Virus record (IMG/VR): IMGVR_UViG_3300024429_000008
Location: 1-53,958 of that record
Source of the DNA: a virus
Lineage: Duplodnaviria > Caudoviricetes
Direction: 5' to 3' (one strand)
DNA length: 53,958 nt
The notes under the pieces are model-generated. The model had not been told where the DNA came from. It made no database searches and saw only the letters and a list, made by a program, of their open reading frames with translations. Both the position numbers and the translations under genes were made by a program. Below are positions 1 through 53,958 of the stretch, one piece after another (positions within the stretch are counted from its first letter, which is position 1; the number at the start of each line of letters is the position of its first letter).

Positions 1-584
1 ACTTCGAGATTCTAGGGACAAGTGCCAGCACGGATGATGTCGATCATAACGCCGAGGGTGGCCTGACCATGCAAACGGATGGAGCAAACGACGATCAGAT
101 CTTCGTTCATCCTCATCAGGATGCCAATCAGAGTCCCTGGAACTACGTGACGTGGGGGACGGATCAGGAAACCCGATACGAATGTCGGGTAGAGACCCCG
201 GTTGATGTAACCACGGGCATTCACCTAGTGGTAGGCTTGAAGACCGACCTGGATATGACGCTGAACGACGCCGACCTCGTCGTGTTCAACTACAACACGG
301 ATGACTCGGACCTGACATGGGGCGTGGTCGCCAACGTGAATAGTGGGACAGCTACGGATACCGATACCGGCGTCCCCTGCACTCCCGCGACAACCTACAT
401 TTTTGTAATCAAATTCGACGCAGCCGGAGTAGCCCACTGCTACATCAATGACCAGCTGGTGGCCGAGATCGATTTTGCTGGAGAGGCGGCAGACCTAAAA
501 CCATTTGTTGGCCTACAATCCCTGTCAGCAACGACAGACGAACTGGTCCTGATCGAGCAAAAGATCGGGCGGAACTACGCATAG
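1..584 (+). CDS. 3' part of putative virion beta-sandwich (ConA/LamG-like) protein, paralog 1; gene begins at 53818 across the circular junction
   Basis: Frame 3 is open from base 3 (FEILGTS...NAEGG...TWGTDQE...LKPFVGLQS). It shares motifs with 594..1340 and 1354..2088 and continues the ORF that starts at 53818. Confidence 0.75.
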   Translation, partial: FEILGTSASTDDVDHNAEGGLTMQTDGANDDQIFVHPHQDANQSPWNYVTWGTDQETRYECRVETPVDVTTGIHLVVGLKTDLDMTLNDADLVVFNYNTDDSDLTWGVVANVNSGTATDTDTGVPCTPATTYIFVIKFDAAGVAHCYINDQLVAEIDFAGEAADLKPFVGLQSLSATTDELVLIEQKIGRNYA

Positions 585-593
585 GAGACTGAG

Positions 594-1340
594 ATGCCAG
601 GAATAGGTACTCTACTGAGCACGGACAGACGCGAGTGGATCTGGGTTGCTGGCGAGAATGGCAAGCCCGGGGCCGTTGGGGACCTAGTGAACACCTCCGA
701 AGCGATCCGCATGATCTCCGACCACGCCGTGCAGGTCCTAGGGACGAGTGCTGTTACAGCCTGTGTCTCCAACAACGCCGAGGGTGGAGTGGATATCGTA
801 ACGGCTGGGGCTGACAACGATCAAACCATCCTAGTACCCCACGAAACTACCAATGCCTGCTTGCTACACCCCGACACGATGACTTGGGGTTCAGACCGGG
901 GCACTGAATTCGAGGTCCTGTTCAAGACTCCTTCATCCATTGCGACGATCCTCATCATGGCGGGCCTGAAGGCAGATGACAGCCCTGTGGACCTGGCCAT
1001 TACGGATGCCGATCTGGCTGTGCTGCAATTCAATACAGATGACACCGACACGAACTGGGGTTCCGTCTCAGATACCACAGCGGGATCGGACATCGACAAG
1101 GATACCGGCCATGTCGTGGCGGCCAGCACCATCTACAAGTTTGGCTGGAAGTTTGACCATAAGGGCGTGTGCCATGTATTCATCAACGACGAAGAGGTTG
1201 ACGCGATCGACTTCTCTAATGATGCAGTGGACTTCATCCCTATGATTGCCGTGCAGTCACTAGACGGAGATACCTCAGCTACACCTGCCCTGACCGTATA
1301 TGGGTGGCGGCTGTCCCGACGTTTCGGGGCTTCAGACTAA
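594..1340 (+). CDS. Putative virion beta-sandwich protein, paralog 2
   Basis: RBS AGGAG. Shared motifs RMISD, NAEGG, TWGSD, GLK, FINDEEV, IPMIAVQS. Acidic and Thr/Asp-rich. Confidence 0.75.
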   Translation: MPGIGTLLSTDRREWIWVAGENGKPGAVGDLVNTSEAIRMISDHAVQVLGTSAVTACVSNNAEGGVDIVTAGADNDQTILVPHETTNACLLHPDTMTWGSDRGTEFEVLFKTPSSIATILIMAGLKADDSPVDLAITDADLAVLQFNTDDTDTNWGSVSDTTAGSDIDKDTGHVVAASTIYKFGWKFDHKGVCHVFINDEEVDAIDFSNDAVDFIPMIAVQSLDGDTSATPALTVYGWRLSRRFGASD

Positions 1341-1353
1341 AGGAGAAACTATC

Positions 1354-2088
1354 GTGAGAGCCGGTACAGAAGCCTTCACTACCAAAGAAACAGGTCGCAG
1401 AGACAGGCTAAACCTGATCTGGCACCCCCAACGAGGGAAACCTGCTATTTTAGCAGATTATACCAGTGCCACCGATGCTACCCGAATGATTGCTGATCCG
1501 GACATGCTGATTGGAGGGACTAACATCGCCTCTAATACTTCAGCAGCGGCCGTTGAAGGGGGGTTGTTCTTAGCAGTAACGGCTGATGCTACCAACGCCG
1601 TGGCTATCTCCCCTCATACCCTGGCCAACAACAGCATCTGGCAGCAAGTCACCTGGGGAACGGACCAGGAAGTGGAATGGGAAGCCCTCCTCCAGTATGA
1701 TGCGGTTATGACTGATCGACTCTTCAAGTGTGGACTGTGTCTATTGCCTGCAACCGTAGACCTGGGCACGGACAACGACCAGATCGGATGGATGGCCGAG
1801 GACGACGGGGTTCTCGATGTCATCGCTTCTATCAGCAACGCCGACGTGACCATAGCCGGAGTGCAAACTGTAGTGGCTAGTCAGTACATCCACTTCGCCA
1901 TCAAGTTCGACGCTACCGGAGTCGCCCGCACTTACATTGATGGGCGTGAGGTACAAGTGAATGGGTACTACCGAGGCAACGCCGTAGATCTATTCCCCTA
2001 CGTAGCTACGCTGGAGGACACTTCCGCAGGTGCTCACCCTAAGATCAACGTCCTGGGGATGGCCATCAGCCGGGCGATTGGTACATAA
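1354..2088 (+). CDS. Putative virion beta-sandwich protein, paralog 3
   Basis: GTG start at 1354 after AAGGAG. Motifs RMIADPD, VEGG, TWGTDQE, YIDGREV. Confidence 0.75.
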   Translation: MRAGTEAFTTKETGRRDRLNLIWHPQRGKPAILADYTSATDATRMIADPDMLIGGTNIASNTSAAAVEGGLFLAVTADATNAVAISPHTLANNSIWQQVTWGTDQEVEWEALLQYDAVMTDRLFKCGLCLLPATVDLGTDNDQIGWMAEDDGVLDVIASISNADVTIAGVQTVVASQYIHFAIKFDATGVARTYIDGREVQVNGYYRGNAVDLFPYVATLEDTSAGAHPKINVLGMAISRAIGT

Positions 2089-2099
2089 GGAGGAGAATC

Positions 2100-2504
2100 A
2101 TGGGTCTAGGTACAGTACGAGCTGGGGCCCCCGTAAAGGGGACCACCGCAGCTGATGGAACTGATGGCAGCCTCACGCTCCCTCGGATCATCCTCTTTGA
2201 TCCTCCAGTGAGGCCATGTATTGTGACAAATCATTGCACTGGGGGAGAAATCCTAGTCAAGGTCAACACTGAGTTGAGTGGTACTGTATCAGAGACCTTC
2301 TCGGCTGCAAACGGCCTCGGTCATGTCATAATCCCCCCCAACATCACCCTGGCCGACGCCGCCAAGGACCACCCCGAGGGTGGGGCCCGCTGGGCTGATG
2401 TGAGCTTCGGAGGACTAGTAGCTGTTCACTCGGTAGCGATCAGTACCGTTGGCCAAAGCGGTCACGACTTGGACGACGTATCCGTGATAGGATTCGAGCC
2501 GTGA
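2100..2504 (+). CDS. Hypothetical protein, probably structural
   Basis: Strong RBS AGGAGGAG; 134 aa, beta-rich; in the same operon as the paralogs. Confidence 0.65.
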   Translation: MGLGTVRAGAPVKGTTAADGTDGSLTLPRIILFDPPVRPCIVTNHCTGGEILVKVNTELSGTVSETFSAANGLGHVIIPPNITLADAAKDHPEGGARWADVSFGGLVAVHSVAISTVGQSGHDLDDVSVIGFEP

Positions 2505-2734
2505 AGCAAGTTGACTCACTCGTAGCTGCTTTGGTAGGCGGGCTTCTGATGTTCCTAGCCCTGTGGCTGACTGTCCAACCTGTCTCTGCCAAAGAGGTAC
2601 ATGAATACGTCCGCTTAACCGTCGAGCGTCGGCTTGACAACATCGAGGATGGACTGAAAGAACTACGTCAAGGCCAGGTAGAACTGCAAAAGGGACTAGC
2701 TGGAGTGGAGGCTATACTTCTTTCTACCCAGTAG
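2501..2734 (+). CDS. Small membrane protein with coiled coil (holin/hemolysin XhlA-like architecture)
   Basis: N-terminal hydrophobic helix LVAALVGGLLMFLALWL, then a heptad-rich segment; GTGA overlap with the upstream gene. Confidence 0.5.
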   Translation: MKQVDSLVAALVGGLLMFLALWLTVQPVSAKEVHEYVRLTVERRLDNIEDGLKELRQGQVELQKGLAGVEAILLSTQ

Positions 2735-2754
2735 CAGAGACAGGGGGAGACAAG

Positions 2755-3060
2755 ATGTTACCCGAGTCGATCCAGATTGGAGCTCACGTCTATTCTTTGA
2801 CACTGGTAGGTCGAAAGAAGTTACAGAAGAATCACACCGCCGAGGTTGATAACGAACAGAATCAAATCCGCATTTATCAGAAGTGCACCGCTTCCCGTCG
2901 GATCGAAGTACTATTTCACGAGGTCATCCATGCCATATTGGCTGGGACGCAATTCCCCATGGAAGAAGTGACTTGTACCATCCTGGGGGAAGGTTTGACC
3001 CAGCTCATCCGAGATAATCCTGAACTAATCAAACATGTACAAGATACCCTAGCCGAATAG
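2755..3060 (+). CDS. Small HEXXH zinc metallopeptidase-like protein
   Basis: EVLFHEVIHAIL motif followed by a downstream Glu (MEE); common small phage family. Confidence 0.7.
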   Translation: MLPESIQIGAHVYSLTLVGRKKLQKNHTAEVDNEQNQIRIYQKCTASRRIEVLFHEVIHAILAGTQFPMEEVTCTILGEGLTQLIRDNPELIKHVQDTLAE

Positions 3061-3078
3061 GCAAGCCCAATTTACGGT
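3057..3078 (+). repeat. 22-bp direct repeat, copy 1 (ATAGGCAAGCCCAATTTACGGT)
   Basis: Identical copy at 8564..8585. Confidence 0.9.
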
Positions 3079-3133
3079 AGTGTTGAGGAAAACTCCAGGT
3101 ACAAGGGCTAGGGAAAAAAACCGAAAAAAAAAC

Positions 3134-3162
3134 TTGCCTTCGGTTGACCGGCGGCATAGAAT
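3134..3162 (+). promoter_or_regulatory. sigma70-type promoter of the ubiquitin-like operon
   Basis: TTGCCT-17 bp-TAGAAT with upstream A-tracts (UP-element-like), followed by hairpin TTTTTCGAC...GTCGAAAAA. Confidence 0.65.
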
Positions 3163-3241
3163 TTTTCGACGACGGCCGCCTCGGAGGCGGGGTCGAAAAA
3201 CTCCCAGCATTGGAAGCAAACAGCACGCACGGAGGATAATC

Positions 3242-3511
3242 ATGCAGAGACAAAGAGTGAAGGGTAGTAAGTGGATTTACTCAATGATCGTAGAGCATTT
3301 TCTCACCAAAGACATAGGGGTGTCACCCGATGGACTCGTACACTCCGATGGAAACGCCTTGTATTGTTGGGGAGTGAGCATAGCACGATGGCTAGACGGG
3401 ATACTACACGTGCGATCCCTAGAGGAATGTACCAAGAATAACGCAGTTCGGGAGGTCCGGGCTGGACTATTGGCAAGCTGCCAGGACAAGGCAGCCAACA
3501 GAAGGAGCTAG
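3242..3511 (+). CDS. Hypothetical protein, first gene of the Ubl operon
   Basis: ATG at 3242 after GGAGGA; 89 aa. Confidence 0.6.
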   Translation: MQRQRVKGSKWIYSMIVEHFLTKDIGVSPDGLVHSDGNALYCWGVSIARWLDGILHVRSLEECTKNNAVREVRAGLLASCQDKAANRRS

Positions 3512-3515
3512 CAGT

Positions 3516-3749
3516 ATGAGCGAGGGCAACGCAATCAACATCACCATTAGGATGGGTGGGGATAGCCTGAATTTCACTTTCCCTAGAGGGACTACAATCG
3601 GGGTCCTGACGGAGGATGGGAGACTACGCGGGTCTGAAGATGCTACTGTACAAGTCAATGGGGTGCAAGCGGATGAGGACACGGTCCTCGAAGACGGGGA
3701 CTGTGTCTCGCAGACGAAAGTGCACGGCCAGCAGGGATCGGACAACTAG
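3516..3749 (+). CDS. Ubiquitin-like beta-grasp protein (ThiS/MoaD/Ubl-like)
   Basis: 77 aa with beta-grasp pattern INITIR..FTFPRGTTIG..VQVNG..DTVLEDGD; ends GQQG-SDN; upstream of E1 and JAB genes. Confidence 0.8.
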   Translation: MSEGNAINITIRMGGDSLNFTFPRGTTIGVLTEDGRLRGSEDATVQVNGVQADEDTVLEDGDCVSQTKVHGQQGSDN

Positions 3750-3763
3750 GTATGTTATTCGTG

Positions 3764-3819
3764 GGCAGAGACAGGGGGACCCCAGGGGATATTATGGTCC
3801 CCACCCCCCTGTCTCTGCC
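3764..3819. repeat. 15-bp perfect inverted repeat built from two 11-mer copies
   Basis: GGCAGAGACAGGGGG (3764-3778) and CCCCCTGTCTCTGCC (3805-3819), intergenic after the Ubl gene. Confidence 0.85.
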
Positions 3820-3849
3820 ATTCTTGATGGGCTAGCTGGAGCAACTACC

Positions 3850-4212
3850 GTGGCAAAGTTTAAGGTTTGGCACCCGGATGGCGAAAGCCACGAGATTATG
3901 GGTGAACTCCGGATACTGACCAGTCAATGTGGACTCCACACTATATTGGCCATCCAGATGGTCCACCCAGTTACGAGTAGCGTGCCAGGTTACCAAGGGG
4001 ATCGGTGGGTCCCAGGAGTACTGTGTCCTATCAATCCTCTTTGTGTTATTGTAGACATGAAGTCAGACAAGATCTGCCACCATCCCCGCCGCCCGCTCAA
4101 CGAACAGCTTATGTCGGACCCGGCTTGGGAGTGGCTGAGGGATAATCCCACTTGGCCAAATGTGCTAGAGTTGGATTGGGAGAAAATGTGGCGTAAGGAG
4201 GATTGGGAATGA
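3850..4212 (+). CDS. Hypothetical protein (Ubl operon)
   Basis: Likely GTG start at 3850 after GGAG; Trp-rich C-terminus; ATGA overlap with the next gene. Confidence 0.55.
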   Translation: MAKFKVWHPDGESHEIMGELRILTSQCGLHTILAIQMVHPVTSSVPGYQGDRWVPGVLCPINPLCVIVDMKSDKICHHPRRPLNEQLMSDPAWEWLRDNPTWPNVLELDWEKMWRKEDWE

Positions 4213-4481
4213 GCTGTGATTGTATAAAACGTATTACCTTGCTGGTTGATCGACTCATCGAGTTGGAGGGCCGCGTAGGTATGATAGAGGCCAACTTGCG
4301 AGTAGCGGCGGAGGCTCTAGGCTTCCCGCCTTGGGATGAGGAAGTACATGGGGGAGGCTTTCCAGCGGAGGAGGATGAGGACCTTCCAGAGATAATCGGG
4401 GAAATTGGAGAGGAGTTTCCCTTTCCAGAGCTGGATGAGAATTTCCCTCCGGTGGAGGCAGAACTCGATGAAGAAAACTGA
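4209..4481 (+). CDS. Hypothetical protein with coiled coil and very acidic tail
   Basis: Translationally coupled on both sides; E/D-rich C-terminal half. Confidence 0.55.
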   Translation: MSCDCIKRITLLVDRLIELEGRVGMIEANLRVAAEALGFPPWDEEVHGGGFPAEEDEDLPEIIGEIGEEFPFPELDENFPPVEAELDEEN

Positions 4482-5190
4482 ACTGTTTGGACCAGGTTGT
4501 GAGTGGGTATTTGTGGGGTGCGGGGGGACTTTCTTTATGGCAATCCCTATATACTCCGTTTTGCTCCATAAGTACAGGCCCGGTAGCATTACGGTCATAG
4601 ACCCAGACCGTACAGAGCTGAAGAACTATGATCGACAATGGCCAGGGCGTGCCCCTGGACAGGAGAAGGCTCATCATGGCCGCGTCGCACTCGGTTGTCC
4701 AGGGGTCTCCATCGCGGAGCGATTCAATCCGAGTGATGAAGTTCTAATCGAGAGGACGGAGGGGAGACCAGTCGTAGCCATTGTGAATGTAGACAATGAC
4801 CAAGCCAGGCTAGACGTACACAGTTGGTTGGCGAGCCGGGTCAGCGATGGAGTTATGATAGATTCCGGTTGTGAAGCTGAGTACGGCCAATCTTGGGCCG
4901 GTATCTGGTTGGGTAGCAAGTGTATACACGATTGGTCGATTACTCACCCGAGTGTTGGGACGGTGGCCCCCGCAGCGGGGGGTGGATGTAGTCCACAGAC
5001 TGCTATGTCAAATCTTATGACAGCAACGTGCTCTGCCCTGATGATCGAAGAAGTAGTAAGATGGTTGCAAGCATTAGATGTAGGGATTCCACTGAGCATA
5101 CAGGAGTATGAATGGCAGATTTGGTCATCCAAGGGGGAAATTAGACTCTGGAATACTAAGATTCCTATACAGGTGGAAGGAAGTACTTGA
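4468..5190 (+). CDS. E1-like ThiF/MoeB-family adenylyltransferase (ubiquitin-activating-like)
   Basis: ATG at 4468 after GGAGG. Motifs VFVGCGG, VIDPD..ELKNYDRQ, K, VNVDN..AR, IDSG; candidate catalytic Cys in GGCSPQ...N. Confidence 0.88.
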   Translation: MKKTELFGPGCEWVFVGCGGTFFMAIPIYSVLLHKYRPGSITVIDPDRTELKNYDRQWPGRAPGQEKAHHGRVALGCPGVSIAERFNPSDEVLIERTEGRPVVAIVNVDNDQARLDVHSWLASRVSDGVMIDSGCEAEYGQSWAGIWLGSKCIHDWSITHPSVGTVAPAAGGGCSPQTAMSNLMTATCSALMIEEVVRWLQALDVGIPLSIQEYEWQIWSSKGEIRLWNTKIPIQVEGST

Positions 5191-6215
5191 TGTTACATAC
5201 GTTAGAAGATATTTGGGAAGACCTTGAGGAGCAGCAATCCAAGCCTAGGGTAACGATGGGTTCTCCTCTCGGCGAGGAGCAACCACTCCTTGAATGGAAG
5301 GATTTAGAGAAGTACACCACGGATGAGAAAACCGACCTGACCATAGGCAGGGACAATCGAGTGTACGGAATACGGGGGGATGTTGTACAGTGTTGGGCTC
5401 CATTAGCACCTACGGGACCAGAGCAGGTATATCTGGATTGTGTCCGATGGGGGAATGCACCTCCCCTAGAACACCTGGCCCATCTGTTTGAACATTTCTT
5501 CCAGAAGTATGATCAAGAAGTGATTATGCTAGTCGGCCAGAAATTGAATGGATCAGAGTGGCTGTACTTTGTACCTCCCCAAGTGGGGACGGGGGGAGGG
5601 GTGAAGTGGGATATCCGGGGGGAGGCTGCAAAAGAATTCACTGGCTTGGCTGTATGGATAGGAACGATCCATAGCCACCCTGGAAATTGCACCAGCCCCA
5701 GTACAGTAGACGTTAGCGAGTGGGCTGATCCCTTATGCTCTGGTATCCACATGATACTAGGGAACGATGGGAGTTATACTTATCATGGAGCCATCGTCGG
5801 GAAAACATTCCCCCTGAAGAGCGGGACTCTAGAAGGGGTTATGCCAGCACCGGTATGGTGGCGACAAAGTGGTGGGCGTAGCTTGGGAGAGTTGCTGCGG
5901 ACTCCACCCCCACTACCGCCTCCAACGCCCACTGTTAAGACGGTGGATACGACCGCGAGGCCCTTTCCCCGACTCCTAAGAGACGAGATCCCTCACCAGA
6001 TTACTCAAGACGAACCCGGACTCCCACCCGACTCCTATTCGTCCCTCGCCTGCGACCGGGATGACCTGGATGATTTACGGATCGTGTTCTCCGGGAATGC
6101 GGTTTGGATTATGACCTCTCTGGAATGCAGCGTTTGGATGAGTGAAAATCCCAGCCTCAGCTCCGAGGTAGAGATTCGGACGCTGCGGATTCCCAACGGA
6201 GGAGAGCCATCGTGA
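5190..6215 (+). CDS. JAB/MPN+ (JAMM) metallo-isopeptidase
   Basis: Exact JAMM motif HxH-x7-S-x2-D (HSHPGNCTSPSTVD) with upstream Glu (QEVIML); Pro-rich linker after the domain. Confidence 0.88.
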   Translation: MLHTLEDIWEDLEEQQSKPRVTMGSPLGEEQPLLEWKDLEKYTTDEKTDLTIGRDNRVYGIRGDVVQCWAPLAPTGPEQVYLDCVRWGNAPPLEHLAHLFEHFFQKYDQEVIMLVGQKLNGSEWLYFVPPQVGTGGGVKWDIRGEAAKEFTGLAVWIGTIHSHPGNCTSPSTVDVSEWADPLCSGIHMILGNDGSYTYHGAIVGKTFPLKSGTLEGVMPAPVWWRQSGGRSLGELLRTPPPLPPPTPTVKTVDTTARPFPRLLRDEIPHQITQDEPGLPPDSYSSLACDRDDLDDLRIVFSGNAVWIMTSLECSVWMSENPSLSSEVEIRTLRIPNGGEPS

Positions 6216-7966
6216 CCCTTAATGAGGTTGTACAACAAGCTATACGGGACCTAGGAACTGTTGACGGCCAGGCATCCGTGAGTGAATACACTAAGACATA
6301 CCCCTACATGGCTGTCCTAGAAACAGAGATGACATCCCGAGTATATCAGGTACTGGAGAGCGTCGTGGGAGGGTCCCCTGACTTCCCCTCACAACATGTC
6401 CACATGAGGCCGTTCCTACCAGATCGTCAGGATATTGATGGAATTTTGTGGGCTGGGGTACCCTCTCTCACCTGTTCAGGGGAATCTGAAGGAGGAGCTC
6501 TAATATTCCACCAGTTCTATGAGGGGCCACCCGAATCCCCCATCGGACCCGTAGCGTTGAGGATTATGCCTGGTCTCCAAGAGACTGACCTAGCTTTCGT
6601 CCCTATGCGATGTAATCGCCTTCGAGAAGTAATGCAAATTAGGGGAGGCCACCAACTTGATGATCCTCCAGAGCAATTCCCAATCGGCTATAATCGGGCC
6701 TGTCAGCCACGGGTGGATCATATAGCCGCCGCGATTATGGCCCTGGGAACGCATCCCGGGACACCTGGAATAGCCTTCCGAGGGTTGCTAGGGGATACCC
6801 CCATCGCAGTTTTTGCCCGGAGTTTGTGGGAGAACCTGTATCGAGATAAGGGTCCACTCTCCCTACAGACAGTAGGCTCACGCTTCGCCCATGCAGCAAA
6901 AATGGTCTTGGCTTATGCTTACCCGACGATGATGAGCCACCCCACATTGGAGGACTTGAAGTGTATTAGGCAGACTCTCAGGCATCCCCTTTGGAGCCTA
7001 GAGGAGGCGTGGCCAACCTATTACAACCTTGTAGTACCCCCTTCTCTCTTTCAGGCCGCTAGAGAATGCATGACTCAAGGACATACCCCTATCATACCCC
7101 AATACATAACATCTACCGTATGGTTATTCAACGGTGGTAGAGATAATTACTGTTTAGGGACTGATCCCAATCCGGGGAATTCTTGGTGGGCCAAGAAGGT
7201 TTGGGCCGGGATGCACTCCGGATTCAATCTCGACATATCGGGTGAATTCTCTAAGTGGCCGGGGCCAATCCCAGCGGAGTGGGCAACTCTGTTAGTACAG
7301 GCCATGCAGGATCAACAGGAAGAAACCCCACACCTGCGAGCTAGCCAGCAGACTGATGCAGGACTAGAGAAGGCCCGGAACGTACCCTGCATGTTCCGGT
7401 GTGTAGACTCAAGCTATGTAACTTCCTTGATCTACAATTTAGTCGATGCCTCGGGTGAGGTGCAATGCTGTGATGGTAACGGGGTTCCCCAAGAGGTCCC
7501 GCCATGCTCGGACCCCCCCTCCAACCCTTTTGAGAGAGAAGATGATGAAGAAAACGAAGATGACGTGTGTGCAGAGTGTAGAGGATCCTTCGATGACTAC
7601 ACAGTCTGCGGGAATTGCCACGAAATCATTTGTTCGGACTGTCACAGTCGCCCTGAAGGGCATGGGGAGTGTAGGTTCTGCCCATGTTGTCGCGACGATA
7701 CAGACCCCCACTATCGGGTTGATATGGCCCCTTGTCACCTTTGTGGCCGCCTCATTTGTAGTGACCACTATGACCATTGCGAGAGCTGCCTGCACTATAT
7801 CTGCTCTGCCTGTGAGTCTGCAGGAGATCACGCCTGTTCCCCCTGCGAAAGGTGCGGTGGACTATCCGACACCCTAGGTACATGCGAACGCTGTGGGACA
7901 GAAGGTCTATGTGCAACCTGCCGCGAGGGTTGCTGCCTCCTCACACAAGCTGACACGGAAGGATAA
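6212..7966 (+). CDS. Putative prokaryotic E2-like domain fused to a Cys-rich multi-zinc-finger C-terminus
   Basis: FNGGRDNYCLG...W...SGFNLD resembles the prokaryotic E2 family D pattern N..x..C.G...S.FN.D. The C-terminal ~130 aa has more than 10 CxxC/CxxH pairs. The E2 call is by motif resemblance and gene context. Confidence 0.55.
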   Translation: MTLNEVVQQAIRDLGTVDGQASVSEYTKTYPYMAVLETEMTSRVYQVLESVVGGSPDFPSQHVHMRPFLPDRQDIDGILWAGVPSLTCSGESEGGALIFHQFYEGPPESPIGPVALRIMPGLQETDLAFVPMRCNRLREVMQIRGGHQLDDPPEQFPIGYNRACQPRVDHIAAAIMALGTHPGTPGIAFRGLLGDTPIAVFARSLWENLYRDKGPLSLQTVGSRFAHAAKMVLAYAYPTMMSHPTLEDLKCIRQTLRHPLWSLEEAWPTYYNLVVPPSLFQAARECMTQGHTPIIPQYITSTVWLFNGGRDNYCLGTDPNPGNSWWAKKVWAGMHSGFNLDISGEFSKWPGPIPAEWATLLVQAMQDQQEETPHLRASQQTDAGLEKARNVPCMFRCVDSSYVTSLIYNLVDASGEVQCCDGNGVPQEVPPCSDPPSNPFEREDDEENEDDVCAECRGSFDDYTVCGNCHEIICSDCHSRPEGHGECRFCPCCRDDTDPHYRVDMAPCHLCGRLICSDHYDHCESCLHYICSACESAGDHACSPCERCGGLSDTLGTCERCGTEGLCATCREGCCLLTQADTEG

Positions 7967-7984
7967 AAATGGCAAAGACAGGAG

Positions 7985-8536
7985 ATGTGGATCATGCAGC
8001 TCCAGTATAATCGGTGTCCTAACGATCCCAACTTGCCAGTAGTCTCCCATGTAGGAATGACCGGTGATGGCAAGGTTGTTGAGGTAGGGCTCGCTGAGAT
8101 AACTAGTGCCCTGTCTCTGTACAGTGCTGCGTGTGTGGTAACTCTGGCAGCAAGGAATGGTATAGTTCCAGATTTCGTTACCCGCGTTGCGATGGCACTA
8201 ACACTTCCAATGAAGGAGGACCCCCATGGATTGTGTCTCCCCACGAAAATACTCATGGAGGCGAGCCTGATCCTGCAAGGACAGAAAATCCTGATGGATG
8301 AAAGGGGTCTCTTGCATACTGATATGGGGAGGCAGGACGGAATAGACCTTTTGAAAGGGTGCTCTCCCCATGTAGAACAGCCACCGTGTTGCAGAGACAG
8401 GCAAAAGATGCTGGAGGCTCTGGAGGATTTGACTAACCAAATGGGGCCTACCTTCGAAGTCGTGGAAGCACATTGTGGTCTAATCGTAGCTGGTTGTTGG
8501 AAGACTGCCCGAACGATTGTCGAATCGGCGGAGTGA
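7985..8536 (+). CDS. Hypothetical protein, last gene of the Ubl operon
   Basis: 183-aa ORF; start may be 7994. Confidence 0.55.
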   Translation: MWIMQLQYNRCPNDPNLPVVSHVGMTGDGKVVEVGLAEITSALSLYSAACVVTLAARNGIVPDFVTRVAMALTLPMKEDPHGLCLPTKILMEASLILQGQKILMDERGLLHTDMGRQDGIDLLKGCSPHVEQPPCCRDRQKMLEALEDLTNQMGPTFEVVEAHCGLIVAGCWKTARTIVESAE

Positions 8537-8563
8537 CGAATCCCAATTTGAGGTCTGGGAGTG

Positions 8564-8585
8564 ATAGGCAAGCCCAATTTACGGT
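8564..8585 (+). repeat. 22-bp direct repeat, copy 2
   Basis: Identical to 3057..3078. Confidence 0.9.
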
Positions 8586-8649
8586 CCAGGGGTCATGGTC
8601 CGAAAGTAACAGCGGGGAGTAGTACCCACAAAAAAAAACTGGATTCCGT

Positions 8650-8678
8650 TTGACAATCCGGCGGCCGGAGGGTATGCT
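8650..8678 (+). promoter_or_regulatory. sigma70-type early promoter
   Basis: TTGACA-17 bp-TATGCT with an upstream A-tract. Confidence 0.75.
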
Positions 8679-8762
8679 TTGGTGTCGGCCGTGGTGGCAA
8701 GCCGACGACCGGATCGGGCGTGCGTCCGATAGGTAACTTGGCCACCGGTAGGATCAGAGATA

Positions 8763-9062
8763 ATGGCGAATAGGAATCCAGCGGTGGCAGCCCCTGCAGG
8801 GAGCCCTTATGGGGCGAGTAATTGCAGCGTTTCGATGGACGACGACGATATTGTCATCCGTATATGGGGTGGGCACACTCTTGGCAAGGCAGGTGAATGG
8901 AAAAAGCCGGAATTGGCCGACGATGATAAGGTCGGCAAGGTGAAGGCGGAAGCGTACCGGTCCGATCCTAAGAACATGAGGCGTAAGAACCTGATCGGTA
9001 CGACCGGTGGATTCTGCCGATTGGGCGAATTCAGTGTCAGTGTGAATGTCACCACGGACTAG
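8763..9062 (+). CDS. Hypothetical protein
   Basis: 99 aa; first ORF after the promoter; ends LIGTTGGF..SVNV. Confidence 0.65.
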   Translation: MANRNPAVAAPAGSPYGASNCSVSMDDDDIVIRIWGGHTLGKAGEWKKPELADDDKVGKVKAEAYRSDPKNMRRKNLIGTTGGFCRLGEFSVSVNVTTD

Positions 9063-9080
9063 GCCACCGGCGGGAATAGA

Positions 9081-9147
9081 AGCAGAGACAGGCAGGGGAG
9101 CGGCCTAAGACTATACCGGATCCGAACCGCCCCCCCCTGTTTCTGCT
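9081..9147 (+). repeat. Imperfect inverted repeat / RNA hairpin built on the 11-mer
   Basis: AGCAGAGACAGG (9081-9092) pairs with CCTGTTTCTGCT (9136-9147) with one G-U pair; inner GGGG-GCGG/CCGC-CCCC pairing. Confidence 0.7.
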
Positions 9148-9171
9148 CTCTCCCATGAGAGGTATCGAGAA

Positions 9172-9405
9172 ATGTCACTAACAGCGGATGGATTTGTGCG
9201 ATGCACTCTGGACGAAGCTGGAGCTGAAGGTGCCGCCGGATGCTTGACCTGCGGCTGGATTTACACGCCTCAAGGCGACGACGCCTTCTGGCGTACACCG
9301 CCGGAGGCACATGGAGGGCCATACCTATGCGACCGGTGTGGGAACGAAGACCTATATGGGTTGATAGGATTAATGTTCCAGGGCCTAGTTGAATGGACGG
9401 TATGA
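9172..9405 (+). CDS. Small zinc-ribbon protein
   Basis: CLTCG...CDRCG; RBS GAGG. Confidence 0.65.
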   Translation: MSLTADGFVRCTLDEAGAEGAAGCLTCGWIYTPQGDDAFWRTPPEAHGGPYLCDRCGNEDLYGLIGLMFQGLVEWTV

Positions 9406-9524
9406 TGATTGAGGCAATCCTTCAGGCGAGCGGCTGCGGGATTCTAGGGCTTATGATGGCAACCATTTTGACGCCTGGATTCTGTGGGGTATACCAGTGG
9501 TTGGAACGGCAGTTTGAGGATTGA
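9402..9524 (+). CDS. 40-aa hydrophobic microprotein
   Basis: MMIEAILQASGCGILGLMMATILTPGFCGVYQWLERQFED; ATGA overlap with the upstream gene; below the ORF-track cutoff. Confidence 0.45.
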   Translation: MMIEAILQASGCGILGLMMATILTPGFCGVYQWLERQFED

Positions 9525-9544
9525 GGAACTGGGAGGGTAAAGCT

Positions 9545-9754
9545 ATGGTGAAATACGTTATGCATCGCAAGGTGGATGGGGTGTTCTATGCTCGCAAAGG
9601 GGATGCTGGCCCATCCGGAGCTTACACAACGAGTCTCCTCAGTGAAGCTACAATCTATAACCACCTGAACCCGTGGGCTTCCAGCCCCATCGTAGCGGCC
9701 TGGGAAGCTATACCGGTTCGGGTCAAGGTGACCTACCTGGAGGATGAGAATTAG
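9545..9754 (+). CDS. Hypothetical protein
   Basis: ATG at 9545 after GGGAGG. Confidence 0.55.
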   Translation: MVKYVMHRKVDGVFYARKGDAGPSGAYTTSLLSEATIYNHLNPWASSPIVAAWEAIPVRVKVTYLEDEN

Positions 9755-9788
9755 AGAACCCGGACGCAAAGATTTTTGATTTTTGCTC

Positions 9789-9817
9789 TGGACAAGTGGC
9801 CCGGTGGTTGGTATAGT
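9789..9817 (+). promoter_or_regulatory. sigma70-type promoter
   Basis: TGGACA-17 bp-TATAGT with extended -10 TG and upstream T-tracts. Confidence 0.6.
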
Positions 9818-9855
9818 TTGGACAGAGCCGTACAGTCGGCTACGGGAGTGAGACA

Positions 9856-9978
9856 ATGGACGCAGTCTTTGGAACCTTGGCGGGACTGGTATACGGATTG
9901 ATGGGGTTTGCGACGTTGCCATTGATGATCTGTGGTATAGTTGCTCTCATAGCACCCTACGGATGGGGAAGCAAGTGA
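9856..9978 (+). CDS. 40-aa membrane microprotein
   Basis: MDAVFGTLAGLVYGLMGFATLPLMICGIVALIAPYGWGSK; RBS GGGAG; directly after the promoter. Confidence 0.55.
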   Translation: MDAVFGTLAGLVYGLMGFATLPLMICGIVALIAPYGWGSK

Positions 9979-10061
9979 CGGACACGCTCGGCTGGCTCGT
10001 GTGGATAGGGATTATATGGGTGGGTTTCCGTATAATCAGTCGCACTGTGCATGATGAATAA
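9975..10061 (+). CDS. 28-aa membrane microprotein
   Basis: MTDTLGWLVWIGIIWVGFRIISRTVHDE; GTGA overlap with the upstream gene. Confidence 0.45.
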   Translation: MTDTLGWLVWIGIIWVGFRIISRTVHDE

Positions 10062-10071
10062 GGGGCTTAAC

Positions 10072-10371
10072 ATGAAGCAGAACTCATATGGTGATTCACC
10101 GGATGGAATGATGGTAGCGATGATAGATACGATAGTCAAGCACCAGCCTATCGAGGACGTGATTGAAGCCCTAGCTGATTCTCTCGTGGAAGCATCTCGG
10201 CGAAGTGTCCGCTGCCTCCCGGGCGACCGGTGGGAGTCTTTATTGGACCTCGTTGATCGGCTGCGGGCCGTGGAGATACCGCCGAATTTAAAGGGCGACT
10301 ACCTATTTACGAAGGGGGTGACGGATGGAAGTGAACCTGAAAAAACCAGCCCCACCAGTACACTGGTTTAG
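10072..10371 (+). CDS. Hypothetical protein
   Basis: ATG at 10072 after AAGGGG. Confidence 0.5.
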   Translation: MKQNSYGDSPDGMMVAMIDTIVKHQPIEDVIEALADSLVEASRRSVRCLPGDRWESLLDLVDRLRAVEIPPNLKGDYLFTKGVTDGSEPEKTSPTSTLV

Positions 10372-10588
10372 ATTTGCACTACTGGGAGTGGGGATAGGGC
10401 TGCTGATCGTGTGTGCGTGGGTAGGGTGGACCAGACAACTACCATGGGCAGAGACAGGCAAGGTCGCACCAGCAGTGTATACGTCGCACGTGCACCATTA
10501 TGAGGCTGGGCTGTCGGTGGCTGAGCGGGCACGGGTCGAGAGGGTGGAAAGGCTGGCGGAGAAGTACAGCATGTTTAAGGACGACTGA
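10325..10588 (+). CDS. Single-pass membrane protein
   Basis: Hydrophobic helix FALLGVGIGLLIVCAWVGW. Confidence 0.55.
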   Translation: MEVNLKKPAPPVHWFRFALLGVGIGLLIVCAWVGWTRQLPWAETGKVAPAVYTSHVHHYEAGLSVAERARVERVERLAEKYSMFKDD

Positions 10589-10590
10589 CT

Positions 10591-11145
10591 ATGAAGGACG
10601 TTGTTGTTGAGGTTAGGGGGGGTTTGATTGTTGAGGTCTACTGCGACCAGTCTGATGTCCGTATTATCGTCATTGACTGGGATAACATAGACGATTCTCC
10701 GAGCAGGCTCGTCGGCTTCTGTTGGGAGCCTCGGGAGCAGCTTGGATTGCTACCTGATGACACGCGTGCCCAATATGAGCATGTCATCACCGGAGTGGTT
10801 GAGGATGCTATCACCGATGTGGTTGAGGGTGGCGACTCGAGGGAAACGGAGCGGATTGTGGCGTTAGGGGTGTGCTACAGCGATGGTACATGGGATCGTA
10901 AATGGACTGCGGCTATCCCGGAGGACACGCCAGACGACCGAGTCGCGAAGGTAGCCGATGACAACTTCCGGCGGGAATGGGAAAGTGAGGGACGCGATCC
11001 CGATGAGGTTATCGAAGTCTGGTTGTGGAATTATGCAGACCGTTACTATGGCAAGGTAGCGGAGGAGACGGCTCCGCGATGTACGTATTGTGGACGTGCG
11101 GACGATGTGGTTGACGACGACGACTGTGTGATTGACGGGGCGTAG
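10591..11145 (+). CDS. Hypothetical acidic protein
   Basis: N-terminus VVVEVRGGLIVEVY..VIDWDN resembles a common small phage domain; C-terminal CxxC. Confidence 0.6.
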   Translation: MKDVVVEVRGGLIVEVYCDQSDVRIIVIDWDNIDDSPSRLVGFCWEPREQLGLLPDDTRAQYEHVITGVVEDAITDVVEGGDSRETERIVALGVCYSDGTWDRKWTAAIPEDTPDDRVAKVADDNFRREWESEGRDPDEVIEVWLWNYADRYYGKVAEETAPRCTYCGRADDVVDDDDCVIDGA

Positions 11146-11631
11146 CGGAGGGGGGATAGTATGTGGATAGTAGGGGGGTGGATAGTGGTTGTAGTGTGTC
11201 TGGTCACCCAATGGTGGTGGCCGGGTGCCCATGCGACGCGGTGGCGTTGTGTGATGTTGGCACTGGTGGTATTGATGGGGCTCGGGTGGCACGGCTGTTT
11301 CCAATCTGTCTAATCTGTTTAACTTACCTGATCCGTACAACTTGACCAGTCAGCACAGTTAGTACAATCGGTACAACCAGTGCAGGCAGGCAAGCTGCCA
11401 TTTTGGCAGTGTCTGTTTCTGCTAGTTGAGACTGAGTCTCATTATCAATTAGGTGGTGGCCAGGGGTCCTGGAGGAATGATGCCTGAAAGCATCATTGGG
11501 CCCTGGGGATGATGCAAAATAACCACACACCCCTACAATCGTTACATCTTACCCACCTTAACACCCCAAATCATGCAGAGACAGGCGAATTTGCCTAGGC
11601 GTAGCTGAATATGTGCCCTAACGCCACCCAA

Positions 11632-11669
11632 CATGGGCAATACTACCCACCATGGGCAATACTACCCAC
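11632..11669 (+). repeat. Perfect 19-bp tandem repeat (CATGGGCAATACTACCCAC x2)
   Basis: 11632-11650 and 11651-11669, in the largest non-coding region. Confidence 0.9.
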
Positions 11670-11769
11670 ATAAGTGTGTCTTTAGGCTGCCCCCCCGTCG
11701 GCCCCTGGAGTAAAGTGGTGGTGAGGTTAATAGAACCTCCCATCTTTAACCAACTTTTCACGAAATTCC

Positions 11770-11812
11770 TTGACTTATCCCCCCAGAAGTGCTATACTTT
11801 CGCAGAGACAGG
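11770..11812 (+). promoter_or_regulatory. sigma70-type promoter with the 11-mer over the transcription start
   Basis: TTGACT-17 bp-TATACT with extended -10 TG; GCAGAGACAGG at 11802-11812. Confidence 0.8.
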
Positions 11813-11833
11813 TTTTTAGGAGTACCAAGAACC

Positions 11834-12073
11834 ATGGATGAACTCAAATACACAATCACCCGAATCACCGCCTGGTTCACCCAGGTCCGCGTCATCACCC
11901 TAGCCATCCTGGCCGCCCTCGTCGTCTTCATCGCCTCCGTCATCACCACCCTCGAAGACCTGGGCCCCGAGAAAAAGGTTGAAACCCCTTCCGCCGTCGT
12001 CGATGAACCCGCCACCACCACCGATGTCCTCGATTGGGTCAAGAAAGAAGTGGAGAACACCCTCGATGAGTAA
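11834..12073 (+). CDS. Single-pass membrane protein
   Basis: ATG at 11834 after AGGAG; TM helix VITLAILAALVVFIASVI. Confidence 0.65.
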   Translation: MDELKYTITRITAWFTQVRVITLAILAALVVFIASVITTLEDLGPEKKVETPSAVVDEPATTTDVLDWVKKEVENTLDE

Positions 12074-12314
12074 GATGAGCTGGCCGGAAATCCCAGAAGG
12101 CATTATTGGTATCACCCTCGCAATCGCTTTCATCCTCTTCATCACTTTAACCCAGGGCTGTACCAGTACCCTCAAAGCAGGGGATCAAGAATTCCATTTC
12201 GAGATACAAGTCCCCGTCGCCGAACGAATGATCGAAGGCACTACCCCCCAATACTGGACCGAGTGGATCAAGGACACCACGAAAAAGGTTGAGACTGATG
12301 AAAGCAAGAATTGA
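12066..12314 (+). CDS. Putative lipoprotein
   Basis: Hydrophobic signal IIGITLAIAFILFITL followed by lipobox-like LTQG-C. Confidence 0.6.
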   Translation: MSKMSWPEIPEGIIGITLAIAFILFITLTQGCTSTLKAGDQEFHFEIQVPVAERMIEGTTPQYWTEWIKDTTKKVETDESKN

Positions 12315-12498
12315 ATCCCCGGCTCGGCAGGCAAGCTGCCTCGCCCTAAAGCCTGTCTCTGCTAAATGGGGTAATGGAACGGAGAAATAGGGTAAGATGA
12401 TGTGGTTGAATACCTGGATAACGACATGGACACGGTACTGGACCTGGAGGTGGTTATCGGATCTACCCAAAGTGGAACTTACACGGAGAGATGATTAG

Positions 12499-12693
12499 AT
12501 GCCCTCTACACAAACAGACACCCAGAAGGCCAAGGCTCAACAGACCGGCCTGACCCTTCTCGCTCAACAGTTCGCCATCGGAGTGATGGCCCGACACAAG
12601 AAGGCAGAGACAGACAAGGCTGTTCAGGCCAAGACCCTTGCCCAGGCTGGAACTGGGGCACCCTACAGCGGTAAACCACCGCATGGAGAATAA
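12499..12693 (+). CDS. Hypothetical protein
   Basis: RBS GGAG; 64 aa; co-oriented with neighbours. Confidence 0.5.
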   Translation: MPSTQTDTQKAKAQQTGLTLLAQQFAIGVMARHKKAETDKAVQAKTLAQAGTGAPYSGKPPHGE

Positions 12694-12695
12694 CA

Positions 12696-12986
12696 ATGCC
12701 TATAGGAATGGGATTAGCTGCCATGACTGGGGCCGCTGGTGGAGGTGCTGCGGCTGGCGGAGCAATGAGCCCCTTCGCACTTGGGGCAGCCGGAGCAGGA
12801 CTTAAATTGGGTGGCTCCTTGGTCTCCTCCAATGAACAGAAGAAGCAATCAGAGCGGACAGAGGAACGCCCAAAACGTCGACGACTGAAGAAGTTTCAGG
12901 AGTCTCTCCAAATGAACTTCGACAGAAACCAGGCCATGCTAGCTGCTCTAGCCCAATCCCACCTGGATTATGCAGGGATGTTTTAA
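12696..12986 (+). CDS. Hypothetical protein, Gly/Ala-rich N-terminus (internal-virion-protein-like)
   Basis: GAAGGGAAAGGA stretch followed by a helical basic segment. Confidence 0.55.
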   Translation: MPIGMGLAAMTGAAGGGAAAGGAMSPFALGAAGAGLKLGGSLVSSNEQKKQSERTEERPKRRRLKKFQESLQMNFDRNQAMLAALAQSHLDYAGMF

Positions 12987-13225
12987 TGGTTAAATTCTTC
13001 CCATATTCAACAATGTTTAAGTTGCCCCTCGTAACTAAGGACAAGCTGGAGCACGGGGACACCCAGAATAAACCCATGGTCATATGTGTAGAGTGCAACG
13101 CTGAGTTTTTCTTATCTGACCTACTGGGAGGTGAGCTGGAAGAAGATACATGCCCTCGGTGCAAAGTCCCGGCCTCCCACTATTGGAGTAATCGACCACA
13201 TCAAAAATTCTTAAAAAGAGATTGA
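12986..13225 (+). CDS. Zinc-ribbon protein
   Basis: CVEC...CPRC. Confidence 0.55.
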   Translation: MVKFFPYSTMFKLPLVTKDKLEHGDTQNKPMVICVECNAEFFLSDLLGGELEEDTCPRCKVPASHYWSNRPHQKFLKRD

Positions 13226-13250
13226 CATTCCTCTTCCATGCGACTACCAT
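13222..13250 (+). promoter_or_regulatory. sigma70-type promoter
   Basis: TTGACA-17 bp-TACCAT. Confidence 0.6.
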
Positions 13251-13309
13251 TGGTATAGCTCGGGAGGCAAGCCCCCTCGCCCTGTCTCTGCAACCGTAGG
13301 AGAAAATAT

Positions 13310-13705
13310 ATGACAAAAAAGTTAGCAAGAAAGTTAGAGTGGCTCAAGGCAACAAAGCGTAACCTTGTAGGACAGTTCGGGTGCAGCCAATGTGCAACTG
13401 GACAAATCGAAGAGGGGTTTGAACGGTACTGGGTATTGGACCCCAAACCCTATGATCCACAGAGGTATACCTTCTACCACGATATAGCTGGGAGAGGATC
13501 AATCTCCCAGGAGGTTCTGAAGGCCAGTCTATCTCTGGAGCAACTCAAGGATCTGGTCAGTGAATCCCTCATCATCTGCAGGGGGTGTCACTTACGCTGG
13601 GCCAGAGGACAGGAACAGAAGAACCAGAGACAGGCTGGGCTTGTCAGGATGCCCGAGAAGGGGCCTAGGAGCCCCGTGGTGGACCTGGCGGAGTCGAAAG
13701 GATGA
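13310..13705 (+). CDS. Degenerate HNH-like zinc-binding protein
   Basis: GCSQC...FYHD...IICRGCH; same layout as the HNH at 21397. Confidence 0.55.
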   Translation: MTKKLARKLEWLKATKRNLVGQFGCSQCATGQIEEGFERYWVLDPKPYDPQRYTFYHDIAGRGSISQEVLKASLSLEQLKDLVSESLIICRGCHLRWARGQEQKNQRQAGLVRMPEKGPRSPVVDLAESKG

Positions 13706-13735
13706 TATGCCCTGTCTCTGCCTAAAGGAGCTGAT

Positions 13736-15151
13736 ATGGCGAAGGACAAAGAAGATGCTCGTGAACTCTTACTGAAGGTAGTAAGGCAGACCTGGGGAAG
13801 AGGATTCTACCATCTCCGCTACTGGAGGGGAGACTTCTGGGAGTGGGAATCGAGTGAGTGGGAAGGAAAGGGGACTGCCTACCATCGCATTACGGAGGTA
13901 GAAGTAGGAGGGTGCTTCCAGAAGGCTTTGGTAAAGTTGGGTTACCTTATCACGTCACCTCATCAGGTAGGGGATCTCATAAAGATCGCCCAGCGGGAGT
14001 TTCTCATCCCAGATAGTAAGGACATGCCCGTGATGATAGAGGAACACGATCAATACAAACCCTACCCGGGGTTTGTGGCCTTCCACGACGGCATTATGAA
14101 TACGAGTTTCCTAGGGAGGGTCGTAGAAGGGAGTAACATGCAGGACCACACCCCATTGTGGTTCTCGGATCAGTGCCTGGATTTCTCTTATAGTTCCAAG
14201 GCGACCTACCCCAAGTGGGACAAGTTCTTGGAGGAAGTGTTGCCGGACCCGGAGTTGCAGAAGCTCCTCCAGATGTGGTTCGGGTATACGCTGTTCCATG
14301 ATACATCCCAGCAGAAGTTCCTCCTGGTAGTGGGGCCTGCTGCTACGGGGAAGTCCGTCATGGCCAAGATCATGGGGAAGTTGGCTGGACCCGGCGGGGT
14401 CTCTGCAATCCCCCTTAAGGATTTCGGGAAGCCCTTTTCTCTATACCAGACCTTGGGGAGGAAGATCAACATTGATCCAGATATGTCTGAGCTGGATAAA
14501 GTTGATGAGGGCATTCTGAGGTCCTACGTAGGAGGGGACCTGATGAAGGTGGAGAGGAAGTACAAAGATCCTATAATGGTCTACCCCTCAGCCCGGCTGG
14601 TGTTCTGTACGAATGACCTGCCCCATATTGCAGATAGATCAAATGCGACGTGGCGGAGGATGATCCTACTCCCCTTCGACCAGGTAGTCCCAGTAGAGAA
14701 GAGGAATCCTCACCTGGTAGAAGAACTAAGTAAGGAACTATCTGGGATCTGGAATTGGGCTTGGGAAGGTCTCCAAGAGTTGCAGAGACAGGGCAGGTTC
14801 CTGGAGCCTAAGAGGATGCAGGAGGCTATCGCGGAGTACAAGACCGAGGTGAGCCCCGTCAGACAGTGGCTAGAGGAGAAATGTAAAGTAGGGGCGGATC
14901 ATTGGATCCGATGTACTCAGGCGTATGCTTTATTCGTGAGCTATATTTCAGCCCGTGGTTATAAGACCCCATCCCAGAAGTCATTCGGTCGGTCACTGGC
15001 CGCCGCCGTGGGGGAAACGATGACCCGGGAGGGAACGGTTATCCGCAAGCAGCGAAGGATCGGCGGGCTGGTGAAGTGGTACTACCACGGGTTGTATGTC
15101 GAACCGGAGGACCCACAAGACATAATCGTTAAGGTAACCGAAAACCGTTAG
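13736..15151 (+). CDS. D5/P4-type SF3 helicase (primase-helicase C-terminal domains only)
   Basis: D5_N-like region (AFHDG, HTP..F, PKWDKFL), Walker A GPAATGKS, VERKYK, CTNDLP, WRRMILLPF, C-terminal winged-helix. Confidence 0.88.
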   Translation: MAKDKEDARELLLKVVRQTWGRGFYHLRYWRGDFWEWESSEWEGKGTAYHRITEVEVGGCFQKALVKLGYLITSPHQVGDLIKIAQREFLIPDSKDMPVMIEEHDQYKPYPGFVAFHDGIMNTSFLGRVVEGSNMQDHTPLWFSDQCLDFSYSSKATYPKWDKFLEEVLPDPELQKLLQMWFGYTLFHDTSQQKFLLVVGPAATGKSVMAKIMGKLAGPGGVSAIPLKDFGKPFSLYQTLGRKINIDPDMSELDKVDEGILRSYVGGDLMKVERKYKDPIMVYPSARLVFCTNDLPHIADRSNATWRRMILLPFDQVVPVEKRNPHLVEELSKELSGIWNWAWEGLQELQRQGRFLEPKRMQEAIAEYKTEVSPVRQWLEEKCKVGADHWIRCTQAYALFVSYISARGYKTPSQKSFGRSLAAAVGETMTREGTVIRKQRRIGGLVKWYYHGLYVEPEDPQDIIVKVTENR

Positions 15152-15238
15152 TTCTCTATTGTTTTGAGAAAAAAATAGTATATATATATAGAGTTTAAGA
15201 CCCCTATCGGTGACCCCGAACGGTGACCCGGAGATGAA

Positions 15239-15646
15239 ATGCCGAACAAAAAACGGTTCAAGATCGGAGCCGCGGCGTCCTTCATTCAGGTGGGAGAGAT
15301 TGCCCGATTGCTCGGGACCGAGGAGAAGCACACGACGGCCCTGTGTGGATTTCTTGGGGTCCCAGTACTCTCCTTCCGGGGACAAGAAGGACACTACGTC
15401 CTGGTCTACTCCTTGGAAAAGGAACTCTTCCGGTTGGGGTTACCTGTTATGGAGAGAGAGGATCCCTTACTGGTGCAGGCTCACTTGGAGTTGGCTTCGC
15501 TCATGTATGGGGTTCTTACGAAGGAGGCCCTAAAGGAAAGAGTGGCTTTATTGGCAAAAACCTTGACTTCTACTGTGAAGAAGACTAAAATACAGAGGAA
15601 ACCATCGGCCTGGAAGAGGTGGAGTGGGAGGAAACCTAGTGGGTAA
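15239..15646 (+). CDS. Hypothetical protein, possibly DNA-binding
   Basis: VGEIARLLG resembles an HTH; basic C-terminus. Confidence 0.55.
   Translation: MPNKKRFKIGAAASFIQVGEIARLLGTEEKHTTALCGFLGVPVLSFRGQEGHYVLVYSLEKELFRLGLPVMEREDPLLVQAHLELASLMYGVLTKEALKERVALLAKTLTSTVKKTKIQRKPSAWKRWSGRKPSG
15563..15591 (+). promoter_or_regulatory. Gene-internal sigma70-type promoter upstream of packaging genes
   Basis: TTGACT-17 bp-TAAAAT. Confidence 0.55.
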
Positions 15647-16640
15647 TGAGATCATCCGAGCAGTTGGCTCCGGGGAGCTAGGCCCGATGGTCCGCCTTTT
15701 GGATTTCTTTTCCCCAGATGCGGTGTCGGAGGCCATGGACGAGGCCAACTGGGACACCCAGGAGATGATTGAGCAACTAGCAGAGATTGCTAGGGATGCT
15801 ACCAACAACACGGCCCGCGAGCGGATGGCCGCTATGAAGATGCTGACCGATCAAGGTAAGCAAGCCTTAGCCCTTCATGGCCACATACAGAGGATCACTG
15901 CGGAGGCTACCCAAGAGGAGGACGGTGTCAAGAAAACCCTGACAGCTGATAGTCTGGAACTATTACGGATGGGATCAGCTCGGACAATGACCACCCTGGA
16001 ATTGTTAGCAGCAAGCCAGGGTACCACGGAGCTTATAGACGTAGAGGCAGGGCCAAGCCTGTCTCTGCTAAAGGAGAAATCAAGTGACCCCCCAGCAGGA
16101 AGCAGCATTCAATCAAATGTCGAGCGTTGGTCCGGAGAGTCCGGAGGCGTCGGCTTCGGCGGTGGAGGGACTGGAGTTGTCCCGTCAGTACATGACTCAG
16201 AACGGCCCAACTCAGCCGACCCACCGTCGTCCTCACAAGACAATGACAAAGGCACAGTACGAGGAGGAAAAGATGAACAGGAACCCCGAGTCCCCAACCA
16301 ACCTGGATGCGGACAGCCGAGTCAAGAATCTGGAAGTCCAGGTAGCCGGGATCAACGAGAACATCACGAAGTTGGCCAATATAGTGACGCAGGCCATCAT
16401 ACAGAGACAGGAGGAGAAGCCGACGACGGAGAAGGTTCCGTCGCCGTTCCTGAGAGGAGGACCACTCCCTACACCCCTGGATCTGCCCGCCGAAGGGCTA
16501 GACGAATCGCCACCGATCCCCACGGTGACCCACCCGACGGTGGCACTAGAGGGACCCCTGGAGGAGTGGAAGGCAGCCCCGGAATCCCCACCCGGCCTGC
16601 CGACGGAGCCGATGACGGAAACTGGTCCCTCCGAGAATGA
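15639..16640 (+). CDS. Putative terminase small subunit (helical N-terminus) with long disordered tail
   Basis: GTG at 15639 after GGGAGG; helical LAEIARD..ERMAAMKML; upstream of TerL; C-terminal part overlaps 16084..17055. Confidence 0.45.
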   Translation: MGNEIIRAVGSGELGPMVRLLDFFSPDAVSEAMDEANWDTQEMIEQLAEIARDATNNTARERMAAMKMLTDQGKQALALHGHIQRITAEATQEEDGVKKTLTADSLELLRMGSARTMTTLELLAASQGTTELIDVEAGPSLSLLKEKSSDPPAGSSIQSNVERWSGESGGVGFGGGGTGVVPSVHDSERPNSADPPSSSQDNDKGTVRGGKDEQEPRVPNQPGCGQPSQESGSPGSRDQREHHEVGQYSDAGHHTETGGEADDGEGSVAVPERRTTPYTPGSARRRARRIATDPHGDPPDGGTRGTPGGVEGSPGIPTRPADGADDGNWSLRE

Positions 16641-17055
16641 GGTCCCGGGGGCCGCAGCCATGCCAGAGGTGAGTGTTCCGCTGGAGGAGGTGGAGGCCAT
16701 TGTAGAGGAATCTCTCCCACCGGAGACCGTTGAAGACATAACGAATCTGGAGAAGCAACAAACCCTACTGAATCAGGTAACTCTGTGGCTCAAGGAGAAG
16801 GATCCTCACAAATTCTTTCGTCGCTTTATTGGAGGAAGCTGCAATAAAAACCTGTCGTATAATTCCTGGCCCCATGAGCTGCAAAAGGAGTTTGATGTAC
16901 GGTTCCGTCAAATGTTGGCTGATCGGGAGTTCGCTTCCTCCATTTGTAACCGCATCCAAACGTTCCAAAACGGACATCTCGTCGCTCCTCATGTAGCGGC
17001 GGCCTTCGTCGTTGTTTGTGCTGGGGTTTTGGCGTTCACGCTCGCGGAGGCGTAG
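16084..17055 (+). CDS. Hypothetical protein, Pro/Glu-rich with coiled coil
   Basis: 11-mer plus AAAGGAG before a GTG start; abuts the TerL start. Confidence 0.65.
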   Translation: MTPQQEAAFNQMSSVGPESPEASASAVEGLELSRQYMTQNGPTQPTHRRPHKTMTKAQYEEEKMNRNPESPTNLDADSRVKNLEVQVAGINENITKLANIVTQAIIQRQEEKPTTEKVPSPFLRGGPLPTPLDLPAEGLDESPPIPTVTHPTVALEGPLEEWKAAPESPPGLPTEPMTETGPSENEVPGAAAMPEVSVPLEEVEAIVEESLPPETVEDITNLEKQQTLLNQVTLWLKEKDPHKFFRRFIGGSCNKNLSYNSWPHELQKEFDVRFRQMLADREFASSICNRIQTFQNGHLVAPHVAAAFVVVCAGVLAFTLAEA

Positions 17056-18918
17056 ATGGCGGTCGTATTTTCCAAGAAAGGGAATGAATTCTTTCCTTTA
17101 CCCTCTGATTATCCAGAATTAGTGTCGGAGGGACAGCGGCTGGCTCGGGTGAACGCTGTGCAGATTCGGGGAACTCCCGAATTGGAGGTGGCATCTTGGT
17201 TCTTTTTCAAGACCTATTATCTCCTCCCTACCTTACCTGGGGAATTTTTCAAACACGGAACCGTAAAATCGCCCGATATGCACTTTAAGTGGATTTATTT
17301 TTGGGAAGCCAATCAGCTTTCGGTCACAGCTGCACCGAGGTCGGCAGCTAAGTCAACCCTCATTAAGGAAAATATCCTTCGCAAAGTAGTATCCCGGCCC
17401 TACTGGGAGTCGGTTCTGTTCCTAGCCAAACAGGATTTTCTCACGACGACGTTCGATGATTTTATGGTCCAGATCGAAAGGAATGAGCGGATCCTTGAGG
17501 ACTTTGGGGTTCTCAAGCCCAGCCGGAATGAGGGGATCTGGAACCACAGTCAGCTCAAACTTAAAAACGGAGCGATGATTACCGGGATGCCCATCTCGGG
17601 AGCGTCTCTCGGCAAGCGTCCCCATGAGATCTACTTCGATGATGTCGAACGGGATGACAGCCTCATCCTATCTCCCTCCGAAAACATCCAGGGATTCAAA
17701 ACCTTCTTCTTCAATACAGTGTACCCCATGGCTGACTCCCTAGATGTCCGCATCCGCGTAGTAGGGACACTCTTATCCAGGCGGACATTCATTTACTGGT
17801 TGCACAGTACATCAGATCCTCGGATTGATGACTGGAAGAGGTTGTTTCACGCCGTCACATTCGTAAATGAAGAGGGAGGTGCCGAGGATGAGTGGCCAGA
17901 GAAGATGGGCCGGGAGTGGCAAACAGTGCAGCGGCGTCGTATGGGGCCCTCGGCCTACGCTGCTCAGTACGAGAACAATCCTGTCACTGAGGCAGAACGC
18001 ATCCTCCGCCTTCACCCTGAGCTTAACACCTACTGGTTGGAGAACACTTGTGCAGCGACTTACTTGGATCCCCTCAACTCCAGTGCTGTTATGGTCTCCC
18101 ATCAACTCTCCGGATGGGACAAGTCGTTTGAGGACCCTATGCCCCTACCCAGTAAGCTCACAAGGAACTTTGGGGAAGTGGTCAGTAAGATGCGGCGGTT
18201 CATCACTATCGACTCGGCCCCGACAGTTTCGGAGAGTTCGGATTTCTCCTGTATCCACGTGATGGGGATAGAGAACTCCCCCGATTATCGGGACACGCTG
18301 TGGTCCCTAGACATCTGGCTGGGAAAGAAATCCTCTGAAGAGATCGTCCGGAGGACTTATGCCATGGCCATGAAGTGGCAAGTCCCTCTGATAGCAGTAG
18401 AGGCATACCCTGTGCAGATGGAATTCGCCGAGCGACTCAAGCATGATCTCCCCTCCATGTACGGCCAGGGTCAGGTTCCCTGCCGGATACTGGCAGTGAA
18501 GTTCCCCACTCACTACAAGAAACCTGACAAGATCGCTGGGCTACATTGGCGGTTCAAACAGTTCCGGTTGAAGCTGCCACTGGACCGACGAGACGAGGAA
18601 GGCTACAAGGCCCTATTCTACCAAGTAGAGAACTTCACGGAGGACCTCGCCCTATTGCAGCACGATGATGCCATAGACACACTAGCAATGCACTTGGCCA
18701 TCGGCAAATCCGTGGCCCCTGTTGGGCCTGATGAGCATCAATTCAAGACCCCAGTGGATATGCTCCGGGACGGAGAATATCACTACGAGTCCGGGATCAG
18801 TGTGATGTCGGGCATGAACGCGAGCGAGATACCGGACGACGTTCTAGATACGATGTTGGGTCGGCAACGGGATGATCTCGAAGAAGAACCGAACCTCGAC
18901 TGGGTAAACTATGCGTAA
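17056..18918 (+). CDS. terL: Terminase large subunit
   Basis: Walker A APRSAAKST, Walker B IYFDDVE, VVGT coupling motif, QYENNP; RNase H-like nuclease residues ITIDSA, SDFS, HDDAIDTLA. Confidence 0.92.
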   Translation: MAVVFSKKGNEFFPLPSDYPELVSEGQRLARVNAVQIRGTPELEVASWFFFKTYYLLPTLPGEFFKHGTVKSPDMHFKWIYFWEANQLSVTAAPRSAAKSTLIKENILRKVVSRPYWESVLFLAKQDFLTTTFDDFMVQIERNERILEDFGVLKPSRNEGIWNHSQLKLKNGAMITGMPISGASLGKRPHEIYFDDVERDDSLILSPSENIQGFKTFFFNTVYPMADSLDVRIRVVGTLLSRRTFIYWLHSTSDPRIDDWKRLFHAVTFVNEEGGAEDEWPEKMGREWQTVQRRRMGPSAYAAQYENNPVTEAERILRLHPELNTYWLENTCAATYLDPLNSSAVMVSHQLSGWDKSFEDPMPLPSKLTRNFGEVVSKMRRFITIDSAPTVSESSDFSCIHVMGIENSPDYRDTLWSLDIWLGKKSSEEIVRRTYAMAMKWQVPLIAVEAYPVQMEFAERLKHDLPSMYGQGQVPCRILAVKFPTHYKKPDKIAGLHWRFKQFRLKLPLDRRDEEGYKALFYQVENFTEDLALLQHDDAIDTLAMHLAIGKSVAPVGPDEHQFKTPVDMLRDGEYHYESGISVMSGMNASEIPDDVLDTMLGRQRDDLEEEPNLDWVNYA

Positions 18919-18965
18919 GAATCCGGGACATACCCAGCCTGTCTCTGCAAAAGAGGAGAACTAAG

Positions 18966-19310
18966 ATGGGATATATGAAAGGGATTGACATCACACTTCG
19001 CAGTATGGAAGAGCACCTGGGATCTGTCGATAAGAAGTTGGACAAGCTCCTGGAGTGGATTATCCCTATAGTAACCCAGATGCGGATGCTGAAGGAGCGA
19101 GTAGATGACCAGAGTGGGAAACTCACTGATGGGCTCGTAGAGATGGCCATGGTTAAAGCTGGAGATACCCAGGCTGCCGTAGCCCACCGGGGCCAGGTTC
19201 GGTTGGAAACGAATCCCCAAGAGGCAGAGATAGGGATAAGGGAATGGTCCGAGGGAGATGGAGGACGTGACTGGGGGTCGGAGGATGATGATATAATGGA
19301 GATCCACTAA
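18966..19310 (+). CDS. Hypothetical coiled-coil protein
   Basis: RBS GAGGAG; lies between TerL and portal. Confidence 0.6.
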   Translation: MGYMKGIDITLRSMEEHLGSVDKKLDKLLEWIIPIVTQMRMLKERVDDQSGKLTDGLVEMAMVKAGDTQAAVAHRGQVRLETNPQEAEIGIREWSEGDGGRDWGSEDDDIMEIH

Positions 19311-21394
19311 TGAGACTCGCCTTGCCCAAATCAAACACTCCCCCAAAAGAGAGGGAACTCGTAGATGCCCTGGATCAGGAGTTGCAACCTGCCGAAGTAG
19401 AGATGAATGTGAACCTCGTCAACTGGCGAATAATAGATGCTTATCTCTCCGGGATACGCAAGTTTCGAGTGATGGATCGCTGGTCCGGCAATGTTCAGAT
19501 GGCGTGGGAGAACCGCAAGGGGGAGCTGGAGATGCGGTACGAGGAGATCAATCGGCAGTACCTGACAGAGGTTGGTCGATACATGAAGATGGACATTACT
19601 CCCCTAGTCTCCAAGAAGGGTCAATCTCTAGACGCCTTGCGGAAGGCAGCGATTGGGAATGCGACTCTGGGGGCTCTGTCTGCTAAGCTGCCCCTAAATC
19701 AATTGAAAAGGAGTGTCCTAATTCCCTTCCTCAAGTATGGGACGGTAGGGATAAATCACTACGAGACAGGCGATCCAGAAATGCCAGACCGTATTGAGGT
19801 TGTGTCCGCTCGGCAGCTCCGTGGTGTGCCTGCTTTCGTGGATGGGATCGAGAATCTGTACGGGATCGCACGTGTCCGGTGGGTGCCGATGCAGTGGCTC
19901 ATTGATCGAATGCAGGACGTTTACAAATACAAGTTGAAGGCCGACCCTTGGGCCCAACTGAAAGCCATAGATGTTCCTTGGGGGAATACCCCTCCGGGTA
20001 ACACGTCTACCCAGTCTTCGGGGTTTGGGGGTGGAGCAGCTAGCCTTGCTCAGAAGAGGGATACCTTATTGAGTACCCAGATCGAGAAGCCGGAACGAGG
20101 AGGGACGGCCGGTGATCGCTTCGGACGGCCATATGTGAAGGTAGAAGAGATCTACCTGTATGATGACTCCCAAATGTTTGTAGCTCGGTACATCGTGAAG
20201 GCAGGGGATGTCATCATGGTGGACGAGAATTTCGAGGAGAAGCGACTCAAGGTAGTGTGTCCCCTCCATGTCGCTCGGCATACAGATATCGGTAAGATGT
20301 TTGCTCGGGGCTTCGTGGGTCCTCTGATCCCCTTCAACGACCAGATTGAAAAGATGTACAAATCCTTGTTCAAGAACATCGCTGAGATGGATATGTTCGG
20401 GACTTTGTTTGTATCGGACGCGATGGGGATAGATCTGAAGAAGTGGCGTACCGGTCCTCGTCCCAAGGTCCAAAAATATTCCCCCGATCCCATGTCTCCT
20501 CTAGCCCAACCGATGACTTTGACTCCCCACAATACGGGGACAATGCCTGCCAAAGTTGCCGAGCTAGCATCAGATACGATGTCCAAACTAGCTAACCAAG
20601 GCCCTTACTATCAAGGAGAAAGTAGTGGTAGAGTGGACTCAGCAGCCGGGTTGGGCTTCCTTTTCAATACGGGGAACATCTCGTTGGGTCTGCCGACTCA
20701 TGGGATTGCTGATGCATTCGCGGGGGCGTATACCCGGATGCTCCAAGTGGCCAAGGACCGTCTCGCACCAGGGGATACGATCATGTTGGCGACGGTTGAC
20801 GACGCGATTGCGGGTGTTATTATTGATCCGGTCACCGGCAACGTGGGTCTGTCTAATAATCCTATTCCCGAAGCCTGGGAAATCAACGTAGACATTAAGG
20901 ACCGTATCCCCCGGGACCGGGACATACGTAAGCAAGAACTCCAAGAGCTATACCAACAACAGTTGGTGAGCCCGACACGATTCTGGATAGCAGCCCTGGA
21001 AGAGAACCTGGACTTTCCCGGAGCCGACAAGGAGATTTGGGAGACGTGGCGTAAGATCACATGGCAAATTATTGTGCTGTTCCGGGACGGGCAGACCCCC
21101 GGCGAGCTGATCGTTGGGGAGCATACCCAGAATCCGGACATTCAATTGATGGCTGTCCAGCAGTTTATGAACAAAATTGAATTCTCCCTTGCTTCCCCAG
21201 AAGTCCGCAAAGTGTTTGAAGACTTGAAGATTCAACTGGAGATCTTGTGTGGTCGTAATTATCCTACCGGTTTACCTCCTCCTGAAGACATCGCAGCCCA
21301 AATGGCAGCTGGAGGAGGTGGCGGAGGTGGAGGTGGAGGACCCCCAGGAGGAGGTGGTGGTGCTGGTGGTCTCGCCGATCTAATGGGACAATAA
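19310..21394 (+). CDS. Portal protein
   Basis: 694 aa after TerL; podovirus-portal-like features (KYGTVG, RGFVGPLIPFNDQI, GRVDSAAG); poly-Gly tail. Confidence 0.8.
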   Translation: MRLALPKSNTPPKERELVDALDQELQPAEVEMNVNLVNWRIIDAYLSGIRKFRVMDRWSGNVQMAWENRKGELEMRYEEINRQYLTEVGRYMKMDITPLVSKKGQSLDALRKAAIGNATLGALSAKLPLNQLKRSVLIPFLKYGTVGINHYETGDPEMPDRIEVVSARQLRGVPAFVDGIENLYGIARVRWVPMQWLIDRMQDVYKYKLKADPWAQLKAIDVPWGNTPPGNTSTQSSGFGGGAASLAQKRDTLLSTQIEKPERGGTAGDRFGRPYVKVEEIYLYDDSQMFVARYIVKAGDVIMVDENFEEKRLKVVCPLHVARHTDIGKMFARGFVGPLIPFNDQIEKMYKSLFKNIAEMDMFGTLFVSDAMGIDLKKWRTGPRPKVQKYSPDPMSPLAQPMTLTPHNTGTMPAKVAELASDTMSKLANQGPYYQGESSGRVDSAAGLGFLFNTGNISLGLPTHGIADAFAGAYTRMLQVAKDRLAPGDTIMLATVDDAIAGVIIDPVTGNVGLSNNPIPEAWEINVDIKDRIPRDRDIRKQELQELYQQQLVSPTRFWIAALEENLDFPGADKEIWETWRKITWQIIVLFRDGQTPGELIVGEHTQNPDIQLMAVQQFMNKIEFSLASPEVRKVFEDLKIQLEILCGRNYPTGLPPPEDIAAQMAAGGGGGGGGGGPPGGGGGAGGLADLMGQ

Positions 21395-21396
21395 GG

Positions 21397-21798
21397 ATGG
21401 CCCAAACGAAGGAACAAAAGTTAGAGTACGGTCGCCAATATTACTGGGAGCACCGCGAGGCAGTTATAGCCCGGCAGTTGGCGTACCAGAAGAAGCATCC
21501 TGAAGCTACCCGAGCAAGGACACAGAGGGCTAGTCACGCCCACCGGGAACGGAAAAGGAGTCTGGTACGAGAACTGAAGTCGGGAGGATGCACACGCTGT
21601 GAGGAAAGAGATCCGGCCTGCTTGGACTTTCATCACATTGATCCGGCAACGAAATTGTTTAGGATTTCTGAGCCGCTTTGTGGTCGCGAAGAAGTCGTGC
21701 GGGCTGAGGTAGCCAAGTGCGTCCTTCTATGCTCAAATTGTCATAGAAAACAACAACAAAAGGAGAGAATGAAATGCCTGAACCTAGTAGTCCACTAA
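21397..21798 (+). CDS. HNH endonuclease
   Basis: CTRC..CLDFHHID...KCVLLCSNCHR. Confidence 0.85.
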   Translation: MAQTKEQKLEYGRQYYWEHREAVIARQLAYQKKHPEATRARTQRASHAHRERKRSLVRELKSGGCTRCEERDPACLDFHHIDPATKLFRISEPLCGREEVVRAEVAKCVLLCSNCHRKQQQKERMKCLNLVVH

Positions 21799-22739
21799 GT
21801 GCACAAGGGGAAACTCCCAGAATAGATATCCCTGCTCAGAGCGTCCCTCCAGGAACCCATATACCTCCGGCCCAGGTCCATGAGCGGGCTGGAGCTACAC
21901 TAAAGGTACACGGAGAAGAGAAGGCGGTAAGTTATGAAGAGCTTATCTCTCATGCCCAAAAGGGGCTGGCGGCTGATGAGAACTTCCAGGCAGCTGCGGA
22001 GAAGTCGAAGGATGCCGAGACAGCGATACAGTTCCAGGAGGACATGCGACTGGTAACAGAGTCAGGTGATATCAATGCCTTCCGTCGTGCTGGTGCTGCC
22101 CTGGGGATGCCTGGTGATAAGATCGAACAGACAGCTCAATACATTGAAGCACAATTTGAAAGGGCTGGAGTGAACTACGTGAATCCAGAATCGCCTGATG
22201 AGAGCCCAGCTGGATCTAGACCAGAGTCCGGTAAGACGGCTGCTGAATGGGCCAAGGAGTTGGCTGCCCTTAAAGCTCAGGTCGAAGGAAAACAGGTGGG
22301 CTTTGGGGATCTGACAGGGGACCTCCAAACGGCCCTGGTTAACGTGGAAGAGGAAAGAATTTCACAAATAGTGGAAAAAGCACTTGACTCGGACCCAACC
22401 TTAAGCTATTATATGAATAGCTACGGAGACAAGGGCAAGACTGCCGTCCGTGGCGTGATCGACGAGAAGATCAGAGGGCGATTGGACGCTTCTGATGGTC
22501 GGTTTGGTGACGGTGCGAAGATTATGAATGTGATCCTTCCAGAGGTGAAGACACTACTCGAAGCGATCGGACCACCGGAGCGTTCTACACCCCAAATGGG
22601 ACTAGGACCAGCACCGGGCGGACAAGGGCCAAACATCCACCCGCTGAAAGCTCCCGAGCATGTGTCATCCAAGGACTCTGGGTTCGAGGAACACATTGGG
22701 GAAGTGCTGGAACACAACATCCGCAAGGCACAAGGCTAG
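21774..22739 (+). CDS. Capsid scaffolding protein
   Basis: LKVHGEEKAVSYEEL...QKG motif typical of scaffolds; helical; directly before the MCP. Confidence 0.75.
   Translation: MPEPSSPLSAQGETPRIDIPAQSVPPGTHIPPAQVHERAGATLKVHGEEKAVSYEELISHAQKGLAADENFQAAAEKSKDAETAIQFQEDMRLVTESGDINAFRRAGAALGMPGDKIEQTAQYIEAQFERAGVNYVNPESPDESPAGSRPESGKTAAEWAKELAALKAQVEGKQVGFGDLTGDLQTALVNVEEERISQIVEKALDSDPTLSYYMNSYGDKGKTAVRGVIDEKIRGRLDASDGRFGDGAKIMNVILPEVKTLLEAIGPPERSTPQMGLGPAPGGQGPNIHPLKAPEHVSSKDSGFEEHIGEVLEHNIRKAQG
22384..22412 (+). promoter_or_regulatory. Gene-internal sigma70-type promoter for the capsid gene
   Basis: TTGACT-17 bp-TATTAT. Confidence 0.5.
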
Positions 22740-22804
22740 TTTCTTCCCTACGTAATAGACAAGTACAAGGGTAGCAGAGTCCTGTCTCTGCAAAAGAGGG
22801 TAAT

Positions 22805-24307
22805 ATGACGACACTGACTGAAGGCATTGAGCTGACTATCGAAGAAAAGATAGTGCCTACGATTTTTGAAGCTCTCTGGGATCTGGATCCCATCTACCCG
22901 ATGATAGCCAGATCCAGTACCAATGTAGTCCGGAACCGTGGTCTTGGCAAGGGCTGGAAGGTCCTCAAGACTTACGTAGCAGGCGTTGCGGGTGGTGCAA
23001 AGTTTACGAGTCCGATGGGCGGAAACGTCGTGTCGGGGGACAACTACACCATATATGACACACCACAGACCTTCCAAGGTGTGGATGAAACGTCGTCCCC
23101 AGCATTCATGCAGACCTCGATCCAGCTCGTAGAGCACCGAGGTAACTTCTACCTCCCCCATACGATCTTGCGGGCCGACCAGCTCGCTTCGAGCATTGGT
23201 CCGGTTGTGGCCCAGTGTCTCAAGAGCGTGGGCGAACTCCTCGCTATGCAGGAAGCAGCCATGTTCTACTCGACCAGCGTGTCGGGCGGAGTACCGACTT
23301 ATGCCTTGGGGGATGTTGGTGACTCCTCTGTTTCCATCACCGATCACGCCGATACCGATGCCATCATTGTGGATCTGGATGCACTCAATACATCCGGTCG
23401 TGTACATAGATTCCGGCAGGGGATGCTGGTGGACTTCTATGACTCCACCGGAACCACAAAACGAAACACGGCGTTCTACATCGCTGTAGACAATGTGGAT
23501 CCCCTTGAGAATCAGATCACCTTTCGTCGAGTGGACGGTGGAGAGTTCCAGACTACGACCGTACTCGGTGGTGGCATCACCTACGCGGGTGCTGGTGGGG
23601 ATGACGACATCATCGTCATCAAGGATTCAGTGAAGGTTGCCCCCAACTCCCTGGAATCGTGGATCGTGGACGGCACGACCCTGACGAGCTTCTTTGGTAT
23701 TGATGTGAGGGATCATGGTCAACTCAAGTCCTATGTCCCCACAGCTATCAATGCAGCTCTAACGGAGAGCACCCTGAACAGGCACTTTGCCATGTTCTAT
23801 GAGTCGTTCCCCGGTAAGAGGCTGGATGCCGCCATCACTACGTCGGGTGTTATCGTGGGGTTCATTGATAACCTGGATACCTACAATGCAGCGATTGCGG
23901 ACCAGCCGGGCCGATTCCGGTATGACCGAAACGGAAAGCCCCTAGATGTCGAAGCTGGCTACGAGGGGTTTAAGTATCGGTTTGCCTCCCGACCATGCGA
24001 GATCTACACTTCGACCCTCTGTGCAAAGGGTACGCTCTATGCTGGGAAGTTCAAGGGGGGTGGGATCACCCGCTATGTACCCCCGAGTCTCCCCGGTGCC
24101 AAGGTTGATTCCCGCTTCGGAACGGAGTGCGAGTTCATTGCCTCTCTCGGTGGATCTGGTGGGTATCAGGGCATCTTCAAGCATGCTCACAGTGGCTCCG
24201 GTGCAACGACTACGTTCATCGAGGCCCCATTCGTGAGAATGTGGAATTGTATGCCCGATCAGGCAAACTTTCTAAAACTAAGTAGCATTACAGAAGTCCT
24301 CGGCTAA
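22805..24307 (+). CDS. Major capsid protein (HK97-fold presumed, with insertion domain)
   Basis: 500 aa after the scaffold and followed by a terminator; FRQGMLVDF...ITF insertion-type segment, FFGID motif. Confidence 0.78.
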   Translation: MTTLTEGIELTIEEKIVPTIFEALWDLDPIYPMIARSSTNVVRNRGLGKGWKVLKTYVAGVAGGAKFTSPMGGNVVSGDNYTIYDTPQTFQGVDETSSPAFMQTSIQLVEHRGNFYLPHTILRADQLASSIGPVVAQCLKSVGELLAMQEAAMFYSTSVSGGVPTYALGDVGDSSVSITDHADTDAIIVDLDALNTSGRVHRFRQGMLVDFYDSTGTTKRNTAFYIAVDNVDPLENQITFRRVDGGEFQTTTVLGGGITYAGAGGDDDIIVIKDSVKVAPNSLESWIVDGTTLTSFFGIDVRDHGQLKSYVPTAINAALTESTLNRHFAMFYESFPGKRLDAAITTSGVIVGFIDNLDTYNAAIADQPGRFRYDRNGKPLDVEAGYEGFKYRFASRPCEIYTSTLCAKGTLYAGKFKGGGITRYVPPSLPGAKVDSRFGTECEFIASLGGSGGYQGIFKHAHSGSGATTTFIEAPFVRMWNCMPDQANFLKLSSITEVLG

Positions 24308-24340
24308 CTGTAAGAATTAAAGATTAGCTCCTCCTCCCAA

Positions 24341-24387
24341 AGAAGGTCGGCCGCTCCCCACTAAGGGCCGGTCGGCCTTTTCTTTTT
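24341..24387 (+). terminator. Rho-independent terminator after the MCP
   Basis: AAGGTCGGCCG...CGGTCGGCCTT stem followed by TTTTCTTTTT; an 11-mer copy follows immediately (24388). Confidence 0.75.
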
Positions 24388-24420
24388 GCAGAGACAGGGG
24401 GGTGGGGATGGAAGGGCAGA

Positions 24421-24837
24421 ATGCCAGCTACGGTCCTAGATCCAACAGTGCACCTCATAAAAAATACTCCTGTCGCCAAGTTTTTTCGCCGCAGGCTCAA
24501 AGATCCAGACATAATGACGTTCTGGCACGCAGAGACAGGACAGTGGATCCTGGCCTACTGGCTCCGTCGGGGGGTCGTGGATGAGATCGAGGATTTGGGA
24601 GCGAACTTCGAGCTGGTAACGGATGATCTCGTGGGGATGATCGTGGGGTGCTACGGTCACGTAGACCTCGCCCGGAAGAAGAAGCGTATCCTGGCCAAGG
24701 AAGCAGCTCAGTTACAGCGGCAAACAGAGGCTGTCCTGGAGAATCAGGAGAAGTGGGACTGGTTGAAGAAGCGGACGAAAGACAAGGCCCCCTTGCCTTA
24801 CACGTTCCAAGCCTCCCCGGTGGAAAAAGGATACTGA
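24421..24837 (+). CDS. Hypothetical protein
   Basis: 138 aa in the structural operon. Confidence 0.6.
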   Translation: MPATVLDPTVHLIKNTPVAKFFRRRLKDPDIMTFWHAETGQWILAYWLRRGVVDEIEDLGANFELVTDDLVGMIVGCYGHVDLARKKKRILAKEAAQLQRQTEAVLENQEKWDWLKKRTKDKAPLPYTFQASPVEKGY

Positions 24838-24883
24838 TATGAATCCAGAGGCACCTCCTGTCTCTGCTAAAGGAGAATTTGAT

Positions 24884-25186
24884 ATGGCATCGTACCTTGA
24901 ACTGTTTACTCTGAAGAATGACTCTGATCTTCAGGATCGTATCCTGGTTGCTACGGTTGTGGCAGCGGAGGCAATCCGGACTGATGCGGATCCCCCTGCG
25001 AATCAGGTTCAGCGAGAGGCCTGGGCACGCCAGGCCCTGCTTGATCCCGTGACGGAGTCCCGCCGGATGTTATGGGCGGTGTTGGCAGCAAATAAGAGTG
25101 CTACAACAGCTTCGATCCTTGCTGTCGAGGATACTGTACTGCAAGGCTCGGTAAATGCTGTTGTGGATTTGTTCGCAGGAGCTTAA
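24884..25186 (+). CDS. Hypothetical virion-associated protein
   Basis: ATG at 24884 after 11-mer plus AAAGGAG. Confidence 0.65.
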   Translation: MASYLELFTLKNDSDLQDRILVATVVAAEAIRTDADPPANQVQREAWARQALLDPVTESRRMLWAVLAANKSATTASILAVEDTVLQGSVNAVVDLFAGA

Positions 25187-25188
25187 TC

Positions 25189-25680
25189 ATGGCTAACAAG
25201 GTTTACATTGTTCGAGAAACCCCTATTGTCTGGAGTGATACGGCTGGGGACCTCGTGATAACTATAAACAATCTCGCAGCCTCCGGAGCCTGCCGGATAG
25301 GGGCCCGAAAGGACCTCGGTGCCGGAGCTACATCAGAGTGGTATGAGTGGCGGCTCACTGTGCAGTTTGAAACAGCCCCGGTGGTCGGGGAGACCATAGA
25401 TATCTACTTGTCCACTTCAGACGGTACGGAGGAGGATGGCCAAGAGGGGGCAGCCGATGCAGCCCTGGGTTCGGTTAACTCCCTGCGGAATATGCAATAC
25501 ATTGGCAGCCTGGTCGTGAGTTCAGTAGATGCCTCCCACGACATGACGGCCAGTGGCGTTTGCCGTATTGTTACGAGGTATGTATCGCCTGTGATTCATA
25601 ACAACACTGTTGATAATTTGAAGGCGACGAATGATACTGGTGAGTTTACGCTCACTCCGACTCCACCCGAGTTACAATAA
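25189..25680 (+). CDS. Hypothetical virion protein
   Basis: 163 aa, beta-rich; coupled to the LamG gene. Confidence 0.65.
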   Translation: MANKVYIVRETPIVWSDTAGDLVITINNLAASGACRIGARKDLGAGATSEWYEWRLTVQFETAPVVGETIDIYLSTSDGTEEDGQEGAADAALGSVNSLRNMQYIGSLVVSSVDASHDMTASGVCRIVTRYVSPVIHNNTVDNLKATNDTGEFTLTPTPPELQ

Positions 25681-26489
25681 TGAGTTTCTTGATCCCTGGT
25701 TACGCTCAAGGTTTTGCCCATTCCGCTGCGGAAGCTGAGGAGCCGCGTTGGTGGGATAAGCTCGGGGCCCTGTACGTACCGGTGCTTGGTATGACTGGGC
25801 AGAATACCCTAGTTGACTGGTCAGGTCGGAGGCAGGATGCTACACTGCAAACGGGTGCCCTCTGGGGAGAAACAGAGAGGCTGCCCGGGTGGCCGAACAT
25901 CTTTACGGCTGCCGGGGGCATTGTCCTACCCAAGCCCCTGATCTCGGATACTACGAAAGCCTTTACAGTTGCTATGTCTTTCTACCGATCGGCGTCGGCA
26001 TCGGGCAATCGCCTTTTTGACCAACAGACCACCCGCATAGTGTTCTGGGTCGAGGGGCCTTACAATGCTACCACATTGAAAACCTACATAGGGGGTACAA
26101 CACTGAATGCAGATACCGTAGTGATGCCACTGTGGGGTTACCCACACCACGCGGTGTGGTCGGAGACGCGGGACCCGGACACCCAGCGTGTGTGGCTTAA
26201 TGGGGAGATAGTGAAGGACACTACGGCAGCGAGGGCGGATTGGGGAGTGGGTGCTGGTACGACAAAGCTTGGAGAAGATTCCCTGGGGGAGACAGAACGC
26301 TTGTGGGGGGGAATCTTCTTCTTTGCTTACTATAACCGAGCATGGACTGATATAGAGGCTTACGAATTCTGCCAGGATCCCTACCGGATGCTGAAACCTA
26401 TAAGGCGAGTGGCAGAATTGCAATTGGTCCCTCCCACTGTCCGGCCCTGGTGGTACTACCAGCTTAATGCTCGACGGAGATCCTACTAA
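25680..26489 (+). CDS. LamG/concanavalin A-like domain protein
   Basis: DWSG.., FTVAMSF, HHAV, RVWLNGE, YYNRAWT..E, DPY pattern. Confidence 0.72.
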   Translation: MSFLIPGYAQGFAHSAAEAEEPRWWDKLGALYVPVLGMTGQNTLVDWSGRRQDATLQTGALWGETERLPGWPNIFTAAGGIVLPKPLISDTTKAFTVAMSFYRSASASGNRLFDQQTTRIVFWVEGPYNATTLKTYIGGTTLNADTVVMPLWGYPHHAVWSETRDPDTQRVWLNGEIVKDTTAARADWGVGAGTTKLGEDSLGETERLWGGIFFFAYYNRAWTDIEAYEFCQDPYRMLKPIRRVAELQLVPPTVRPWWYYQLNARRRSY

Positions 26490-28954
26490 TGTTGCTGAAG
26501 CCAGTTGATACCGCAATCATTGTGACTGTTGGACCCCTAATTGATGATAATGACTTCAAGGCCTTGGAGACAACCGTACCTTGGAATGCGGCTGGTATGT
26601 CCGTAGACCTGTTCGAGGAAACTTATGGGGCTGTTACCAAGACAGATCTCACTCTCACGACGGGTGGAACCAGCGATTGGACCCATATAGGCAACGGCGT
26701 TTACGAAGTCGAGATCACAGCAGCCCAAAATAATACGGAAGGGATTCTATGGGTAGTCGGTATATGTGACGGTGTGCTGGTCTTCGAGAGCCCCCGATAT
26801 GCCGTAGTTTCACAACCAGTCTATGACGCACTGGCTGTTGGTACGGACGTGCTTCCGGTGAATGCCCAGAAGATCAGTGGTGATTCCGCAGCAGCAGACG
26901 CCCTGGAAACCATGCTTGATGGAACTGGAGGGAATGTCCTGAAGTTGAAGCAACTCCTGATCGTAGCAGAGGGCAATGATTCGGCCATCGACGCCCGGGG
27001 GTTGGGAACCGGAGCGGGTTTCAAGGCGACTGGTGGAGCGACAGGGGATGGGACCAAGTTCATTGGGGGGGCTACCTCCGGACATGGTTTGAACTCCCAA
27101 GCCCAAAATGCTGGTAGTGGTATTCTTGCATTGGCCCAGGGCAACACGCCTGGATTGCGATGTGATGGGGAGGGAACAGGAGCCGGTATCGCTGCTACTG
27201 GTGGGGGTACTGGAGGGGGCCTCCGTGCCCGTGGCGGGAGCACCAGTGGTCACGGCATCGACACGGCTGGTGGTACCAGCGGATCTGGAATCAAGGCTGT
27301 GGGGACGGATTCCAATCCGGGCATATGGGCTGATATCATGGGGACCATCATTGGGGATCTGACTGGTTCAGTGGGGTCCGTTACGAACGAAGTAACGGCT
27401 GATGTGACCAAGATTAGTGGAGACGCTACAGCAGCGGATGATCTGGAACTTCTAGTCGAGAACTCCAAAGGGACCGACCATAAGGTACTGATCTCCACAG
27501 ACGCTCAGGACCTTAATGCGTCCCTCGACGTGAATACCAAGACGATCACGAATGGGGCCGTGTCGGCCAACGCGATTGGGACAGATGCGATTGACGCCGA
27601 CGCCTTGAAGACAGACGCTATCAGTGAGATTCGAGACGGGATCCTGGATGACGCGACGAGATTTAGTGGGGCCGACATTGCTTCGATCCTCACTGATACG
27701 GGTACCACCCTAGACGGCAAGATTGATACGATTGATGGAAATGTAGACTCCATCCTCACAGATACGGCTGAGATCGGTGCTGCCGGAGGGGGCCTCACCG
27801 ACCTGGGGGGTATGTCGGATGGCATGAAGGCAGAAGTGGAGTCCGAAGCAAATGATGCCCTAGTTGCCCAGAAGCTCGATCACCTGGTAGCTGTAGCTGA
27901 TGCAGATGACGTAGCAGACAGCTCCATTATAGCCAAGTTGGCCAGTAAGAACGCCACGCCGGACTGGAGCACCTTCGACAACACAACTGATGCCCTAGAG
28001 GCTTTGCGGGACTATACGGCCAGCCTAGTGGCTCCCAGCGTTGTTGTGGGCACATCAATGTCCGGCAATGGCTTCCTGAGTGATGCCGTGTCGCTGGTTC
28101 GTCAGATGACTGACGAGCCCTCTACCAGGCCGAAGTACACCAATACAGATGTCGTCAACATGCTCCAGGTGGGGTTCTCGACGGTCCTGACGGAAGTCAA
28201 CATCAACACTGACCACCCGATCCTGGTGCGGCATGATATCACCCTGGTCTCGGGGACCCTCTCCTACATCTTACCTCCCCAGGTGGGGGAGATCTGGCGA
28301 GTTGCCAAGATTGTTTCTGGGGGGTACGTTCCCATCTACGAGGTCTGGCCGGATAACCATCAGTCCGCTCACCAGTCCGGGTTCGTAGTGGAGGGAAACG
28401 TGTTCCGGCTCCTCACTGACTGGCACTCGACGGATACCCTCCAGATCCTGTTCGTGCCGCTGGGTGAACCTTCCATGCACTATGGAACAGCCGGAGCATC
28501 GGATGATACGGATGGGTTGACGATTCCCCTCGCGGATACACCCACGGATGGGACATTGGACACTCGAGCCAATGCATATGCCGGGTACCTGATACGAATC
28601 CTGACTTCCACGGAGGCTGATGAGAGCTTCATACAGGAACGGACCATTGTTTCCTACAACAATGTGACTCGGGTGGCAACAGTCAGCCCGGCATTTGATC
28701 CGACAATTACGGATGGAACCATCACCTACGAAGTCATCCCAGCCTATAGTGAACTACTCAAGCACGTCGTGTGTATGCAGGTGGCTCTGAACATCCTAGG
28801 CATCGAAGGCAACGAGAAACGAATGAAGACTCTAAATCAACGATTCGCCGTAGCGATGCGGGCCTTGAAGATCCTGATTAGCAAGAAGTGCAGCCGGTTC
28901 CCCGGACACATGGAGGGAGACACCTCTGATAACGACTACCGAGGGGGTTGGTAA
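26489..28954 (+). CDS. Tail/fibre-like protein with Gly-rich repeats and C-terminal head-tail-adaptor-like region
   Basis: Gly-rich repeats (GAGFKATGG, GHGLNSQ) and Asp/Ala/Thr-rich stalk, then LVRQMTDEP...YTNTDVVNMLQ adaptor-like segment. Confidence 0.6.
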   Translation: MLLKPVDTAIIVTVGPLIDDNDFKALETTVPWNAAGMSVDLFEETYGAVTKTDLTLTTGGTSDWTHIGNGVYEVEITAAQNNTEGILWVVGICDGVLVFESPRYAVVSQPVYDALAVGTDVLPVNAQKISGDSAAADALETMLDGTGGNVLKLKQLLIVAEGNDSAIDARGLGTGAGFKATGGATGDGTKFIGGATSGHGLNSQAQNAGSGILALAQGNTPGLRCDGEGTGAGIAATGGGTGGGLRARGGSTSGHGIDTAGGTSGSGIKAVGTDSNPGIWADIMGTIIGDLTGSVGSVTNEVTADVTKISGDATAADDLELLVENSKGTDHKVLISTDAQDLNASLDVNTKTITNGAVSANAIGTDAIDADALKTDAISEIRDGILDDATRFSGADIASILTDTGTTLDGKIDTIDGNVDSILTDTAEIGAAGGGLTDLGGMSDGMKAEVESEANDALVAQKLDHLVAVADADDVADSSIIAKLASKNATPDWSTFDNTTDALEALRDYTASLVAPSVVVGTSMSGNGFLSDAVSLVRQMTDEPSTRPKYTNTDVVNMLQVGFSTVLTEVNINTDHPILVRHDITLVSGTLSYILPPQVGEIWRVAKIVSGGYVPIYEVWPDNHQSAHQSGFVVEGNVFRLLTDWHSTDTLQILFVPLGEPSMHYGTAGASDDTDGLTIPLADTPTDGTLDTRANAYAGYLIRILTSTEADESFIQERTIVSYNNVTRVATVSPAFDPTITDGTITYEVIPAYSELLKHVVCMQVALNILGIEGNEKRMKTLNQRFAVAMRALKILISKKCSRFPGHMEGDTSDNDYRGGW

Positions 28955-28955
28955 T

Positions 28956-29186
28956 ATGCAACACCAAAACAAGGAGACAGCTCCTCAGAATCGGCTGACA
29001 TGGGTACGAGACCCACTGGGAGGTCAGACTCAGGTTTTCCACAAAGATCTGCAAGGTACTCCTCTCTTTGAGAACCCTAACGAATGCGATCCTAGCCTGT
29101 CTCTGCAAGAAGGAAAATTGAGTGAATCCATCTCTGGGGTACAGGTAAGGCCAGAGGACAGAACCTATGGGGGACGCGATGCCTGA
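28956..29186 (+). CDS. Hypothetical protein
   Basis: Fills the gap between two structural genes. Confidence 0.35.
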   Translation: MQHQNKETAPQNRLTWVRDPLGGQTQVFHKDLQGTPLFENPNECDPSLSLQEGKLSESISGVQVRPEDRTYGGRDA

Positions 29187-32016
29187 GCGAGATACTGACA
29201 ACAATCGGTCCTGGGTGATCCCGACTGTGTATCCAGGGGCGGATTATCGACTCAATCAGGCTGCTGTGAGTTCTCCCCAGTTGGTGGAAGCTATCGGCAC
29301 GGATGGTCGATTCGTGGGAGCCATCCGGCCTTTCCCTGGTTTCGCTGATGATACAGTGCACAAGGTGCCCCACCCCGAGTCGGGACGCACCATCTCCAGC
29401 ATTGCCAATATCTTCTTCGTGAAGTATGCTTCCATCCAGAAGGGTCTCACGTCGGACAAGCTCAGTGGAATTGTGTTGCTGGGAGACAATCAGGAAGAAC
29501 CAGTTACGGGCAAAGCCATTTATTTTGCTTACTATGACACATCGGATGATTCCTATGATGTTGTGATGTTGGAGGACTTTAAGGATTGGGACGACTTCAC
29601 TCTGGATACCTTTACTGAATACGATGTTACTTCCCATGGGCAGTACATCTATTTTGTGGCATCCGGTGACACGACGGCGGTGGATGATAACTACAGTACA
29701 AAGGAACCTCCTTACAACCGGGCTTATTTCTGGGATTGGAAGATCAACTCCTGGGACAAGTATAACTCGGGATTTAATGTGAGGATGTTGGGCATCGCCT
29801 CCCCTCGATTCCTGAAAACTCCCATAAACCTAAGTCGAGATGTCTTTCGGGTTGGGGGGATCGCTGCCGCTATAACTCTAGGTAGTACTACGGTGACTCT
29901 GACTACAGATGCTCCTGATCTCTCGGGGGTAGTGCCGGGAGACTATATTTACCTCCATCAGGGAGAGGATGACCTGGAAGTTCAGATTTCTACAGTGGAT
30001 AATGTCACTAAGGTCATTGTTTTAGTTGGGTCATCTGGTATATGGACTTCAACCACCGCAGAATGGAGGATTATCAAAGAGGATGGAACAGAGAGCAGTG
30101 ATGCCTTTGTGGCTTACGTGCAGACAGGAGGCCCTTTCACTATGCCCAAAGGCAATTACACCTTTGGGCTGGAATTAATCAGCCGCAAACACCGACTGAG
30201 GTCCTCTCTTCGGATGTATACTCTCTTCGCAACTGAGGTAGCAAATACATATATTGCCCTCAGAGTGTATTATCTGGGAGAGACCTATACAAGCCATGGA
30301 GGGGACCCCTCCCAGCATTATGATACTAGGGGAGGAGGTCACACTGGAGAAGCTGGGACAGCGATCCTGCATTGGGGCATTCCCCACACAGATGGATTCC
30401 GTATTTGGCGATCCCCCGGGGATGGAGCAGAGGCAGCGGGTGGACGAGAGAAATATGACCCAGTGGGACAATTGTACCTCACGGATCCCTACATAGAGAA
30501 GGTATTACGAGCGGATCCGGCATCGGAGTATGCTCAGGGGTCTAGAATGTTCATAGATCATAGTACCACTCGTGGGGCAAGTCCTCGCATGGGGCATAGG
30601 AGTCCTTATCTCTGGGATGGGGTAACTGCCAGCAATGTTGAGAAAGTTGGGGCCCTGCAAGCTCGACCTGCTTATCAACCTTGGGATGATTCATTTGGTC
30701 CGGCTCCCCGGATGAAACGTCTTGCGGCTTACTCGGGGTTGCTATTGGGTATTACGGATATTGCTGTTCCTACAGACTTCCAAAACTGGGATGAGGTACA
30801 GGATCGACCTGAAGAATTGTGTTGGTCCCATACTGGTCGGAGTGAACCAGAGAACTTCCCAGTGTTCAATCGCTATGCTTTAGATGGAGCAGGGGAAACT
30901 TTCTTGGGTTTGGAACCGGCTGGAGATCACCTGTTTGCCTTGACTGGAGGCTCTGTATACAAGGTTCTGAGGTCCGGTAGCATAATATCCCTCAACCGGG
31001 TCCTGTCAGGGGTAGGAGTAGTTAATCGCTTCGCAGCTATAGGAGTGGGAAACACCTTATTCCTTGTAACAAAAGCAGGAGTCAAGTCCATTGATGGCAA
31101 CTCCGGGGCGATAAAATCCATCTCAGCTCTGGATCGAATCATAATCAATGATGGAGAATGGAATGACTCATTGGATGCTATCCACTTGGAGTATGATGCT
31201 ACCATTGGAGCCCTGGTTTTCCTGAACACTACCAAGCACGAGTGCATCTTCCTATGGGAATCCACTGGAGCCATCACCCGGCTGGTGGATGCTCCTTGGT
31301 CTTTCTTGGCCGCAGGCCCAGACGTAGCGACCTCGGGAGCCCAGAGAGTCTATTTCGTAATGGATGATGGTAACATCCACACTATAGACGCAGACCGGGA
31401 AATGGGCAAACGGTCCATGTGTGGAACAGGGGCCGCCGAGACCGTCAATGGTACCTGCACGACGGCATCCATCACTCAGATTATCGACTCAGGGGCAACA
31501 TTCCCTGCCAACTGCGTGGGACACAAAGTATACATCCTGAATGGAACAGATGAAGGAGTCGCTACAACCGTCACAGCCCGAAATAGTGATACCACCTTGA
31601 CCGTATCCGGACTCACAGAAGCAACGACCACGGATACCCGATATGCTGTGGCATCCATAGTGACCGAGTTGGTATTTCCTCAATTAGTGGGATACAGAGG
31701 AGAGCACGATCCATTCACTCGTAAGATAGTAAAGTCCATATCGGCTGCCTTCTCGGACCTATCAGGAGAGACGGACCCAGATTCCGATGACAACGCGGTG
31801 CTGCGATTCGGAGTATGGCGGGACGGCTCCCGCTTGGTAGAGACAGAAGCTGATCTCAACATCTTGCCAGATAAGTGCTTGGCCCAGGTGAGCTGTGGGG
31901 ATGCCCGAGTGTATCCTAGCTTGAGATTTCTCAGCGGGAACATAGATTTTGAACTCCAGGCTCTGATGGTGGAAGGGATAATCTCAGGGAACGTGGCCCA
32001 AAGCCGGATCACTTGA
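29167..32016 (+). CDS. Tail tubular/nozzle-like protein (P22 gp10 / T7 gp12-like position)
   Basis: 949 aa, beta-rich; LCWS...PENFP and downstream propeller-like repeats; follows the adaptor-like gene. Confidence 0.62.
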   Translation: MGDAMPERDTDNNRSWVIPTVYPGADYRLNQAAVSSPQLVEAIGTDGRFVGAIRPFPGFADDTVHKVPHPESGRTISSIANIFFVKYASIQKGLTSDKLSGIVLLGDNQEEPVTGKAIYFAYYDTSDDSYDVVMLEDFKDWDDFTLDTFTEYDVTSHGQYIYFVASGDTTAVDDNYSTKEPPYNRAYFWDWKINSWDKYNSGFNVRMLGIASPRFLKTPINLSRDVFRVGGIAAAITLGSTTVTLTTDAPDLSGVVPGDYIYLHQGEDDLEVQISTVDNVTKVIVLVGSSGIWTSTTAEWRIIKEDGTESSDAFVAYVQTGGPFTMPKGNYTFGLELISRKHRLRSSLRMYTLFATEVANTYIALRVYYLGETYTSHGGDPSQHYDTRGGGHTGEAGTAILHWGIPHTDGFRIWRSPGDGAEAAGGREKYDPVGQLYLTDPYIEKVLRADPASEYAQGSRMFIDHSTTRGASPRMGHRSPYLWDGVTASNVEKVGALQARPAYQPWDDSFGPAPRMKRLAAYSGLLLGITDIAVPTDFQNWDEVQDRPEELCWSHTGRSEPENFPVFNRYALDGAGETFLGLEPAGDHLFALTGGSVYKVLRSGSIISLNRVLSGVGVVNRFAAIGVGNTLFLVTKAGVKSIDGNSGAIKSISALDRIIINDGEWNDSLDAIHLEYDATIGALVFLNTTKHECIFLWESTGAITRLVDAPWSFLAAGPDVATSGAQRVYFVMDDGNIHTIDADREMGKRSMCGTGAAETVNGTCTTASITQIIDSGATFPANCVGHKVYILNGTDEGVATTVTARNSDTTLTVSGLTEATTTDTRYAVASIVTELVFPQLVGYRGEHDPFTRKIVKSISAAFSDLSGETDPDSDDNAVLRFGVWRDGSRLVETEADLNILPDKCLAQVSCGDARVYPSLRFLSGNIDFELQALMVEGIISGNVAQSRIT

Positions 32017-32041
32017 CTTCGGGCCCTGTCTCTGCTATAAT
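32013..32041 (+). promoter_or_regulatory. sigma70-type promoter with the 11-mer inside its spacer
   Basis: TTGACT-17 bp-TATAAT; CCTGTCTCTGC occupies 32025-32035. Confidence 0.82.
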
Positions 32042-32054
32042 GTAAGGGTATATC

Positions 32055-33404
32055 ATGGGTAAGTCACATTGGGAAGGTCAACAGGGTTCGGCGAAACAGG
32101 GTTCGGCGAAGTTGCAGTGGGACCCTACCTGGAAGCCCTTGATTTCAGAGTTGGGATCGCTTCCCCCGATGGGGTGGCGAGGTCCAGGAGAGGGTGAGAC
32201 CGGGTTTCAACCATTGATCCCAGATGCTCCTCCTATCGTTCCTTTCGGGTGGTATAAATCCGACGTGGGGGGTACAGGGCCGATAGGAGAGGAGGAGGGG
32301 GAGGAAAAGGGACCCACGACAGATATGCCAGATTGGTTGGGGGACATCGTAGAGGGATTATCTCCTGCTACCCAGGCTGGAATGGGCCCAGTTTGGGAAG
32401 CTATGGAAAGGTCTACCACTGAAGGACGAATGGATGTAGCAGGGGCGGAAAGAGAGCGGCAGCAGTACGAGCAGGATGCCCGGCGACGTATGGCGGGAGC
32501 TGAGGAACGACATAGGGGATTGATGGAGGACTTAGGGGGAATCGACGAGTTTGGACAAACCATCCTGGGAGATATGGAAACAGCCATGGGGGTTTTGGAG
32601 CGGGCCCGAACGGATATTCGGGATATACCAGACCGGCTCCGGGGGGATATTCAGCTGGGTCGGGAACGAATTGACCAGCAATTGATTCGAGCCGAGAGAT
32701 TGATTGGAGCAGATCGCACCGAGGCTCTGGGGGCAGTACATTTAGGCTATGCCAACATGCTTTCCACAGCCACAGCTGATGCCCACGCTGCTCAGGGCCA
32801 GAACGATTCCAAGATCAATGCCCTGGTCCAGCAGGGACAACTGGGAAGTGACCAGGCTGCCATGATGAAGATGCAATTCAATCTGGGTTCCAACATGAAT
32901 ATCGCTCAGAGCATTGGAGCAGTGGGGGCCCAATATGGTGCGATGGCCCAGAAGACCTACGCGGATTTCGGCAACATGCTAACTAGTATTGAGGGGGCTG
33001 CGGTTGGAGCGGCAGCGACCTATGAAGCAACTGGGGTAGGGGCCTTAACTTCAGCAGAGGTCGGTCTGGGCAACATGAATGTGCAAATAGCGGAAGCGAT
33101 GGCCAACGTCCAAACCAAACGGATGACGAGTATGCTTATGCTGGGAGAACTGCGTACAGCTGCCGAGGCATCATTTAACCAGTACGAACTAGCCATGCTC
33201 CCAGAGATGAACCAACCCTTCGTACCTGCCAGTGTGGTTGAGTACAATGATGTCATTATGAAACAGGAATGGATGCGTAGCATCATCGGTGCTGAGCAAG
33301 GAACGATGTACATGGAGCTGGTGGAAAGAATGGGTGTACAGCAGACAATCTTCTCCGGAATTGATATGTTCATGTCTTGTGCCCAAAACTGGGGTGGGGG
33401 TTAA
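32055..33404 (+). CDS. Putative internal virion / DNA ejection protein
   Basis: Met/Ala/Gln/Gly-rich helical protein after the tail genes. Confidence 0.55.
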   Translation: MGKSHWEGQQGSAKQGSAKLQWDPTWKPLISELGSLPPMGWRGPGEGETGFQPLIPDAPPIVPFGWYKSDVGGTGPIGEEEGEEKGPTTDMPDWLGDIVEGLSPATQAGMGPVWEAMERSTTEGRMDVAGAERERQQYEQDARRRMAGAEERHRGLMEDLGGIDEFGQTILGDMETAMGVLERARTDIRDIPDRLRGDIQLGRERIDQQLIRAERLIGADRTEALGAVHLGYANMLSTATADAHAAQGQNDSKINALVQQGQLGSDQAAMMKMQFNLGSNMNIAQSIGAVGAQYGAMAQKTYADFGNMLTSIEGAAVGAAATYEATGVGALTSAEVGLGNMNVQIAEAMANVQTKRMTSMLMLGELRTAAEASFNQYELAMLPEMNQPFVPASVVEYNDVIMKQEWMRSIIGAEQGTMYMELVERMGVQQTIFSGIDMFMSCAQNWGGG

Positions 33405-33406
33405 TC

Positions 33407-35584
33407 ATGGCAAATCGTCAAATGAGTTCTCCAGTTCAACCCATCTCTCGGGAGGCCATGAGTTCTCGAAGAAGAGGTGGAGGAGGTCCCTCTGGGGCTC
33501 AGATGGCTCAACAAGCAATGTCTAGCTTCGCTGCTGACCAACAGAGGGCCATGAGCCAATTTATGAATAGAGCTGGACAAGTTCAGCAGAGACAGGGGGA
33601 GGACCTCGGTCAGCAGATGACTGATGCCATGAATCGGATCATCGACCGGCAGGATGTACGTGCTCAAAGGGAGGAATCCAGGCAGTGGCAACTTGAGGAT
33701 CGGGATTTCCAGGCCAAACACTCGGAACAGTTACTCCGACTCCAGGACCAGATGGCGGGTGATGCCGTGAATCTCGCCCGACGAGGTAATGACATTCGGA
33801 AAGGTGGTCTGGAGCTCGTTAATCAGATAAAGCTTAATCTCAGTCGAGACAAGGAAAAACTGGCGGCCTCGGCGAGATACATAGCTGATGAGAAAGCAAA
33901 GGGGAGTTTTACTGCCCGAGGAGAGGAAGGTCTGGTTGACTACAAAAGATTGACACAGTTGCAGAAATCTGCCGAAGCCTTATACGAGGATCAATTCTAC
34001 TCTCCCTATGGCTTGGAGGTTGGAGCATGGGTAATGGAGATCGAAGACCAAATGAGGAGGGGAGAAGACTATCCGGACATACGCCGTGTGGGGATCGAGA
34101 AACTAAAGATGTCAGAGCGGGTGGCCGCCCGGCTTCCAGAGGGACATCAGCTTCTTCCGACTCTTAGTGACGAGCAGTTTCTGGACCTGAAAAGAGGAGG
34201 TGGATACCCTTCTGATGGGACGTGGGGTAAGAGCTCAGATGACCCAACGACCTTTGCCAACTTACTGAGTCCTCAGTCTGCGAGTGAGATCCTGAGAGAT
34301 GAACTGGATTGGGCCCAACTGGGTACCCGGGAAGCCCAGACGGCATACGTACAACGGGGCGTGCAGGCGACCATCCGACAGAGGGACGATCTGAATGTGG
34401 CTTGGAAGCATGAGGCTCGGATTGCGGCACTTGCCGAGAAACGTATACCCCAAGCTATAGGCCGCGGACTCCAGTCATTACGTTTCAAATTGACGGAAGG
34501 TGATCCAGACCAGGATATGGTCGGGACTTTCATTGATGAAGTTGTTAAGTCCGGCCTAGGCCCAGATAGTGCACCCTTAATCGGACACGTCGCAGAGTGG
34601 TTGAAGCTAGAGGACAAAGTAGTAGACACGGAAGAAGAACAGGCCGTGTTAATGCCTGTCTTGGCCCAATATGAGGCCATGAAGAGCTTGTTGGTTCCGG
34701 TCATGGAGACTCAGCCTGGAGTGGAAGGGGATCCTATGAAGCCCATGATTGCACAGTTTGTGAAAGACCTCACGGCTCCGGGGGCCTATACGGGGTGGTG
34801 GGGAAAAGAGCGGACTCCTGAATTCGGGATCATACAGCGTCTCTTAACAGCGGATCAACCCCCATTGGTGGCTGGTAAACCTCGTAAGTGGGGTATGGTA
34901 CACGGCCGAGCAGCCATTATGCCCGGAGGTGCGAAGGCGGGAGAGTGGATGGAAGACACAAAGGTGGAACTGGAACAGGCCGTGCGGCGGCAACTGGTGG
35001 ACGGGGCCGTCTTGGAGTTGGATAGGAGGATTGGTATTCTAGAGTCCCAGCCATACCCTACTGCCGTCCGCACGCTACGAGCTACCAATTCTCGCAAACT
35101 AGACCGCCTCGTTCCGCAAGTTAACGATATAGCGGCCATTGAGGCCGACATACGAACCGGGATAAGTACCGAAGAGGGGTGGGAAGAAGCACGCGAGCGG
35201 GGAGAGGAATATTTCCGGGGCATTAGAGGTCCAGCTCAAGCCCTGGCGTCCCTCCTAGATCAGCATCCATCATCGGCGACTGTAGTGTCCAACTTCCTAA
35301 CTGGTAAGGGTAGTTCTCCAGTGTATGATGACAACGGCCTGGCATTGCTGAAACTCCTGGAACCCTACAATGACCGATGGACAAGCCGGATTGCAGACAT
35401 AACTGAGAAGCAACGCAGACAGGCCATCGAAGCTGCGGGGCCTGTAGGACCCCAGCAGAAGCCTCCCCCGGGCCCCAGTGCCGGTCCCTCTGTCTCTGCT
35501 ACTTCACAACAGTGGGGTGGAGACCAACTAGCAGGAGATGATTGGAGTTTGGGTAGCTTGCCAAATATAGAGGATAGACGATAA
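33407..35584 (+). CDS. Putative internal virion / DNA ejection protein
   Basis: ATG at 33407; Gln/Arg-rich helical N-terminus. Confidence 0.55.
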   Translation: MANRQMSSPVQPISREAMSSRRRGGGGPSGAQMAQQAMSSFAADQQRAMSQFMNRAGQVQQRQGEDLGQQMTDAMNRIIDRQDVRAQREESRQWQLEDRDFQAKHSEQLLRLQDQMAGDAVNLARRGNDIRKGGLELVNQIKLNLSRDKEKLAASARYIADEKAKGSFTARGEEGLVDYKRLTQLQKSAEALYEDQFYSPYGLEVGAWVMEIEDQMRRGEDYPDIRRVGIEKLKMSERVAARLPEGHQLLPTLSDEQFLDLKRGGGYPSDGTWGKSSDDPTTFANLLSPQSASEILRDELDWAQLGTREAQTAYVQRGVQATIRQRDDLNVAWKHEARIAALAEKRIPQAIGRGLQSLRFKLTEGDPDQDMVGTFIDEVVKSGLGPDSAPLIGHVAEWLKLEDKVVDTEEEQAVLMPVLAQYEAMKSLLVPVMETQPGVEGDPMKPMIAQFVKDLTAPGAYTGWWGKERTPEFGIIQRLLTADQPPLVAGKPRKWGMVHGRAAIMPGGAKAGEWMEDTKVELEQAVRRQLVDGAVLELDRRIGILESQPYPTAVRTLRATNSRKLDRLVPQVNDIAAIEADIRTGISTEEGWEEARERGEEYFRGIRGPAQALASLLDQHPSSATVVSNFLTGKGSSPVYDDNGLALLKLLEPYNDRWTSRIADITEKQRRQAIEAAGPVGPQQKPPPGPSAGPSVSATSQQWGGDQLAGDDWSLGSLPNIEDRR

Positions 35585-36021
35585 TGGCTCTTATCTCAGT
35601 ACCAGTCCTAGTCGGAGGTATCGTAGGGTGGACGATATTGACGGGGATCCTCAACCGCACTCTGGGCAAGGCCGGGCGAGAGGAACTCCAGCGGACGGAG
35701 GCTGCCATTGCCCGTGCGGAGGCTCCGAAAGCCCTGTTGAGTCCTCTCATCCAAGAGGGGGTAGTATCAGAGCGTGAAGCTCGATTGGAGGAGAGGTATG
35801 GAGTCAGCCCCCAGGAGTTGATGACGACGGTTGCCCGGACGCGGGCTGGGGCTTTTGACCAAGCACTTCCCAGAGCCGAGGCTGGGTATAGCCCTCTGGT
35901 CGAACAGATTGCTGCTCGGATGGGAATGCGTCCCCAGGACATTGCCTCCCGGTTGAATCCTGCTAGAGTAGGAGGCGGCATGACCCTAGGGAAGGCTGTA
36001 TTTGGGGATCGACCCGTTTAA
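35584..36021 (+). CDS. Hypothetical protein with N-terminal hydrophobic helix
   Basis: LISVPVLVGGIVGWTILTGIL. Confidence 0.55.
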   Translation: MALISVPVLVGGIVGWTILTGILNRTLGKAGREELQRTEAAIARAEAPKALLSPLIQEGVVSEREARLEERYGVSPQELMTTVARTRAGAFDQALPRAEAGYSPLVEQIAARMGMRPQDIASRLNPARVGGGMTLGKAVFGDRPV

Positions 36022-36031
36022 GGGGAGAGAT

Positions 36032-37327
36032 ATGGGGACGTATGAACCAATAGATGTTGCCCGTGGAGCTGCGGGAATGGGGCCACAAGCGATCCCCGCA
36101 GCGGAGATAATGCCCGCCGCCCTCGCCGGTGCTGGGGGAGCCCTACCCGGAGCGGAAGTTGGGGCTATGACCCTCAATATTGAACAACCCATGATGGACG
36201 CGGCGGAGTGGTACGAGGTCTGGATGGGGCGAGTAAGTGTTGAGGAGAGGAAGGAGATACTGAAGCGGATCATGGTAGAGGAAGGAGTCTCCGAGGAGTG
36301 GCTAAAGAGATTCGATCAGACTGGGAAGAAGTTACTCCGAGGTGGTCGATCCAATGCTATGAGGCTCACCCGTGGCCTGAGTCAGGCCCAGAAGGCAGCT
36401 TATACCCTCAATTGGGATCTCGCCCAACGATTCCGTGGCAAAGGGGGTATCCCAGTAGCAACCCACGACGCCTACGCCAAGAAGATCCTGTCTCTGCTGA
36501 GGAAGACTCCTGGTGTACCCAAGGAGTACCTGGCTTCACTAGGGAAGCTGACCCCAGAGGCCCTCCGGAAAGCTGGACCTTTGCAGGCCCTTAGCACCTT
36601 AGAGACAGCCCGCCCCAACACTGCCGTTGGGAGCATATGGAGATGGTTTCTCCAAGGTCGAGAGATTGGGAAGCCCCCCGAGCGTCTCGCCAAGGAAACC
36701 CGAGATGTTTTGGGTCAGTTGTTAGGTGAAGCCCCCGAAGTAGCAGAGACAGGGGCACCAGCTCCAGCCAAGACGAAAGTGGGTCGAGCAATGCAGAAGG
36801 TGGGGGAGTTGGGTAAGAAGGCTACTCGCCGTGTTTCTGCTGGACAGGGTCTACCTCCCTCAAGTCCAGCAGCCGTGGGAGCCCTACGGGGGGCTGGTGT
36901 TAAGGGTATGGGTCGGGCAGCGATGGGTCTGGCGAAGATGGGGGGTCTCGGCCCACTTGTCGGGATGGCCGCGTTGGCTCATACGGCCCACGGGGCTATG
37001 ACGGAAGGCCATTATAAGGCTCGGGATATGTATGAAGCCTGGTCGAAGGGGCAAGGGATGGCTAACCCATCTGAGTCCCTATTGCGGGACTTCCTCAACA
37101 AGAAGGACAACATCTCTAGGCGGCGTGCCATGCTCCAGAAAGATCCTGAGATGCTTCAGAAAGTCGTCCAGGCTATCGCGGAGAGTGGACCCCAGAGTCC
37201 TTATACGGCTAGCGAGATACCTTTGGGGCAGGTGGCTCAAGGACCTGGTCGGGGTCAAGGCCGAGGGAACACAGAGGATCTCGATGCTATCTTAGGAGCG
37301 TTCTTGTCACAACTTGGGGAGGTATAG
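36032..37327 (+). CDS. Putative internal virion protein
   Basis: ATG at 36032 after AGGGGAG; Gly/Ala-rich amphipathic segments; basic. Confidence 0.55.
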   Translation: MGTYEPIDVARGAAGMGPQAIPAAEIMPAALAGAGGALPGAEVGAMTLNIEQPMMDAAEWYEVWMGRVSVEERKEILKRIMVEEGVSEEWLKRFDQTGKKLLRGGRSNAMRLTRGLSQAQKAAYTLNWDLAQRFRGKGGIPVATHDAYAKKILSLLRKTPGVPKEYLASLGKLTPEALRKAGPLQALSTLETARPNTAVGSIWRWFLQGREIGKPPERLAKETRDVLGQLLGEAPEVAETGAPAPAKTKVGRAMQKVGELGKKATRRVSAGQGLPPSSPAAVGALRGAGVKGMGRAAMGLAKMGGLGPLVGMAALAHTAHGAMTEGHYKARDMYEAWSKGQGMANPSESLLRDFLNKKDNISRRRAMLQKDPEMLQKVVQAIAESGPQSPYTASEIPLGQVAQGPGRGQGRGNTEDLDAILGAFLSQLGEV

Positions 37328-37328
37328 G

Positions 37329-40300
37329 ATGGGGAGTCAGATCGGATCCCCGGGCCTCTTGGAGCGACCGGGCCTCGCTACTCGCAATCTTCTAGTTGGG
37401 GATTATGAATCTGCCTTTGAGGCAATGTTTCAGCCCCAGAACCTCACACCCAAACAGCGTGATGCCTTCCTGGCTGACCACGGTTTGGATAAGGGTCCCT
37501 GGCGTCACGTCTTTACGGCTCTAACTAATCCTATCCTCATAATATCTCTGGCTGTAGCCTACAAGTTCCCAGTAGCATCTGCTAAGAATATGTTTGCTGT
37601 TAAGGACCGCATTGCCGCCATGTCCCAGCGGCTCCCTTTCATGGGAAAATTAGCCTCCATGCAGGCTCTATTCCGAGGGACGGGAGTTCCGGAGGCTTAT
37701 GGGGGCGTGGTTCGGGACGTATGGGATTTTCGCTCTGGGTATTCGGAGATGATGTCATCGGTCCTACAGAAATTCCAGAAACAAGTAGGTCGTTTACCTA
37801 CGCAGAGGGAACAATATGTAGTATCGGCTTGGCTGGACGGATTACACAAGCCCCTCCGGGGTTGGAAAGGAGAGAAAGGATTAGTCACTATTGGGAAGGC
37901 AGCGAGTCGGTACGTAGTGCCAGAGGTAGGTGCTCTCATGCCGGGCCTGGAAGCCAAGATGGGTCAGCCACTCCTCCAGTTGGGGCGGGACTTCCGGGGT
38001 ATCTTGGATGATATGTGGGGAAAGACCTATGGATCCATCCAGAATCGCACACAGCTTATGCGGACCATCCAGAGGCTGGAGAAGAAAGGGACAGTTGATG
38101 AGTTGACTCTGGCCATGAGGCAGTATATTCAGGACCCGACGAAGCCTATGGATTACTTCCCACACCGGATGATGCAGAACGAAGAGGATTTCCGGAAGCT
38201 GATGGAGGCCATGACTACCCCAGCAGGGGTCCGTGCGTTCGCGGGGCAGGCCGGGCGGAAAACTACCAAGTGGGTTGGGACCGAAGCCATGAAGCGGAAG
38301 TTCGCTATGAACCCTTCCGTTCAAGAACTGAAACAGCTCGGGCCAGAGCTAGTGGACCCTCATGCCTTGGAACGGATGGAAGACATCATCAAGTATCGAA
38401 CTCTGGCGGCTGCCCGGTCCTCGGGGAAGTTCGCTGATGGCACCCTCAAGAAGATGGAGAAGCTGACCCTGGGACAGATTCAAGAACACTACCCTACTCA
38501 GATGAGCCGAGTTGAGGCTCAGGAATTCTCAGGGTTACTATCCGAATCCCGACCAGCTCCATACAGCCTGAAGCTCCTCCCGGTTATGTCCGAATACACT
38601 CACACCTCTGGTAGTATGTATGCCTGGACCACGAAAGCGGGGGCAGATAAGTTGAGTGGGGGAGAACGGTTGTCAAATCTCGTGGATGAACTGAAGACTG
38701 TTCATAAGACAACGGGGTCTGCTGCCGCTGGGATGCGAGTCGATATGCTGGAGAATACTTACATCCCTATGGCCCTAGGGAGGGGAACCTTCCGATCAGC
38801 ACTCAAAGCCCAGCATTGGGATCAGGGGATGTATCGATTGGGAGTATGGATCAAGAATCCAAAGGTCGAACGGATATTCGGAAAGAAGCTAACCGATACC
38901 CTAGCGAAGCAATTGACGGAAGCTCATGGAGCATTCTCCTACATTAACTTGAACCAACAAGCAGCGGGTTATTTCTATCTATCAACCCTGGGTATGAACC
39001 CAGCTTCGGCCATGAAGAATCTTCTGCAATTGGTACTCACGACAGGTCCGACCCTAGGTACGGGAACCACCATTGCTGGTATCAATTCGGCCATGCGGAA
39101 GTCCCACAAGTATTTTGCGGGGAGGTTGGGGCCCCGGCAGCTGGGCCACGATGAAGCTGTCCGATTTGCATTCCCAGAGTATGGAAAGTCCGGGCTCGCG
39201 GCATCCCCTATCATGGACCAAGTGCTACAGAATACCCTTCAGAACGCTGGCAACATAGCTGCTCTCCCAACCGGAGGAGTAACTAATATCAGCAAGAAAA
39301 TCTCTCGGGCTATGATGTCCCTCTTTACGGCCTCGGAGAATGCAGTGCGGCTCTCGACGTGGGAGGCTGGACTCATTCATGCTAAGCGGGCTCGGATGCC
39401 GATGGCGGATGCTACTAAGTTCGCGGCTCGGCTCGTTGAGGAGACTCAATTTCTGACTGGGCCCCAGAACACTCCATATTGGTTGGTAGATAAGGCTCCC
39501 TTAGTCCGACAGCTGGCCCAATTCCCTCTGCGGTTCCTGGAGTTTGCTACCCATACTGCCTTTAACCTGGGTGTAACGGAGATCGACCCTGTCTCTGGTA
39601 AGGCTCGGAACCTGTTGGGTAAGAATCCGGGGACTTTTGCCCGCATGATAGCAGGGTCTATAATCGCTATGGAGTTGGGCAATGCTGTTGGGGTGGACCT
39701 CGAACAGGCTCTCATCAGTGGAGCCATGCCAACCTTCCAAGAAGGGAGAGAGGGAGCTTTTGGAGGTTTTCCCATAATTCCTCCTGCCTTCCAGGTGGCA
39801 GGTAACATTGCTATGGGAGTGACGACAGGGGATTTCACAGAGGCGATGCGAACCACCCCCCTCTTGATTCCGGGTGGAGTAGGAACCTTCCGGGCCATGG
39901 GCCTGATCCCAGGGGTCCCGTTTGATCTCGGGCAGCGAGCTAGTCAACTCTTTGAGCGGACTTATGCGGACTACAAACAGCCTGCCCCAGACGGCCGGAT
40001 AGCCGTGTACTCGGGGGCAGATACACTTAGAGGATTCTATAGCCCCTGGGAACTTGTGAAGCAGGGCATCGGTATCCGTTCTGGTGACATGCGATCCGAA
40101 CAAGAGTTGCTTTCCCTCCTCGTCAAGAATCGAGATTCTATTCGGGATGCTCGCAAGAGTTTCCTGGATGCCCGTCTACAGAACAATGCATCCGGAGCCC
40201 AATCAATAGCGGAGCGGTTTGAAAAGCAATTCGGCTTCGTCCTTCCAGTGACAGAGCAGGATCTGGAGGCGATGCAGGTCCGTCGCCGGGTGACGAGGTT

Positions 40301-40589
40301 AGAGCAGGTGGTCCGGACTCTTCCCCCCGGGGACATTCGGGATCACTACATCCAGCTAATTTCTTCCACTCTTGGAGCCTCTGGTCAAGCTCTATTAGGA
40401 ATAGATCCAATGCTTCTTGGCGAAGCGAAGCCGACTCGTGAAGCTGCCCGCCAACCTTCCGGAGCAGGCCCCATCTCCGGTCCAGCAGCCAACCCGCGAG
40501 GTCCCTACCGAACTGGGCCATTCGATCAAGTAAATCCTCGAACTGTAGGCAGGCAGCCATTACCCCCCACCTCCAGGTTTGGTTTCTGA
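37329..40589 (+). CDS. Large internal virion / ejection protein (large-polyvalent-protein-like)
   Basis: 1086 aa; LGMNPASAMKNLLQ, SENAVRL, ETQF...QFPLRF patterns typical of the C-terminal regions of podovirus ejection proteins. Confidence 0.62.
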   Translation: MGSQIGSPGLLERPGLATRNLLVGDYESAFEAMFQPQNLTPKQRDAFLADHGLDKGPWRHVFTALTNPILIISLAVAYKFPVASAKNMFAVKDRIAAMSQRLPFMGKLASMQALFRGTGVPEAYGGVVRDVWDFRSGYSEMMSSVLQKFQKQVGRLPTQREQYVVSAWLDGLHKPLRGWKGEKGLVTIGKAASRYVVPEVGALMPGLEAKMGQPLLQLGRDFRGILDDMWGKTYGSIQNRTQLMRTIQRLEKKGTVDELTLAMRQYIQDPTKPMDYFPHRMMQNEEDFRKLMEAMTTPAGVRAFAGQAGRKTTKWVGTEAMKRKFAMNPSVQELKQLGPELVDPHALERMEDIIKYRTLAAARSSGKFADGTLKKMEKLTLGQIQEHYPTQMSRVEAQEFSGLLSESRPAPYSLKLLPVMSEYTHTSGSMYAWTTKAGADKLSGGERLSNLVDELKTVHKTTGSAAAGMRVDMLENTYIPMALGRGTFRSALKAQHWDQGMYRLGVWIKNPKVERIFGKKLTDTLAKQLTEAHGAFSYINLNQQAAGYFYLSTLGMNPASAMKNLLQLVLTTGPTLGTGTTIAGINSAMRKSHKYFAGRLGPRQLGHDEAVRFAFPEYGKSGLAASPIMDQVLQNTLQNAGNIAALPTGGVTNISKKISRAMMSLFTASENAVRLSTWEAGLIHAKRARMPMADATKFAARLVEETQFLTGPQNTPYWLVDKAPLVRQLAQFPLRFLEFATHTAFNLGVTEIDPVSGKARNLLGKNPGTFARMIAGSIIAMELGNAVGVDLEQALISGAMPTFQEGREGAFGGFPIIPPAFQVAGNIAMGVTTGDFTEAMRTTPLLIPGGVGTFRAMGLIPGVPFDLGQRASQLFERTYADYKQPAPDGRIAVYSGADTLRGFYSPWELVKQGIGIRSGDMRSEQELLSLLVKNRDSIRDARKSFLDARLQNNASGAQSIAERFEKQFGFVLPVTEQDLEAMQVRRRVTRLEQVVRTLPPGDIRDHYIQLISSTLGASGQALLGIDPMLLGEAKPTREAARQPSGAGPISGPAANPRGPYRTGPFDQVNPRTVGRQPLPPTSRFGF

Positions 40590-40910
40590 TAAACCCTGTC
40601 CAGCGGAGAATTGAACGGACAAGTCCCCATGCCGTGCCAAAGCTCCATCTTCATAGGGAGCCAACCAACGTCGATAGAACTCAGCCTTGACGCACTCCAG
40701 TACGCCCATTAAAGTGTTGCCCCGGTAGTATTGCCGCCCCTTAGCCCATAATTTCACCAGTAGAGAAGACAACACATAGTTCAACTCTCCTGGAGCGAAG
40801 GCGGCAGGAGTACCCAAGTCGGCGTCAGAGGAATCCCACACCAGAGTCTCAACCAGCTGGTTGACCAGCTCGTCATACCGTTTTCTATGTTGTTGGGGAA
40901 TGTAAGGCAT
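40560..40910 (-). CDS. Conserved phage hypothetical protein (DUF6899-like)
   Basis: MPYI...GELNY...GVLECVKAEFYRR..APYED...HGD. Confidence 0.65.
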   Translation of the reverse strand: MPYIPQQHRKRYDELVNQLVETLVWDSSDADLGTPAAFAPGELNYVLSSLLVKLWAKGRQYYRGNTLMGVLECVKAEFYRRWLAPYEDGALARHGDLSVQFSAGQGLSETKPGGGG

Positions 40911-40920
40911 CTATTTTCTC

Positions 40921-41412
40921 CTAAGAGTTCTCTTCTATCACTCGCCTACCTCGTGGTGTCAACTCGAAGCAGAGACAGGATCGGTTCCCAGCTACCACCT
41001 TCTCAGGCAACGAGCGAATCCAACCCTGGTCTCGCAGTCGGGACATCAATGAGGACAGACTCATCTGTTCAAGACGGAATTTGGTGGCCAATCTCGATAC
41101 AGGCTGGGGTCCATTCCGCAATTCGTCCATGATCGTCTTGGTACGTCCGCCGTATGAATAGGTGGGCTGCCCATTTTGCCACACGGGTACGACACCACCG
41201 TACTCTTGACCCACCCATACTATGACCTTCCGGCCCTTGGGGCTCTTCCGTCGGGTCTGGCTATCCAGAATCAACTCGTCTTTGCAGAGCCGGGTGAAGC
41301 AAGGGTACACGGTCTGAGGCAAGTTGCCTGTCTCTGCCACTGCTTCAAATGCTGTTAAGCCCTTGGGTCCTCGAGCCTGGATCATTTGCAGTACCCTTTT
41401 CTCAACCCCCAT
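40921..41412 (-). CDS. Tandem winged-helix DNA-binding protein
   Basis: Two wHTH units (GLTAFE..TVYPCFTRL..GRKVIVW; GPQPVSRLA..LSSLMSRLRDQGWI..LTPRG). Confidence 0.7.
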   Translation of the reverse strand: MGVEKRVLQMIQARGPKGLTAFEAVAETGNLPQTVYPCFTRLCKDELILDSQTRRKSPKGRKVIVWVGQEYGGVVPVWQNGQPTYSYGGRTKTIMDELRNGPQPVSRLATKFRLEQMSLSSLMSRLRDQGWIRSLPEKVVAGNRSCLCFELTPRGRRVIEENS

Positions 41413-41701
41413 CAGGGACCTCCCTCTCCGTGAAGACTATCATAACGTCTTCCTCCTGCATGACTAGCACAAGTTCATCAGCTATGCACAATGTTGTGAA
41501 ACCATAGTTCAAGAAAACGATCTCGTCCCCGACTTTCAGGGTTTGCACATCAGGACCCGCAATCAGGACGGTCCCAGTCTGTGTGGGTGTCCGAGCCTGG
41601 TCCGGGATCACAATGCCTCCTGCAGATACAGCTTCGGGGTCATCCCGCCTCACCAGGATTCGGTCAGCCAAGGGCTGGGGGTACTTCGTTATCTCGCTCA
41701 T
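41402..41701 (-). CDS. groES: Co-chaperonin GroES (Cpn10)
   Basis: PLADRILV, SAGGIVIP mobile loop, GTVLIAGP, LKVGDEIVF, EEDV. Confidence 0.9.
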   Translation of the reverse strand: MSEITKYPQPLADRILVRRDDPEAVSAGGIVIPDQARTPTQTGTVLIAGPDVQTLKVGDEIVFLNYGFTTLCIADELVLVMQEEDVMIVFTEREVPDGG

Positions 41702-41918
41702 CTATCAATCCTCCAGGATCATAGTCGTCCCAGTCAGGGTCTTCTAACTCCTTGAGTGGGTCGAAATCCTCTTCGAGTTCGGGACGACATATGCACTCGT
41801 CGAGTTCTCGACCACACCCATAACACGGTTCTGCTTTAGGATCAAATACCATCAGGGTCTTCTTCAGCCAATAGCCTATCTCCCTGTAGACGTTCGACTT
41901 CAGCAAGAAGTTCCTCAC
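41664..41918 (-). CDS. Hypothetical protein (CxxC..CxC, acidic)
   Basis: In the - strand operon; true start uncertain. Confidence 0.4.
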   Translation of the reverse strand: MRNFLLKSNVYREIGYWLKKTLMVFDPKAEPCYGCGRELDECICRPELEEDFDPLKELEDPDWDDYDPGGLIDERDNEVPPALG

Positions 41919-42024
41919 GATGCTTCAATGCTAAACATATCCCATCTCGTGCCATCAGCTCACCCAGAGACAGGCTACGAAATTGCTTCACCGTCATACA
42001 TCGTTTCAATTCTTCATCTGTCAT
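41842..42024 (-). CDS. Hypothetical protein
   Basis: ATGA coupling with the upstream gene. Confidence 0.45.
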   Translation of the reverse strand: MTDEELKRCMTVKQFRSLSLGELMARDGICLALKHREELLAEVERLQGDRLLAEEDPDGI

Positions 42025-42548
42025 GGTAACACAATTCTACTTTGGCCTCGCTGACTATCGGCCTCGTGAGGTAATACAATCCTTTTGAGTTTCTCTTGAG
42101 CCTTTTCAGGTTTCACCAGTAGGGTCTTATGTTGGCAGATGAACATGCCCCATGAAGTTCGCTGCCACTCGCATGTCCCTGCCCACTCCCCCAGGGGCAT
42201 AGGGTGGGGTAGCTGCCCCGTGATCCGAGCCTTCACACAAAAGTCCACGGTATAGATCGGGGGAGGAGCACGACCTGGTAAGTACCCCTTGTGGGGGTGC
42301 ATCGTGTGTTGATACCGACAGCTGTACCACTTCCCAGAGAGCCTGATTCCTCGCCCAAAGCATACTCTCAGTAGGGTGAGGTTGCTCACTTCGGGCTCAG
42401 TTTGCTCCAGGGATAGCCGACATCGACCCTTCCTTTTGAAAACAACGAGGTCCTGAGCCATGCGTATACACATATCGACCGGGCCTCCCTCTCGATAGGC
42501 ATGATCGTGCGGTTGAACTGACACCATTATGGGACATGATGACGCCAT
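42021..42548 (-). CDS. Hypothetical protein
   Basis: 175 aa in the - strand operon. Confidence 0.55.
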   Translation of the reverse strand: MASSCPIMVSVQPHDHAYREGGPVDMCIRMAQDLVVFKRKGRCRLSLEQTEPEVSNLTLLRVCFGRGIRLSGKWYSCRYQHTMHPHKGYLPGRAPPPIYTVDFCVKARITGQLPHPMPLGEWAGTCEWQRTSWGMFICQHKTLLVKPEKAQEKLKRIVLPHEADSQRGQSRIVLP

Positions 42549-42550
42549 AG

Positions 42551-42634
42551 TTACAACTTCCTACCTGTGATTGCGTCCATTATAGCCGCCACGATGAGTA
42601 TTGCACCCAAGATTATCGCTAGATTCACTGACAT
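42551..42634 (-). CDS. 27-aa membrane microprotein
   Basis: MSVNLAIILGAILIVAAIMDAITGRKL; upstream GGAG; below the ORF-track cutoff. Confidence 0.5.
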   Translation of the reverse strand: MSVNLAIILGAILIVAAIMDAITGRKL

Positions 42635-42709
42635 TCCTACTCCATTCCGGAAGGAGGGGGGTTCCCGGGACAAGTCCCGGTTACCCACCCCTCGCCTCCC
42701 TGTCTCTGC

Positions 42710-43183
42710 CTACTCGTCGGAATCGACTCGCCCATTGTACAGGATGTTGAAGTAAGTTCGATTCTCTTTGCCTTTGGTTGCCGTGATGCTCACCTGTAGG
42801 ACCGCTATGGAGTCCTTCGATTCGGTAGCGGCTTTCAGTACTTCAACGGCCTCGGAAAGAGTTTTGATGTTTCGTTCACAAACACACCGGGCCAATACCA
42901 ATAATCCCCTATGGGCATAAATGGTACCGCCGGGCCCACGTGGGAACCAGAAGGAATCTGTGAAGGATTCCCCTTCCTTCTCTCCTACCAGGATCTCCAT
43001 TGTGATCTTGGCTACGCCGGTCTCGACATCTCGGGCAATGACTTTATCCATGTGAAACTTTGTGAGTGCGACAGTGTATTCTCCCACTCCAATCTCGGAC
43101 GCCTTGCGGGTGAGATCTACATCATTCGCGAACTGCTCGTACTCAGCTACAACATCCAGGAACCCAGCTTCGTCACGACTCAT
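42710..43183 (-). CDS. Putative single-stranded DNA-binding protein (DUF669-like OB fold)
   Basis: GEYTVAL..., MEILVGEKEG; immediately downstream of the Sak4-like ATPase. Confidence 0.65.
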   Translation of the reverse strand: MSRDEAGFLDVVAEYEQFANDVDLTRKASEIGVGEYTVALTKFHMDKVIARDVETGVAKITMEILVGEKEGESFTDSFWFPRGPGGTIYAHRGLLVLARCVCERNIKTLSEAVEVLKAATESKDSIAVLQVSITATKGKENRTYFNILYNGRVDSDE

Positions 43184-44073
43184 TTCTTTTCTCCAGTAAG
43201 TTCTTGGACAGCTGTCTCATACGCCTGAGACAAGGATGCCCAACCTCCTATTTTAGGTACAACGGTCTTATCAGGGAAGGGAACTCGGATCTTAACGTCA
43301 TTGGTTGTTTCCCCTTTCCAAACTCCTCCGGGGATAGTCCTTAGAACCCTTATCACTTCTTTCTTTGTTTCGCCTGGGATCTCAACGATTTTTCCCAATA
43401 CTGCCTTCTTGATTCCAGGTTCCACCCAAGTCCTCGAGGCGAATTCCATGAACAGCATGTGCTCGCACTCCCGACGAATGGCAATGGCGAATGAATCCGA
43501 AACAGCCAAGGACTGGATTATCTTTGTTTCCCCTCCAACCTGCTTCGTCTTAGGAGTCACATGGGCCAGCATCGTCCAACCAAGTCCGGCTCGATGAGCA
43601 CTGTCTAGGATACCAAAGACCTCCTTTCGCACGATGGTGTAGGCATTACCATTCCCATCTTTGTACTCCAAAGGGTCATCGATATTGTGGTTCAGGCAGA
43701 AGTCTCGCAGGAAGATATCAATGAGCTTGTCAATGGTATCAATGCCCAGCATCTCTATGTCCGTCTTGCCACTACGCTTACGCCCGATGATCTTCTCTGC
43801 CATTTCCCTGTAGGCAGCGGCTTGTTTCCCTGGCGGGACAGACTTGGGAACCACGTAAACACCTGCTTGGGGATCATCCACCGTGTTACCTCCACCCTCT
43901 GTGTCCAGGATGAATGCACGTGGATTGCTGTGCAGGATAGTGGACTTACCACAACCTGGTCTACCGACGAAAACATAGCGTCCCTCGTTTGCAGAGACAG
44001 GGGCGAAACCCTGGTGGACTCCCGGCATGGCCAAAAGGTCCTTAGCTAGAGGGCTAGTGATGGTACTACTCAT
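43180..44073 (-). CDS. Sak4-like / AAA_24 P-loop ATPase (recombinase)
   Basis: GRPGCGKST, ILDTEGG, IDTID, LAH. Confidence 0.8.
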   Translation of the reverse strand: MSSTITSPLAKDLLAMPGVHQGFAPVSANEGRYVFVGRPGCGKSTILHSNPRAFILDTEGGGNTVDDPQAGVYVVPKSVPPGKQAAAYREMAEKIIGRKRSGKTDIEMLGIDTIDKLIDIFLRDFCLNHNIDDPLEYKDGNGNAYTIVRKEVFGILDSAHRAGLGWTMLAHVTPKTKQVGGETKIIQSLAVSDSFAIAIRRECEHMLFMEFASRTWVEPGIKKAVLGKIVEIPGETKKEVIRVLRTIPGGVWKGETTNDVKIRVPFPDKTVVPKIGGWASLSQAYETAVQELTGEKK

Positions 44074-44085
44074 AGCTCAATCCTC

Positions 44086-45276
44086 CTAGTTGTAATCCCG
44101 AGTTTCCTCGTCTTCTTCATCTTCTCGGAACTTGATTTCAAATCGACGGTTCACTTCTTCCTCCCATGTGATGGGATCACTAGAGCACAATCCGGAGAAG
44201 GGACACTCACTGTTGAAGGTCTGGCAAGCATAGTCTCCGGCCCGGAAGAATCGCTCCAGGTTGGAATTCGCCCGACAGGCTCTAGCTGTCTGTTGCAGGC
44301 GGAGGTACAGCTCCTTGCTGAGCGTTGGACTCGTGAAGGCTGTGGCTGTCTGCAAGATGGGAGAGTTCTTCTCGTCCTTTGCGTGTTCGTCCCTGTACCA
44401 CTCGTGGATACGCTCAATGTAGTGATTGAAGCCTTCCTTGTCCTTCGTTTTGGGACAATACTTGATCGTTGGCTTCCTTACAATGTTGTGGATGGAGCCC
44501 ATGACCCTGTAGTGGGGGTACTCTGGAGAGGACTCGGCCCAGGCATCTAGGTGGCATTGCAGGACCAGCCGGTACAGAGCAATCTGGGAAGAAATACGGA
44601 CTGACCGTGCTCGTGCCATCGTCTTCATGGAAGTTGTCTTATGGTCAATGATCCATACGTCTCCCGTGGACTTCTTCACGAGGGCCAGGTCGCAAGGGGA
44701 TACCAATGGGACGGAAATGCCACAGACCTTGGCTTCCAGTTTCAGCTCGATGCAGGGCAGGCCGTCTGGAGTCTCCAGGATTTCCCACTCCTCCCAGTTA
44801 AAGGGAACGAAATCCATGAAAGCTACAGCCATTGCCCGTGCTTTATGGAAATCATCCTCCATGGTTTGGAGTACTGATGTCACCATCTTACCAGATGGAG
44901 TAAATCCAGCCGGGTCAGCTGATGCCAATACTTCATTGGACATCTTGTTCAAGGTCTTGTTGGCTGCCTGCAATGCCTTGTCTCTGCTCTCTCCAGAAAA
45001 CAAGGCTTGCAGAACCAAGTGGAAGACACGACCAAGGGATAGGGAGGACACATACTCCCTGGGATGTAAGCCCAGCTTGTAGAGATACATGAACTTCCTT
45101 GGGCAATGCTCCAGCTCGTGCATAGCCGACGACCGGATGGTTGGCATACGGATGTCAGTAAACAAATCCTTGAGACACTCCGGCAGAGTCTGACCCTGGC
45201 AGCTGCCAGGATGCTCGAAGATACCCACTGAGTCAGAACACGGGGGGTCAATTTTACATTCAGCTACGTCAGGCAT
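44086..45276 (-). CDS. PD-(D/E)XK (RecB/Cas4-like) exonuclease
   Basis: CPRKF..Y, GRVFH, DL..IIDHKT, QIALY, C-terminal C..C..C; start at 45276. Confidence 0.82.
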   Translation of the reverse strand: MPDVAECKIDPPCSDSVGIFEHPGSCQGQTLPECLKDLFTDIRMPTIRSSAMHELEHCPRKFMYLYKLGLHPREYVSSLSLGRVFHLVLQALFSGESRDKALQAANKTLNKMSNEVLASADPAGFTPSGKMVTSVLQTMEDDFHKARAMAVAFMDFVPFNWEEWEILETPDGLPCIELKLEAKVCGISVPLVSPCDLALVKKSTGDVWIIDHKTTSMKTMARARSVRISSQIALYRLVLQCHLDAWAESSPEYPHYRVMGSIHNIVRKPTIKYCPKTKDKEGFNHYIERIHEWYRDEHAKDEKNSPILQTATAFTSPTLSKELYLRLQQTARACRANSNLERFFRAGDYACQTFNSECPFSGLCSSDPITWEEEVNRRFEIKFREDEEDEETRDYN

Positions 45277-45805
45277 CTTTTTGTTTTTCCTTCCAAAATC
45301 TTTCTGTGTGACATTCTCGGCATATCCGAACCTCCCAAACGACGCCCCGTACTTCCTGTGTGCGAAGCAATTGGGCAGAAGAACAACCACAACCGGGGCA
45401 GTTGTCCCTCGCTCTATTTTTAGGCTCGGTTTTGTCGGGAGTCAAGTTTTTTCTGAAAAATTCCCTCTGCTGTCCTCGGTCGTCCCACTTGAAAGGTTCT
45501 CTCTCTTGAAAGTACATGATGGCCATGGCATTAAAGACGATTGCAGCGAGGTGATCCTCGTCGTCCTCTCCCATGACGAACTGCTGTAAGTGGCGATGAA
45601 GGCTGGACAAGAATCGGGTAAAGGGCATACCCTTGGCCCAGTTCCAGTCCCCATAGTGCTCTGCACCCTTGGTGTAGAGATCTGCTACCCTTCGCAGAGA
45701 CAGGGCAGGGATCAATTCATAGCGGGGCTTCCCTTCTTGGCTATCCCGGTGGGCTCCGGAAGTGAATGTCTCCTTCTCCCCTGATTGTTTTAGCTGATAA
45801 TCCAT
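45269..45805 (-). CDS. dATP/dGTP diphosphohydrolase-domain protein (DUF5664)
   Basis: SGAHRD..GKPRYELIP, GAEHYGDWNWAKG, RHL, EDHLAAIVFN; C-terminal CxxC..CxxC. Confidence 0.8.
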   Translation of the reverse strand: MDYQLKQSGEKETFTSGAHRDSQEGKPRYELIPALSLRRVADLYTKGAEHYGDWNWAKGMPFTRFLSSLHRHLQQFVMGEDDEDHLAAIVFNAMAIMYFQEREPFKWDDRGQQREFFRKNLTPDKTEPKNRARDNCPGCGCSSAQLLRTQEVRGVVWEVRICRECHTERFWKEKQKDA

Positions 45806-45807
45806 GA

Positions 45808-45993
45808 TTATACCTCCTCTCCGGTCAACCTATGGATGACCTTCATTCGATCTCGCAACCGTAGGACCTCAGCGTAGAGGCAGCGAGGGCACCGCCATTT
45901 TCCGAGTTCATGTTCGAATAATCCAAAGAGATGTCCGCAACGATCACAGACAGGCTGTGTGAGGTCTTTCCAAGACATAATTAACTCCTCCAA
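45808..45993 (-). CDS. Small zinc-finger protein
   Basis: CDRCG...CPRC. Confidence 0.5.
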   Translation of the reverse strand: MEELIMSWKDLTQPVCDRCGHLFGLFEHELGKWRCPRCLYAEVLRLRDRMKVIHRLTGEEV

Positions 45994-46607
45994 TTTCGGG
46001 CATTGTGTCGATTCTTCTCATACCAGGAGTCCGAGTAACTTCGGTCTGGCATCCATACACAGGGATAGAATAGGTGTCCCATCATCACTCGTATCATCAT
46101 CTCTCCCAACCTCCGACGGGCGGCTGGCAAGTTGTGCCCTGGAGCGAACCACAACCGGAGACCAAATGCACAGGCTGTCTGGATGAGACGATCCAGAATG
46201 ATCCCTTCGGGTAGTCCCTCCTTTCTCTCATACGCTCGGAACTCGGCCTGGGAGGACTCCACCAGGAGGTACCGCCCACCAGGGTCTCCTGCGGAAGGGG
46301 CAATGCGACACAGCCTCTCGAAGGCTTTGCTTGCCCGCTTCCAGTCCTTGGTAAAGAGGTTTGTATAGATCTCCGAGACCCGGTACTTGCGTTCCCAGGT
46401 GCAGCAACGGTCATGCCGTACCCCTTCCGGAAATTCCAGACAATAGTCTCCCGCGAACAGGGCATCGACCTTCGTGTCAATAATAATCTCATGACTCTTC
46501 CCGGTCCGGTCCGACCACCAAGTCAGTGTCGCTGGGAACAGGACCGGGATCTTCTCCCGGGAATCTATCACTACTGTTAGCTTCTTCGGCACGACGGGCA
46601 ATCTCAC
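45981..46607 (-). CDS. ERCC4/XPF-family nuclease (putative junction resolvase)
   Basis: VIDSRE, GDY, WERK, LLVE. Confidence 0.8.
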   Translation of the reverse strand: MRLPVVPKKLTVVIDSREKIPVLFPATLTWWSDRTGKSHEIIIDTKVDALFAGDYCLEFPEGVRHDRCCTWERKYRVSEIYTNLFTKDWKRASKAFERLCRIAPSAGDPGGRYLLVESSQAEFRAYERKEGLPEGIILDRLIQTACAFGLRLWFAPGHNLPAARRRLGEMMIRVMMGHLFYPCVWMPDRSYSDSWYEKNRHNARNWRS

Positions 46608-46776
46608 GGTCTATCCTTCCTCTCTCAACGAAGATTCTATCCCAGGCATTATGGTAGGCCTTAGTTGGCATCCTCGAGCTTTCTTCGAGATACCGGTCAA
46701 CAAGGGCATCCATCTTCTCCTCGGCCTTCAACGCCATCTGGATCAACTGCTCGTCGCTCGGGTCTTGTAAGTTCAT
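46489..46776 (-). CDS. Hypothetical protein
   Basis: Helical, 95 aa; overlaps the ERCC4 start. Confidence 0.4.
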   Translation of the reverse strand: MNLQDPSDEQLIQMALKAEEKMDALVDRYLEESSRMPTKAYHNAWDRIFVERGRIDREIARRAEEANSSDRFPGEDPGPVPSDTDLVVGPDREES

Positions 46777-46906
46777 CGTCTTTCTCCGGGTCCCAGGTCT
46801 TCAGTTCCTTCTTACCAAACAGGGCCTCGAAGTTCTCGTAATACTTCTCCCGAGATACCTGTCGGGGTCGTGTCCAGTCTCCTTTGGAAAATCCTAACCA
46901 CAACAC
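46697..46906 (-). CDS. Small hypothetical phage protein
   Basis: KGDWTRP..S...Y.ENFEALFGKK resembles a common small phage family; likely GTG start at 46906 after AGGAG. Confidence 0.45.
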   Translation of the reverse strand: MLWLGFSKGDWTRPRQVSREKYYENFEALFGKKELKTWDPEKDDELTRPERRAVDPDGVEGRGEDGCPC

Positions 46907-46917
46907 AATCTTCTCTC

Positions 46918-47157
46918 CTATTGCTGATAATCCAAGTGAGTCCTGACGGACTTCAACTCTCGCCTCCACGCCGTAATCCCAGCAGCGAAGCCTAGGAGGT
47001 ACTCCCGCATCAATTCCTTCTGAGTCATTTTAGTATGCTTAGCCTGCTCCCGGACACATTCCGGGGTGTCTGCTGGGGGATCACTCTTAGCTCCTGCTCC
47101 TCTCTGCCACCCCGTTATGTAGACTTGGATGATACCCTCTTTAGTTCTCTTGGTCAT
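46918..47157 (-). CDS. Hypothetical protein
   Basis: ATG at 47157, just after the phosphoesterase stop. Confidence 0.5.
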   Translation of the reverse strand: MTKRTKEGIIQVYITGWQRGAGAKSDPPADTPECVREQAKHTKMTQKELMREYLLGFAAGITAWRRELKSVRTHLDYQQ

Positions 47158-47161
47158 TTGA

Positions 47162-47962
47162 TTACACGTGCCTCTTCGCAGGGGGTAGGGTCCCAATGAT
47201 TTCCCCTTCGCTGATGACGATTCGTCGCTTTCCCTTATCCAGTACTCGCACAAAGTCCACCTCATATCCACCCTTTTCTGGATACTTTACCATGGCCCAG
47301 CCCTGCTGCCACTGAGGGACCCCGACAATGTATTCCAGATCGAAGTGGCAGAGACAACCGGCTTCGTAGCCCTCATTGAGCTGGTCCCAGCTACGGAAGG
47401 AGATATGGCCCATCTGGTGGGTGTGGCCCATCAAGATGTTACCCTGAACACGTTGGCAGACAGCCCGTGCTCCCATTCCGCCCGCAGTCATGGCCCAGTT
47501 GCACTTGCGAGCCAGATCTCCATGGAGATACCACAATCCCTGTCGGCCCCCGATACGGTAAGGCTTCTCGGGAGTGTAGTATCGGATGTGGAGCTTGTCC
47601 AGGCCCAGCAGTTGGGGAATGCTCAGATTGCGGATGGGAGCCAACTCTTTAGCACGACCCCACAGCATCCGACGGAGACGGTTCTCGTGATTCCCCTCAC
47701 AGAATCGGATGTCACACCCTCTCGGAGCGATGTCCACCATCGCCTCCAGGAACTCTGTCGCCATGTCAATCTCATCCTGGATGTGGACCTTGCGAAGGGG
47801 ATTCTTATCAAACCGGCTCAGTGTGTAGCAATCAATCAGGTCACCCAAGATGTCTATGCCACTGGGCTGTATGCGGTTAATGTCCTTCAACCACAAGGCC
47901 AAAAGACCCTTATCTTGGAAAGGGAAATGAACGTCACTCAGGACCAATCGCACCGTCGTCAT
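47162..47962 (-). CDS. Calcineurin-like metallophosphoesterase
   Basis: SDVH, GDLID, GNHE, HGD, GHTH. Confidence 0.88.
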   Translation of the reverse strand: MTTVRLVLSDVHFPFQDKGLLALWLKDINRIQPSGIDILGDLIDCYTLSRFDKNPLRKVHIQDEIDMATEFLEAMVDIAPRGCDIRFCEGNHENRLRRMLWGRAKELAPIRNLSIPQLLGLDKLHIRYYTPEKPYRIGGRQGLWYLHGDLARKCNWAMTAGGMGARAVCQRVQGNILMGHTHQMGHISFRSWDQLNEGYEAGCLCHFDLEYIVGVPQWQQGWAMVKYPEKGGYEVDFVRVLDKGKRRIVISEGEIIGTLPPAKRHV

Positions 47963-47963
47963 G

Positions 47964-48323
47964 TTATGGCCTCCTCGGTCGGAATAGGGACAAGAAGCTT
48001 TTAAGGCCTTTTATGATGGGTATCCCCAGGGAACGGGCATATTCACACTCCCTATCTGCCCCCGGAGATTTCCCTGGAATCCGCAGGACATAATCAGAAT
48101 CCTTGATGTAGCATTCATCCAGCTCCAGCCACTGCTCATAGGTGATGCGATTGGGCTGCATGAACTCGCAGAACACCGTCAAGTGGGGACAATGAGGGGC
48201 ATAACCCGCTTCGATCAGCGTGAAATGAGCTTCGATAGCCTCGTGAATCTTCTTCATCGAGAAGTTCATCCCTGTGCCGCCCGTCATAGGACCAGCGATG
48301 TAGACTCTCGCCTTTTCCAGCAT
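47964..48323 (-). CDS. DUF4406/DUF1937 nucleoside 2-deoxyribosyltransferase-like protein
   Basis: VYIAGPMTG, PH, SPGADRE..A..LG. Confidence 0.75.
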   Translation of the reverse strand: MLEKARVYIAGPMTGGTGMNFSMKKIHEAIEAHFTLIEAGYAPHCPHLTVFCEFMQPNRITYEQWLELDECYIKDSDYVLRIPGKSPGADRECEYARSLGIPIIKGLKSFLSLFRPRRP

Positions 48324-48369
48324 CGTAAGTTTCTCCTTTCGGTCATTATACCTAAGCTACGTGGCTAGG

Positions 48370-51036
48370 TCAAGTAGCAATTCTCCGAATCTTTACATCA
48401 TAATCCAGTGGTAGCGACCGGCCCAATTCCTCACATAAGGCTCGGTAATATGGGGGGTTTGGCAGAATCCTTTTCAGCAGAGACAGGACGACGGGAAGTT
48501 CACACTCGTGGCATTCAATTGTGGCTGCATCGTACACATTCAGAGGAGTCACAGCCCGCATGTGACGTTGCTTGAAGGCCAATGCCAACTCGAACTGAGC
48601 TGACAGTGTAATGTTCGCGGCGACAGCCTGCACGGGCATGTTGACGATCTCTTTTATCTGGTCCTGTCTCTGCCTCTTGTTCCCTAAGAACAGCCGGGAC
48701 TGACCGACCAGAGGCAGCTCAAAGTAACCGTGCTTCTGGACGAACTCCATCAGTTCATTCTGCCACTTTCTGAGCCCCTGAGCACAACCCCACCAGGTGT
48801 CGATGTCGATCTGGCACTGATCCAAACGACGGGCGATCCCTTCGTCACGCATGAGGGTGGTTTGGTACTGCTTGGCTCCGCCGAGATATATGACCAGAAA
48901 ATTGAGGGTCTTGCCCACCTGGCGGAACCTTTTTCCCGTCTCTTCAGGGAATAACCGATGGGCCGTAGCTAGGTGGAAATCACAGTTCGGTTTGCTGTAC
49001 TCCCCCATCATCCATGGATCATTAGATAGTAAGGCCGCCATGCGGAGTTCAATCTGGGAATAATCGAACCACAGAAGGTACTGGTATCGGGAAGACATGC
49101 ACGCCTTCACCTTGGGAGGGAAGGTCTGGACGGCGGGGCCCTTAGCTACAATACGACACTGCTTTGTTCCCCCACCACTCCCATCTTCCCAATCTGAGGG
49201 AACTGGGTACCATCGGGGGTAAATTGTACTCTCTATGAGTTTGGTGCTTGGATCGTTGTGCTTAGAGCCCCGCCCGACCAGCAATGGATATAAATATCGG
49301 TCGAGGATGCCAGTGACGGTGTGCATAGCCGTAATAGCCCGCAACTGTTTGTAAGGTTCCACGTCGTGAGGGAGGACCGACATCAAAGCATTACGATTCT
49401 CCTCACAATAGCTGATCTCTTGCCGCACGGTGGTCTTTTCCAATGGGGGGACAGGGGCTCCCCCCACTCGACATGCGATAATGGCATTCTTCATCACTTC
49501 TCGCTTGGTCTTTTCACTTCCCTTCCCCCGCAGAGATAGGCCCCAACGGTTCTTGATCCCCGCTTCCAGCTTGCGTAATCTCTCCTCGTAGGATTGCAAT
49601 AATCCTCGCAACTCCGGGGCTGACATTGTGATCCCCGCCTCTTCCATCCAGATAGTCAGCCACAGGAGATCGCTGTACCACTTCCTGTTGAACTCGCTCA
49701 GCTTAGGGGTATCGGCCCCGTATGCGGACGAAATCAAGTCCTCTAAAACCTCTTGTGACCGGAGGGTTGCCGCTGAATCCTGTACATTGTACCGCCACAG
49801 ATCCGGACTCTGCTCGTCTGGGTACTGCCGGAACCCCCCCAGGCGGTACTTCGTCACCCCAAGTAGGGGTGCCAGAGCTTTCAGACTCCTCTCCGGTCGG
49901 CCCTCGTTGTGGAGGTAGTTTGTCACAGTCAAGTCTTGGATAGTCAAAGGGTGATCTAACCACACTCCGCACTCCGGGTATGCGAACCTCAGATACATGA
50001 GATCGAACTTGATGTTCTGGCCGAGGAGGAACTCGAAGTCGTTCCTCTGTGTCCGACATGCTCTTAGCCAGCTCCATAATTTCCTCCTGTGAGTAGAGTC
50101 CGACATCACGAAAATGCAGTGCCTCAACGATCCGCTCAGCTGTCGGTGTGTCAATCCAGTCGTTACACATAAATTTTCCTTTCGTACTTCATCGTAAAGC
50201 ACAGATTTAAGAGGATGGAACTGCGTCTGATTCTGACCTTCCAGAATCCCATAGGTTTCAATATCGAGTGAGAGTTGTCGGATTGGGTAAGAAGGAGGCA
50301 GGGGAGCAACTTCATACTCCATCTCGTCGCCCTTGATTTCGTAGGCCAGGGTTCCCCCCAGGAACCTTTTTAATGTTGAGAGGTGTGCTTCCACAGCTGG
50401 ACCTTTGTTTGGATCCCGCAAGAGGGCAGCCGGGTGATAAGTCGTGAATACTCTACAGGGGGTAGGAAAAGGGGGAGCCGCTGGGTTCGTCAGGTACGGC
50501 CCAACGATCTCCCCCAGAGCGGTAATTGACTTTGGCGTCCTTGCAGTCAGAGCACGAAAGTCCGTGTGCTCTCCTTGTTGGTTGAGGGACTTCTTGAGAG
50601 ACACCCCCAGGATAGACTTGCAGCTTGTGGCCCCAGTTGCCAGAACGATCACCTCTTCATAGCATTTCTGAAGATGGAGGATATCCGCTAGGTAGTACCC
50701 CTGGCACGCCTTGAGCTGGGTCAGGTTCGGAGTCTTGTTCTTAGGGGGACGGCATTTCACGGCGTTGGAGAGGTACACATCTACTTCCTCTGGAAATTGA
50801 AAGTGCTCGATGTAGGCTTTCCTTAGTAGCCCCCCAGCTTTCCCCACCCAGGGGAGGCCCTGCATATCCTCCGTATACCCCGGGGCCTCCCCTATGATGA
50901 ACATACACCGGCTCTTGTCGGTATCTGATGGCTGAACCGGCCAGGGGAGACCCCCATAACGTACCGTCGGTACACACGTGGTGTCACACTGTTCCCATAA
51001 AGGGCAAGCTCGACATTGTGCATTCCGGCAGGACAT
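48370..51036 (-). CDS. polA: Family A DNA polymerase with N-terminal uracil-DNA-glycosylase-like (family 4, Fe-S) domain
   Basis: UDG: CRACPL, IIGEAPG, NAVKCRP, YHPAALLR. Exonuclease: DIET, NIKFD, YNVQD. Polymerase: DYSQIELR, RQVGKTLNF..IY, VYD. Start ATG at 51036 (TAATG overlap). Confidence 0.92.
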   Translation of the reverse strand: MSCRNAQCRACPLWEQCDTTCVPTVRYGGLPWPVQPSDTDKSRCMFIIGEAPGYTEDMQGLPWVGKAGGLLRKAYIEHFQFPEEVDVYLSNAVKCRPPKNKTPNLTQLKACQGYYLADILHLQKCYEEVIVLATGATSCKSILGVSLKKSLNQQGEHTDFRALTARTPKSITALGEIVGPYLTNPAAPPFPTPCRVFTTYHPAALLRDPNKGPAVEAHLSTLKRFLGGTLAYEIKGDEMEYEVAPLPPSYPIRQLSLDIETYGILEGQNQTQFHPLKSVLYDEVRKENLCVTTGLTHRQLSGSLRHCIFVMSDSTHRRKLWSWLRACRTQRNDFEFLLGQNIKFDLMYLRFAYPECGVWLDHPLTIQDLTVTNYLHNEGRPERSLKALAPLLGVTKYRLGGFRQYPDEQSPDLWRYNVQDSAATLRSQEVLEDLISSAYGADTPKLSEFNRKWYSDLLWLTIWMEEAGITMSAPELRGLLQSYEERLRKLEAGIKNRWGLSLRGKGSEKTKREVMKNAIIACRVGGAPVPPLEKTTVRQEISYCEENRNALMSVLPHDVEPYKQLRAITAMHTVTGILDRYLYPLLVGRGSKHNDPSTKLIESTIYPRWYPVPSDWEDGSGGGTKQCRIVAKGPAVQTFPPKVKACMSSRYQYLLWFDYSQIELRMAALLSNDPWMMGEYSKPNCDFHLATAHRLFPEETGKRFRQVGKTLNFLVIYLGGAKQYQTTLMRDEGIARRLDQCQIDIDTWWGCAQGLRKWQNELMEFVQKHGYFELPLVGQSRLFLGNKRQRQDQIKEIVNMPVQAVAANITLSAQFELALAFKQRHMRAVTPLNVYDAATIECHECELPVVLSLLKRILPNPPYYRALCEELGRSLPLDYDVKIRRIAT

Positions 51037-51461
51037 TAGGAATCTTCCTTTGAAGCCTTCTCTATATCTGACTTCAAGATAATCAACCAATGTTCCAGTG
51101 CCTGTACTCGTTCTCTCAAGACTTTCGAGACGCGTCGAACTTTCCAGGGATCATCCCCGGGTGGGGGAGACGGCTCTCGACTCGTCCATTGTCGCTCAGT
51201 GAATAGCTTGGCCTTGCAGGCGACTTCTAGTGCTAGGATCCGCTCTAGGTGGTCATCGCCCCTCTCCTCCTCAATCTCCATCCGCTCGGCGAGACCCTCA
51301 AACCGTATCGTAAGGATCTCCAGTTGCTTCGTTAGGCGACCGAGATTCACCGTCAGGAAGTTGTGACCCTCTTTCAGGAGTTCCAGTTTCTCTGAATCAG
51401 TCTCTGCCCTCATCACTGGCAAATCCTGTCCTGTCTCTGCCACTGGATTCTTTTCAGCCAT
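51036..51461 (-). CDS. Hypothetical coiled-coil protein
   Basis: RBS AAGGAG; coupled to polA. Confidence 0.6.
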   Translation of the reverse strand: MAEKNPVAETGQDLPVMRAETDSEKLELLKEGHNFLTVNLGRLTKQLEILTIRFEGLAERMEIEEERGDDHLERILALEVACKAKLFTERQWTSREPSPPPGDDPWKVRRVSKVLRERVQALEHWLIILKSDIEKASKEDS

Positions 51462-51463
51462 GG

Positions 51464-51706
51464 CTAGCTCCTTCGCGTCCTTACTTCAAATGATTTCCTA
51501 ACGGGAGTAAAGATCAAGGTTATAAGGTCCTCACTATCATGATTACGGTAGCAGCTAATGTGTGCTGCCTCTACAATACCTCCCTTGTCTCGCTGGAGTA
51601 AAGTGATGGACATCCCTCCATCCGCTTGTGTGGGGCCGCCTTTGAGGCGAGTTTTTTGGCCATCAATCTCGACTTCCACCCAAAAATTCCGCACGTTTCT
51701 CGGCAC
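51464..51706 (-). CDS. Hypothetical protein
   Basis: GTG start after AAGGAG; VRNFWVEVEIDG..GGP..DGG. Confidence 0.6.
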   Translation of the reverse strand: MPRNVRNFWVEVEIDGQKTRLKGGPTQADGGMSITLLQRDKGGIVEAAHISCYRNHDSEDLITLIFTPVRKSFEVRTRRS

Positions 51707-51719
51707 AGCTAGCTCCTTT

Positions 51720-51908
51720 CTAGAATCGTCTTACGCCTTCAGGGTTGTCAGTTAATACACAACACGGGATGCCCTCTGTGTTCTTGTAACGCTCTGTCAT
51801 TGCAATGTCATAGTATGGAGAACCCTCTCGGTCATCACAGTTGAAGAACACTACAGAGTAATGTGGAGGGTATTCCTTCAAGGCTTCCTTCAATTCTGCT
51901 ACTGTCAT
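51720..51908 (-). CDS. Small hypothetical protein
   Basis: MTVAELKEALKEYP-type N-terminus; ATG at 51908 after AGGAG. Confidence 0.6.
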   Translation of the reverse strand: MTVAELKEALKEYPPHYSVVFFNCDDREGSPYYDIAMTERYKNTEGIPCCVLTDNPEGVRRF

Positions 51909-51968
51909 ACCAAATGCTCCTATATTCAACAATGGCGGGGCGTCGTGGCTCCGCCGTCTCGACGCAAA

Positions 51969-51997
51969 ATCGTAGGCGACCCGGTGGCGGGAGTCAA
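51969..51997 (-). promoter_or_regulatory. sigma70-type promoter of the replication operon (divergent pair)
   Basis: On the - strand TTGACT-17 bp-TACGAT; A/T tracts lie between the two promoters. Confidence 0.65.
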
Positions 51998-52041
51998 GAA
52001 AAAAAGCAGAAACTTTTTCGTCTTTTTTTCTTATTTTGGGC

Positions 52042-52070
52042 TTGACTTCGGCCTTCGCGGGGCGTATACT
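52042..52070 (+). promoter_or_regulatory. sigma70-type promoter of the paralog operon (divergent pair)
   Basis: TTGACT-17 bp-TATACT; 11-mer at 52077. Confidence 0.8.
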
Positions 52071-52088
52071 AAGGGTGCAGAGACAGGT

Positions 52089-52136
52089 GACCGGGGGAGG
52101 TAATGCAAGACGTTGCACCCCCGGTCCTATTTTTTT
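52089..52136 (+). terminator. Terminator-like hairpin in the 5' leader (possible attenuator)
   Basis: GACCGGGG...TGCAA-GACG-TTGCA...CCCCGGTC followed by T7; flanked by 11-mer copies. Confidence 0.6.
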
Positions 52137-52155
52137 GCAGAGACAGGAGACGAAT

Positions 52156-52737
52156 ATGTCCTTGGATGAGGTAGGGTACACAGGTCGGGACACGACCGAG
52201 AGTTGCGACGACATGACCGGCCTGATGCTCCAGAACCCGCAATCAATGACCCAGGCAGCTGCGGGGCTCGATAGTGCAAGCCTGCCCAGCGAGTCCGCCA
52301 TCGAGATCGAGCAGACCACATATGGCCAGCCATTCATCGCAGCCTACACTGTCATGGCCCATGCAGATGCGGGTGGGGATACTCTTACCATAGCCCTCAT
52401 GGATCCGGCAGGGACGGCAGGGACCCCGAATGGCCCCGCCCCCTTCAAGTTTCAGGTGCTGCGGTGGTGGGTAAAGGCGGGCGACGTTGCGGCGACCCCC
52501 GAAGGTCTGATGACGATCCAACATCTTAGCTCGGCTTCCGCTGCAAGCTCCATGTCAGCACAGTATGATTTGAACTTGGACGCCGATGACGTCGGGTATA
52601 CTGCTGATGGAGCAATTGAGCTAGTAGACCCATATCACATCATTGATACTGGGGAGGGGATCCAGCTATCCGTCGTGCTGGGTGCCAACGAAGAGGCTGA
52701 CTTCGAGATTTACTTCTTGTGCATGAGGGTTCAATAA
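52156..52737 (+). CDS. Putative virion decoration/spike protein, family A copy 1
   Basis: ATG at 52156; shares TG, QNP.SM, YGQ.F, PFKF.VL and CMRV with 53278..53808. Confidence 0.7.
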   Translation: MSLDEVGYTGRDTTESCDDMTGLMLQNPQSMTQAAAGLDSASLPSESAIEIEQTTYGQPFIAAYTVMAHADAGGDTLTIALMDPAGTAGTPNGPAPFKFQVLRWWVKAGDVAATPEGLMTIQHLSSASAASSMSAQYDLNLDADDVGYTADGAIELVDPYHIIDTGEGIQLSVVLGANEEADFEIYFLCMRVQ

Positions 52738-53264
52738 TGGCCGGGTCAAATTACACAATTCACTCTTCGTTGATGGCCCGGGGGGCCGATGATAATAAGG
52801 GTATGAGCGTATCTCCGAAGTTCGCCATGCTAGAAATTGATGGGGATGCTTACGGCAACGGCGTGCTGGCCAACTACCACGAGTTGGTATCCGGCGACGA
52901 CACCGAGGGGACAGGCATAATCGTCCTGTCTCTGCGAGGGATGGTGACAGAAGCCATCGCCCAGGATACCACCCAGATGGTGGCGACTGTCCGAACGAAG
53001 GGGGCAAGCCCCGGGACGATGGGGACAATCACAGCCGCAGACAACCAGCCGGTGGGGGACATCATTGACGGTTCCATCACGGCGTACTGGGGTGAACACA
53101 CGTCCGACGCGGACATCTCGGCCTATTGTGTACCAGCAGGATACGGTTTGGAATGTGCCCTAACCACGGCGGGGTTGGAAACGGACTCATCTGATACCGA
53201 AGGGCGGATTCTGGTACTTGTAGAGTACCTGGTGATTCCGCGTCGAGTTACCGAAAACCAGTAA
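52737..53264 (+). CDS. Putative virion decoration protein
   Basis: TAATG coupling; jelly-roll-like ending GRILVLVEY. Confidence 0.65.
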   Translation: MAGSNYTIHSSLMARGADDNKGMSVSPKFAMLEIDGDAYGNGVLANYHELVSGDDTEGTGIIVLSLRGMVTEAIAQDTTQMVATVRTKGASPGTMGTITAADNQPVGDIIDGSITAYWGEHTSDADISAYCVPAGYGLECALTTAGLETDSSDTEGRILVLVEYLVIPRRVTENQ

Positions 53265-53277
53265 TGGAGATACTGTA

Positions 53278-53808
53278 ATGAGTTTGAAGGAAACTGGAAG
53301 AACGGGATCCGACGTTCAACTGACTGCTGACACAGTCTTTGGGATTGTGACCCAGAATCCGGAGAGTATGCTTCACTCCTTGGCGGGGATGGAGACAGGT
53401 GGCGATGGATCCAAAGCTTACGGGCAGAAGTTCGTGTTGTCCAGCCGGTCGGCCCAGACGGTGAGTGGTACGACTACTATCAACTTCGCCGCCGCGAATT
53501 CTCCCTTCAAATTCCGGGTGCTAGGAGGCCAGGTCATTTGCTTGTCGGATGGGGCCAATCGGACCATGCGGGGCAACGGACGCAGTGCAGTGGTTGTCAC
53601 CCAGGGGGACACATCGACGTTGACTACCCTCCATTGTAGCGGTATGACAGTTGGGGAGACGCGAGAGATTCAACTGAATACCCTAGGTAACGATGTAGTT
53701 GAGGAGGATGGAAGCCTGCGGGTGAGCGTTGTCAGTGTGCTACCAGCTCTGGACAAGGCTTCGACTTGGGAACTAGTGGTAGTGCTTGACTGCATGAGAG
53801 TCATCTAG
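53278..53808 (+). CDS. Putative virion decoration/spike protein, family A copy 2
   Basis: Paralog of 52156..52737. Confidence 0.7.
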   Translation: MSLKETGRTGSDVQLTADTVFGIVTQNPESMLHSLAGMETGGDGSKAYGQKFVLSSRSAQTVSGTTTINFAAANSPFKFRVLGGQVICLSDGANRTMRGNGRSAVVVTQGDTSTLTTLHCSGMTVGETREIQLNTLGNDVVEEDGSLRVSVVSVLPALDKASTWELVVVLDCMRVI

Positions 53809-53817
53809 GAGAACACG

Positions 53818-53958
53818 ATGTACGGTAGAGGTGTAAAAAGAGGATTCCTGCGAGGGCGTCTCGAACTGACCTGGGTTGGTGGTGAGCGAGGCATCCCCTC
53901 CGGCAACGCGGATATCCTGAATGCAACTGAAGCGACCCGCATGACAGCAGATCCGGAC
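53818..53958 (+). CDS. 5' part of beta-sandwich paralog 1 (continues at base 3)
   Basis: RBS AGGAG; MYGRG...WVGGERG.P...ATRMTADPD matches the N-termini of the 594 and 1354 paralogs. Confidence 0.75.
   Translation, partial: MYGRGVKRGFLRGRLELTWVGGERGIPSGNADILNATEATRMTADPD

Follow-up and report, generated by a model that had tools for sequence, protein, structure and literature searches.

The window, the whole stretch of 53,958 nucleotides analysed here, is the complete genome of a phage from an uncultured group. Its genes were mapped by our own rough ORF calling, which gave 73 ORFs, and the placement of all motif copies rests on that map. Re-assembly of the sole public run holding the sequence matched positions 1–20000 with zero differences; as this run is probably the source of the window, the match is not independent support, and independent support for the motif lies in relatives assembled elsewhere. 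A conserved nucleotide-metabolism cluster, with a MazG-like pyrophosphatase, a nucleoside 2-deoxyribosyltransferase-like protein and a metallophosphoesterase, adjoins the polymerase gene. No integrase, repressor or partition gene was recognised in the 67 ORFs scanned (of 73), most of which had no match at all.

Across both strands of this 54-kb genome, the 11-mer GCAGAGACAGG occurs in 36 exact copies between 1397 and 52935 (19 on the + strand and 17 on the − strand), a recount that agrees with the sequence-only reading, while the ten or so near-matches mentioned there correspond to 12 one-mismatch copies (7 +, 5 −). The core is in slightly wider use, with 41 occurrences of CAGAGACAGG and 43 of CAGAGACAG, and the flanks of the 36 copies show no conservation beyond about 3 bases. 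The copies are the following (sense and antisense refer to local transcription):

1397–1407, +, in ORF 1354–2088, sense, reads RRDR
2579–2589, −, in ORF 2501–2734, antisense, reads PVSA
2734–2744, +, at an ORF edge, 10 nt 5' of ATG 2755, sense
3765–3775, +, intergenic, left arm of a long hairpin with the 3808 copy (−43 kcal/mol, z −4.6)
3808–3818, −, intergenic, right arm of the hairpin with the 3765 copy
8391–8401, +, in ORF 7994–8536, sense, reads CRDR
9082–9092, +, intergenic, one-mismatch inverted partner at 9136 (−)
10448–10458, +, in ORF 10325–10588, sense, reads AETG
11575–11585, +, in stretch 11314–11833, which has a single weak 47-aa ORF call
11802–11812, +, 3 nt past the −10 of promoter-like site 11770–11798, 21 nt 5' of ATG 11834
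12352–12362, −, intergenic, antisense
13281–13291, −, 18 nt 5' of ATG 13310, adjoining the Shine-Dalgarno, antisense
13711–13721, −, 14 nt 5' of ATG 13736 (primase/helicase), antisense
14782–14792, +, in the primase/helicase ORF, sense, reads LQRQG
16058–16068, −, 15 nt 5' of GTG 16084, also within overlapping ORF 15624–16640
18938–18948, −, between ATG 18966 and the stop of TerL, place and orientation shared with contig L083
22781–22791, −, 13 nt 5' of ATG 22805, antisense
24388–24398, +, right after terminator-like hairpin 24363–24380 and its T-run, 22 nt 5' of ATG 24421
24529–24539, +, in ORF 24421–24837, sense, reads AETG, same place in L083
24857–24867, −, 16 nt 5' of ATG 24884, antisense, same place in L083
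29096–29106, −, in ORF 28956–29186, antisense
32025–32035, −, in the 17-nt spacer of promoter-like site 32013–32041
33586–33596, +, in ORF 33458–35584, sense
36487–36497, −, in ORF 36032–37327, antisense
36743–36753, +, in ORF 36032–37327, sense, reads AETG
40969–40979, +, in the tandem winged-helix gene, antisense, reads SCLC
41327–41337, −, in the tandem winged-helix gene, sense, reads AETG
42699–42709, −, intergenic, 10 nt 5' of GTG 42688, sense
43991–44001, +, in Sak4-like ORF 43180–44073, antisense
45694–45704, +, in MazG-like ORF 45269–45805, antisense
48477–48487, +, in the DNA polymerase ORF, antisense
48663–48673, −, in the DNA polymerase ORF, sense
51430–51440, −, in ORF 51036–51461, sense, reads AETG
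52077–52087, +, 6 nt past the −10 of the early rightward promoter, leader position kept in 5 of 5 genomes
52137–52147, +, immediately downstream of the leader hairpin with its T-run, 8 nt 5' of ATG 52156
52925–52935, −, in ORF 52737–53264, antisense

Dinucleotide-preserving shuffles of the window (n = 100) yielded a mean of 0.05 copies and at most one, against the 36 observed. Half of the copies (18/36) lie in ORFs and the other 18 between ORFs or at an ORF edge; those in ORFs use all six frames (AETG and xLSLx five times each, (x)QRQx three times, xRDR and PVSA twice each, SCLC once). Synonymous-codon shuffles that kept the proteins left 0.21 in-ORF copies on average (maximum 2) where the window has 18, and in four relatives the real and shuffled counts were 28 vs 0.7, 23 vs 0.86, 19 vs 0.61 and 17 vs 0.6. 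The k-mer enrichment hence survives a codon-shuffled null model and the constraint acts on the nucleic acid, as had been claimed from the letters; neither composition nor coding can produce it.

With respect to local transcription, 18 window copies are sense and 18 antisense, which bears out the earlier remark that the sites, unlike stoperators, have no orientation bias; over five genomes, the in-ORF copies divide into 44 sense and 61 antisense. Regionally there is a weak trend for the purine strand to be sense more often within the early rightward block and antisense more often within the structural one; related genomes were pooled for this test, so that the data points are not independent. 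Seven antisense copies of the window stand 13–19 nt 5' of start codons, directly next to the Shine-Dalgarno. The window's own layout suggests a regulatory role at gene boundaries. Among the four relatives, 76–86% of the sites are in genes, and the proportion lying within 40 nt of a gene start (0.09–0.14) shows no enrichment over random positions (0.09–0.13); a purely regulatory role at gene boundaries is therefore not the rule of the family. Spacing is slightly more even than random (largest gap 4.3–5.1 kb vs 5.7–8.0 kb expected; CV 0.70–0.90 vs 0.94–0.97).

Judging from the sequences of relatives, the motif is a trait of the phage group and comes in “dialects” specific to each lineage. GCAGAGACAGG is the form found in the window and one metagenome contig (L083, TerL 75% identical, 8 copies in 21.9 kb), three relatives use CCGGGAGAG and one uses TCGGGAGAG, two contigs have TGTGGGTGAGATT, and contig L088 has 6 copies of TGGGTGAGA in 7.3 kb. 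In the four relatives with complete or nearly complete records there are 22–38 copies per genome, on both strands, and the density is 22–41 sites per lineage, or about one per 1.3–2.1 kb. Across the five tabulated genomes, GCAGAGACAGG, CCGGGAGAG and TCGGGAGAG are almost mutually exclusive, since GCAGAGACAGG was found in none of G001, G003, G004 and G005, G003 has 29 copies of CCGGGAGAG and 0 of TCGGGAGAG, and G004 has 22 of TCGGGAGAG and 0 of CCGGGAGAG. The relatives share a common core, CGGGAGAG (G003 15+/15−; G004 11+/12−; G001 14+/9−; G005 22+/16−), which occurs 0–2 times in controls and once in the window. The window phage is an outgroup to these four genomes and nearly every one of its proteins is as divergent as the motif, so that phylogeny alone accounts for the distribution of the dialects and covariation singles out no protein.

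Conservation in related phages, named beforehand as a check, holds for orthologous positions: G005 keeps intact 17 of the 24 G003 sites that align with it (vs 12.8% of background 9-mers), the figure from G001 to G005 is 6 of 14 (vs 6.6%), and three window sites keep their place and orientation in L083. The flanks of shared sites change in concert. Two bases 5' of the core, G003 has G and G005 has A at 14 of 17 sites; G004 has T where G003 has C (4/4) and where G005 has C (5/5); just 3' of the core, G004 has A and G005 has T at 5 of 5. Co-evolution with one reader would predict such a pattern, which is not predicted by the copy-and-paste of a mobile element. Taken with the dialects and the orthologous sites, it points to a nucleic-acid code read by a sequence-specific factor, and this is the part of the proposed genome-wide protein-binding code for which the relatives give strong support.

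Several copies are associated with promoter-like sites, which are matches to the consensus:

52042–52070, +, early rightward promoter, sigma-70-like, TTGACT-17-TATACT, same arrangement in relatives
52089–52136, +, leader hairpin (GGGGGAGG arm) followed by a T-run, terminator-like (−34.3 kcal/mol, z −5.2)
11770–11798, +, sigma-70-like promoter, TTGACT-17-TATACT, motif copy directly after
32013–32041, +, sigma-70-like promoter, TTGACT-17-TATAAT, motif copy in the spacer

The leader hairpin is also present in G001, G003, G004 and G005, and in 5 of 5 genomes the promoter is followed by a motif, a strong hairpin with T-run and the first gene, in that order. The 32055 ortholog has a motif within its promoter or next to it in 3 of 5 genomes; in G003 and G005 this is their own version, immediately upstream of the −35.

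The best candidate reader is a family-specific protein with a predicted tandem winged-helix fold:

40921–41412, −, 163-aa protein with two winged-helix domains, candidate motif reader (predicted binding)

Its residues 93–161 match the PadR/MarR families of Pfam and its residues 4–72 match phrog_1123. The AlphaFold model (pLDDT 85) comprises two helix-helix-helix-strand-strand units, and its Foldseek matches are tandem winged-helix proteins and MarR/ArsR/PadR repressors. Of the two proteins put forward in the sequence-only reading, this one is a confidently modelled tandem winged-helix protein, while for 15239–15646 the model had low confidence and none of its structural matches was significant; beyond 40921–41412, no sequence-specific DNA binder was recognisable in the 67 of 73 ORFs scanned. 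Each of the four relatives with complete or nearly complete records has an ortholog, and all 38 homologs found are metagenomic, no given source name being tied to a cultured organism. The first recognition helix (LPQTVYPCFTQLCK) is identical across dialects, while the second helix and its wing vary. This would fit a common GAGA-type core with variable flanks, but the unvarying first helix could equally read another conserved target, e.g., an origin.

We therefore favour, with a probability of about 0.5, the interpretation that the 11-mer marks the dispersed sites of a co-evolving sequence-specific factor, most likely phage-encoded, with 40921–41412 as the best candidate. Such a factor would read double-stranded DNA at the 11-mer in either orientation, and with two winged-helix domains a single monomer could recognise an asymmetric site of about 11 bp; as its specificity drifted, the sites would follow, giving rise to lineage dialects. 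Regulation would probably be the role of the copy lying after the early rightward promoter and before the terminator-like hairpin, and perhaps also of the copy in or beside the promoter ahead of the 32055 gene in some lineages, whereas in-gene copies may be additional occupancy sites that act as roadblocks or mark the genome as a whole. It is not obvious what a phage would gain from being stably bound at about 30 positions within genes, in either orientation. A precedent comes from cluster A mycobacteriophages, whose repressors are described in PMC9283540 and PMC6550527 as monomers with two DNA-binding domains that bind more than 20 asymmetric 13-mers, the motifs varying by subcluster together with the repressor. 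The window sites resemble these stoperators in being numerous and asymmetric, but stoperators are orientation-biased, in contrast to the 18:18 seen here. Readings based on Chi, uptake sequences, RNA seeds or artefacts fit worse than dispersed factor sites.

A host factor might read the motif instead, as a Chi-like signal to the nuclease with which the host processes breaks, an uptake-sequence-like mark or a defence-passing site, each dialect then reflecting a different host; we judge this unlikely. Many Chi sequences are purine- and G-rich, as are the motifs of the window group, and the slightly even spacing would suit a signal needed on any DNA segment. The density, the in-gene copies in all frames and the lineage dialects also recall Chi-rich phages, such as phage LLS with 23 Chi sites (one per 1.86 kb; PMC12315714), and DUS dialects (cf. 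PMC3630211). The Chi-rich phages of PMC12315714 nevertheless have strong orientation bias (20:3, 32:0), sites clustered to one end and no recombination module, whereas our motif is balanced (19:17, 22:16, 15:15, 11:12), its sites are dispersed and the phages that carry it possess genes for a Sak4-like annealing protein and a PD-(D/E)XK exonuclease. Furthermore, closely related phages with 75–89% identical TerL differ by single motif positions, a pattern closer to a phage system under rapid evolution than to a recombination signal of the host. A scan for two close copies in one genome each of 185,579 species, which misses sparse or shorter host motifs and unsampled hosts, detected no dispersed dense copies of the 11-mer, its inverted pairs (70 loci) and direct pairs (79 loci) being only isolated hairpins or local tandem repeats.

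That an enzyme of the phage, rather than a binding protein, acts on the motif, by nicking it site-specifically (as happens in T5-like phages) or by a site-specific base modification marking phage DNA, appears improbable. An exact, long word with few degenerate copies (36 exact vs 12 one-mismatch) is typical of enzyme recognition, and the conserved cluster beside the polymerase and the many ORFs without known family leave room for such an enzyme; yet no methyltransferase, nickase or base-exchange enzyme was recognised in the 67 of 73 ORFs scanned, modification targets are not normally enriched 100- to 700-fold, and the conserved early-leader placement beside a terminator-like hairpin is not predicted.

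We give even less credence to a function in RNA, in which a leader small RNA running from 52077 to the T-run would pair through its seed with CCUGUCUCUGC by ribosome-binding sites, or an antiterminator would read the sense copies. The early promoter does set the motif at about +1, ahead of the terminator-like hairpin, the seven antisense copies adjoin Shine-Dalgarno sequences, and intergenic copies of the relatives are mostly sense (8/9, 4/6, 3/3, 3/3). Given the nearly balanced orientation, however, either version leaves about half of the sites unexplained; moreover, in the four relatives the sites adjoin ribosome-binding sites no more often than chance would give, and an Rfam search returned zero matches.

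Finally, the copies could be non-biological, i.e., library or assembly artefacts or scars of small mobile elements, in that the motif contains the 8-mer AGAGACAG, the final 8 bases of the Tn5 mosaic end, and some intergenic copies sit in short segments missing from relatives (e.g., after the TerL stop, absent in L001); but in all 36 copies this 8-mer is preceded by GC and followed by G, and none of them runs on into adapter sequence, the limited flank conservation is as noted above, and relatives from other assemblies carry words of their own. This reading is practically refuted by the independently assembled L083, which has the same word in the same places, by the change of orthologous sites through point substitution rather than insertion, and by the half of the copies that lie within ORFs whose frames are unbroken.

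The 11-mer GCAGAGACAGG is present in 36 exact copies in the window (19 on the + strand and 17 on the − strand), as the sequence-only reading had counted, and the rarity by chance that this reading had calculated was borne out by 100 dinucleotide-preserving shuffles (mean of 0.05 copies vs. 36 observed). Since only 12 copies with one mismatch were found, the word is sharply defined, and the bases around it show no conservation beyond a weak T-richness 5′ and G-richness 3′. According to our gene map, which was produced by a crude script based on codon usage and ribosome-binding sites and is thus approximate (73 ORFs, 92.8% coding), half of the copies (18/36) lie inside ORFs, spread over six reading frames. 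When codons were shuffled synonymously, so that the proteins were kept, a mean of 0.21 and a maximum of 2 copies (100 shuffles) were obtained vs. the 18 observed in ORFs, hence coding cannot explain them. The remaining 18 copies are packed into the non-coding 7.2% of the genome. Start codons lie 8–22 nt downstream of twelve of the 36 copies, which occur in either orientation there, and three copies touch strong sigma-70-like promoter matches (11770–11798, 32013–32041 and 52042–52070); a 19-mer combining the motif with a Shine-Dalgarno sequence had no match in the viral contigs scanned. The motif is a genuine feature, under strong selection at the level of DNA.

A remnant of a Tn5/Nextera adapter (the motif has eight bases in common with the end of the Tn5 mosaic end) is rejected, as GC precedes and G follows these bases in 36/36 copies and the adapter continuation is never seen. 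An artefact is likewise rejected by the position of the copies, half of which are in frame within genes and which are internal rather than at contig ends, and by an independently assembled metagenome contig of a relative (L083), which has the same word at the same places, i.e., after the terminase stop, within the ortholog of 24421–24837 and after that gene. Among public sequencing runs, the window sequence is contained in one DNA run and in no RNA run, and the contig re-assembled from that DNA run reproduces window positions 1–20000 without differences; this single run is probably the window's source, so it adds nothing independent. The re-assembly is 53,982 nt long vs. 53,958 nt for the window, a 24-nt excess that could reflect overlapping ends, if the assembly is circular or terminally redundant.

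The record consists of a single contig, covered completely by the window (53,958 bases), and no larger genome stands behind it. Among the products encoded are a large terminase, a primase/helicase, a family-A-like DNA polymerase, a PD-(D/E)XK exonuclease, a Sak4-like annealing protein, a MazG-like pyrophosphatase and a Cpn10-like protein, and most of its other ORFs have no match in PHROGs or Pfam. A megablast search of positions 1–20000 against 50,697 phage records returned no match and thus no close relative, and the best protein matches among the 50,697 deposited phage genomes are below 60% identity. In viral and metagenome collections, relatives of the terminase reach 69–75% amino-acid identity, four of which were fetched as whole or near-whole records (G001, G003, G004 and G005). 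TerL relatives were also sought in bacterial and archaeal genomes, where 0/15 candidates were confirmed, so that prophages give no hint of the host. A dedicated search returned no tRNA for the window, and Rfam gave no match at gathering thresholds. A limited check of the full-text literature, which does not prove absence, found no description of the phage group or of its motif.

All four relatives carry their own version of the word, as do further metagenome contigs.

Dialects of the motif in the window and its relatives (genome or contig: word; copies)
Window: GCAGAGACAGG; 36 copies in 54.0 kb
L083, metagenome contig: the window's 11-mer, usually extended by GC; 8 copies in 21.9 kb
G001, fetched relative: (a)CCGGGAGAG(a); 20 copies in the fetched 40,000 bases and 21 in the complete record (40,395 bases)
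G003, fetched relative: (a)GCCGGGAGAG; 29 copies
G005, fetched relative: (a)ACCGGGAGAG(t); 37 copies
G004, fetched relative: ATCGGGAGAGAG; 22 copies
L087 and L088, metagenome contigs: tTGTGGGTGAGATT; core 6 times in 7.3 kb (L088)

The motif is a family trait with lineage dialects, and the group is one of uncultured phages sharing it in that form. The window's word is absent from the four fetched relatives and, more generally, each of the five tabulated genomes uses almost only one of the window motif, CCGGGAGAG and TCGGGAGAG: CCGGGAGAG has 0 copies in G004, TCGGGAGAG has 0 copies in G003, and the window has none of either. A common core, CGGGAGAG, is found 23–38 times per genome in the four relatives, on both strands, vs. 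0–2 times for a reversed control word, and the copies inside ORFs are about 30-fold above the expectation from synonymous shuffles in every relative. The dialect can also serve as a simple sequence marker to sort the metagenomic contigs of the group into lineages.

Between G003 and G005, 17 of the 24 alignable sites are intact vs. 12.8% identical background 9-mers, and between G001 and G005, 6 of the 14 aligned sites are intact vs. 6.6%. Where sites are shared, the dialects differ in concert. Two positions 5′ of the core, G003 has G and G005 has A at 14/17 shared sites; immediately before the core, G004 has T where G003 has C (4/4 shared sites) and where G005 also has C (5/5); immediately after it, A in G004 corresponds to T in G005 (5/5). 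These concerted changes are point substitutions at orthologous places, many of them within genes, which rules out copies of a mobile unit. Site turnover is observable too, with a copy in L083 at a place where the window encodes ALALH, not ALSLH. The simplest account would be that the preference of one reader shifted and that selection then aligned the sites. This record of evolution is of unusual clarity, with individual positions of the motif replaced in concert at no fewer than a dozen orthologous sites. Altogether, the dialects, the conserved orthologous sites and the concerted changes support the claim, put forward in the sequence-only reading, of a genome-wide code residing in the nucleic acid.

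The absence of orientation bias, also claimed there, holds for the window (18 sense vs. 18 antisense copies), and the four relatives are mixed. Counts on the + and − strands are 19:17 in the window and 22:16, 15:15 and 11:12 in relatives, and no polarity switch of the motif strand is visible along the genome maps. When four genomes are pooled, the purine strand is sense:antisense 28:14 in the early block and 21:37 in the structural/late block (p = 0.004), but no single genome is significant (p = 0.15–0.44) and the genomes share sites, so this orientation by operon is a weak trend only. In its placement of sites, the window is atypical, with half of them between genes and many beside ribosome-binding sites, whereas 76–86% are inside ORFs in the relatives (intergenic sites from 3/22 to 9/37), where nearness to gene starts is at chance level. 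Spacing is slightly more even than random, with a largest gap of at most 5.1 kb in four genomes, a trend based on weak statistics.

One location is common to all five genomes, in which the same order is found (5/5): an early rightward sigma-70-like promoter, the motif of the lineage, a strong hairpin (GGGGGAGG arm) with a T-run, and the first gene. In the window, the promoter is at 52042–52070 and the hairpin at 52089–52136, and the leader folds at −34.3 kcal/mol (z = −5.2). The promoter of the 32055 ortholog has the motif in 3/5 genomes, within the spacer and antisense in the window, just 5′ of the −35 and sense in G003 and G005. Moreover, G004 and G005 have a second intergenic terminator-like hairpin with the motif directly before it.

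An extended −35 element, TTGACTT(C/G)GG, separated by 17 nt from a hexamer resembling TATAAT, recurs at 4–10 places per genome in the window (52042–52070, 32013–32041 and 11770–11798) and in the four fetched relatives; this shared promoter element suggests, from its sequence, a reliance on a host sigma-70-type holoenzyme. The longest nearly ORF-free stretch of the window (11314–11833, ~520 bp, the sole call being a weak 47-aa ORF at 11618–11761 on the − strand) contains a strong promoter match together with two motif copies, and the primase/helicase gene lies ~1.9 kb further downstream; this stretch is a candidate origin or regulatory hub. A tRNA-like 3′ end 5′ of the motif in G001 and G004 was discarded, as ARAGORN did not call it; the only tRNA called is a tRNA-His in G001 (13460–13533 of L108, the locus of that genome), the gene of which lies directly downstream of a motif copy.

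A single product of the 67/73 ORFs scanned was recognisable as a sequence-specific DNA binder, namely the 163-aa protein encoded at 40921–41412 (−), one of two candidates named in the sequence-only reading. Its C-terminal half has PadR/MarR-type matches, while its N-terminal half corresponds to a phage family of unknown function. The structural model (38-sequence alignment, pLDDT 85) has two winged-helix units and a conserved linker, and Foldseek returned tandem winged-helix proteins (TFIIIC, a Pol III subunit, ScpB) along with MarR/ArsR/PadR repressors. By analogy, it is plausible that such a predicted two-domain monomer could read an asymmetric word of 9–11 bp. Orthologs exist in 4/4 fetched relatives (45–47% identity to the window's protein, 68–77% among themselves), in which the first recognition helix is invariant across dialects and the second helix and the wing vary; the window being the outgroup to its relatives for nearly every protein, covariation with the dialect singles out no protein. 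The other candidate, 15239–15646, yielded a model with a pLDDT of 65 and no structural match at E ≤ 0.001, its best weak structural matches being, for this low-confidence model, Xis/BldC-like winged helices; from its position, it may be a small terminase.

Judging from these sequence comparisons, the motif is most probably the target of a DNA-binding protein that the phage encodes and that co-evolves with its sites, at least one of which, in the early leader, would be regulatory. If a phage protein does read the sites, the group would provide a natural series for the study of specificity, with dozens of targets changing together, and would point to a genome-wide phage function outside current models (repression, Chi, packaging signals). 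A bolder version, which we regard as rather unlikely, is a private ‘self’ code, in which a fast-evolving tandem winged-helix reader would tell the phage's own DNA from that of the host and of related co-infecting phages. The word of the lineage would then be sown genome-wide, coding sequence included, for selective packaging, protection or exclusion of competitors, and an arms race among related phages would have left its trace in the dialect shifts at orthologous sites. If true, this would be the viral counterpart of uptake-sequence dialects.

Alternatively, the reader could belong to the host and the sites be Chi-like or uptake-like, as would suit both their density and their dialects. Chi-like polarity is nonetheless rejected by the balanced strand counts, the sites are dispersed, and the phage encodes its own recombination genes (the Sak4-like protein and the PD-(D/E)XK exonuclease). 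In addition, a search for close pairs of the 11-mer in one genome per species (185,579 species), which is insensitive to sparse sites, revealed no genome with dispersed dense copies; the 70 inverted-pair loci and 79 direct-pair loci recovered could be put down to unrelated hairpins, tandem repeats in coding sequence and, in one MAG, a REP-like element. Sites for an enzyme that nicks or modifies DNA are possible, but no such enzyme was recognised among the 67/73 ORFs scanned. Finally, RNA-level readings leave half of the sites unexplained, and a small-RNA seed is rejected given the near-equal numbers of sense and antisense copies.

In the species-genome scans, eight loci of one Desulfobacteraceae MAG (L008, L024, L029, L031, L033, L056, L065 and L070) share a 28-bp hairpin of identical sequence, in which the window's 11-mer and its complement flank GCATGC, with close variants in L048 and L053. 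It has a REP-like look and is probably a sequence coincidence.

To our knowledge, only one phage group, the Cluster A mycobacteriophages, has been studied in depth for asymmetric sites that are dispersed and read by a single protein; there, the sites are orientation-dependent and act in lysogenic silencing. The present group, which is uncultured and unrelated to them, displays the same scale of site multiplication, with no orientation dependence and most sites within genes. By analogy, the motif system would work most like the Cluster A operator/stoperator network. According to PMC9283540 and PMC6550527, the operators/stoperators of these phages (L5, Bxb1, TipsytheTRex) are read by a monomeric two-domain repressor and, as here, tens of copies of an asymmetric 11–13 bp word are distributed over a ~50-kb genome, some of them at promoters. 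By the Cluster A criterion (>20 copies, ~13 bp), the window has 36 exact 11-mers and its relatives 22–38 copies. The Cluster A word also varies by lineage in these accounts (PMC9283540, PMC6550527), as the dialects and concerted changes do here, where the link to a protein is inseparable from phylogeny, and the repressor, like our candidate reader, has two DNA-binding domains per chain (PMC9283540). In contrast, Cluster A stoperators are described in the same texts as lying mostly in short intergenic spaces, in one orientation to transcription, with an orientation-dependent function (PMC9283540, PMC6550527), whereas orientation is balanced here and 50–86% of the sites are inside genes. Intergenic or early-promoter siting of the Cluster A kind concerns 18/36 non-coding copies in the window, 3/22–9/37 in the relatives and the early-leader site in 5/5 genomes. 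Moreover, Cluster A phages have a temperate life cycle. Here, the 67/73 ORFs scanned, most of which are matchless, gave no hit to an integrase, parAB or CI-like protein; the candidate reader is a tandem winged-helix protein, whereas the Cluster A repressor combines an HTH with a ‘stoperator domain’, and no sequence relation between them was found. As the defining orientation rule failed, and without the repressor type and the temperate context, the system resembles that of Cluster A and is not a member of it.

Other known systems share single traits with the motif. Cluster K mycobacteriophages have start-associated sequences (SAS), which are linked to translation starts and keep a single orientation; 12/36 window copies are likewise just 5′ of starts, but in both orientations, and the relatives are at chance level. 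The C1 operators of phage P1 are also many, asymmetric and dispersed over a phage genome, and are tied to the promoters of a temperate plasmid prophage. As for the DUS of Neisseriaceae, their density of about one per 1–2 kb is similar to that of the motif. As reported in PMC3630211 and PMC3868556, the DUS is, like our motif, a short asymmetric word on both strands, genic and intergenic, with lineage dialects that co-evolve with the reader, the ComP receptor; here, co-evolution of the reader is presumed. The evolutionary pattern of the motif thus recalls, by analogy, that of DUS dialects, but DUS belong to bacterial chromosomes and DNA uptake, whereas the carrier here is a phage genome and no dense bacterial genome was found in the pair scans. 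The Chi-rich lambdoid phages LLS and MD8, according to PMC12315714, have 23–32 sites per genome, about one per 1.9 kb, i.e., a comparable density of actively accumulated sites. Their word is the host's own, their sites are oriented 20:3 and 32:0 and cluster near one end, and they lack a recombination module (same source). The 17-bp repeats of Cluster O (Corndog group) are another parallel, since PMC4351075 describes >30 copies genome-wide, partly inside genes and mostly off promoters, in phages that are not obviously temperate, with an unexplained function. These repeats have dyad symmetry, from which a dimeric binder is predicted, and are denser toward one genome end, whereas our word is asymmetric (not its own reverse complement, the flanks adding no symmetry) and dispersed; it also has dialects, none of which are mentioned for Cluster O in the text consulted (PMC4351075).

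Several features of the gene map deserve a brief comment. The neighbouring ORFs 4468–5190 and 5190–6215, kept in G003, G004 and G005 at 34–45% identity, have weak ThiF-like (E1-like) and prokaryotic JAB matches, both below Pfam cut-offs, and may be a phage ubiquitin-like conjugation or deconjugation pair. Beside the DNA polymerase, a cluster encodes the MazG-like pyrophosphatase (45269–45805), a metallophosphoesterase (47162–47962) and a nucleoside 2-deoxyribosyltransferase-like protein (47964–48323), the latter among the best-conserved small proteins (56–68% identity), which hints at nucleotide-pool manipulation or a non-canonical base. Just upstream of the large terminase, the long ORFs 15624–16640 and 16084–17055 overlap by ~550 nt in different frames, the start of the second carrying a motif copy and a Shine-Dalgarno sequence; two genes, a frameshift or a small terminase are the options. 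The Cpn10 (GroES-like) co-chaperonin gene (41402–41701) adjoins the winged-helix gene. Finally, the adjoining ORFs 594–1340 and 1354–2088 look like tandem paralogs, since both match one region of the relatives, while ORF 69–584 matches the relatives just beside that region; all three are devoid of a known family.

What the first reader, a model, noticed from the sequence alone, without database searches (positions are those of the whole stretch)
3134..8536. Phage-encoded ubiquitin-like conjugation system (Ubl + E1 + JAB + putative E2-zinc finger)
Seen: one operon with a beta-grasp Ubl (3516), a ThiF/E1 with GxGG, NxxRQ and a candidate catalytic Cys (4468), a JAB with an intact JAMM motif (5190), and a 584-aa protein with an E2-like Cys motif plus many zinc knuckles (6212), interspersed with four unknown genes. 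No ThiG or MoaE-type sulfur-transfer partners are present. Established: Ubl/E1/E2/JAB sets mediate protein conjugation in bacterial anti-phage systems (Bil; CBASS Cap2/Cap3) and occur in PRTRC elements. Inference: this phage carries its own early-expressed writer and eraser, to tag host or competing-phage proteins or to counter or mimic host ubiquitin-like defence. I am not aware of a characterised virus-side equivalent in bacteria.
Basis: partly seen in the sequence, partly recalled or inferred. Interest (0 to 1): 0.95.

Follow-up and report, generated by a model that had tools for sequence, protein, structure and literature searches.

The report
Virus-encoded ubiquitin-like tagging module
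A complete 54-kb tailed virus from an environmental sample carries its own small ubiquitin-like protein, the enzyme that activates it and the protease that trims or removes it, next to a conserved cysteine protein of unknown fold, which suggests that the virus can tag proteins in the way cells do.

Summary
In a complete 53,958-bp virus genome, one + strand gene string encodes three proteins I could confirm. The first is a ThiS/SAMP-type ubiquitin-like protein (3516-3749; the family profile's best solved-structure hit is SAMP2). The second is a minimal 240-aa E1/ThiF-like adenylating enzyme (4468-5190; its profile hits UBA5, MoeB and MccB). The third is a JAMM/JAB metalloprotease with an invariant E..HxHx7Sx2D motif (5187-6215).

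The order Ubl-E1-JAB-584-aa protein-183-aa protein recurs in about 18 related viral and metagenomic loci, including a very divergent one.

The E2 claim is not supported. Two confident AlphaFold models of the 584-aa protein match no solved or viral fold (best Z 3.9), and no E2 family model matches it. Its family of 57 representatives does carry an N-x6-C-x-G signature with a never-substituted cysteine, and it always follows the JAB gene. About half of the members carry Cys-rich zinc-knuckle tails.

My best reading (0.5) is a virus-encoded, sampylation-like protein-conjugation module, with a novel cysteine protein as the likely transfer or targeting component. A sulfur-carrier role is the main rival. 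Targets, timing and host are unknown. I found no published phage equivalent.

The parts
2755..3060 (+). 101-aa minimal zincin-like protein (HExxH at aa 55-59, plus E70/E71/E79). It is a conserved upstream neighbour of the module.
   Evidence: phrog_1233 E 3.3e-12. Pfam SprT-like 0.0029 and M78 0.1, both below cut-off. H55, E56 and H59 are invariant in 9 of 9 homologues. The PDB profile search gave only insignificant IrrE and Spartan rows. It is present upstream in 12 of the 19 locus rows and in L021, and absent in L012.
3242..3511 (+). Small conserved ORF of unknown function (about 89 aa from ATG 3242; the open frame begins at 3080).
   Evidence: ORF listed. Weak homologues sit directly upstream of the Ubl in 8 of the 19 locus rows: L002 and its duplicate L005, L007, L009, L013, L014 and L015 (BLASTP E 5e-4 to 3e-6). 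No family hit.
3516..3749 (+). 77-aa ubiquitin-like protein of the ThiS/MoaD/SAMP type. It ends ..G71-Q-Q-G74 followed by three extra residues (S-D-N).
   Evidence: Profile hits to SAMP2, PF1061, MoaD and ThiS. Pfam ThiS in 9 of 12 members. C-terminal alignment.
3850..4212 (+). 120-aa conserved ORF of unknown function (GTG start, preceded by GGAG), with a Trp-rich acidic end.
   Evidence: Sequence. Homologues lie directly upstream of E1 in L004, L016 and L021. No family hit.
4203..4481 (+). 92-aa acidic ORF overlapping the E1 start. Function unknown.
   Evidence: Acidic ORFs occupy the same position in L002 and L003. No family hit.
4468..5190 (+). 240-aa single-domain E1/ThiF-like adenylating enzyme.
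5187..6215 (+). About 341-aa JAMM/JAB metalloprotease with conserved N- and C-terminal extensions. Its start overlaps the E1 stop.
6212..7531 (+). N-terminal 440 aa of the 584-aa protein: a conserved domain of unrecognised fold carrying N307 (nt 7130-7132), C314 (nt 7151-7153) and G316. Its start overlaps the JAB stop.
7568..7921 (+). Cys-rich tail of the same protein: 10 CxxC pairs, enough for about five Zn(Cys)4 sites. The tail varies in length and is absent in some relatives.
7985..8536 (+). 183-aa conserved ORF of unknown function that follows the 584-aa gene.
   Evidence: Homologues occupy the same position in L002, L003, L011, L018 and L021. No family hit.

Best explanation
This is a virus-encoded ubiquitin-like protein modification module. 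It works most like archaeal sampylation (SAMP + UbaA + JAMM), with one extra component of a new kind.

Proposed steps:
1. The JAB protease removes the short extension (S-D-N here) to expose Gly74 of the Ubl. It can also reverse conjugates.
2. The single-domain E1 binds ATP and adenylates the Ubl C-terminus.
3. The activated Ubl is passed, possibly through Cys174 of the E1, to the invariant Cys314 of the 584-aa protein. That protein acts as a non-UBC carrier or ligase, and its variable zinc-knuckle tail helps to choose targets.
4. The Ubl ends up on lysines of host or viral proteins during infection.

What is shown: the family assignments of the Ubl, E1 and JAB, their intact motifs, and the strict synteny of all four genes. 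What is inferred: steps 1 to 4, the thioester on Cys314, the targets and the timing.
For: Family assignments. The Ubl profile's best solved relative is SAMP2 (E 3.9e-4), followed by PF1061, MoaD and ThiS, and 9 of 12 members hit Pfam ThiS. The E1 profile hits UBA5, MoeB, MccB, UBA6 and SAE2. Its GCGGT, D45, R56-Q57, K67, VNVDN, C135 and C174 are invariant in 19 of 19 sequences. The JAB has E..HxHx7Sx2D invariant in 12 of 12 and its profile hits AMSH, AfJAMM and Rpn11.

Ubl C-terminus. Of 14 Ubls, 7 end exactly at the aligned Gly and 4 have Gly plus 1-3 extra residues. This is the pattern expected for a tail that is trimmed and then activated.

Synteny.
- JAB follows E1 in all 16 of the 19 locus rows in which the contig continues past E1, and in L021.
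- A Ubl is found in every locus with room upstream.
- The 584-aa family follows JAB in 11 of 11 distinct loci that have sequence downstream. A profile built from only 5 close members finds it in L012, L013, L004, L021 and L016 (E 3e-54 to 1.4e-10). L019 is assigned by alignment only.
- The E1/JAB and JAB/584-aa genes overlap by 4 bases.

584-aa family. Cys314 is present in 54 of 54 aligned sequences, G316 in 55 of 55 and N307 in 50 of 54. No His or Asp column is conserved, so a Cys-His protease is unlikely.

Genome context. The genome encodes no ThiG, MoaE, rhodanese or PP-loop ATPase. In the 522-kb contig behind L012 the module lies among a PARP+WGR protein, a histidine phosphatase, a PP2C and a kinase-like protein, all protein- or nucleotide-modifying enzymes.

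Precedent from the literature. SAMPs are conjugated to lysines by a mechanism that requires the E1-like UbaA, and are removed by the JAMM protease HvJAMM1 (PMC4443979, passages read).
Against: There is no biochemical or expression evidence of any kind.

Every single-sequence family score is below its curated cut-off: ThiF 15.6 against 28.1, Prok-JAB 23.8 against 25, PRTRC_ThiF 20.3 against 144.75 and Cap3 20.4 against 200.

The 584-aa protein has no detectable UBC fold or any other known fold, so its role is argued only from synteny and one Cys motif.

Three of the 14 Ubls have Ala instead of Gly at the terminal position (L004, L020, L021). The penultimate residue is Gln or Leu, not Gly.

Ubl + E1 + JAB sets without an E2 also serve sulfur transfer in cells (PMC1779556, passages read).

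The host is unknown. No relative was found in 185,579 species genomes.
Confidence: 0.5

Rival explanations
1. Sulfur-carrier pathway. The E1 adenylates the Ubl, a host persulfide source converts it to a thiocarboxylate, and the sulfur is used to thiolate a cofactor, a tRNA, viral DNA or a small molecule. The JAB only matures the carrier. The 584-aa Cys protein would be the sulfur acceptor or insertion enzyme.
For: The Ubl belongs to the ThiS/MoaD lineage. The E1 is a short MoeB/ThiF-sized enzyme whose profile hits MoeB. ThiS/MoaD-like + JAB + E1-like gene neighbourhoods linked to sulfur assimilation are described in prokaryotes (PMC1779556, passages and Table 1 text read). An invariant Cys in the partner protein would suit persulfide chemistry.
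Against: The 54-kb genome has no ThiG, MoaE, rhodanese or PP-loop thiolase. The C-terminus is Q-G or L-G or L-A, not the G-G that I recall as near-universal in sulfur carriers (recalled, not tested). The E1 has no rhodanese domain, being a single 240-aa domain. The context in L012 is protein-modifying enzymes, not biosynthesis. The JAB is kept even where the Ubl already ends in Gly (7 of 14), which fits an eraser better than a maturase.
Confidence: 0.2
2. Virion-assembly chaperone system. The Ubl and JAB act on the virus's own structural proteins, as proposed for lambda tail-assembly proteins I (Ubl) and K (JAB), here with an E1 added. The targets would be viral proteins, not host proteins.
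For: Phage Ubl + JAB pairs in tail assembly are a described theme (PMC1779556, passages read). PHROGs gives the JAB a weak 'tail protein' hit (phrog_5556, E 0.0029). The conserved block continues upstream into three paralogous ~250-aa proteins and a highly conserved 134-aa protein that could be virion parts.
Against: The module lies about 9 kb upstream of the terminase. Small ORFs and a D5-type primase separate it from the structural genes. Lambda-type systems have no E1. The JAB here is not fused to NlpC/P60. In L012 the module sits among PARP, kinase and phosphatase genes, not structural genes.
Confidence: 0.12
3. Virus-borne exclusion or defence system against competing viruses, analogous to Bil. 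The Ubl would be conjugated to proteins of a superinfecting virus.
For: Bil, type II CBASS and probably Bub use Ubl/E1/E2/peptidase sets for antiphage immunity, and such operons are mobile (PMC11601596, sections 3 and 5 read; PMC1779556).
Against: No integrase or resolvase is found in the genome, and no prophage relative in 185,579 species genomes, so a long residence in a host that needs protection is not evident. PADLOC models hit only the JAB, and weakly. The module is a conserved core block of this virus group rather than a sporadic cargo gene.
Confidence: 0.08
4. C-terminal tailoring of a peptide product, in the manner of MccB or PaaA. The E1 would convert the Ubl-like protein's C-terminus into a nucleotide or heterocycle adduct with toxic or signalling activity.
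For: The E1 profile also hits MccB (E 0.004) and PaaA (0.071). Some Ubls end in Ala rather than Gly.
Against: The MccB and PaaA hits are weaker than those to UBA5 and MoeB and cover only the shared adenylation core. The substrate candidate is a folded beta-grasp-type domain by profile, not a short peptide. The presence of a JAMM isopeptidase fits the Ubl cycle.
Confidence: 0.04

Closest known systems
Archaeal sampylation (SAMP1/2/3 + E1-like UbaA + JAMM protease HvJAMM1)
   Same: It uses a small ThiS/MoaD-type Ubl with a C-terminal Gly, a MoeB-like E1 and a JAMM protease that removes the Ubl. SAMP2 is the best solved hit of the Ubl profile. Conjugation to lysines requires the E1 (PMC4443979).
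   Different: This module is encoded by a virus, not a cell. The C-terminus is Q-G rather than G-G. The E1 is shorter (240 aa), with no rhodanese domain and no Cys4 zinc motif seen in the alignment. A conserved 584-aa Cys protein, a 183-aa protein and a zincin travel with it. That sampylation needs no E2 is recalled, not read here.
Bil (BilA Ubl, BilB E2, BilC JAB, BilD E1) antiphage systems
   Same: Both combine a Ubl, an E1, a JAB and a fourth protein presumed to carry the Ubl. In Bil the E2 is proposed to recognise targets directly, without an E3 (PMC11601596 section 5), which parallels the proposed role of the 584-aa protein.
   Different: [quoted passage not shown] No UBC-fold E2 was detected. 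PADLOC models hit only the JAB, and weakly. Bil is a host defence; this module is viral.
Type II CBASS Cap2 (E1-E2 fusion) and Cap3 (JAB)
   Same: Both have a JAB isopeptidase working with an E1-type activator. NCBIfam Cap3 is the best NCBIfam hit of the JAB (E 4.8e-4).
   Different: The Cap3 score is 20.4 bits against a cut-off of 200. There is no E1-E2 fusion: none was found among longer proteins, which is weak evidence. There is a separate Ubl, rather than a CD-NTase C-terminus as the substrate.
PRTRC (ParB-related, ThiF-related cassette) of plasmids and ICEs
   Same: It has a short ThiF-family protein of similar size. PRTRC_ThiF is the best NCBIfam hit of the E1 (E 2.9e-4). It is carried by mobile elements.
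   Different: The score is 20.3 bits against a cut-off of 144.75. No other NCBIfam model, PRTRC models included, hit any of the nine operon proteins at E<=1 beyond the rows listed.
Lambda/T1 tail-assembly proteins TAPI (Ubl) and TAPK (JAB + NlpC/P60)
   Same: A phage-encoded Ubl with a conserved C-terminal Gly sits next to a JAB peptidase predicted to cleave at that Gly (PMC1779556).
   Different: Those systems have no E1 and lie inside the tail gene cluster. Here an E1 and a Cys protein are present and the genes lie away from the structural block.
E1-like (ThiF) genes of Asgard-archaeal 'Nidhogg' viruses
   Same: These are viruses of prokaryotes from sediments that carry E1-like genes, described as near UBA5 (10.1101/2021.07.29.454249, passages read). 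UBA5 is also the best solved hit of the E1 here.
   Different: The passages I read report no viral Ubl or JAB. The authors propose hijacking of the host Ubl system. Any relationship to this E1 family is untested, because their figures and data files were not visible.

Membership tests
E1-like / ThiF adenylation superfamily | Glycine-rich nucleotide-binding loop (GxGxxG type) at the start of the Rossmann-like domain | tested here: met
   VGCGGT at aa 15-20. G17, C18, G19, G20 and T21 are invariant in 19 of 19.
E1-like / ThiF adenylation superfamily | Conserved Arg-Gln, Lys and Asp (xDN) residues of the ATP/Mg site | tested here: met
   R56, Q57, K67, D109 and N110 are invariant in 19 of 19. They align with the UBA5 core in the HMMER alignment. 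The roles of these residues are recalled, not tested.
E1-like / ThiF adenylation superfamily | Significant match to family models or solved members | tested here: met
   The single sequence is below the Pfam cut-off (15.6 against 28.1 bits). The profile of 19 hits UBA5 at 6.4e-5, MoeB at 1.9e-4 and MccB at 0.004, and the top 24 rows of the table are all E1-like proteins. The database's precomputed Pfam column lists PF00899 for 3 of the 19 homologues.
E1-like / ThiF adenylation superfamily | Catalytic cysteine that forms the Ubl thioester | tested here: inconclusive
   C135 and C174 are invariant. Which one, if either, is catalytic cannot be told from sequence. Some E1-likes (MoeB, Bub E1) work without one (PMC11601596).
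JAMM/MPN+ (JAB) metalloprotease | E ... HxHx7Sx2D zinc and catalytic motif | tested here: met
   E111 and H162-S-H164-x7-S172-x2-D175 are invariant in 12 of 12.
JAMM/MPN+ (JAB) metalloprotease | Significant match to family models or solved members | tested here: met
   Prok-JAB E 4.3e-5, 1.2 bits under the cut-off. PADLOC JAB 2.3e-5. The profile hits AMSH-like Sst2 at 2.1e-4, AfJAMM at 0.0029 and Rpn11 at 0.014.
ThiS/MoaD/SAMP beta-grasp Ubl | Sequence-profile similarity to the family | tested here: met
   SAMP2 3.9e-4, PF1061 0.0089, MoaD 0.039. Pfam ThiS in 9 of 12 members, best E 9.5e-5.
ThiS/MoaD/SAMP beta-grasp Ubl | C-terminal glycine available for adenylation | tested here: met
   Of 14 Ubls, 7 end at the aligned Gly, 4 have Gly plus 1-3 residues (the window has G74 + SDN) and 3 have Ala. 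A di-glycine is not present.
ThiS/MoaD/SAMP beta-grasp Ubl | Beta-grasp three-dimensional fold | not tested
The fold is inferred from profile matches only.
E2 / UBC superfamily (including Pfam Prok-E2_A to E) | UBC fold (helix, four-strand meander, Cys loop, helices) | tested here: inconclusive
   The models of aa 1-470 (pLDDT 84.3) and aa 262-440 (pLDDT 83.7) gave no UBC chain among the matches. Best Foldseek E was 0.27 and 1.5. Best VIA Z was 3.8 and 3.9, with none of 48,161 chains at Z>=5.
E2 / UBC superfamily (including Pfam Prok-E2_A to E) | Match to UQ_con or Prok-E2 family models | tested here: not met
   No Pfam hit at E<=1 for the protein. None in 57 family members at E<=0.01. No UQ_con match in the genome at E<=1.
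E2 / UBC superfamily (including Pfam Prok-E2_A to E) | Catalytic Cys preceded by an HPN-type Asn | tested here: inconclusive
   C314 is present in 54 of 54 and N307 in 50 of 54, seven residues apart. There is no His-Pro before the Asn. The resemblance to HPN...C is recalled and proves nothing by itself.
PRTRC cassette | PRTRC_ThiF equivalog score, plus ParB-related and PRTRC A-F partner proteins | tested here: not met
   20.3 bits against a cut-off of 144.75. No other PRTRC model hit the nine operon proteins at E<=1.
Bil system | BilD-type E1 with tandem adenylation domains and a Cys domain, plus a UBC-type BilB | tested here: not met
   The E1 is a single 240-aa domain. PADLOC models matched only the JAB. 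The Bil architecture is taken from PMC11601596 section 5.
Type II CBASS (Cap2/Cap3) | Cap3 equivalog score, E1-E2 fusion, CD-NTase | tested here: not met
   Cap3 scores 20.4 bits against a cut-off of 200. No fused longer E1 was found, which is weak evidence. CD-NTase was not searched for genome-wide.

The most novel reading that the evidence does not exclude
The 584-aa family is a new, non-UBC class of ubiquitin-like-protein carrier or ligase, a functional E2/E3 built on an unrecognised fold around an N-x6-C-x-G loop with exchangeable zinc-knuckle targeting tails. It lets a lytic virus of prokaryotes write its own Ubl mark on host proteins, with a JAMM eraser. This would be a virus-side counterpart of Bil and CBASS conjugation.
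Probability: 0.3. Interest if true: 0.9.

Novelty: new variant of a known kind. Interest (0 to 1): 0.7.

Why it matters
Ubl conjugation in prokaryotes is so far known as a cellular process (sampylation) and as host defence against phages (Bil, type II CBASS, Bub). A complete Ubl, E1 and JAMM set kept as a core block of a group of ~50-57 kb tailed viruses would show that viruses of prokaryotes also use this chemistry. That is what many eukaryotic viruses do with ubiquitin.

The module offers a compact, four-gene system that can be tested directly in E. coli. It also points to a protein family (57 representatives in 1.84 billion) with a confident predicted structure, no known fold relative and a never-substituted cysteine. 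If that cysteine carries the Ubl, it defines a new kind of transfer enzyme.

If the module instead proves to be a sulfur carrier, it would be an unusual viral auxiliary pathway. That would still be worth knowing, but it would be less surprising.

Tried and rejected
DNA and protein searches of the 50,697-record phage collection with the region and with the E1 found nothing. Records of or near this genome may be masked there.

A word-based search with the 584-aa protein found only itself among 6,461 candidates. The exhaustive profile search was needed.

The ESM Atlas gave no usable hit.

For the 584-aa protein, fold searches listed no UBC, RING, HECT, NEL or protease chain above noise. This covered Foldseek PDB and BFVD on the 470-aa model, Foldseek PDB on the 179-aa model, and VIA-align wide on both. 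This absence does not prove that the fold is new.

Pfam on five Cys-rich tails gave only sub-threshold B-box-like, Siva and zinc-ribbon rows.

Complex prediction (E1 + Ubl + the 470-aa domain, with that domain as the scored partner) gave no verdict: scores 0.26, 0.66 and 0.06 against a mark of 0.32. I do not use it as evidence either way.

The look-up of sequencing runs listed no RNA holder, only one DNA run that may be the source sample.

The promoter and terminator scan of 1-14000 gave counts near those of shuffled sequence (16 against 11.1 +/- 3.3, and 7 against 10.3 +/- 2.9), so it says nothing about operon limits or timing.

No tRNA genes were found.

Host search: there were no relatives of the E1 or of the 134-aa protein in genome contigs.

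The search for fused, longer E1 forms found none. The tool itself calls this weak evidence.

The zincin profile against the PDB gave only insignificant IrrE and Spartan rows.

Literature: five full-text searches listed no paper describing a phage-encoded Ubl + E1 + JAB conjugation system. The PRTRC search listed only genome-annotation papers, of which I saw only the listing. Figures S1 and S3 and data files S6-S7 of the Asgard-virus preprint, and Table S1 of the Bub preprint, might bear on whether related viral E1s or operons were already catalogued.

Full report
WHAT THE WINDOW IS

The window is a whole IMG/VR virus record of 53,958 bp that CheckV rates 100% complete. It carries a D5-type primase (13736-15151), a large terminase (17056-18918), a family-A DNA polymerase fused to a UDG domain (48370-51090, minus strand), a PD-(D/E)XK nuclease and an AAA_24 protein. 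It has no tRNA genes, no integrase or resolvase and no DNA or E1-protein match in 50,697 deposited phage genomes. It is therefore an uncultured tailed virus with no close described relative. Its host is unknown. Neither the E1 nor the most conserved neighbouring protein has a relative in one genome each of 185,579 prokaryotic species.

CHECKING THE OBSERVATION

Taken singly, their family scores are weak:
- E1: Pfam ThiF E 0.0089 (15.6 bits, cut-off 28.1) and NCBIfam PRTRC_ThiF E 2.9e-4 (20.3 against 144.75).
- JAB: Prok-JAB 4.3e-5 (23.8 against 25), Cap3 4.8e-4 (20.4 against 200) and PADLOC JAB 2.3e-5.
- Ubl: only a TGS row (0.018).
- 584-aa protein: nothing.

I therefore collected relatives and used profiles.

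THE E1

A word-based search found 18 homologues of 233-251 aa at 33-45% identity, some on contigs of 49-55 kb. In the 19-sequence alignment the following are invariant: G17-C18-G19-G20-T21, D45, R56-Q57, K67, V106-N-V-D-N110, R114, S133-G-C135 and C174-x-x-Q177. The profile hits UBA5 (6.4e-5), MoeB (1.9e-4), MccB (0.004), UBA6 (0.018), SAE2 (0.028) and PaaA (0.071). The top 24 rows of the table are all E1-like enzymes. So 4468-5190 is a genuine but divergent single-domain E1/ThiF-like adenylating enzyme. C174 is a reasonable candidate for a catalytic Cys, but this is unproven.

THE UBL

Twelve homologues taken from the related loci align over the whole length. They share a V-N-G ... L-x-x-G-D-x-V pattern and a conserved G-x-x-G end. 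The profile's best solved hit is the archaeal modifier SAMP2 (3.9e-4, and 0.0014 for a second entry), followed by PF1061 (0.0089), another SAMP2 (0.023), MoaD (0.039) and ThiS (0.8). Unrelated rows are interspersed at E 0.007-0.1. Scanned singly against Pfam, 9 of 12 members hit ThiS (best 9.5e-5), 7 of 12 ThiS-like, 6 of 12 S4, 4 of 12 Ub-Mut7C, 4 of 12 TGS and 2 of 12 SAMP2.

Adding the Ubls of L019 and L021 gives 14 sequences:
- 7 end exactly at the aligned Gly.
- 4 carry Gly plus 1-3 residues (the window has G74 then S-D-N).
- 3 have Ala at that position.

This is the signature of a Ubl whose tail is trimmed and then activated. I did not model its structure, so the beta-grasp fold rests on profiles alone.

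THE JAB

In 12 homologues, E111 and H162-x-H164-x7-S172-x2-D175 are invariant. The profile hits AMSH-like Sst2 (2.1e-4), AfJAMM (0.0029), Rpn11 (0.014) and CSN5 (0.17). The protein also has conserved N- and C-terminal extensions of unknown role.

THE 584-AA PROTEIN

No Pfam, PHROGs, NCBIfam or PADLOC model matches it. A word search finds only itself. A profile of ten syntenic homologues, searched against 1.84 billion representative proteins, finds 57 proteins (45 at E<=1e-10), and the most widely shared part is window aa ~262-435. None of the 57 has a Pfam family, apart from one weak IBR row on a Cys-rich tail.

AlphaFold2 gave confident models of aa 1-470 (pLDDT 84.3, pTM 0.83) and of aa 262-440 alone (pLDDT 83.7, pTM 0.82). 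Neither matches anything:
- Foldseek against the PDB: best E 0.27 and 1.5.
- Foldseek against BFVD: best E 0.72.
- VIA-align against 48,161 chains: best Z 3.8 and 3.9, with none at Z>=5.

No UBC chain appears in any list. The genome has no UQ_con match either. So 'E2' is not supported. By the tool's own caution it is not strictly excluded.

What the family does have is a sharp signature. C314 is present in 54 of 54 aligned sequences, G316 in 55 of 55, N307 in 50 of 54, K/R329 in 53 of 54 and W357 in 55 of 56, and several prolines are also conserved. No His or Asp column is conserved, which argues against a Cys-His protease. The Cys-rich tail (26 Cys and 10 CxxC pairs in aa 441-584) is present in roughly half of the family and absent in L012, L004, L016 and L021. 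It is therefore an exchangeable accessory, probably zinc-binding. Its only family rows are sub-threshold B-box-like and Siva matches.

SYNTENY

The E1 profile found 3 viral loci and 16 metagenomic loci. Two of the metagenomic loci are the same contigs as two viral ones.
- JAB follows E1 in all 16 locus rows in which the contig continues.
- A Ubl lies upstream wherever there is room. L019 is included only once a profile is used.
- A member of the 584-aa family follows the JAB in 11 of 11 distinct loci with downstream sequence. A profile built from only five close members recovers the genes of L012, L013, L004, L021 and L016 at E 3e-54 to 1.4e-10. L019 is assigned by alignment and motif only.

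L021 was found by starting from distant members of the 584-aa family. It is a different 57-kb virus whose E1 is only 30% identical. It nevertheless keeps the order 134-aa protein, membrane protein, zincin, Ubl, 3850-type ORF, E1, JAB, Cys protein, 183-aa-type ORF.

In the window, the E1/JAB and JAB/584-aa genes overlap by four bases. These four genes are therefore one functional unit that has stayed together over deep divergence.

In L012, which lies in a 522-kb contig, the unit lacks the zincin. It sits between a PARP+WGR protein and a histidine phosphatase on one side and a PP2C and a kinase-like protein on the other. That is a neighbourhood of modifying enzymes.

HOW IT MOST LIKELY WORKS

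The triad Ubl + E1 + JAMM is the minimal set known to conjugate a Ubl to lysines and take it off again in archaea (SAMPs, UbaA, HvJAMM1; PMC4443979, passages read). I propose the same logic here:
1. The JAB matures the Ubl and also erases conjugates.
2. The E1 adenylates Gly74.
3. The invariant Cys314 of the 584-aa protein takes the Ubl as a thioester and delivers it to targets. The zinc-knuckle tail contributes specificity.

The last point is inference from synteny, translational coupling and the Asn-Cys signature only.

A single C-terminal Gly preceded by a bulky residue recalls conjugating Ubls such as UFM1 and ATG8 rather than sulfur carriers. This is recalled knowledge, not tested here. 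UBA5, the UFM1 E1, happens to be the best solved hit of the E1. The absence of ThiG, MoaE, rhodanese and PP-loop thiolases from the genome removes the obvious sulfur acceptors, although host enzymes could serve.

I put 0.5 on protein conjugation with the Cys protein as a component, 0.2 on a sulfur-carrier pathway, and smaller odds on virion assembly, exclusion of rival viruses and MccB-like tailoring.

COMPARISON WITH KNOWN SYSTEMS

- PRTRC: not a member. The score is far below the cut-off and the partner proteins are absent.
- Bil: not a member. BilD is a multidomain E1 and BilB a UBC E2 (PMC11601596 section 5), and PADLOC models hit only the JAB.
- Type II CBASS: not a member. The Cap3 score is a tenth of the cut-off, and no E1-E2 fusion was found.
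- Bub: this system shows that bacterial Ubl pathways can depart far from textbook chemistry (oxyester intermediates, a new serine protease; PMC11601596, abstract and section 3). That makes a non-UBC carrier less far-fetched.

Virus-side precedents are partial. Lambda and T1 tail-assembly proteins I (Ubl) and K (JAB) lack an E1 (PMC1779556, passages). 'Nidhogg' viruses of Helarchaeota carry three E1-like genes, thought to hijack the host's Ubl system (10.1101/2021.07.29.454249, passages). Five full-text searches listed no phage-encoded Ubl + E1 + JAB writer/eraser.

VERDICT

The Ubl, E1 and JAB are confirmed. The 'E2' is replaced by 'conserved cysteine protein of unrecognised fold'. Early expression and counter-defence remain guesses. 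I classify the finding as a new variant of a known kind: a prokaryotic Ubl system that is virus-encoded and has a novel fourth component. Interest 0.7. The finding is directly testable with four genes in E. coli, and a specialist in bacterial ubiquitin-like systems would want to know what Cys314 does. Nothing functional has been shown yet.

LIMITS
- The Ubl fold was not modelled.
- The complex prediction gave no verdict.
- No RNA data exist.
- Paper supplements were closed.

Noticed in passing
window 3-584, 594-1340, 1300-2088: Three tandem paralogous proteins of ~250 aa (29-45% identical to one another's homologues) open the same + strand block. They recur as 3-4 paralogues in L002, as one detected homologue in L003 and as ~250-aa ORFs at the same position in L021. 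The two that I scanned (594-1340 and 1300-2088) have no Pfam or PHROGs hit.
   Followed up: partly
window 2100-2504: This 134-aa protein is the best-conserved gene of the whole region: 69% identity to L003 and 68% to L021, where the E1 is only 42% and 30% identical. It has no Pfam hit (no other library tried) and no relative in genome contigs. It is a possible structural protein, or a candidate target of the module.
   Followed up: partly
L012 1-14690 (a stretch of a 522,438-bp metagenome contig): The Ubl-E1-JAB-Cys-protein unit, here without the zincin, lies between a PARP+WGR protein and a histidine phosphatase upstream and a PP2C phosphatase and a kinase-like protein downstream. The contig may be a jumbo virus or a cell. 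Its record is not held, so this could not be settled.
   Followed up: partly
window 48370-51090 (minus strand): A 906-aa protein combines a uracil-DNA-glycosylase-superfamily domain (aa 63-230) with a family-A DNA polymerase domain (aa 643-877).
   Followed up: no
window 3750-3849: A 100-base non-coding gap follows the Ubl stop codon, while the genes downstream overlap or abut. The next gene starts at GTG 3850 behind a GGAG. This could allow separate dosage of the Ubl. It was not analysed further.
   Followed up: no
L004 3104-3331, L020 629-901, L021 4511-4819: Three of the 14 Ubls have Ala instead of Gly at the presumed activated C-terminal position (..GGKQAA..GGRLA..GGRLA). Either Ala is tolerated by these E1s, or the processing site is the upstream Gly-Gly.
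   Followed up: no
window 4203-4481 and 3850-4212; L002 5661-5990; L003 5784-5990; L021 4828-5286: The small ORFs just upstream of the E1 all end in strongly acidic tails, some after a coiled-coil-like start. Function unknown.
   Followed up: no
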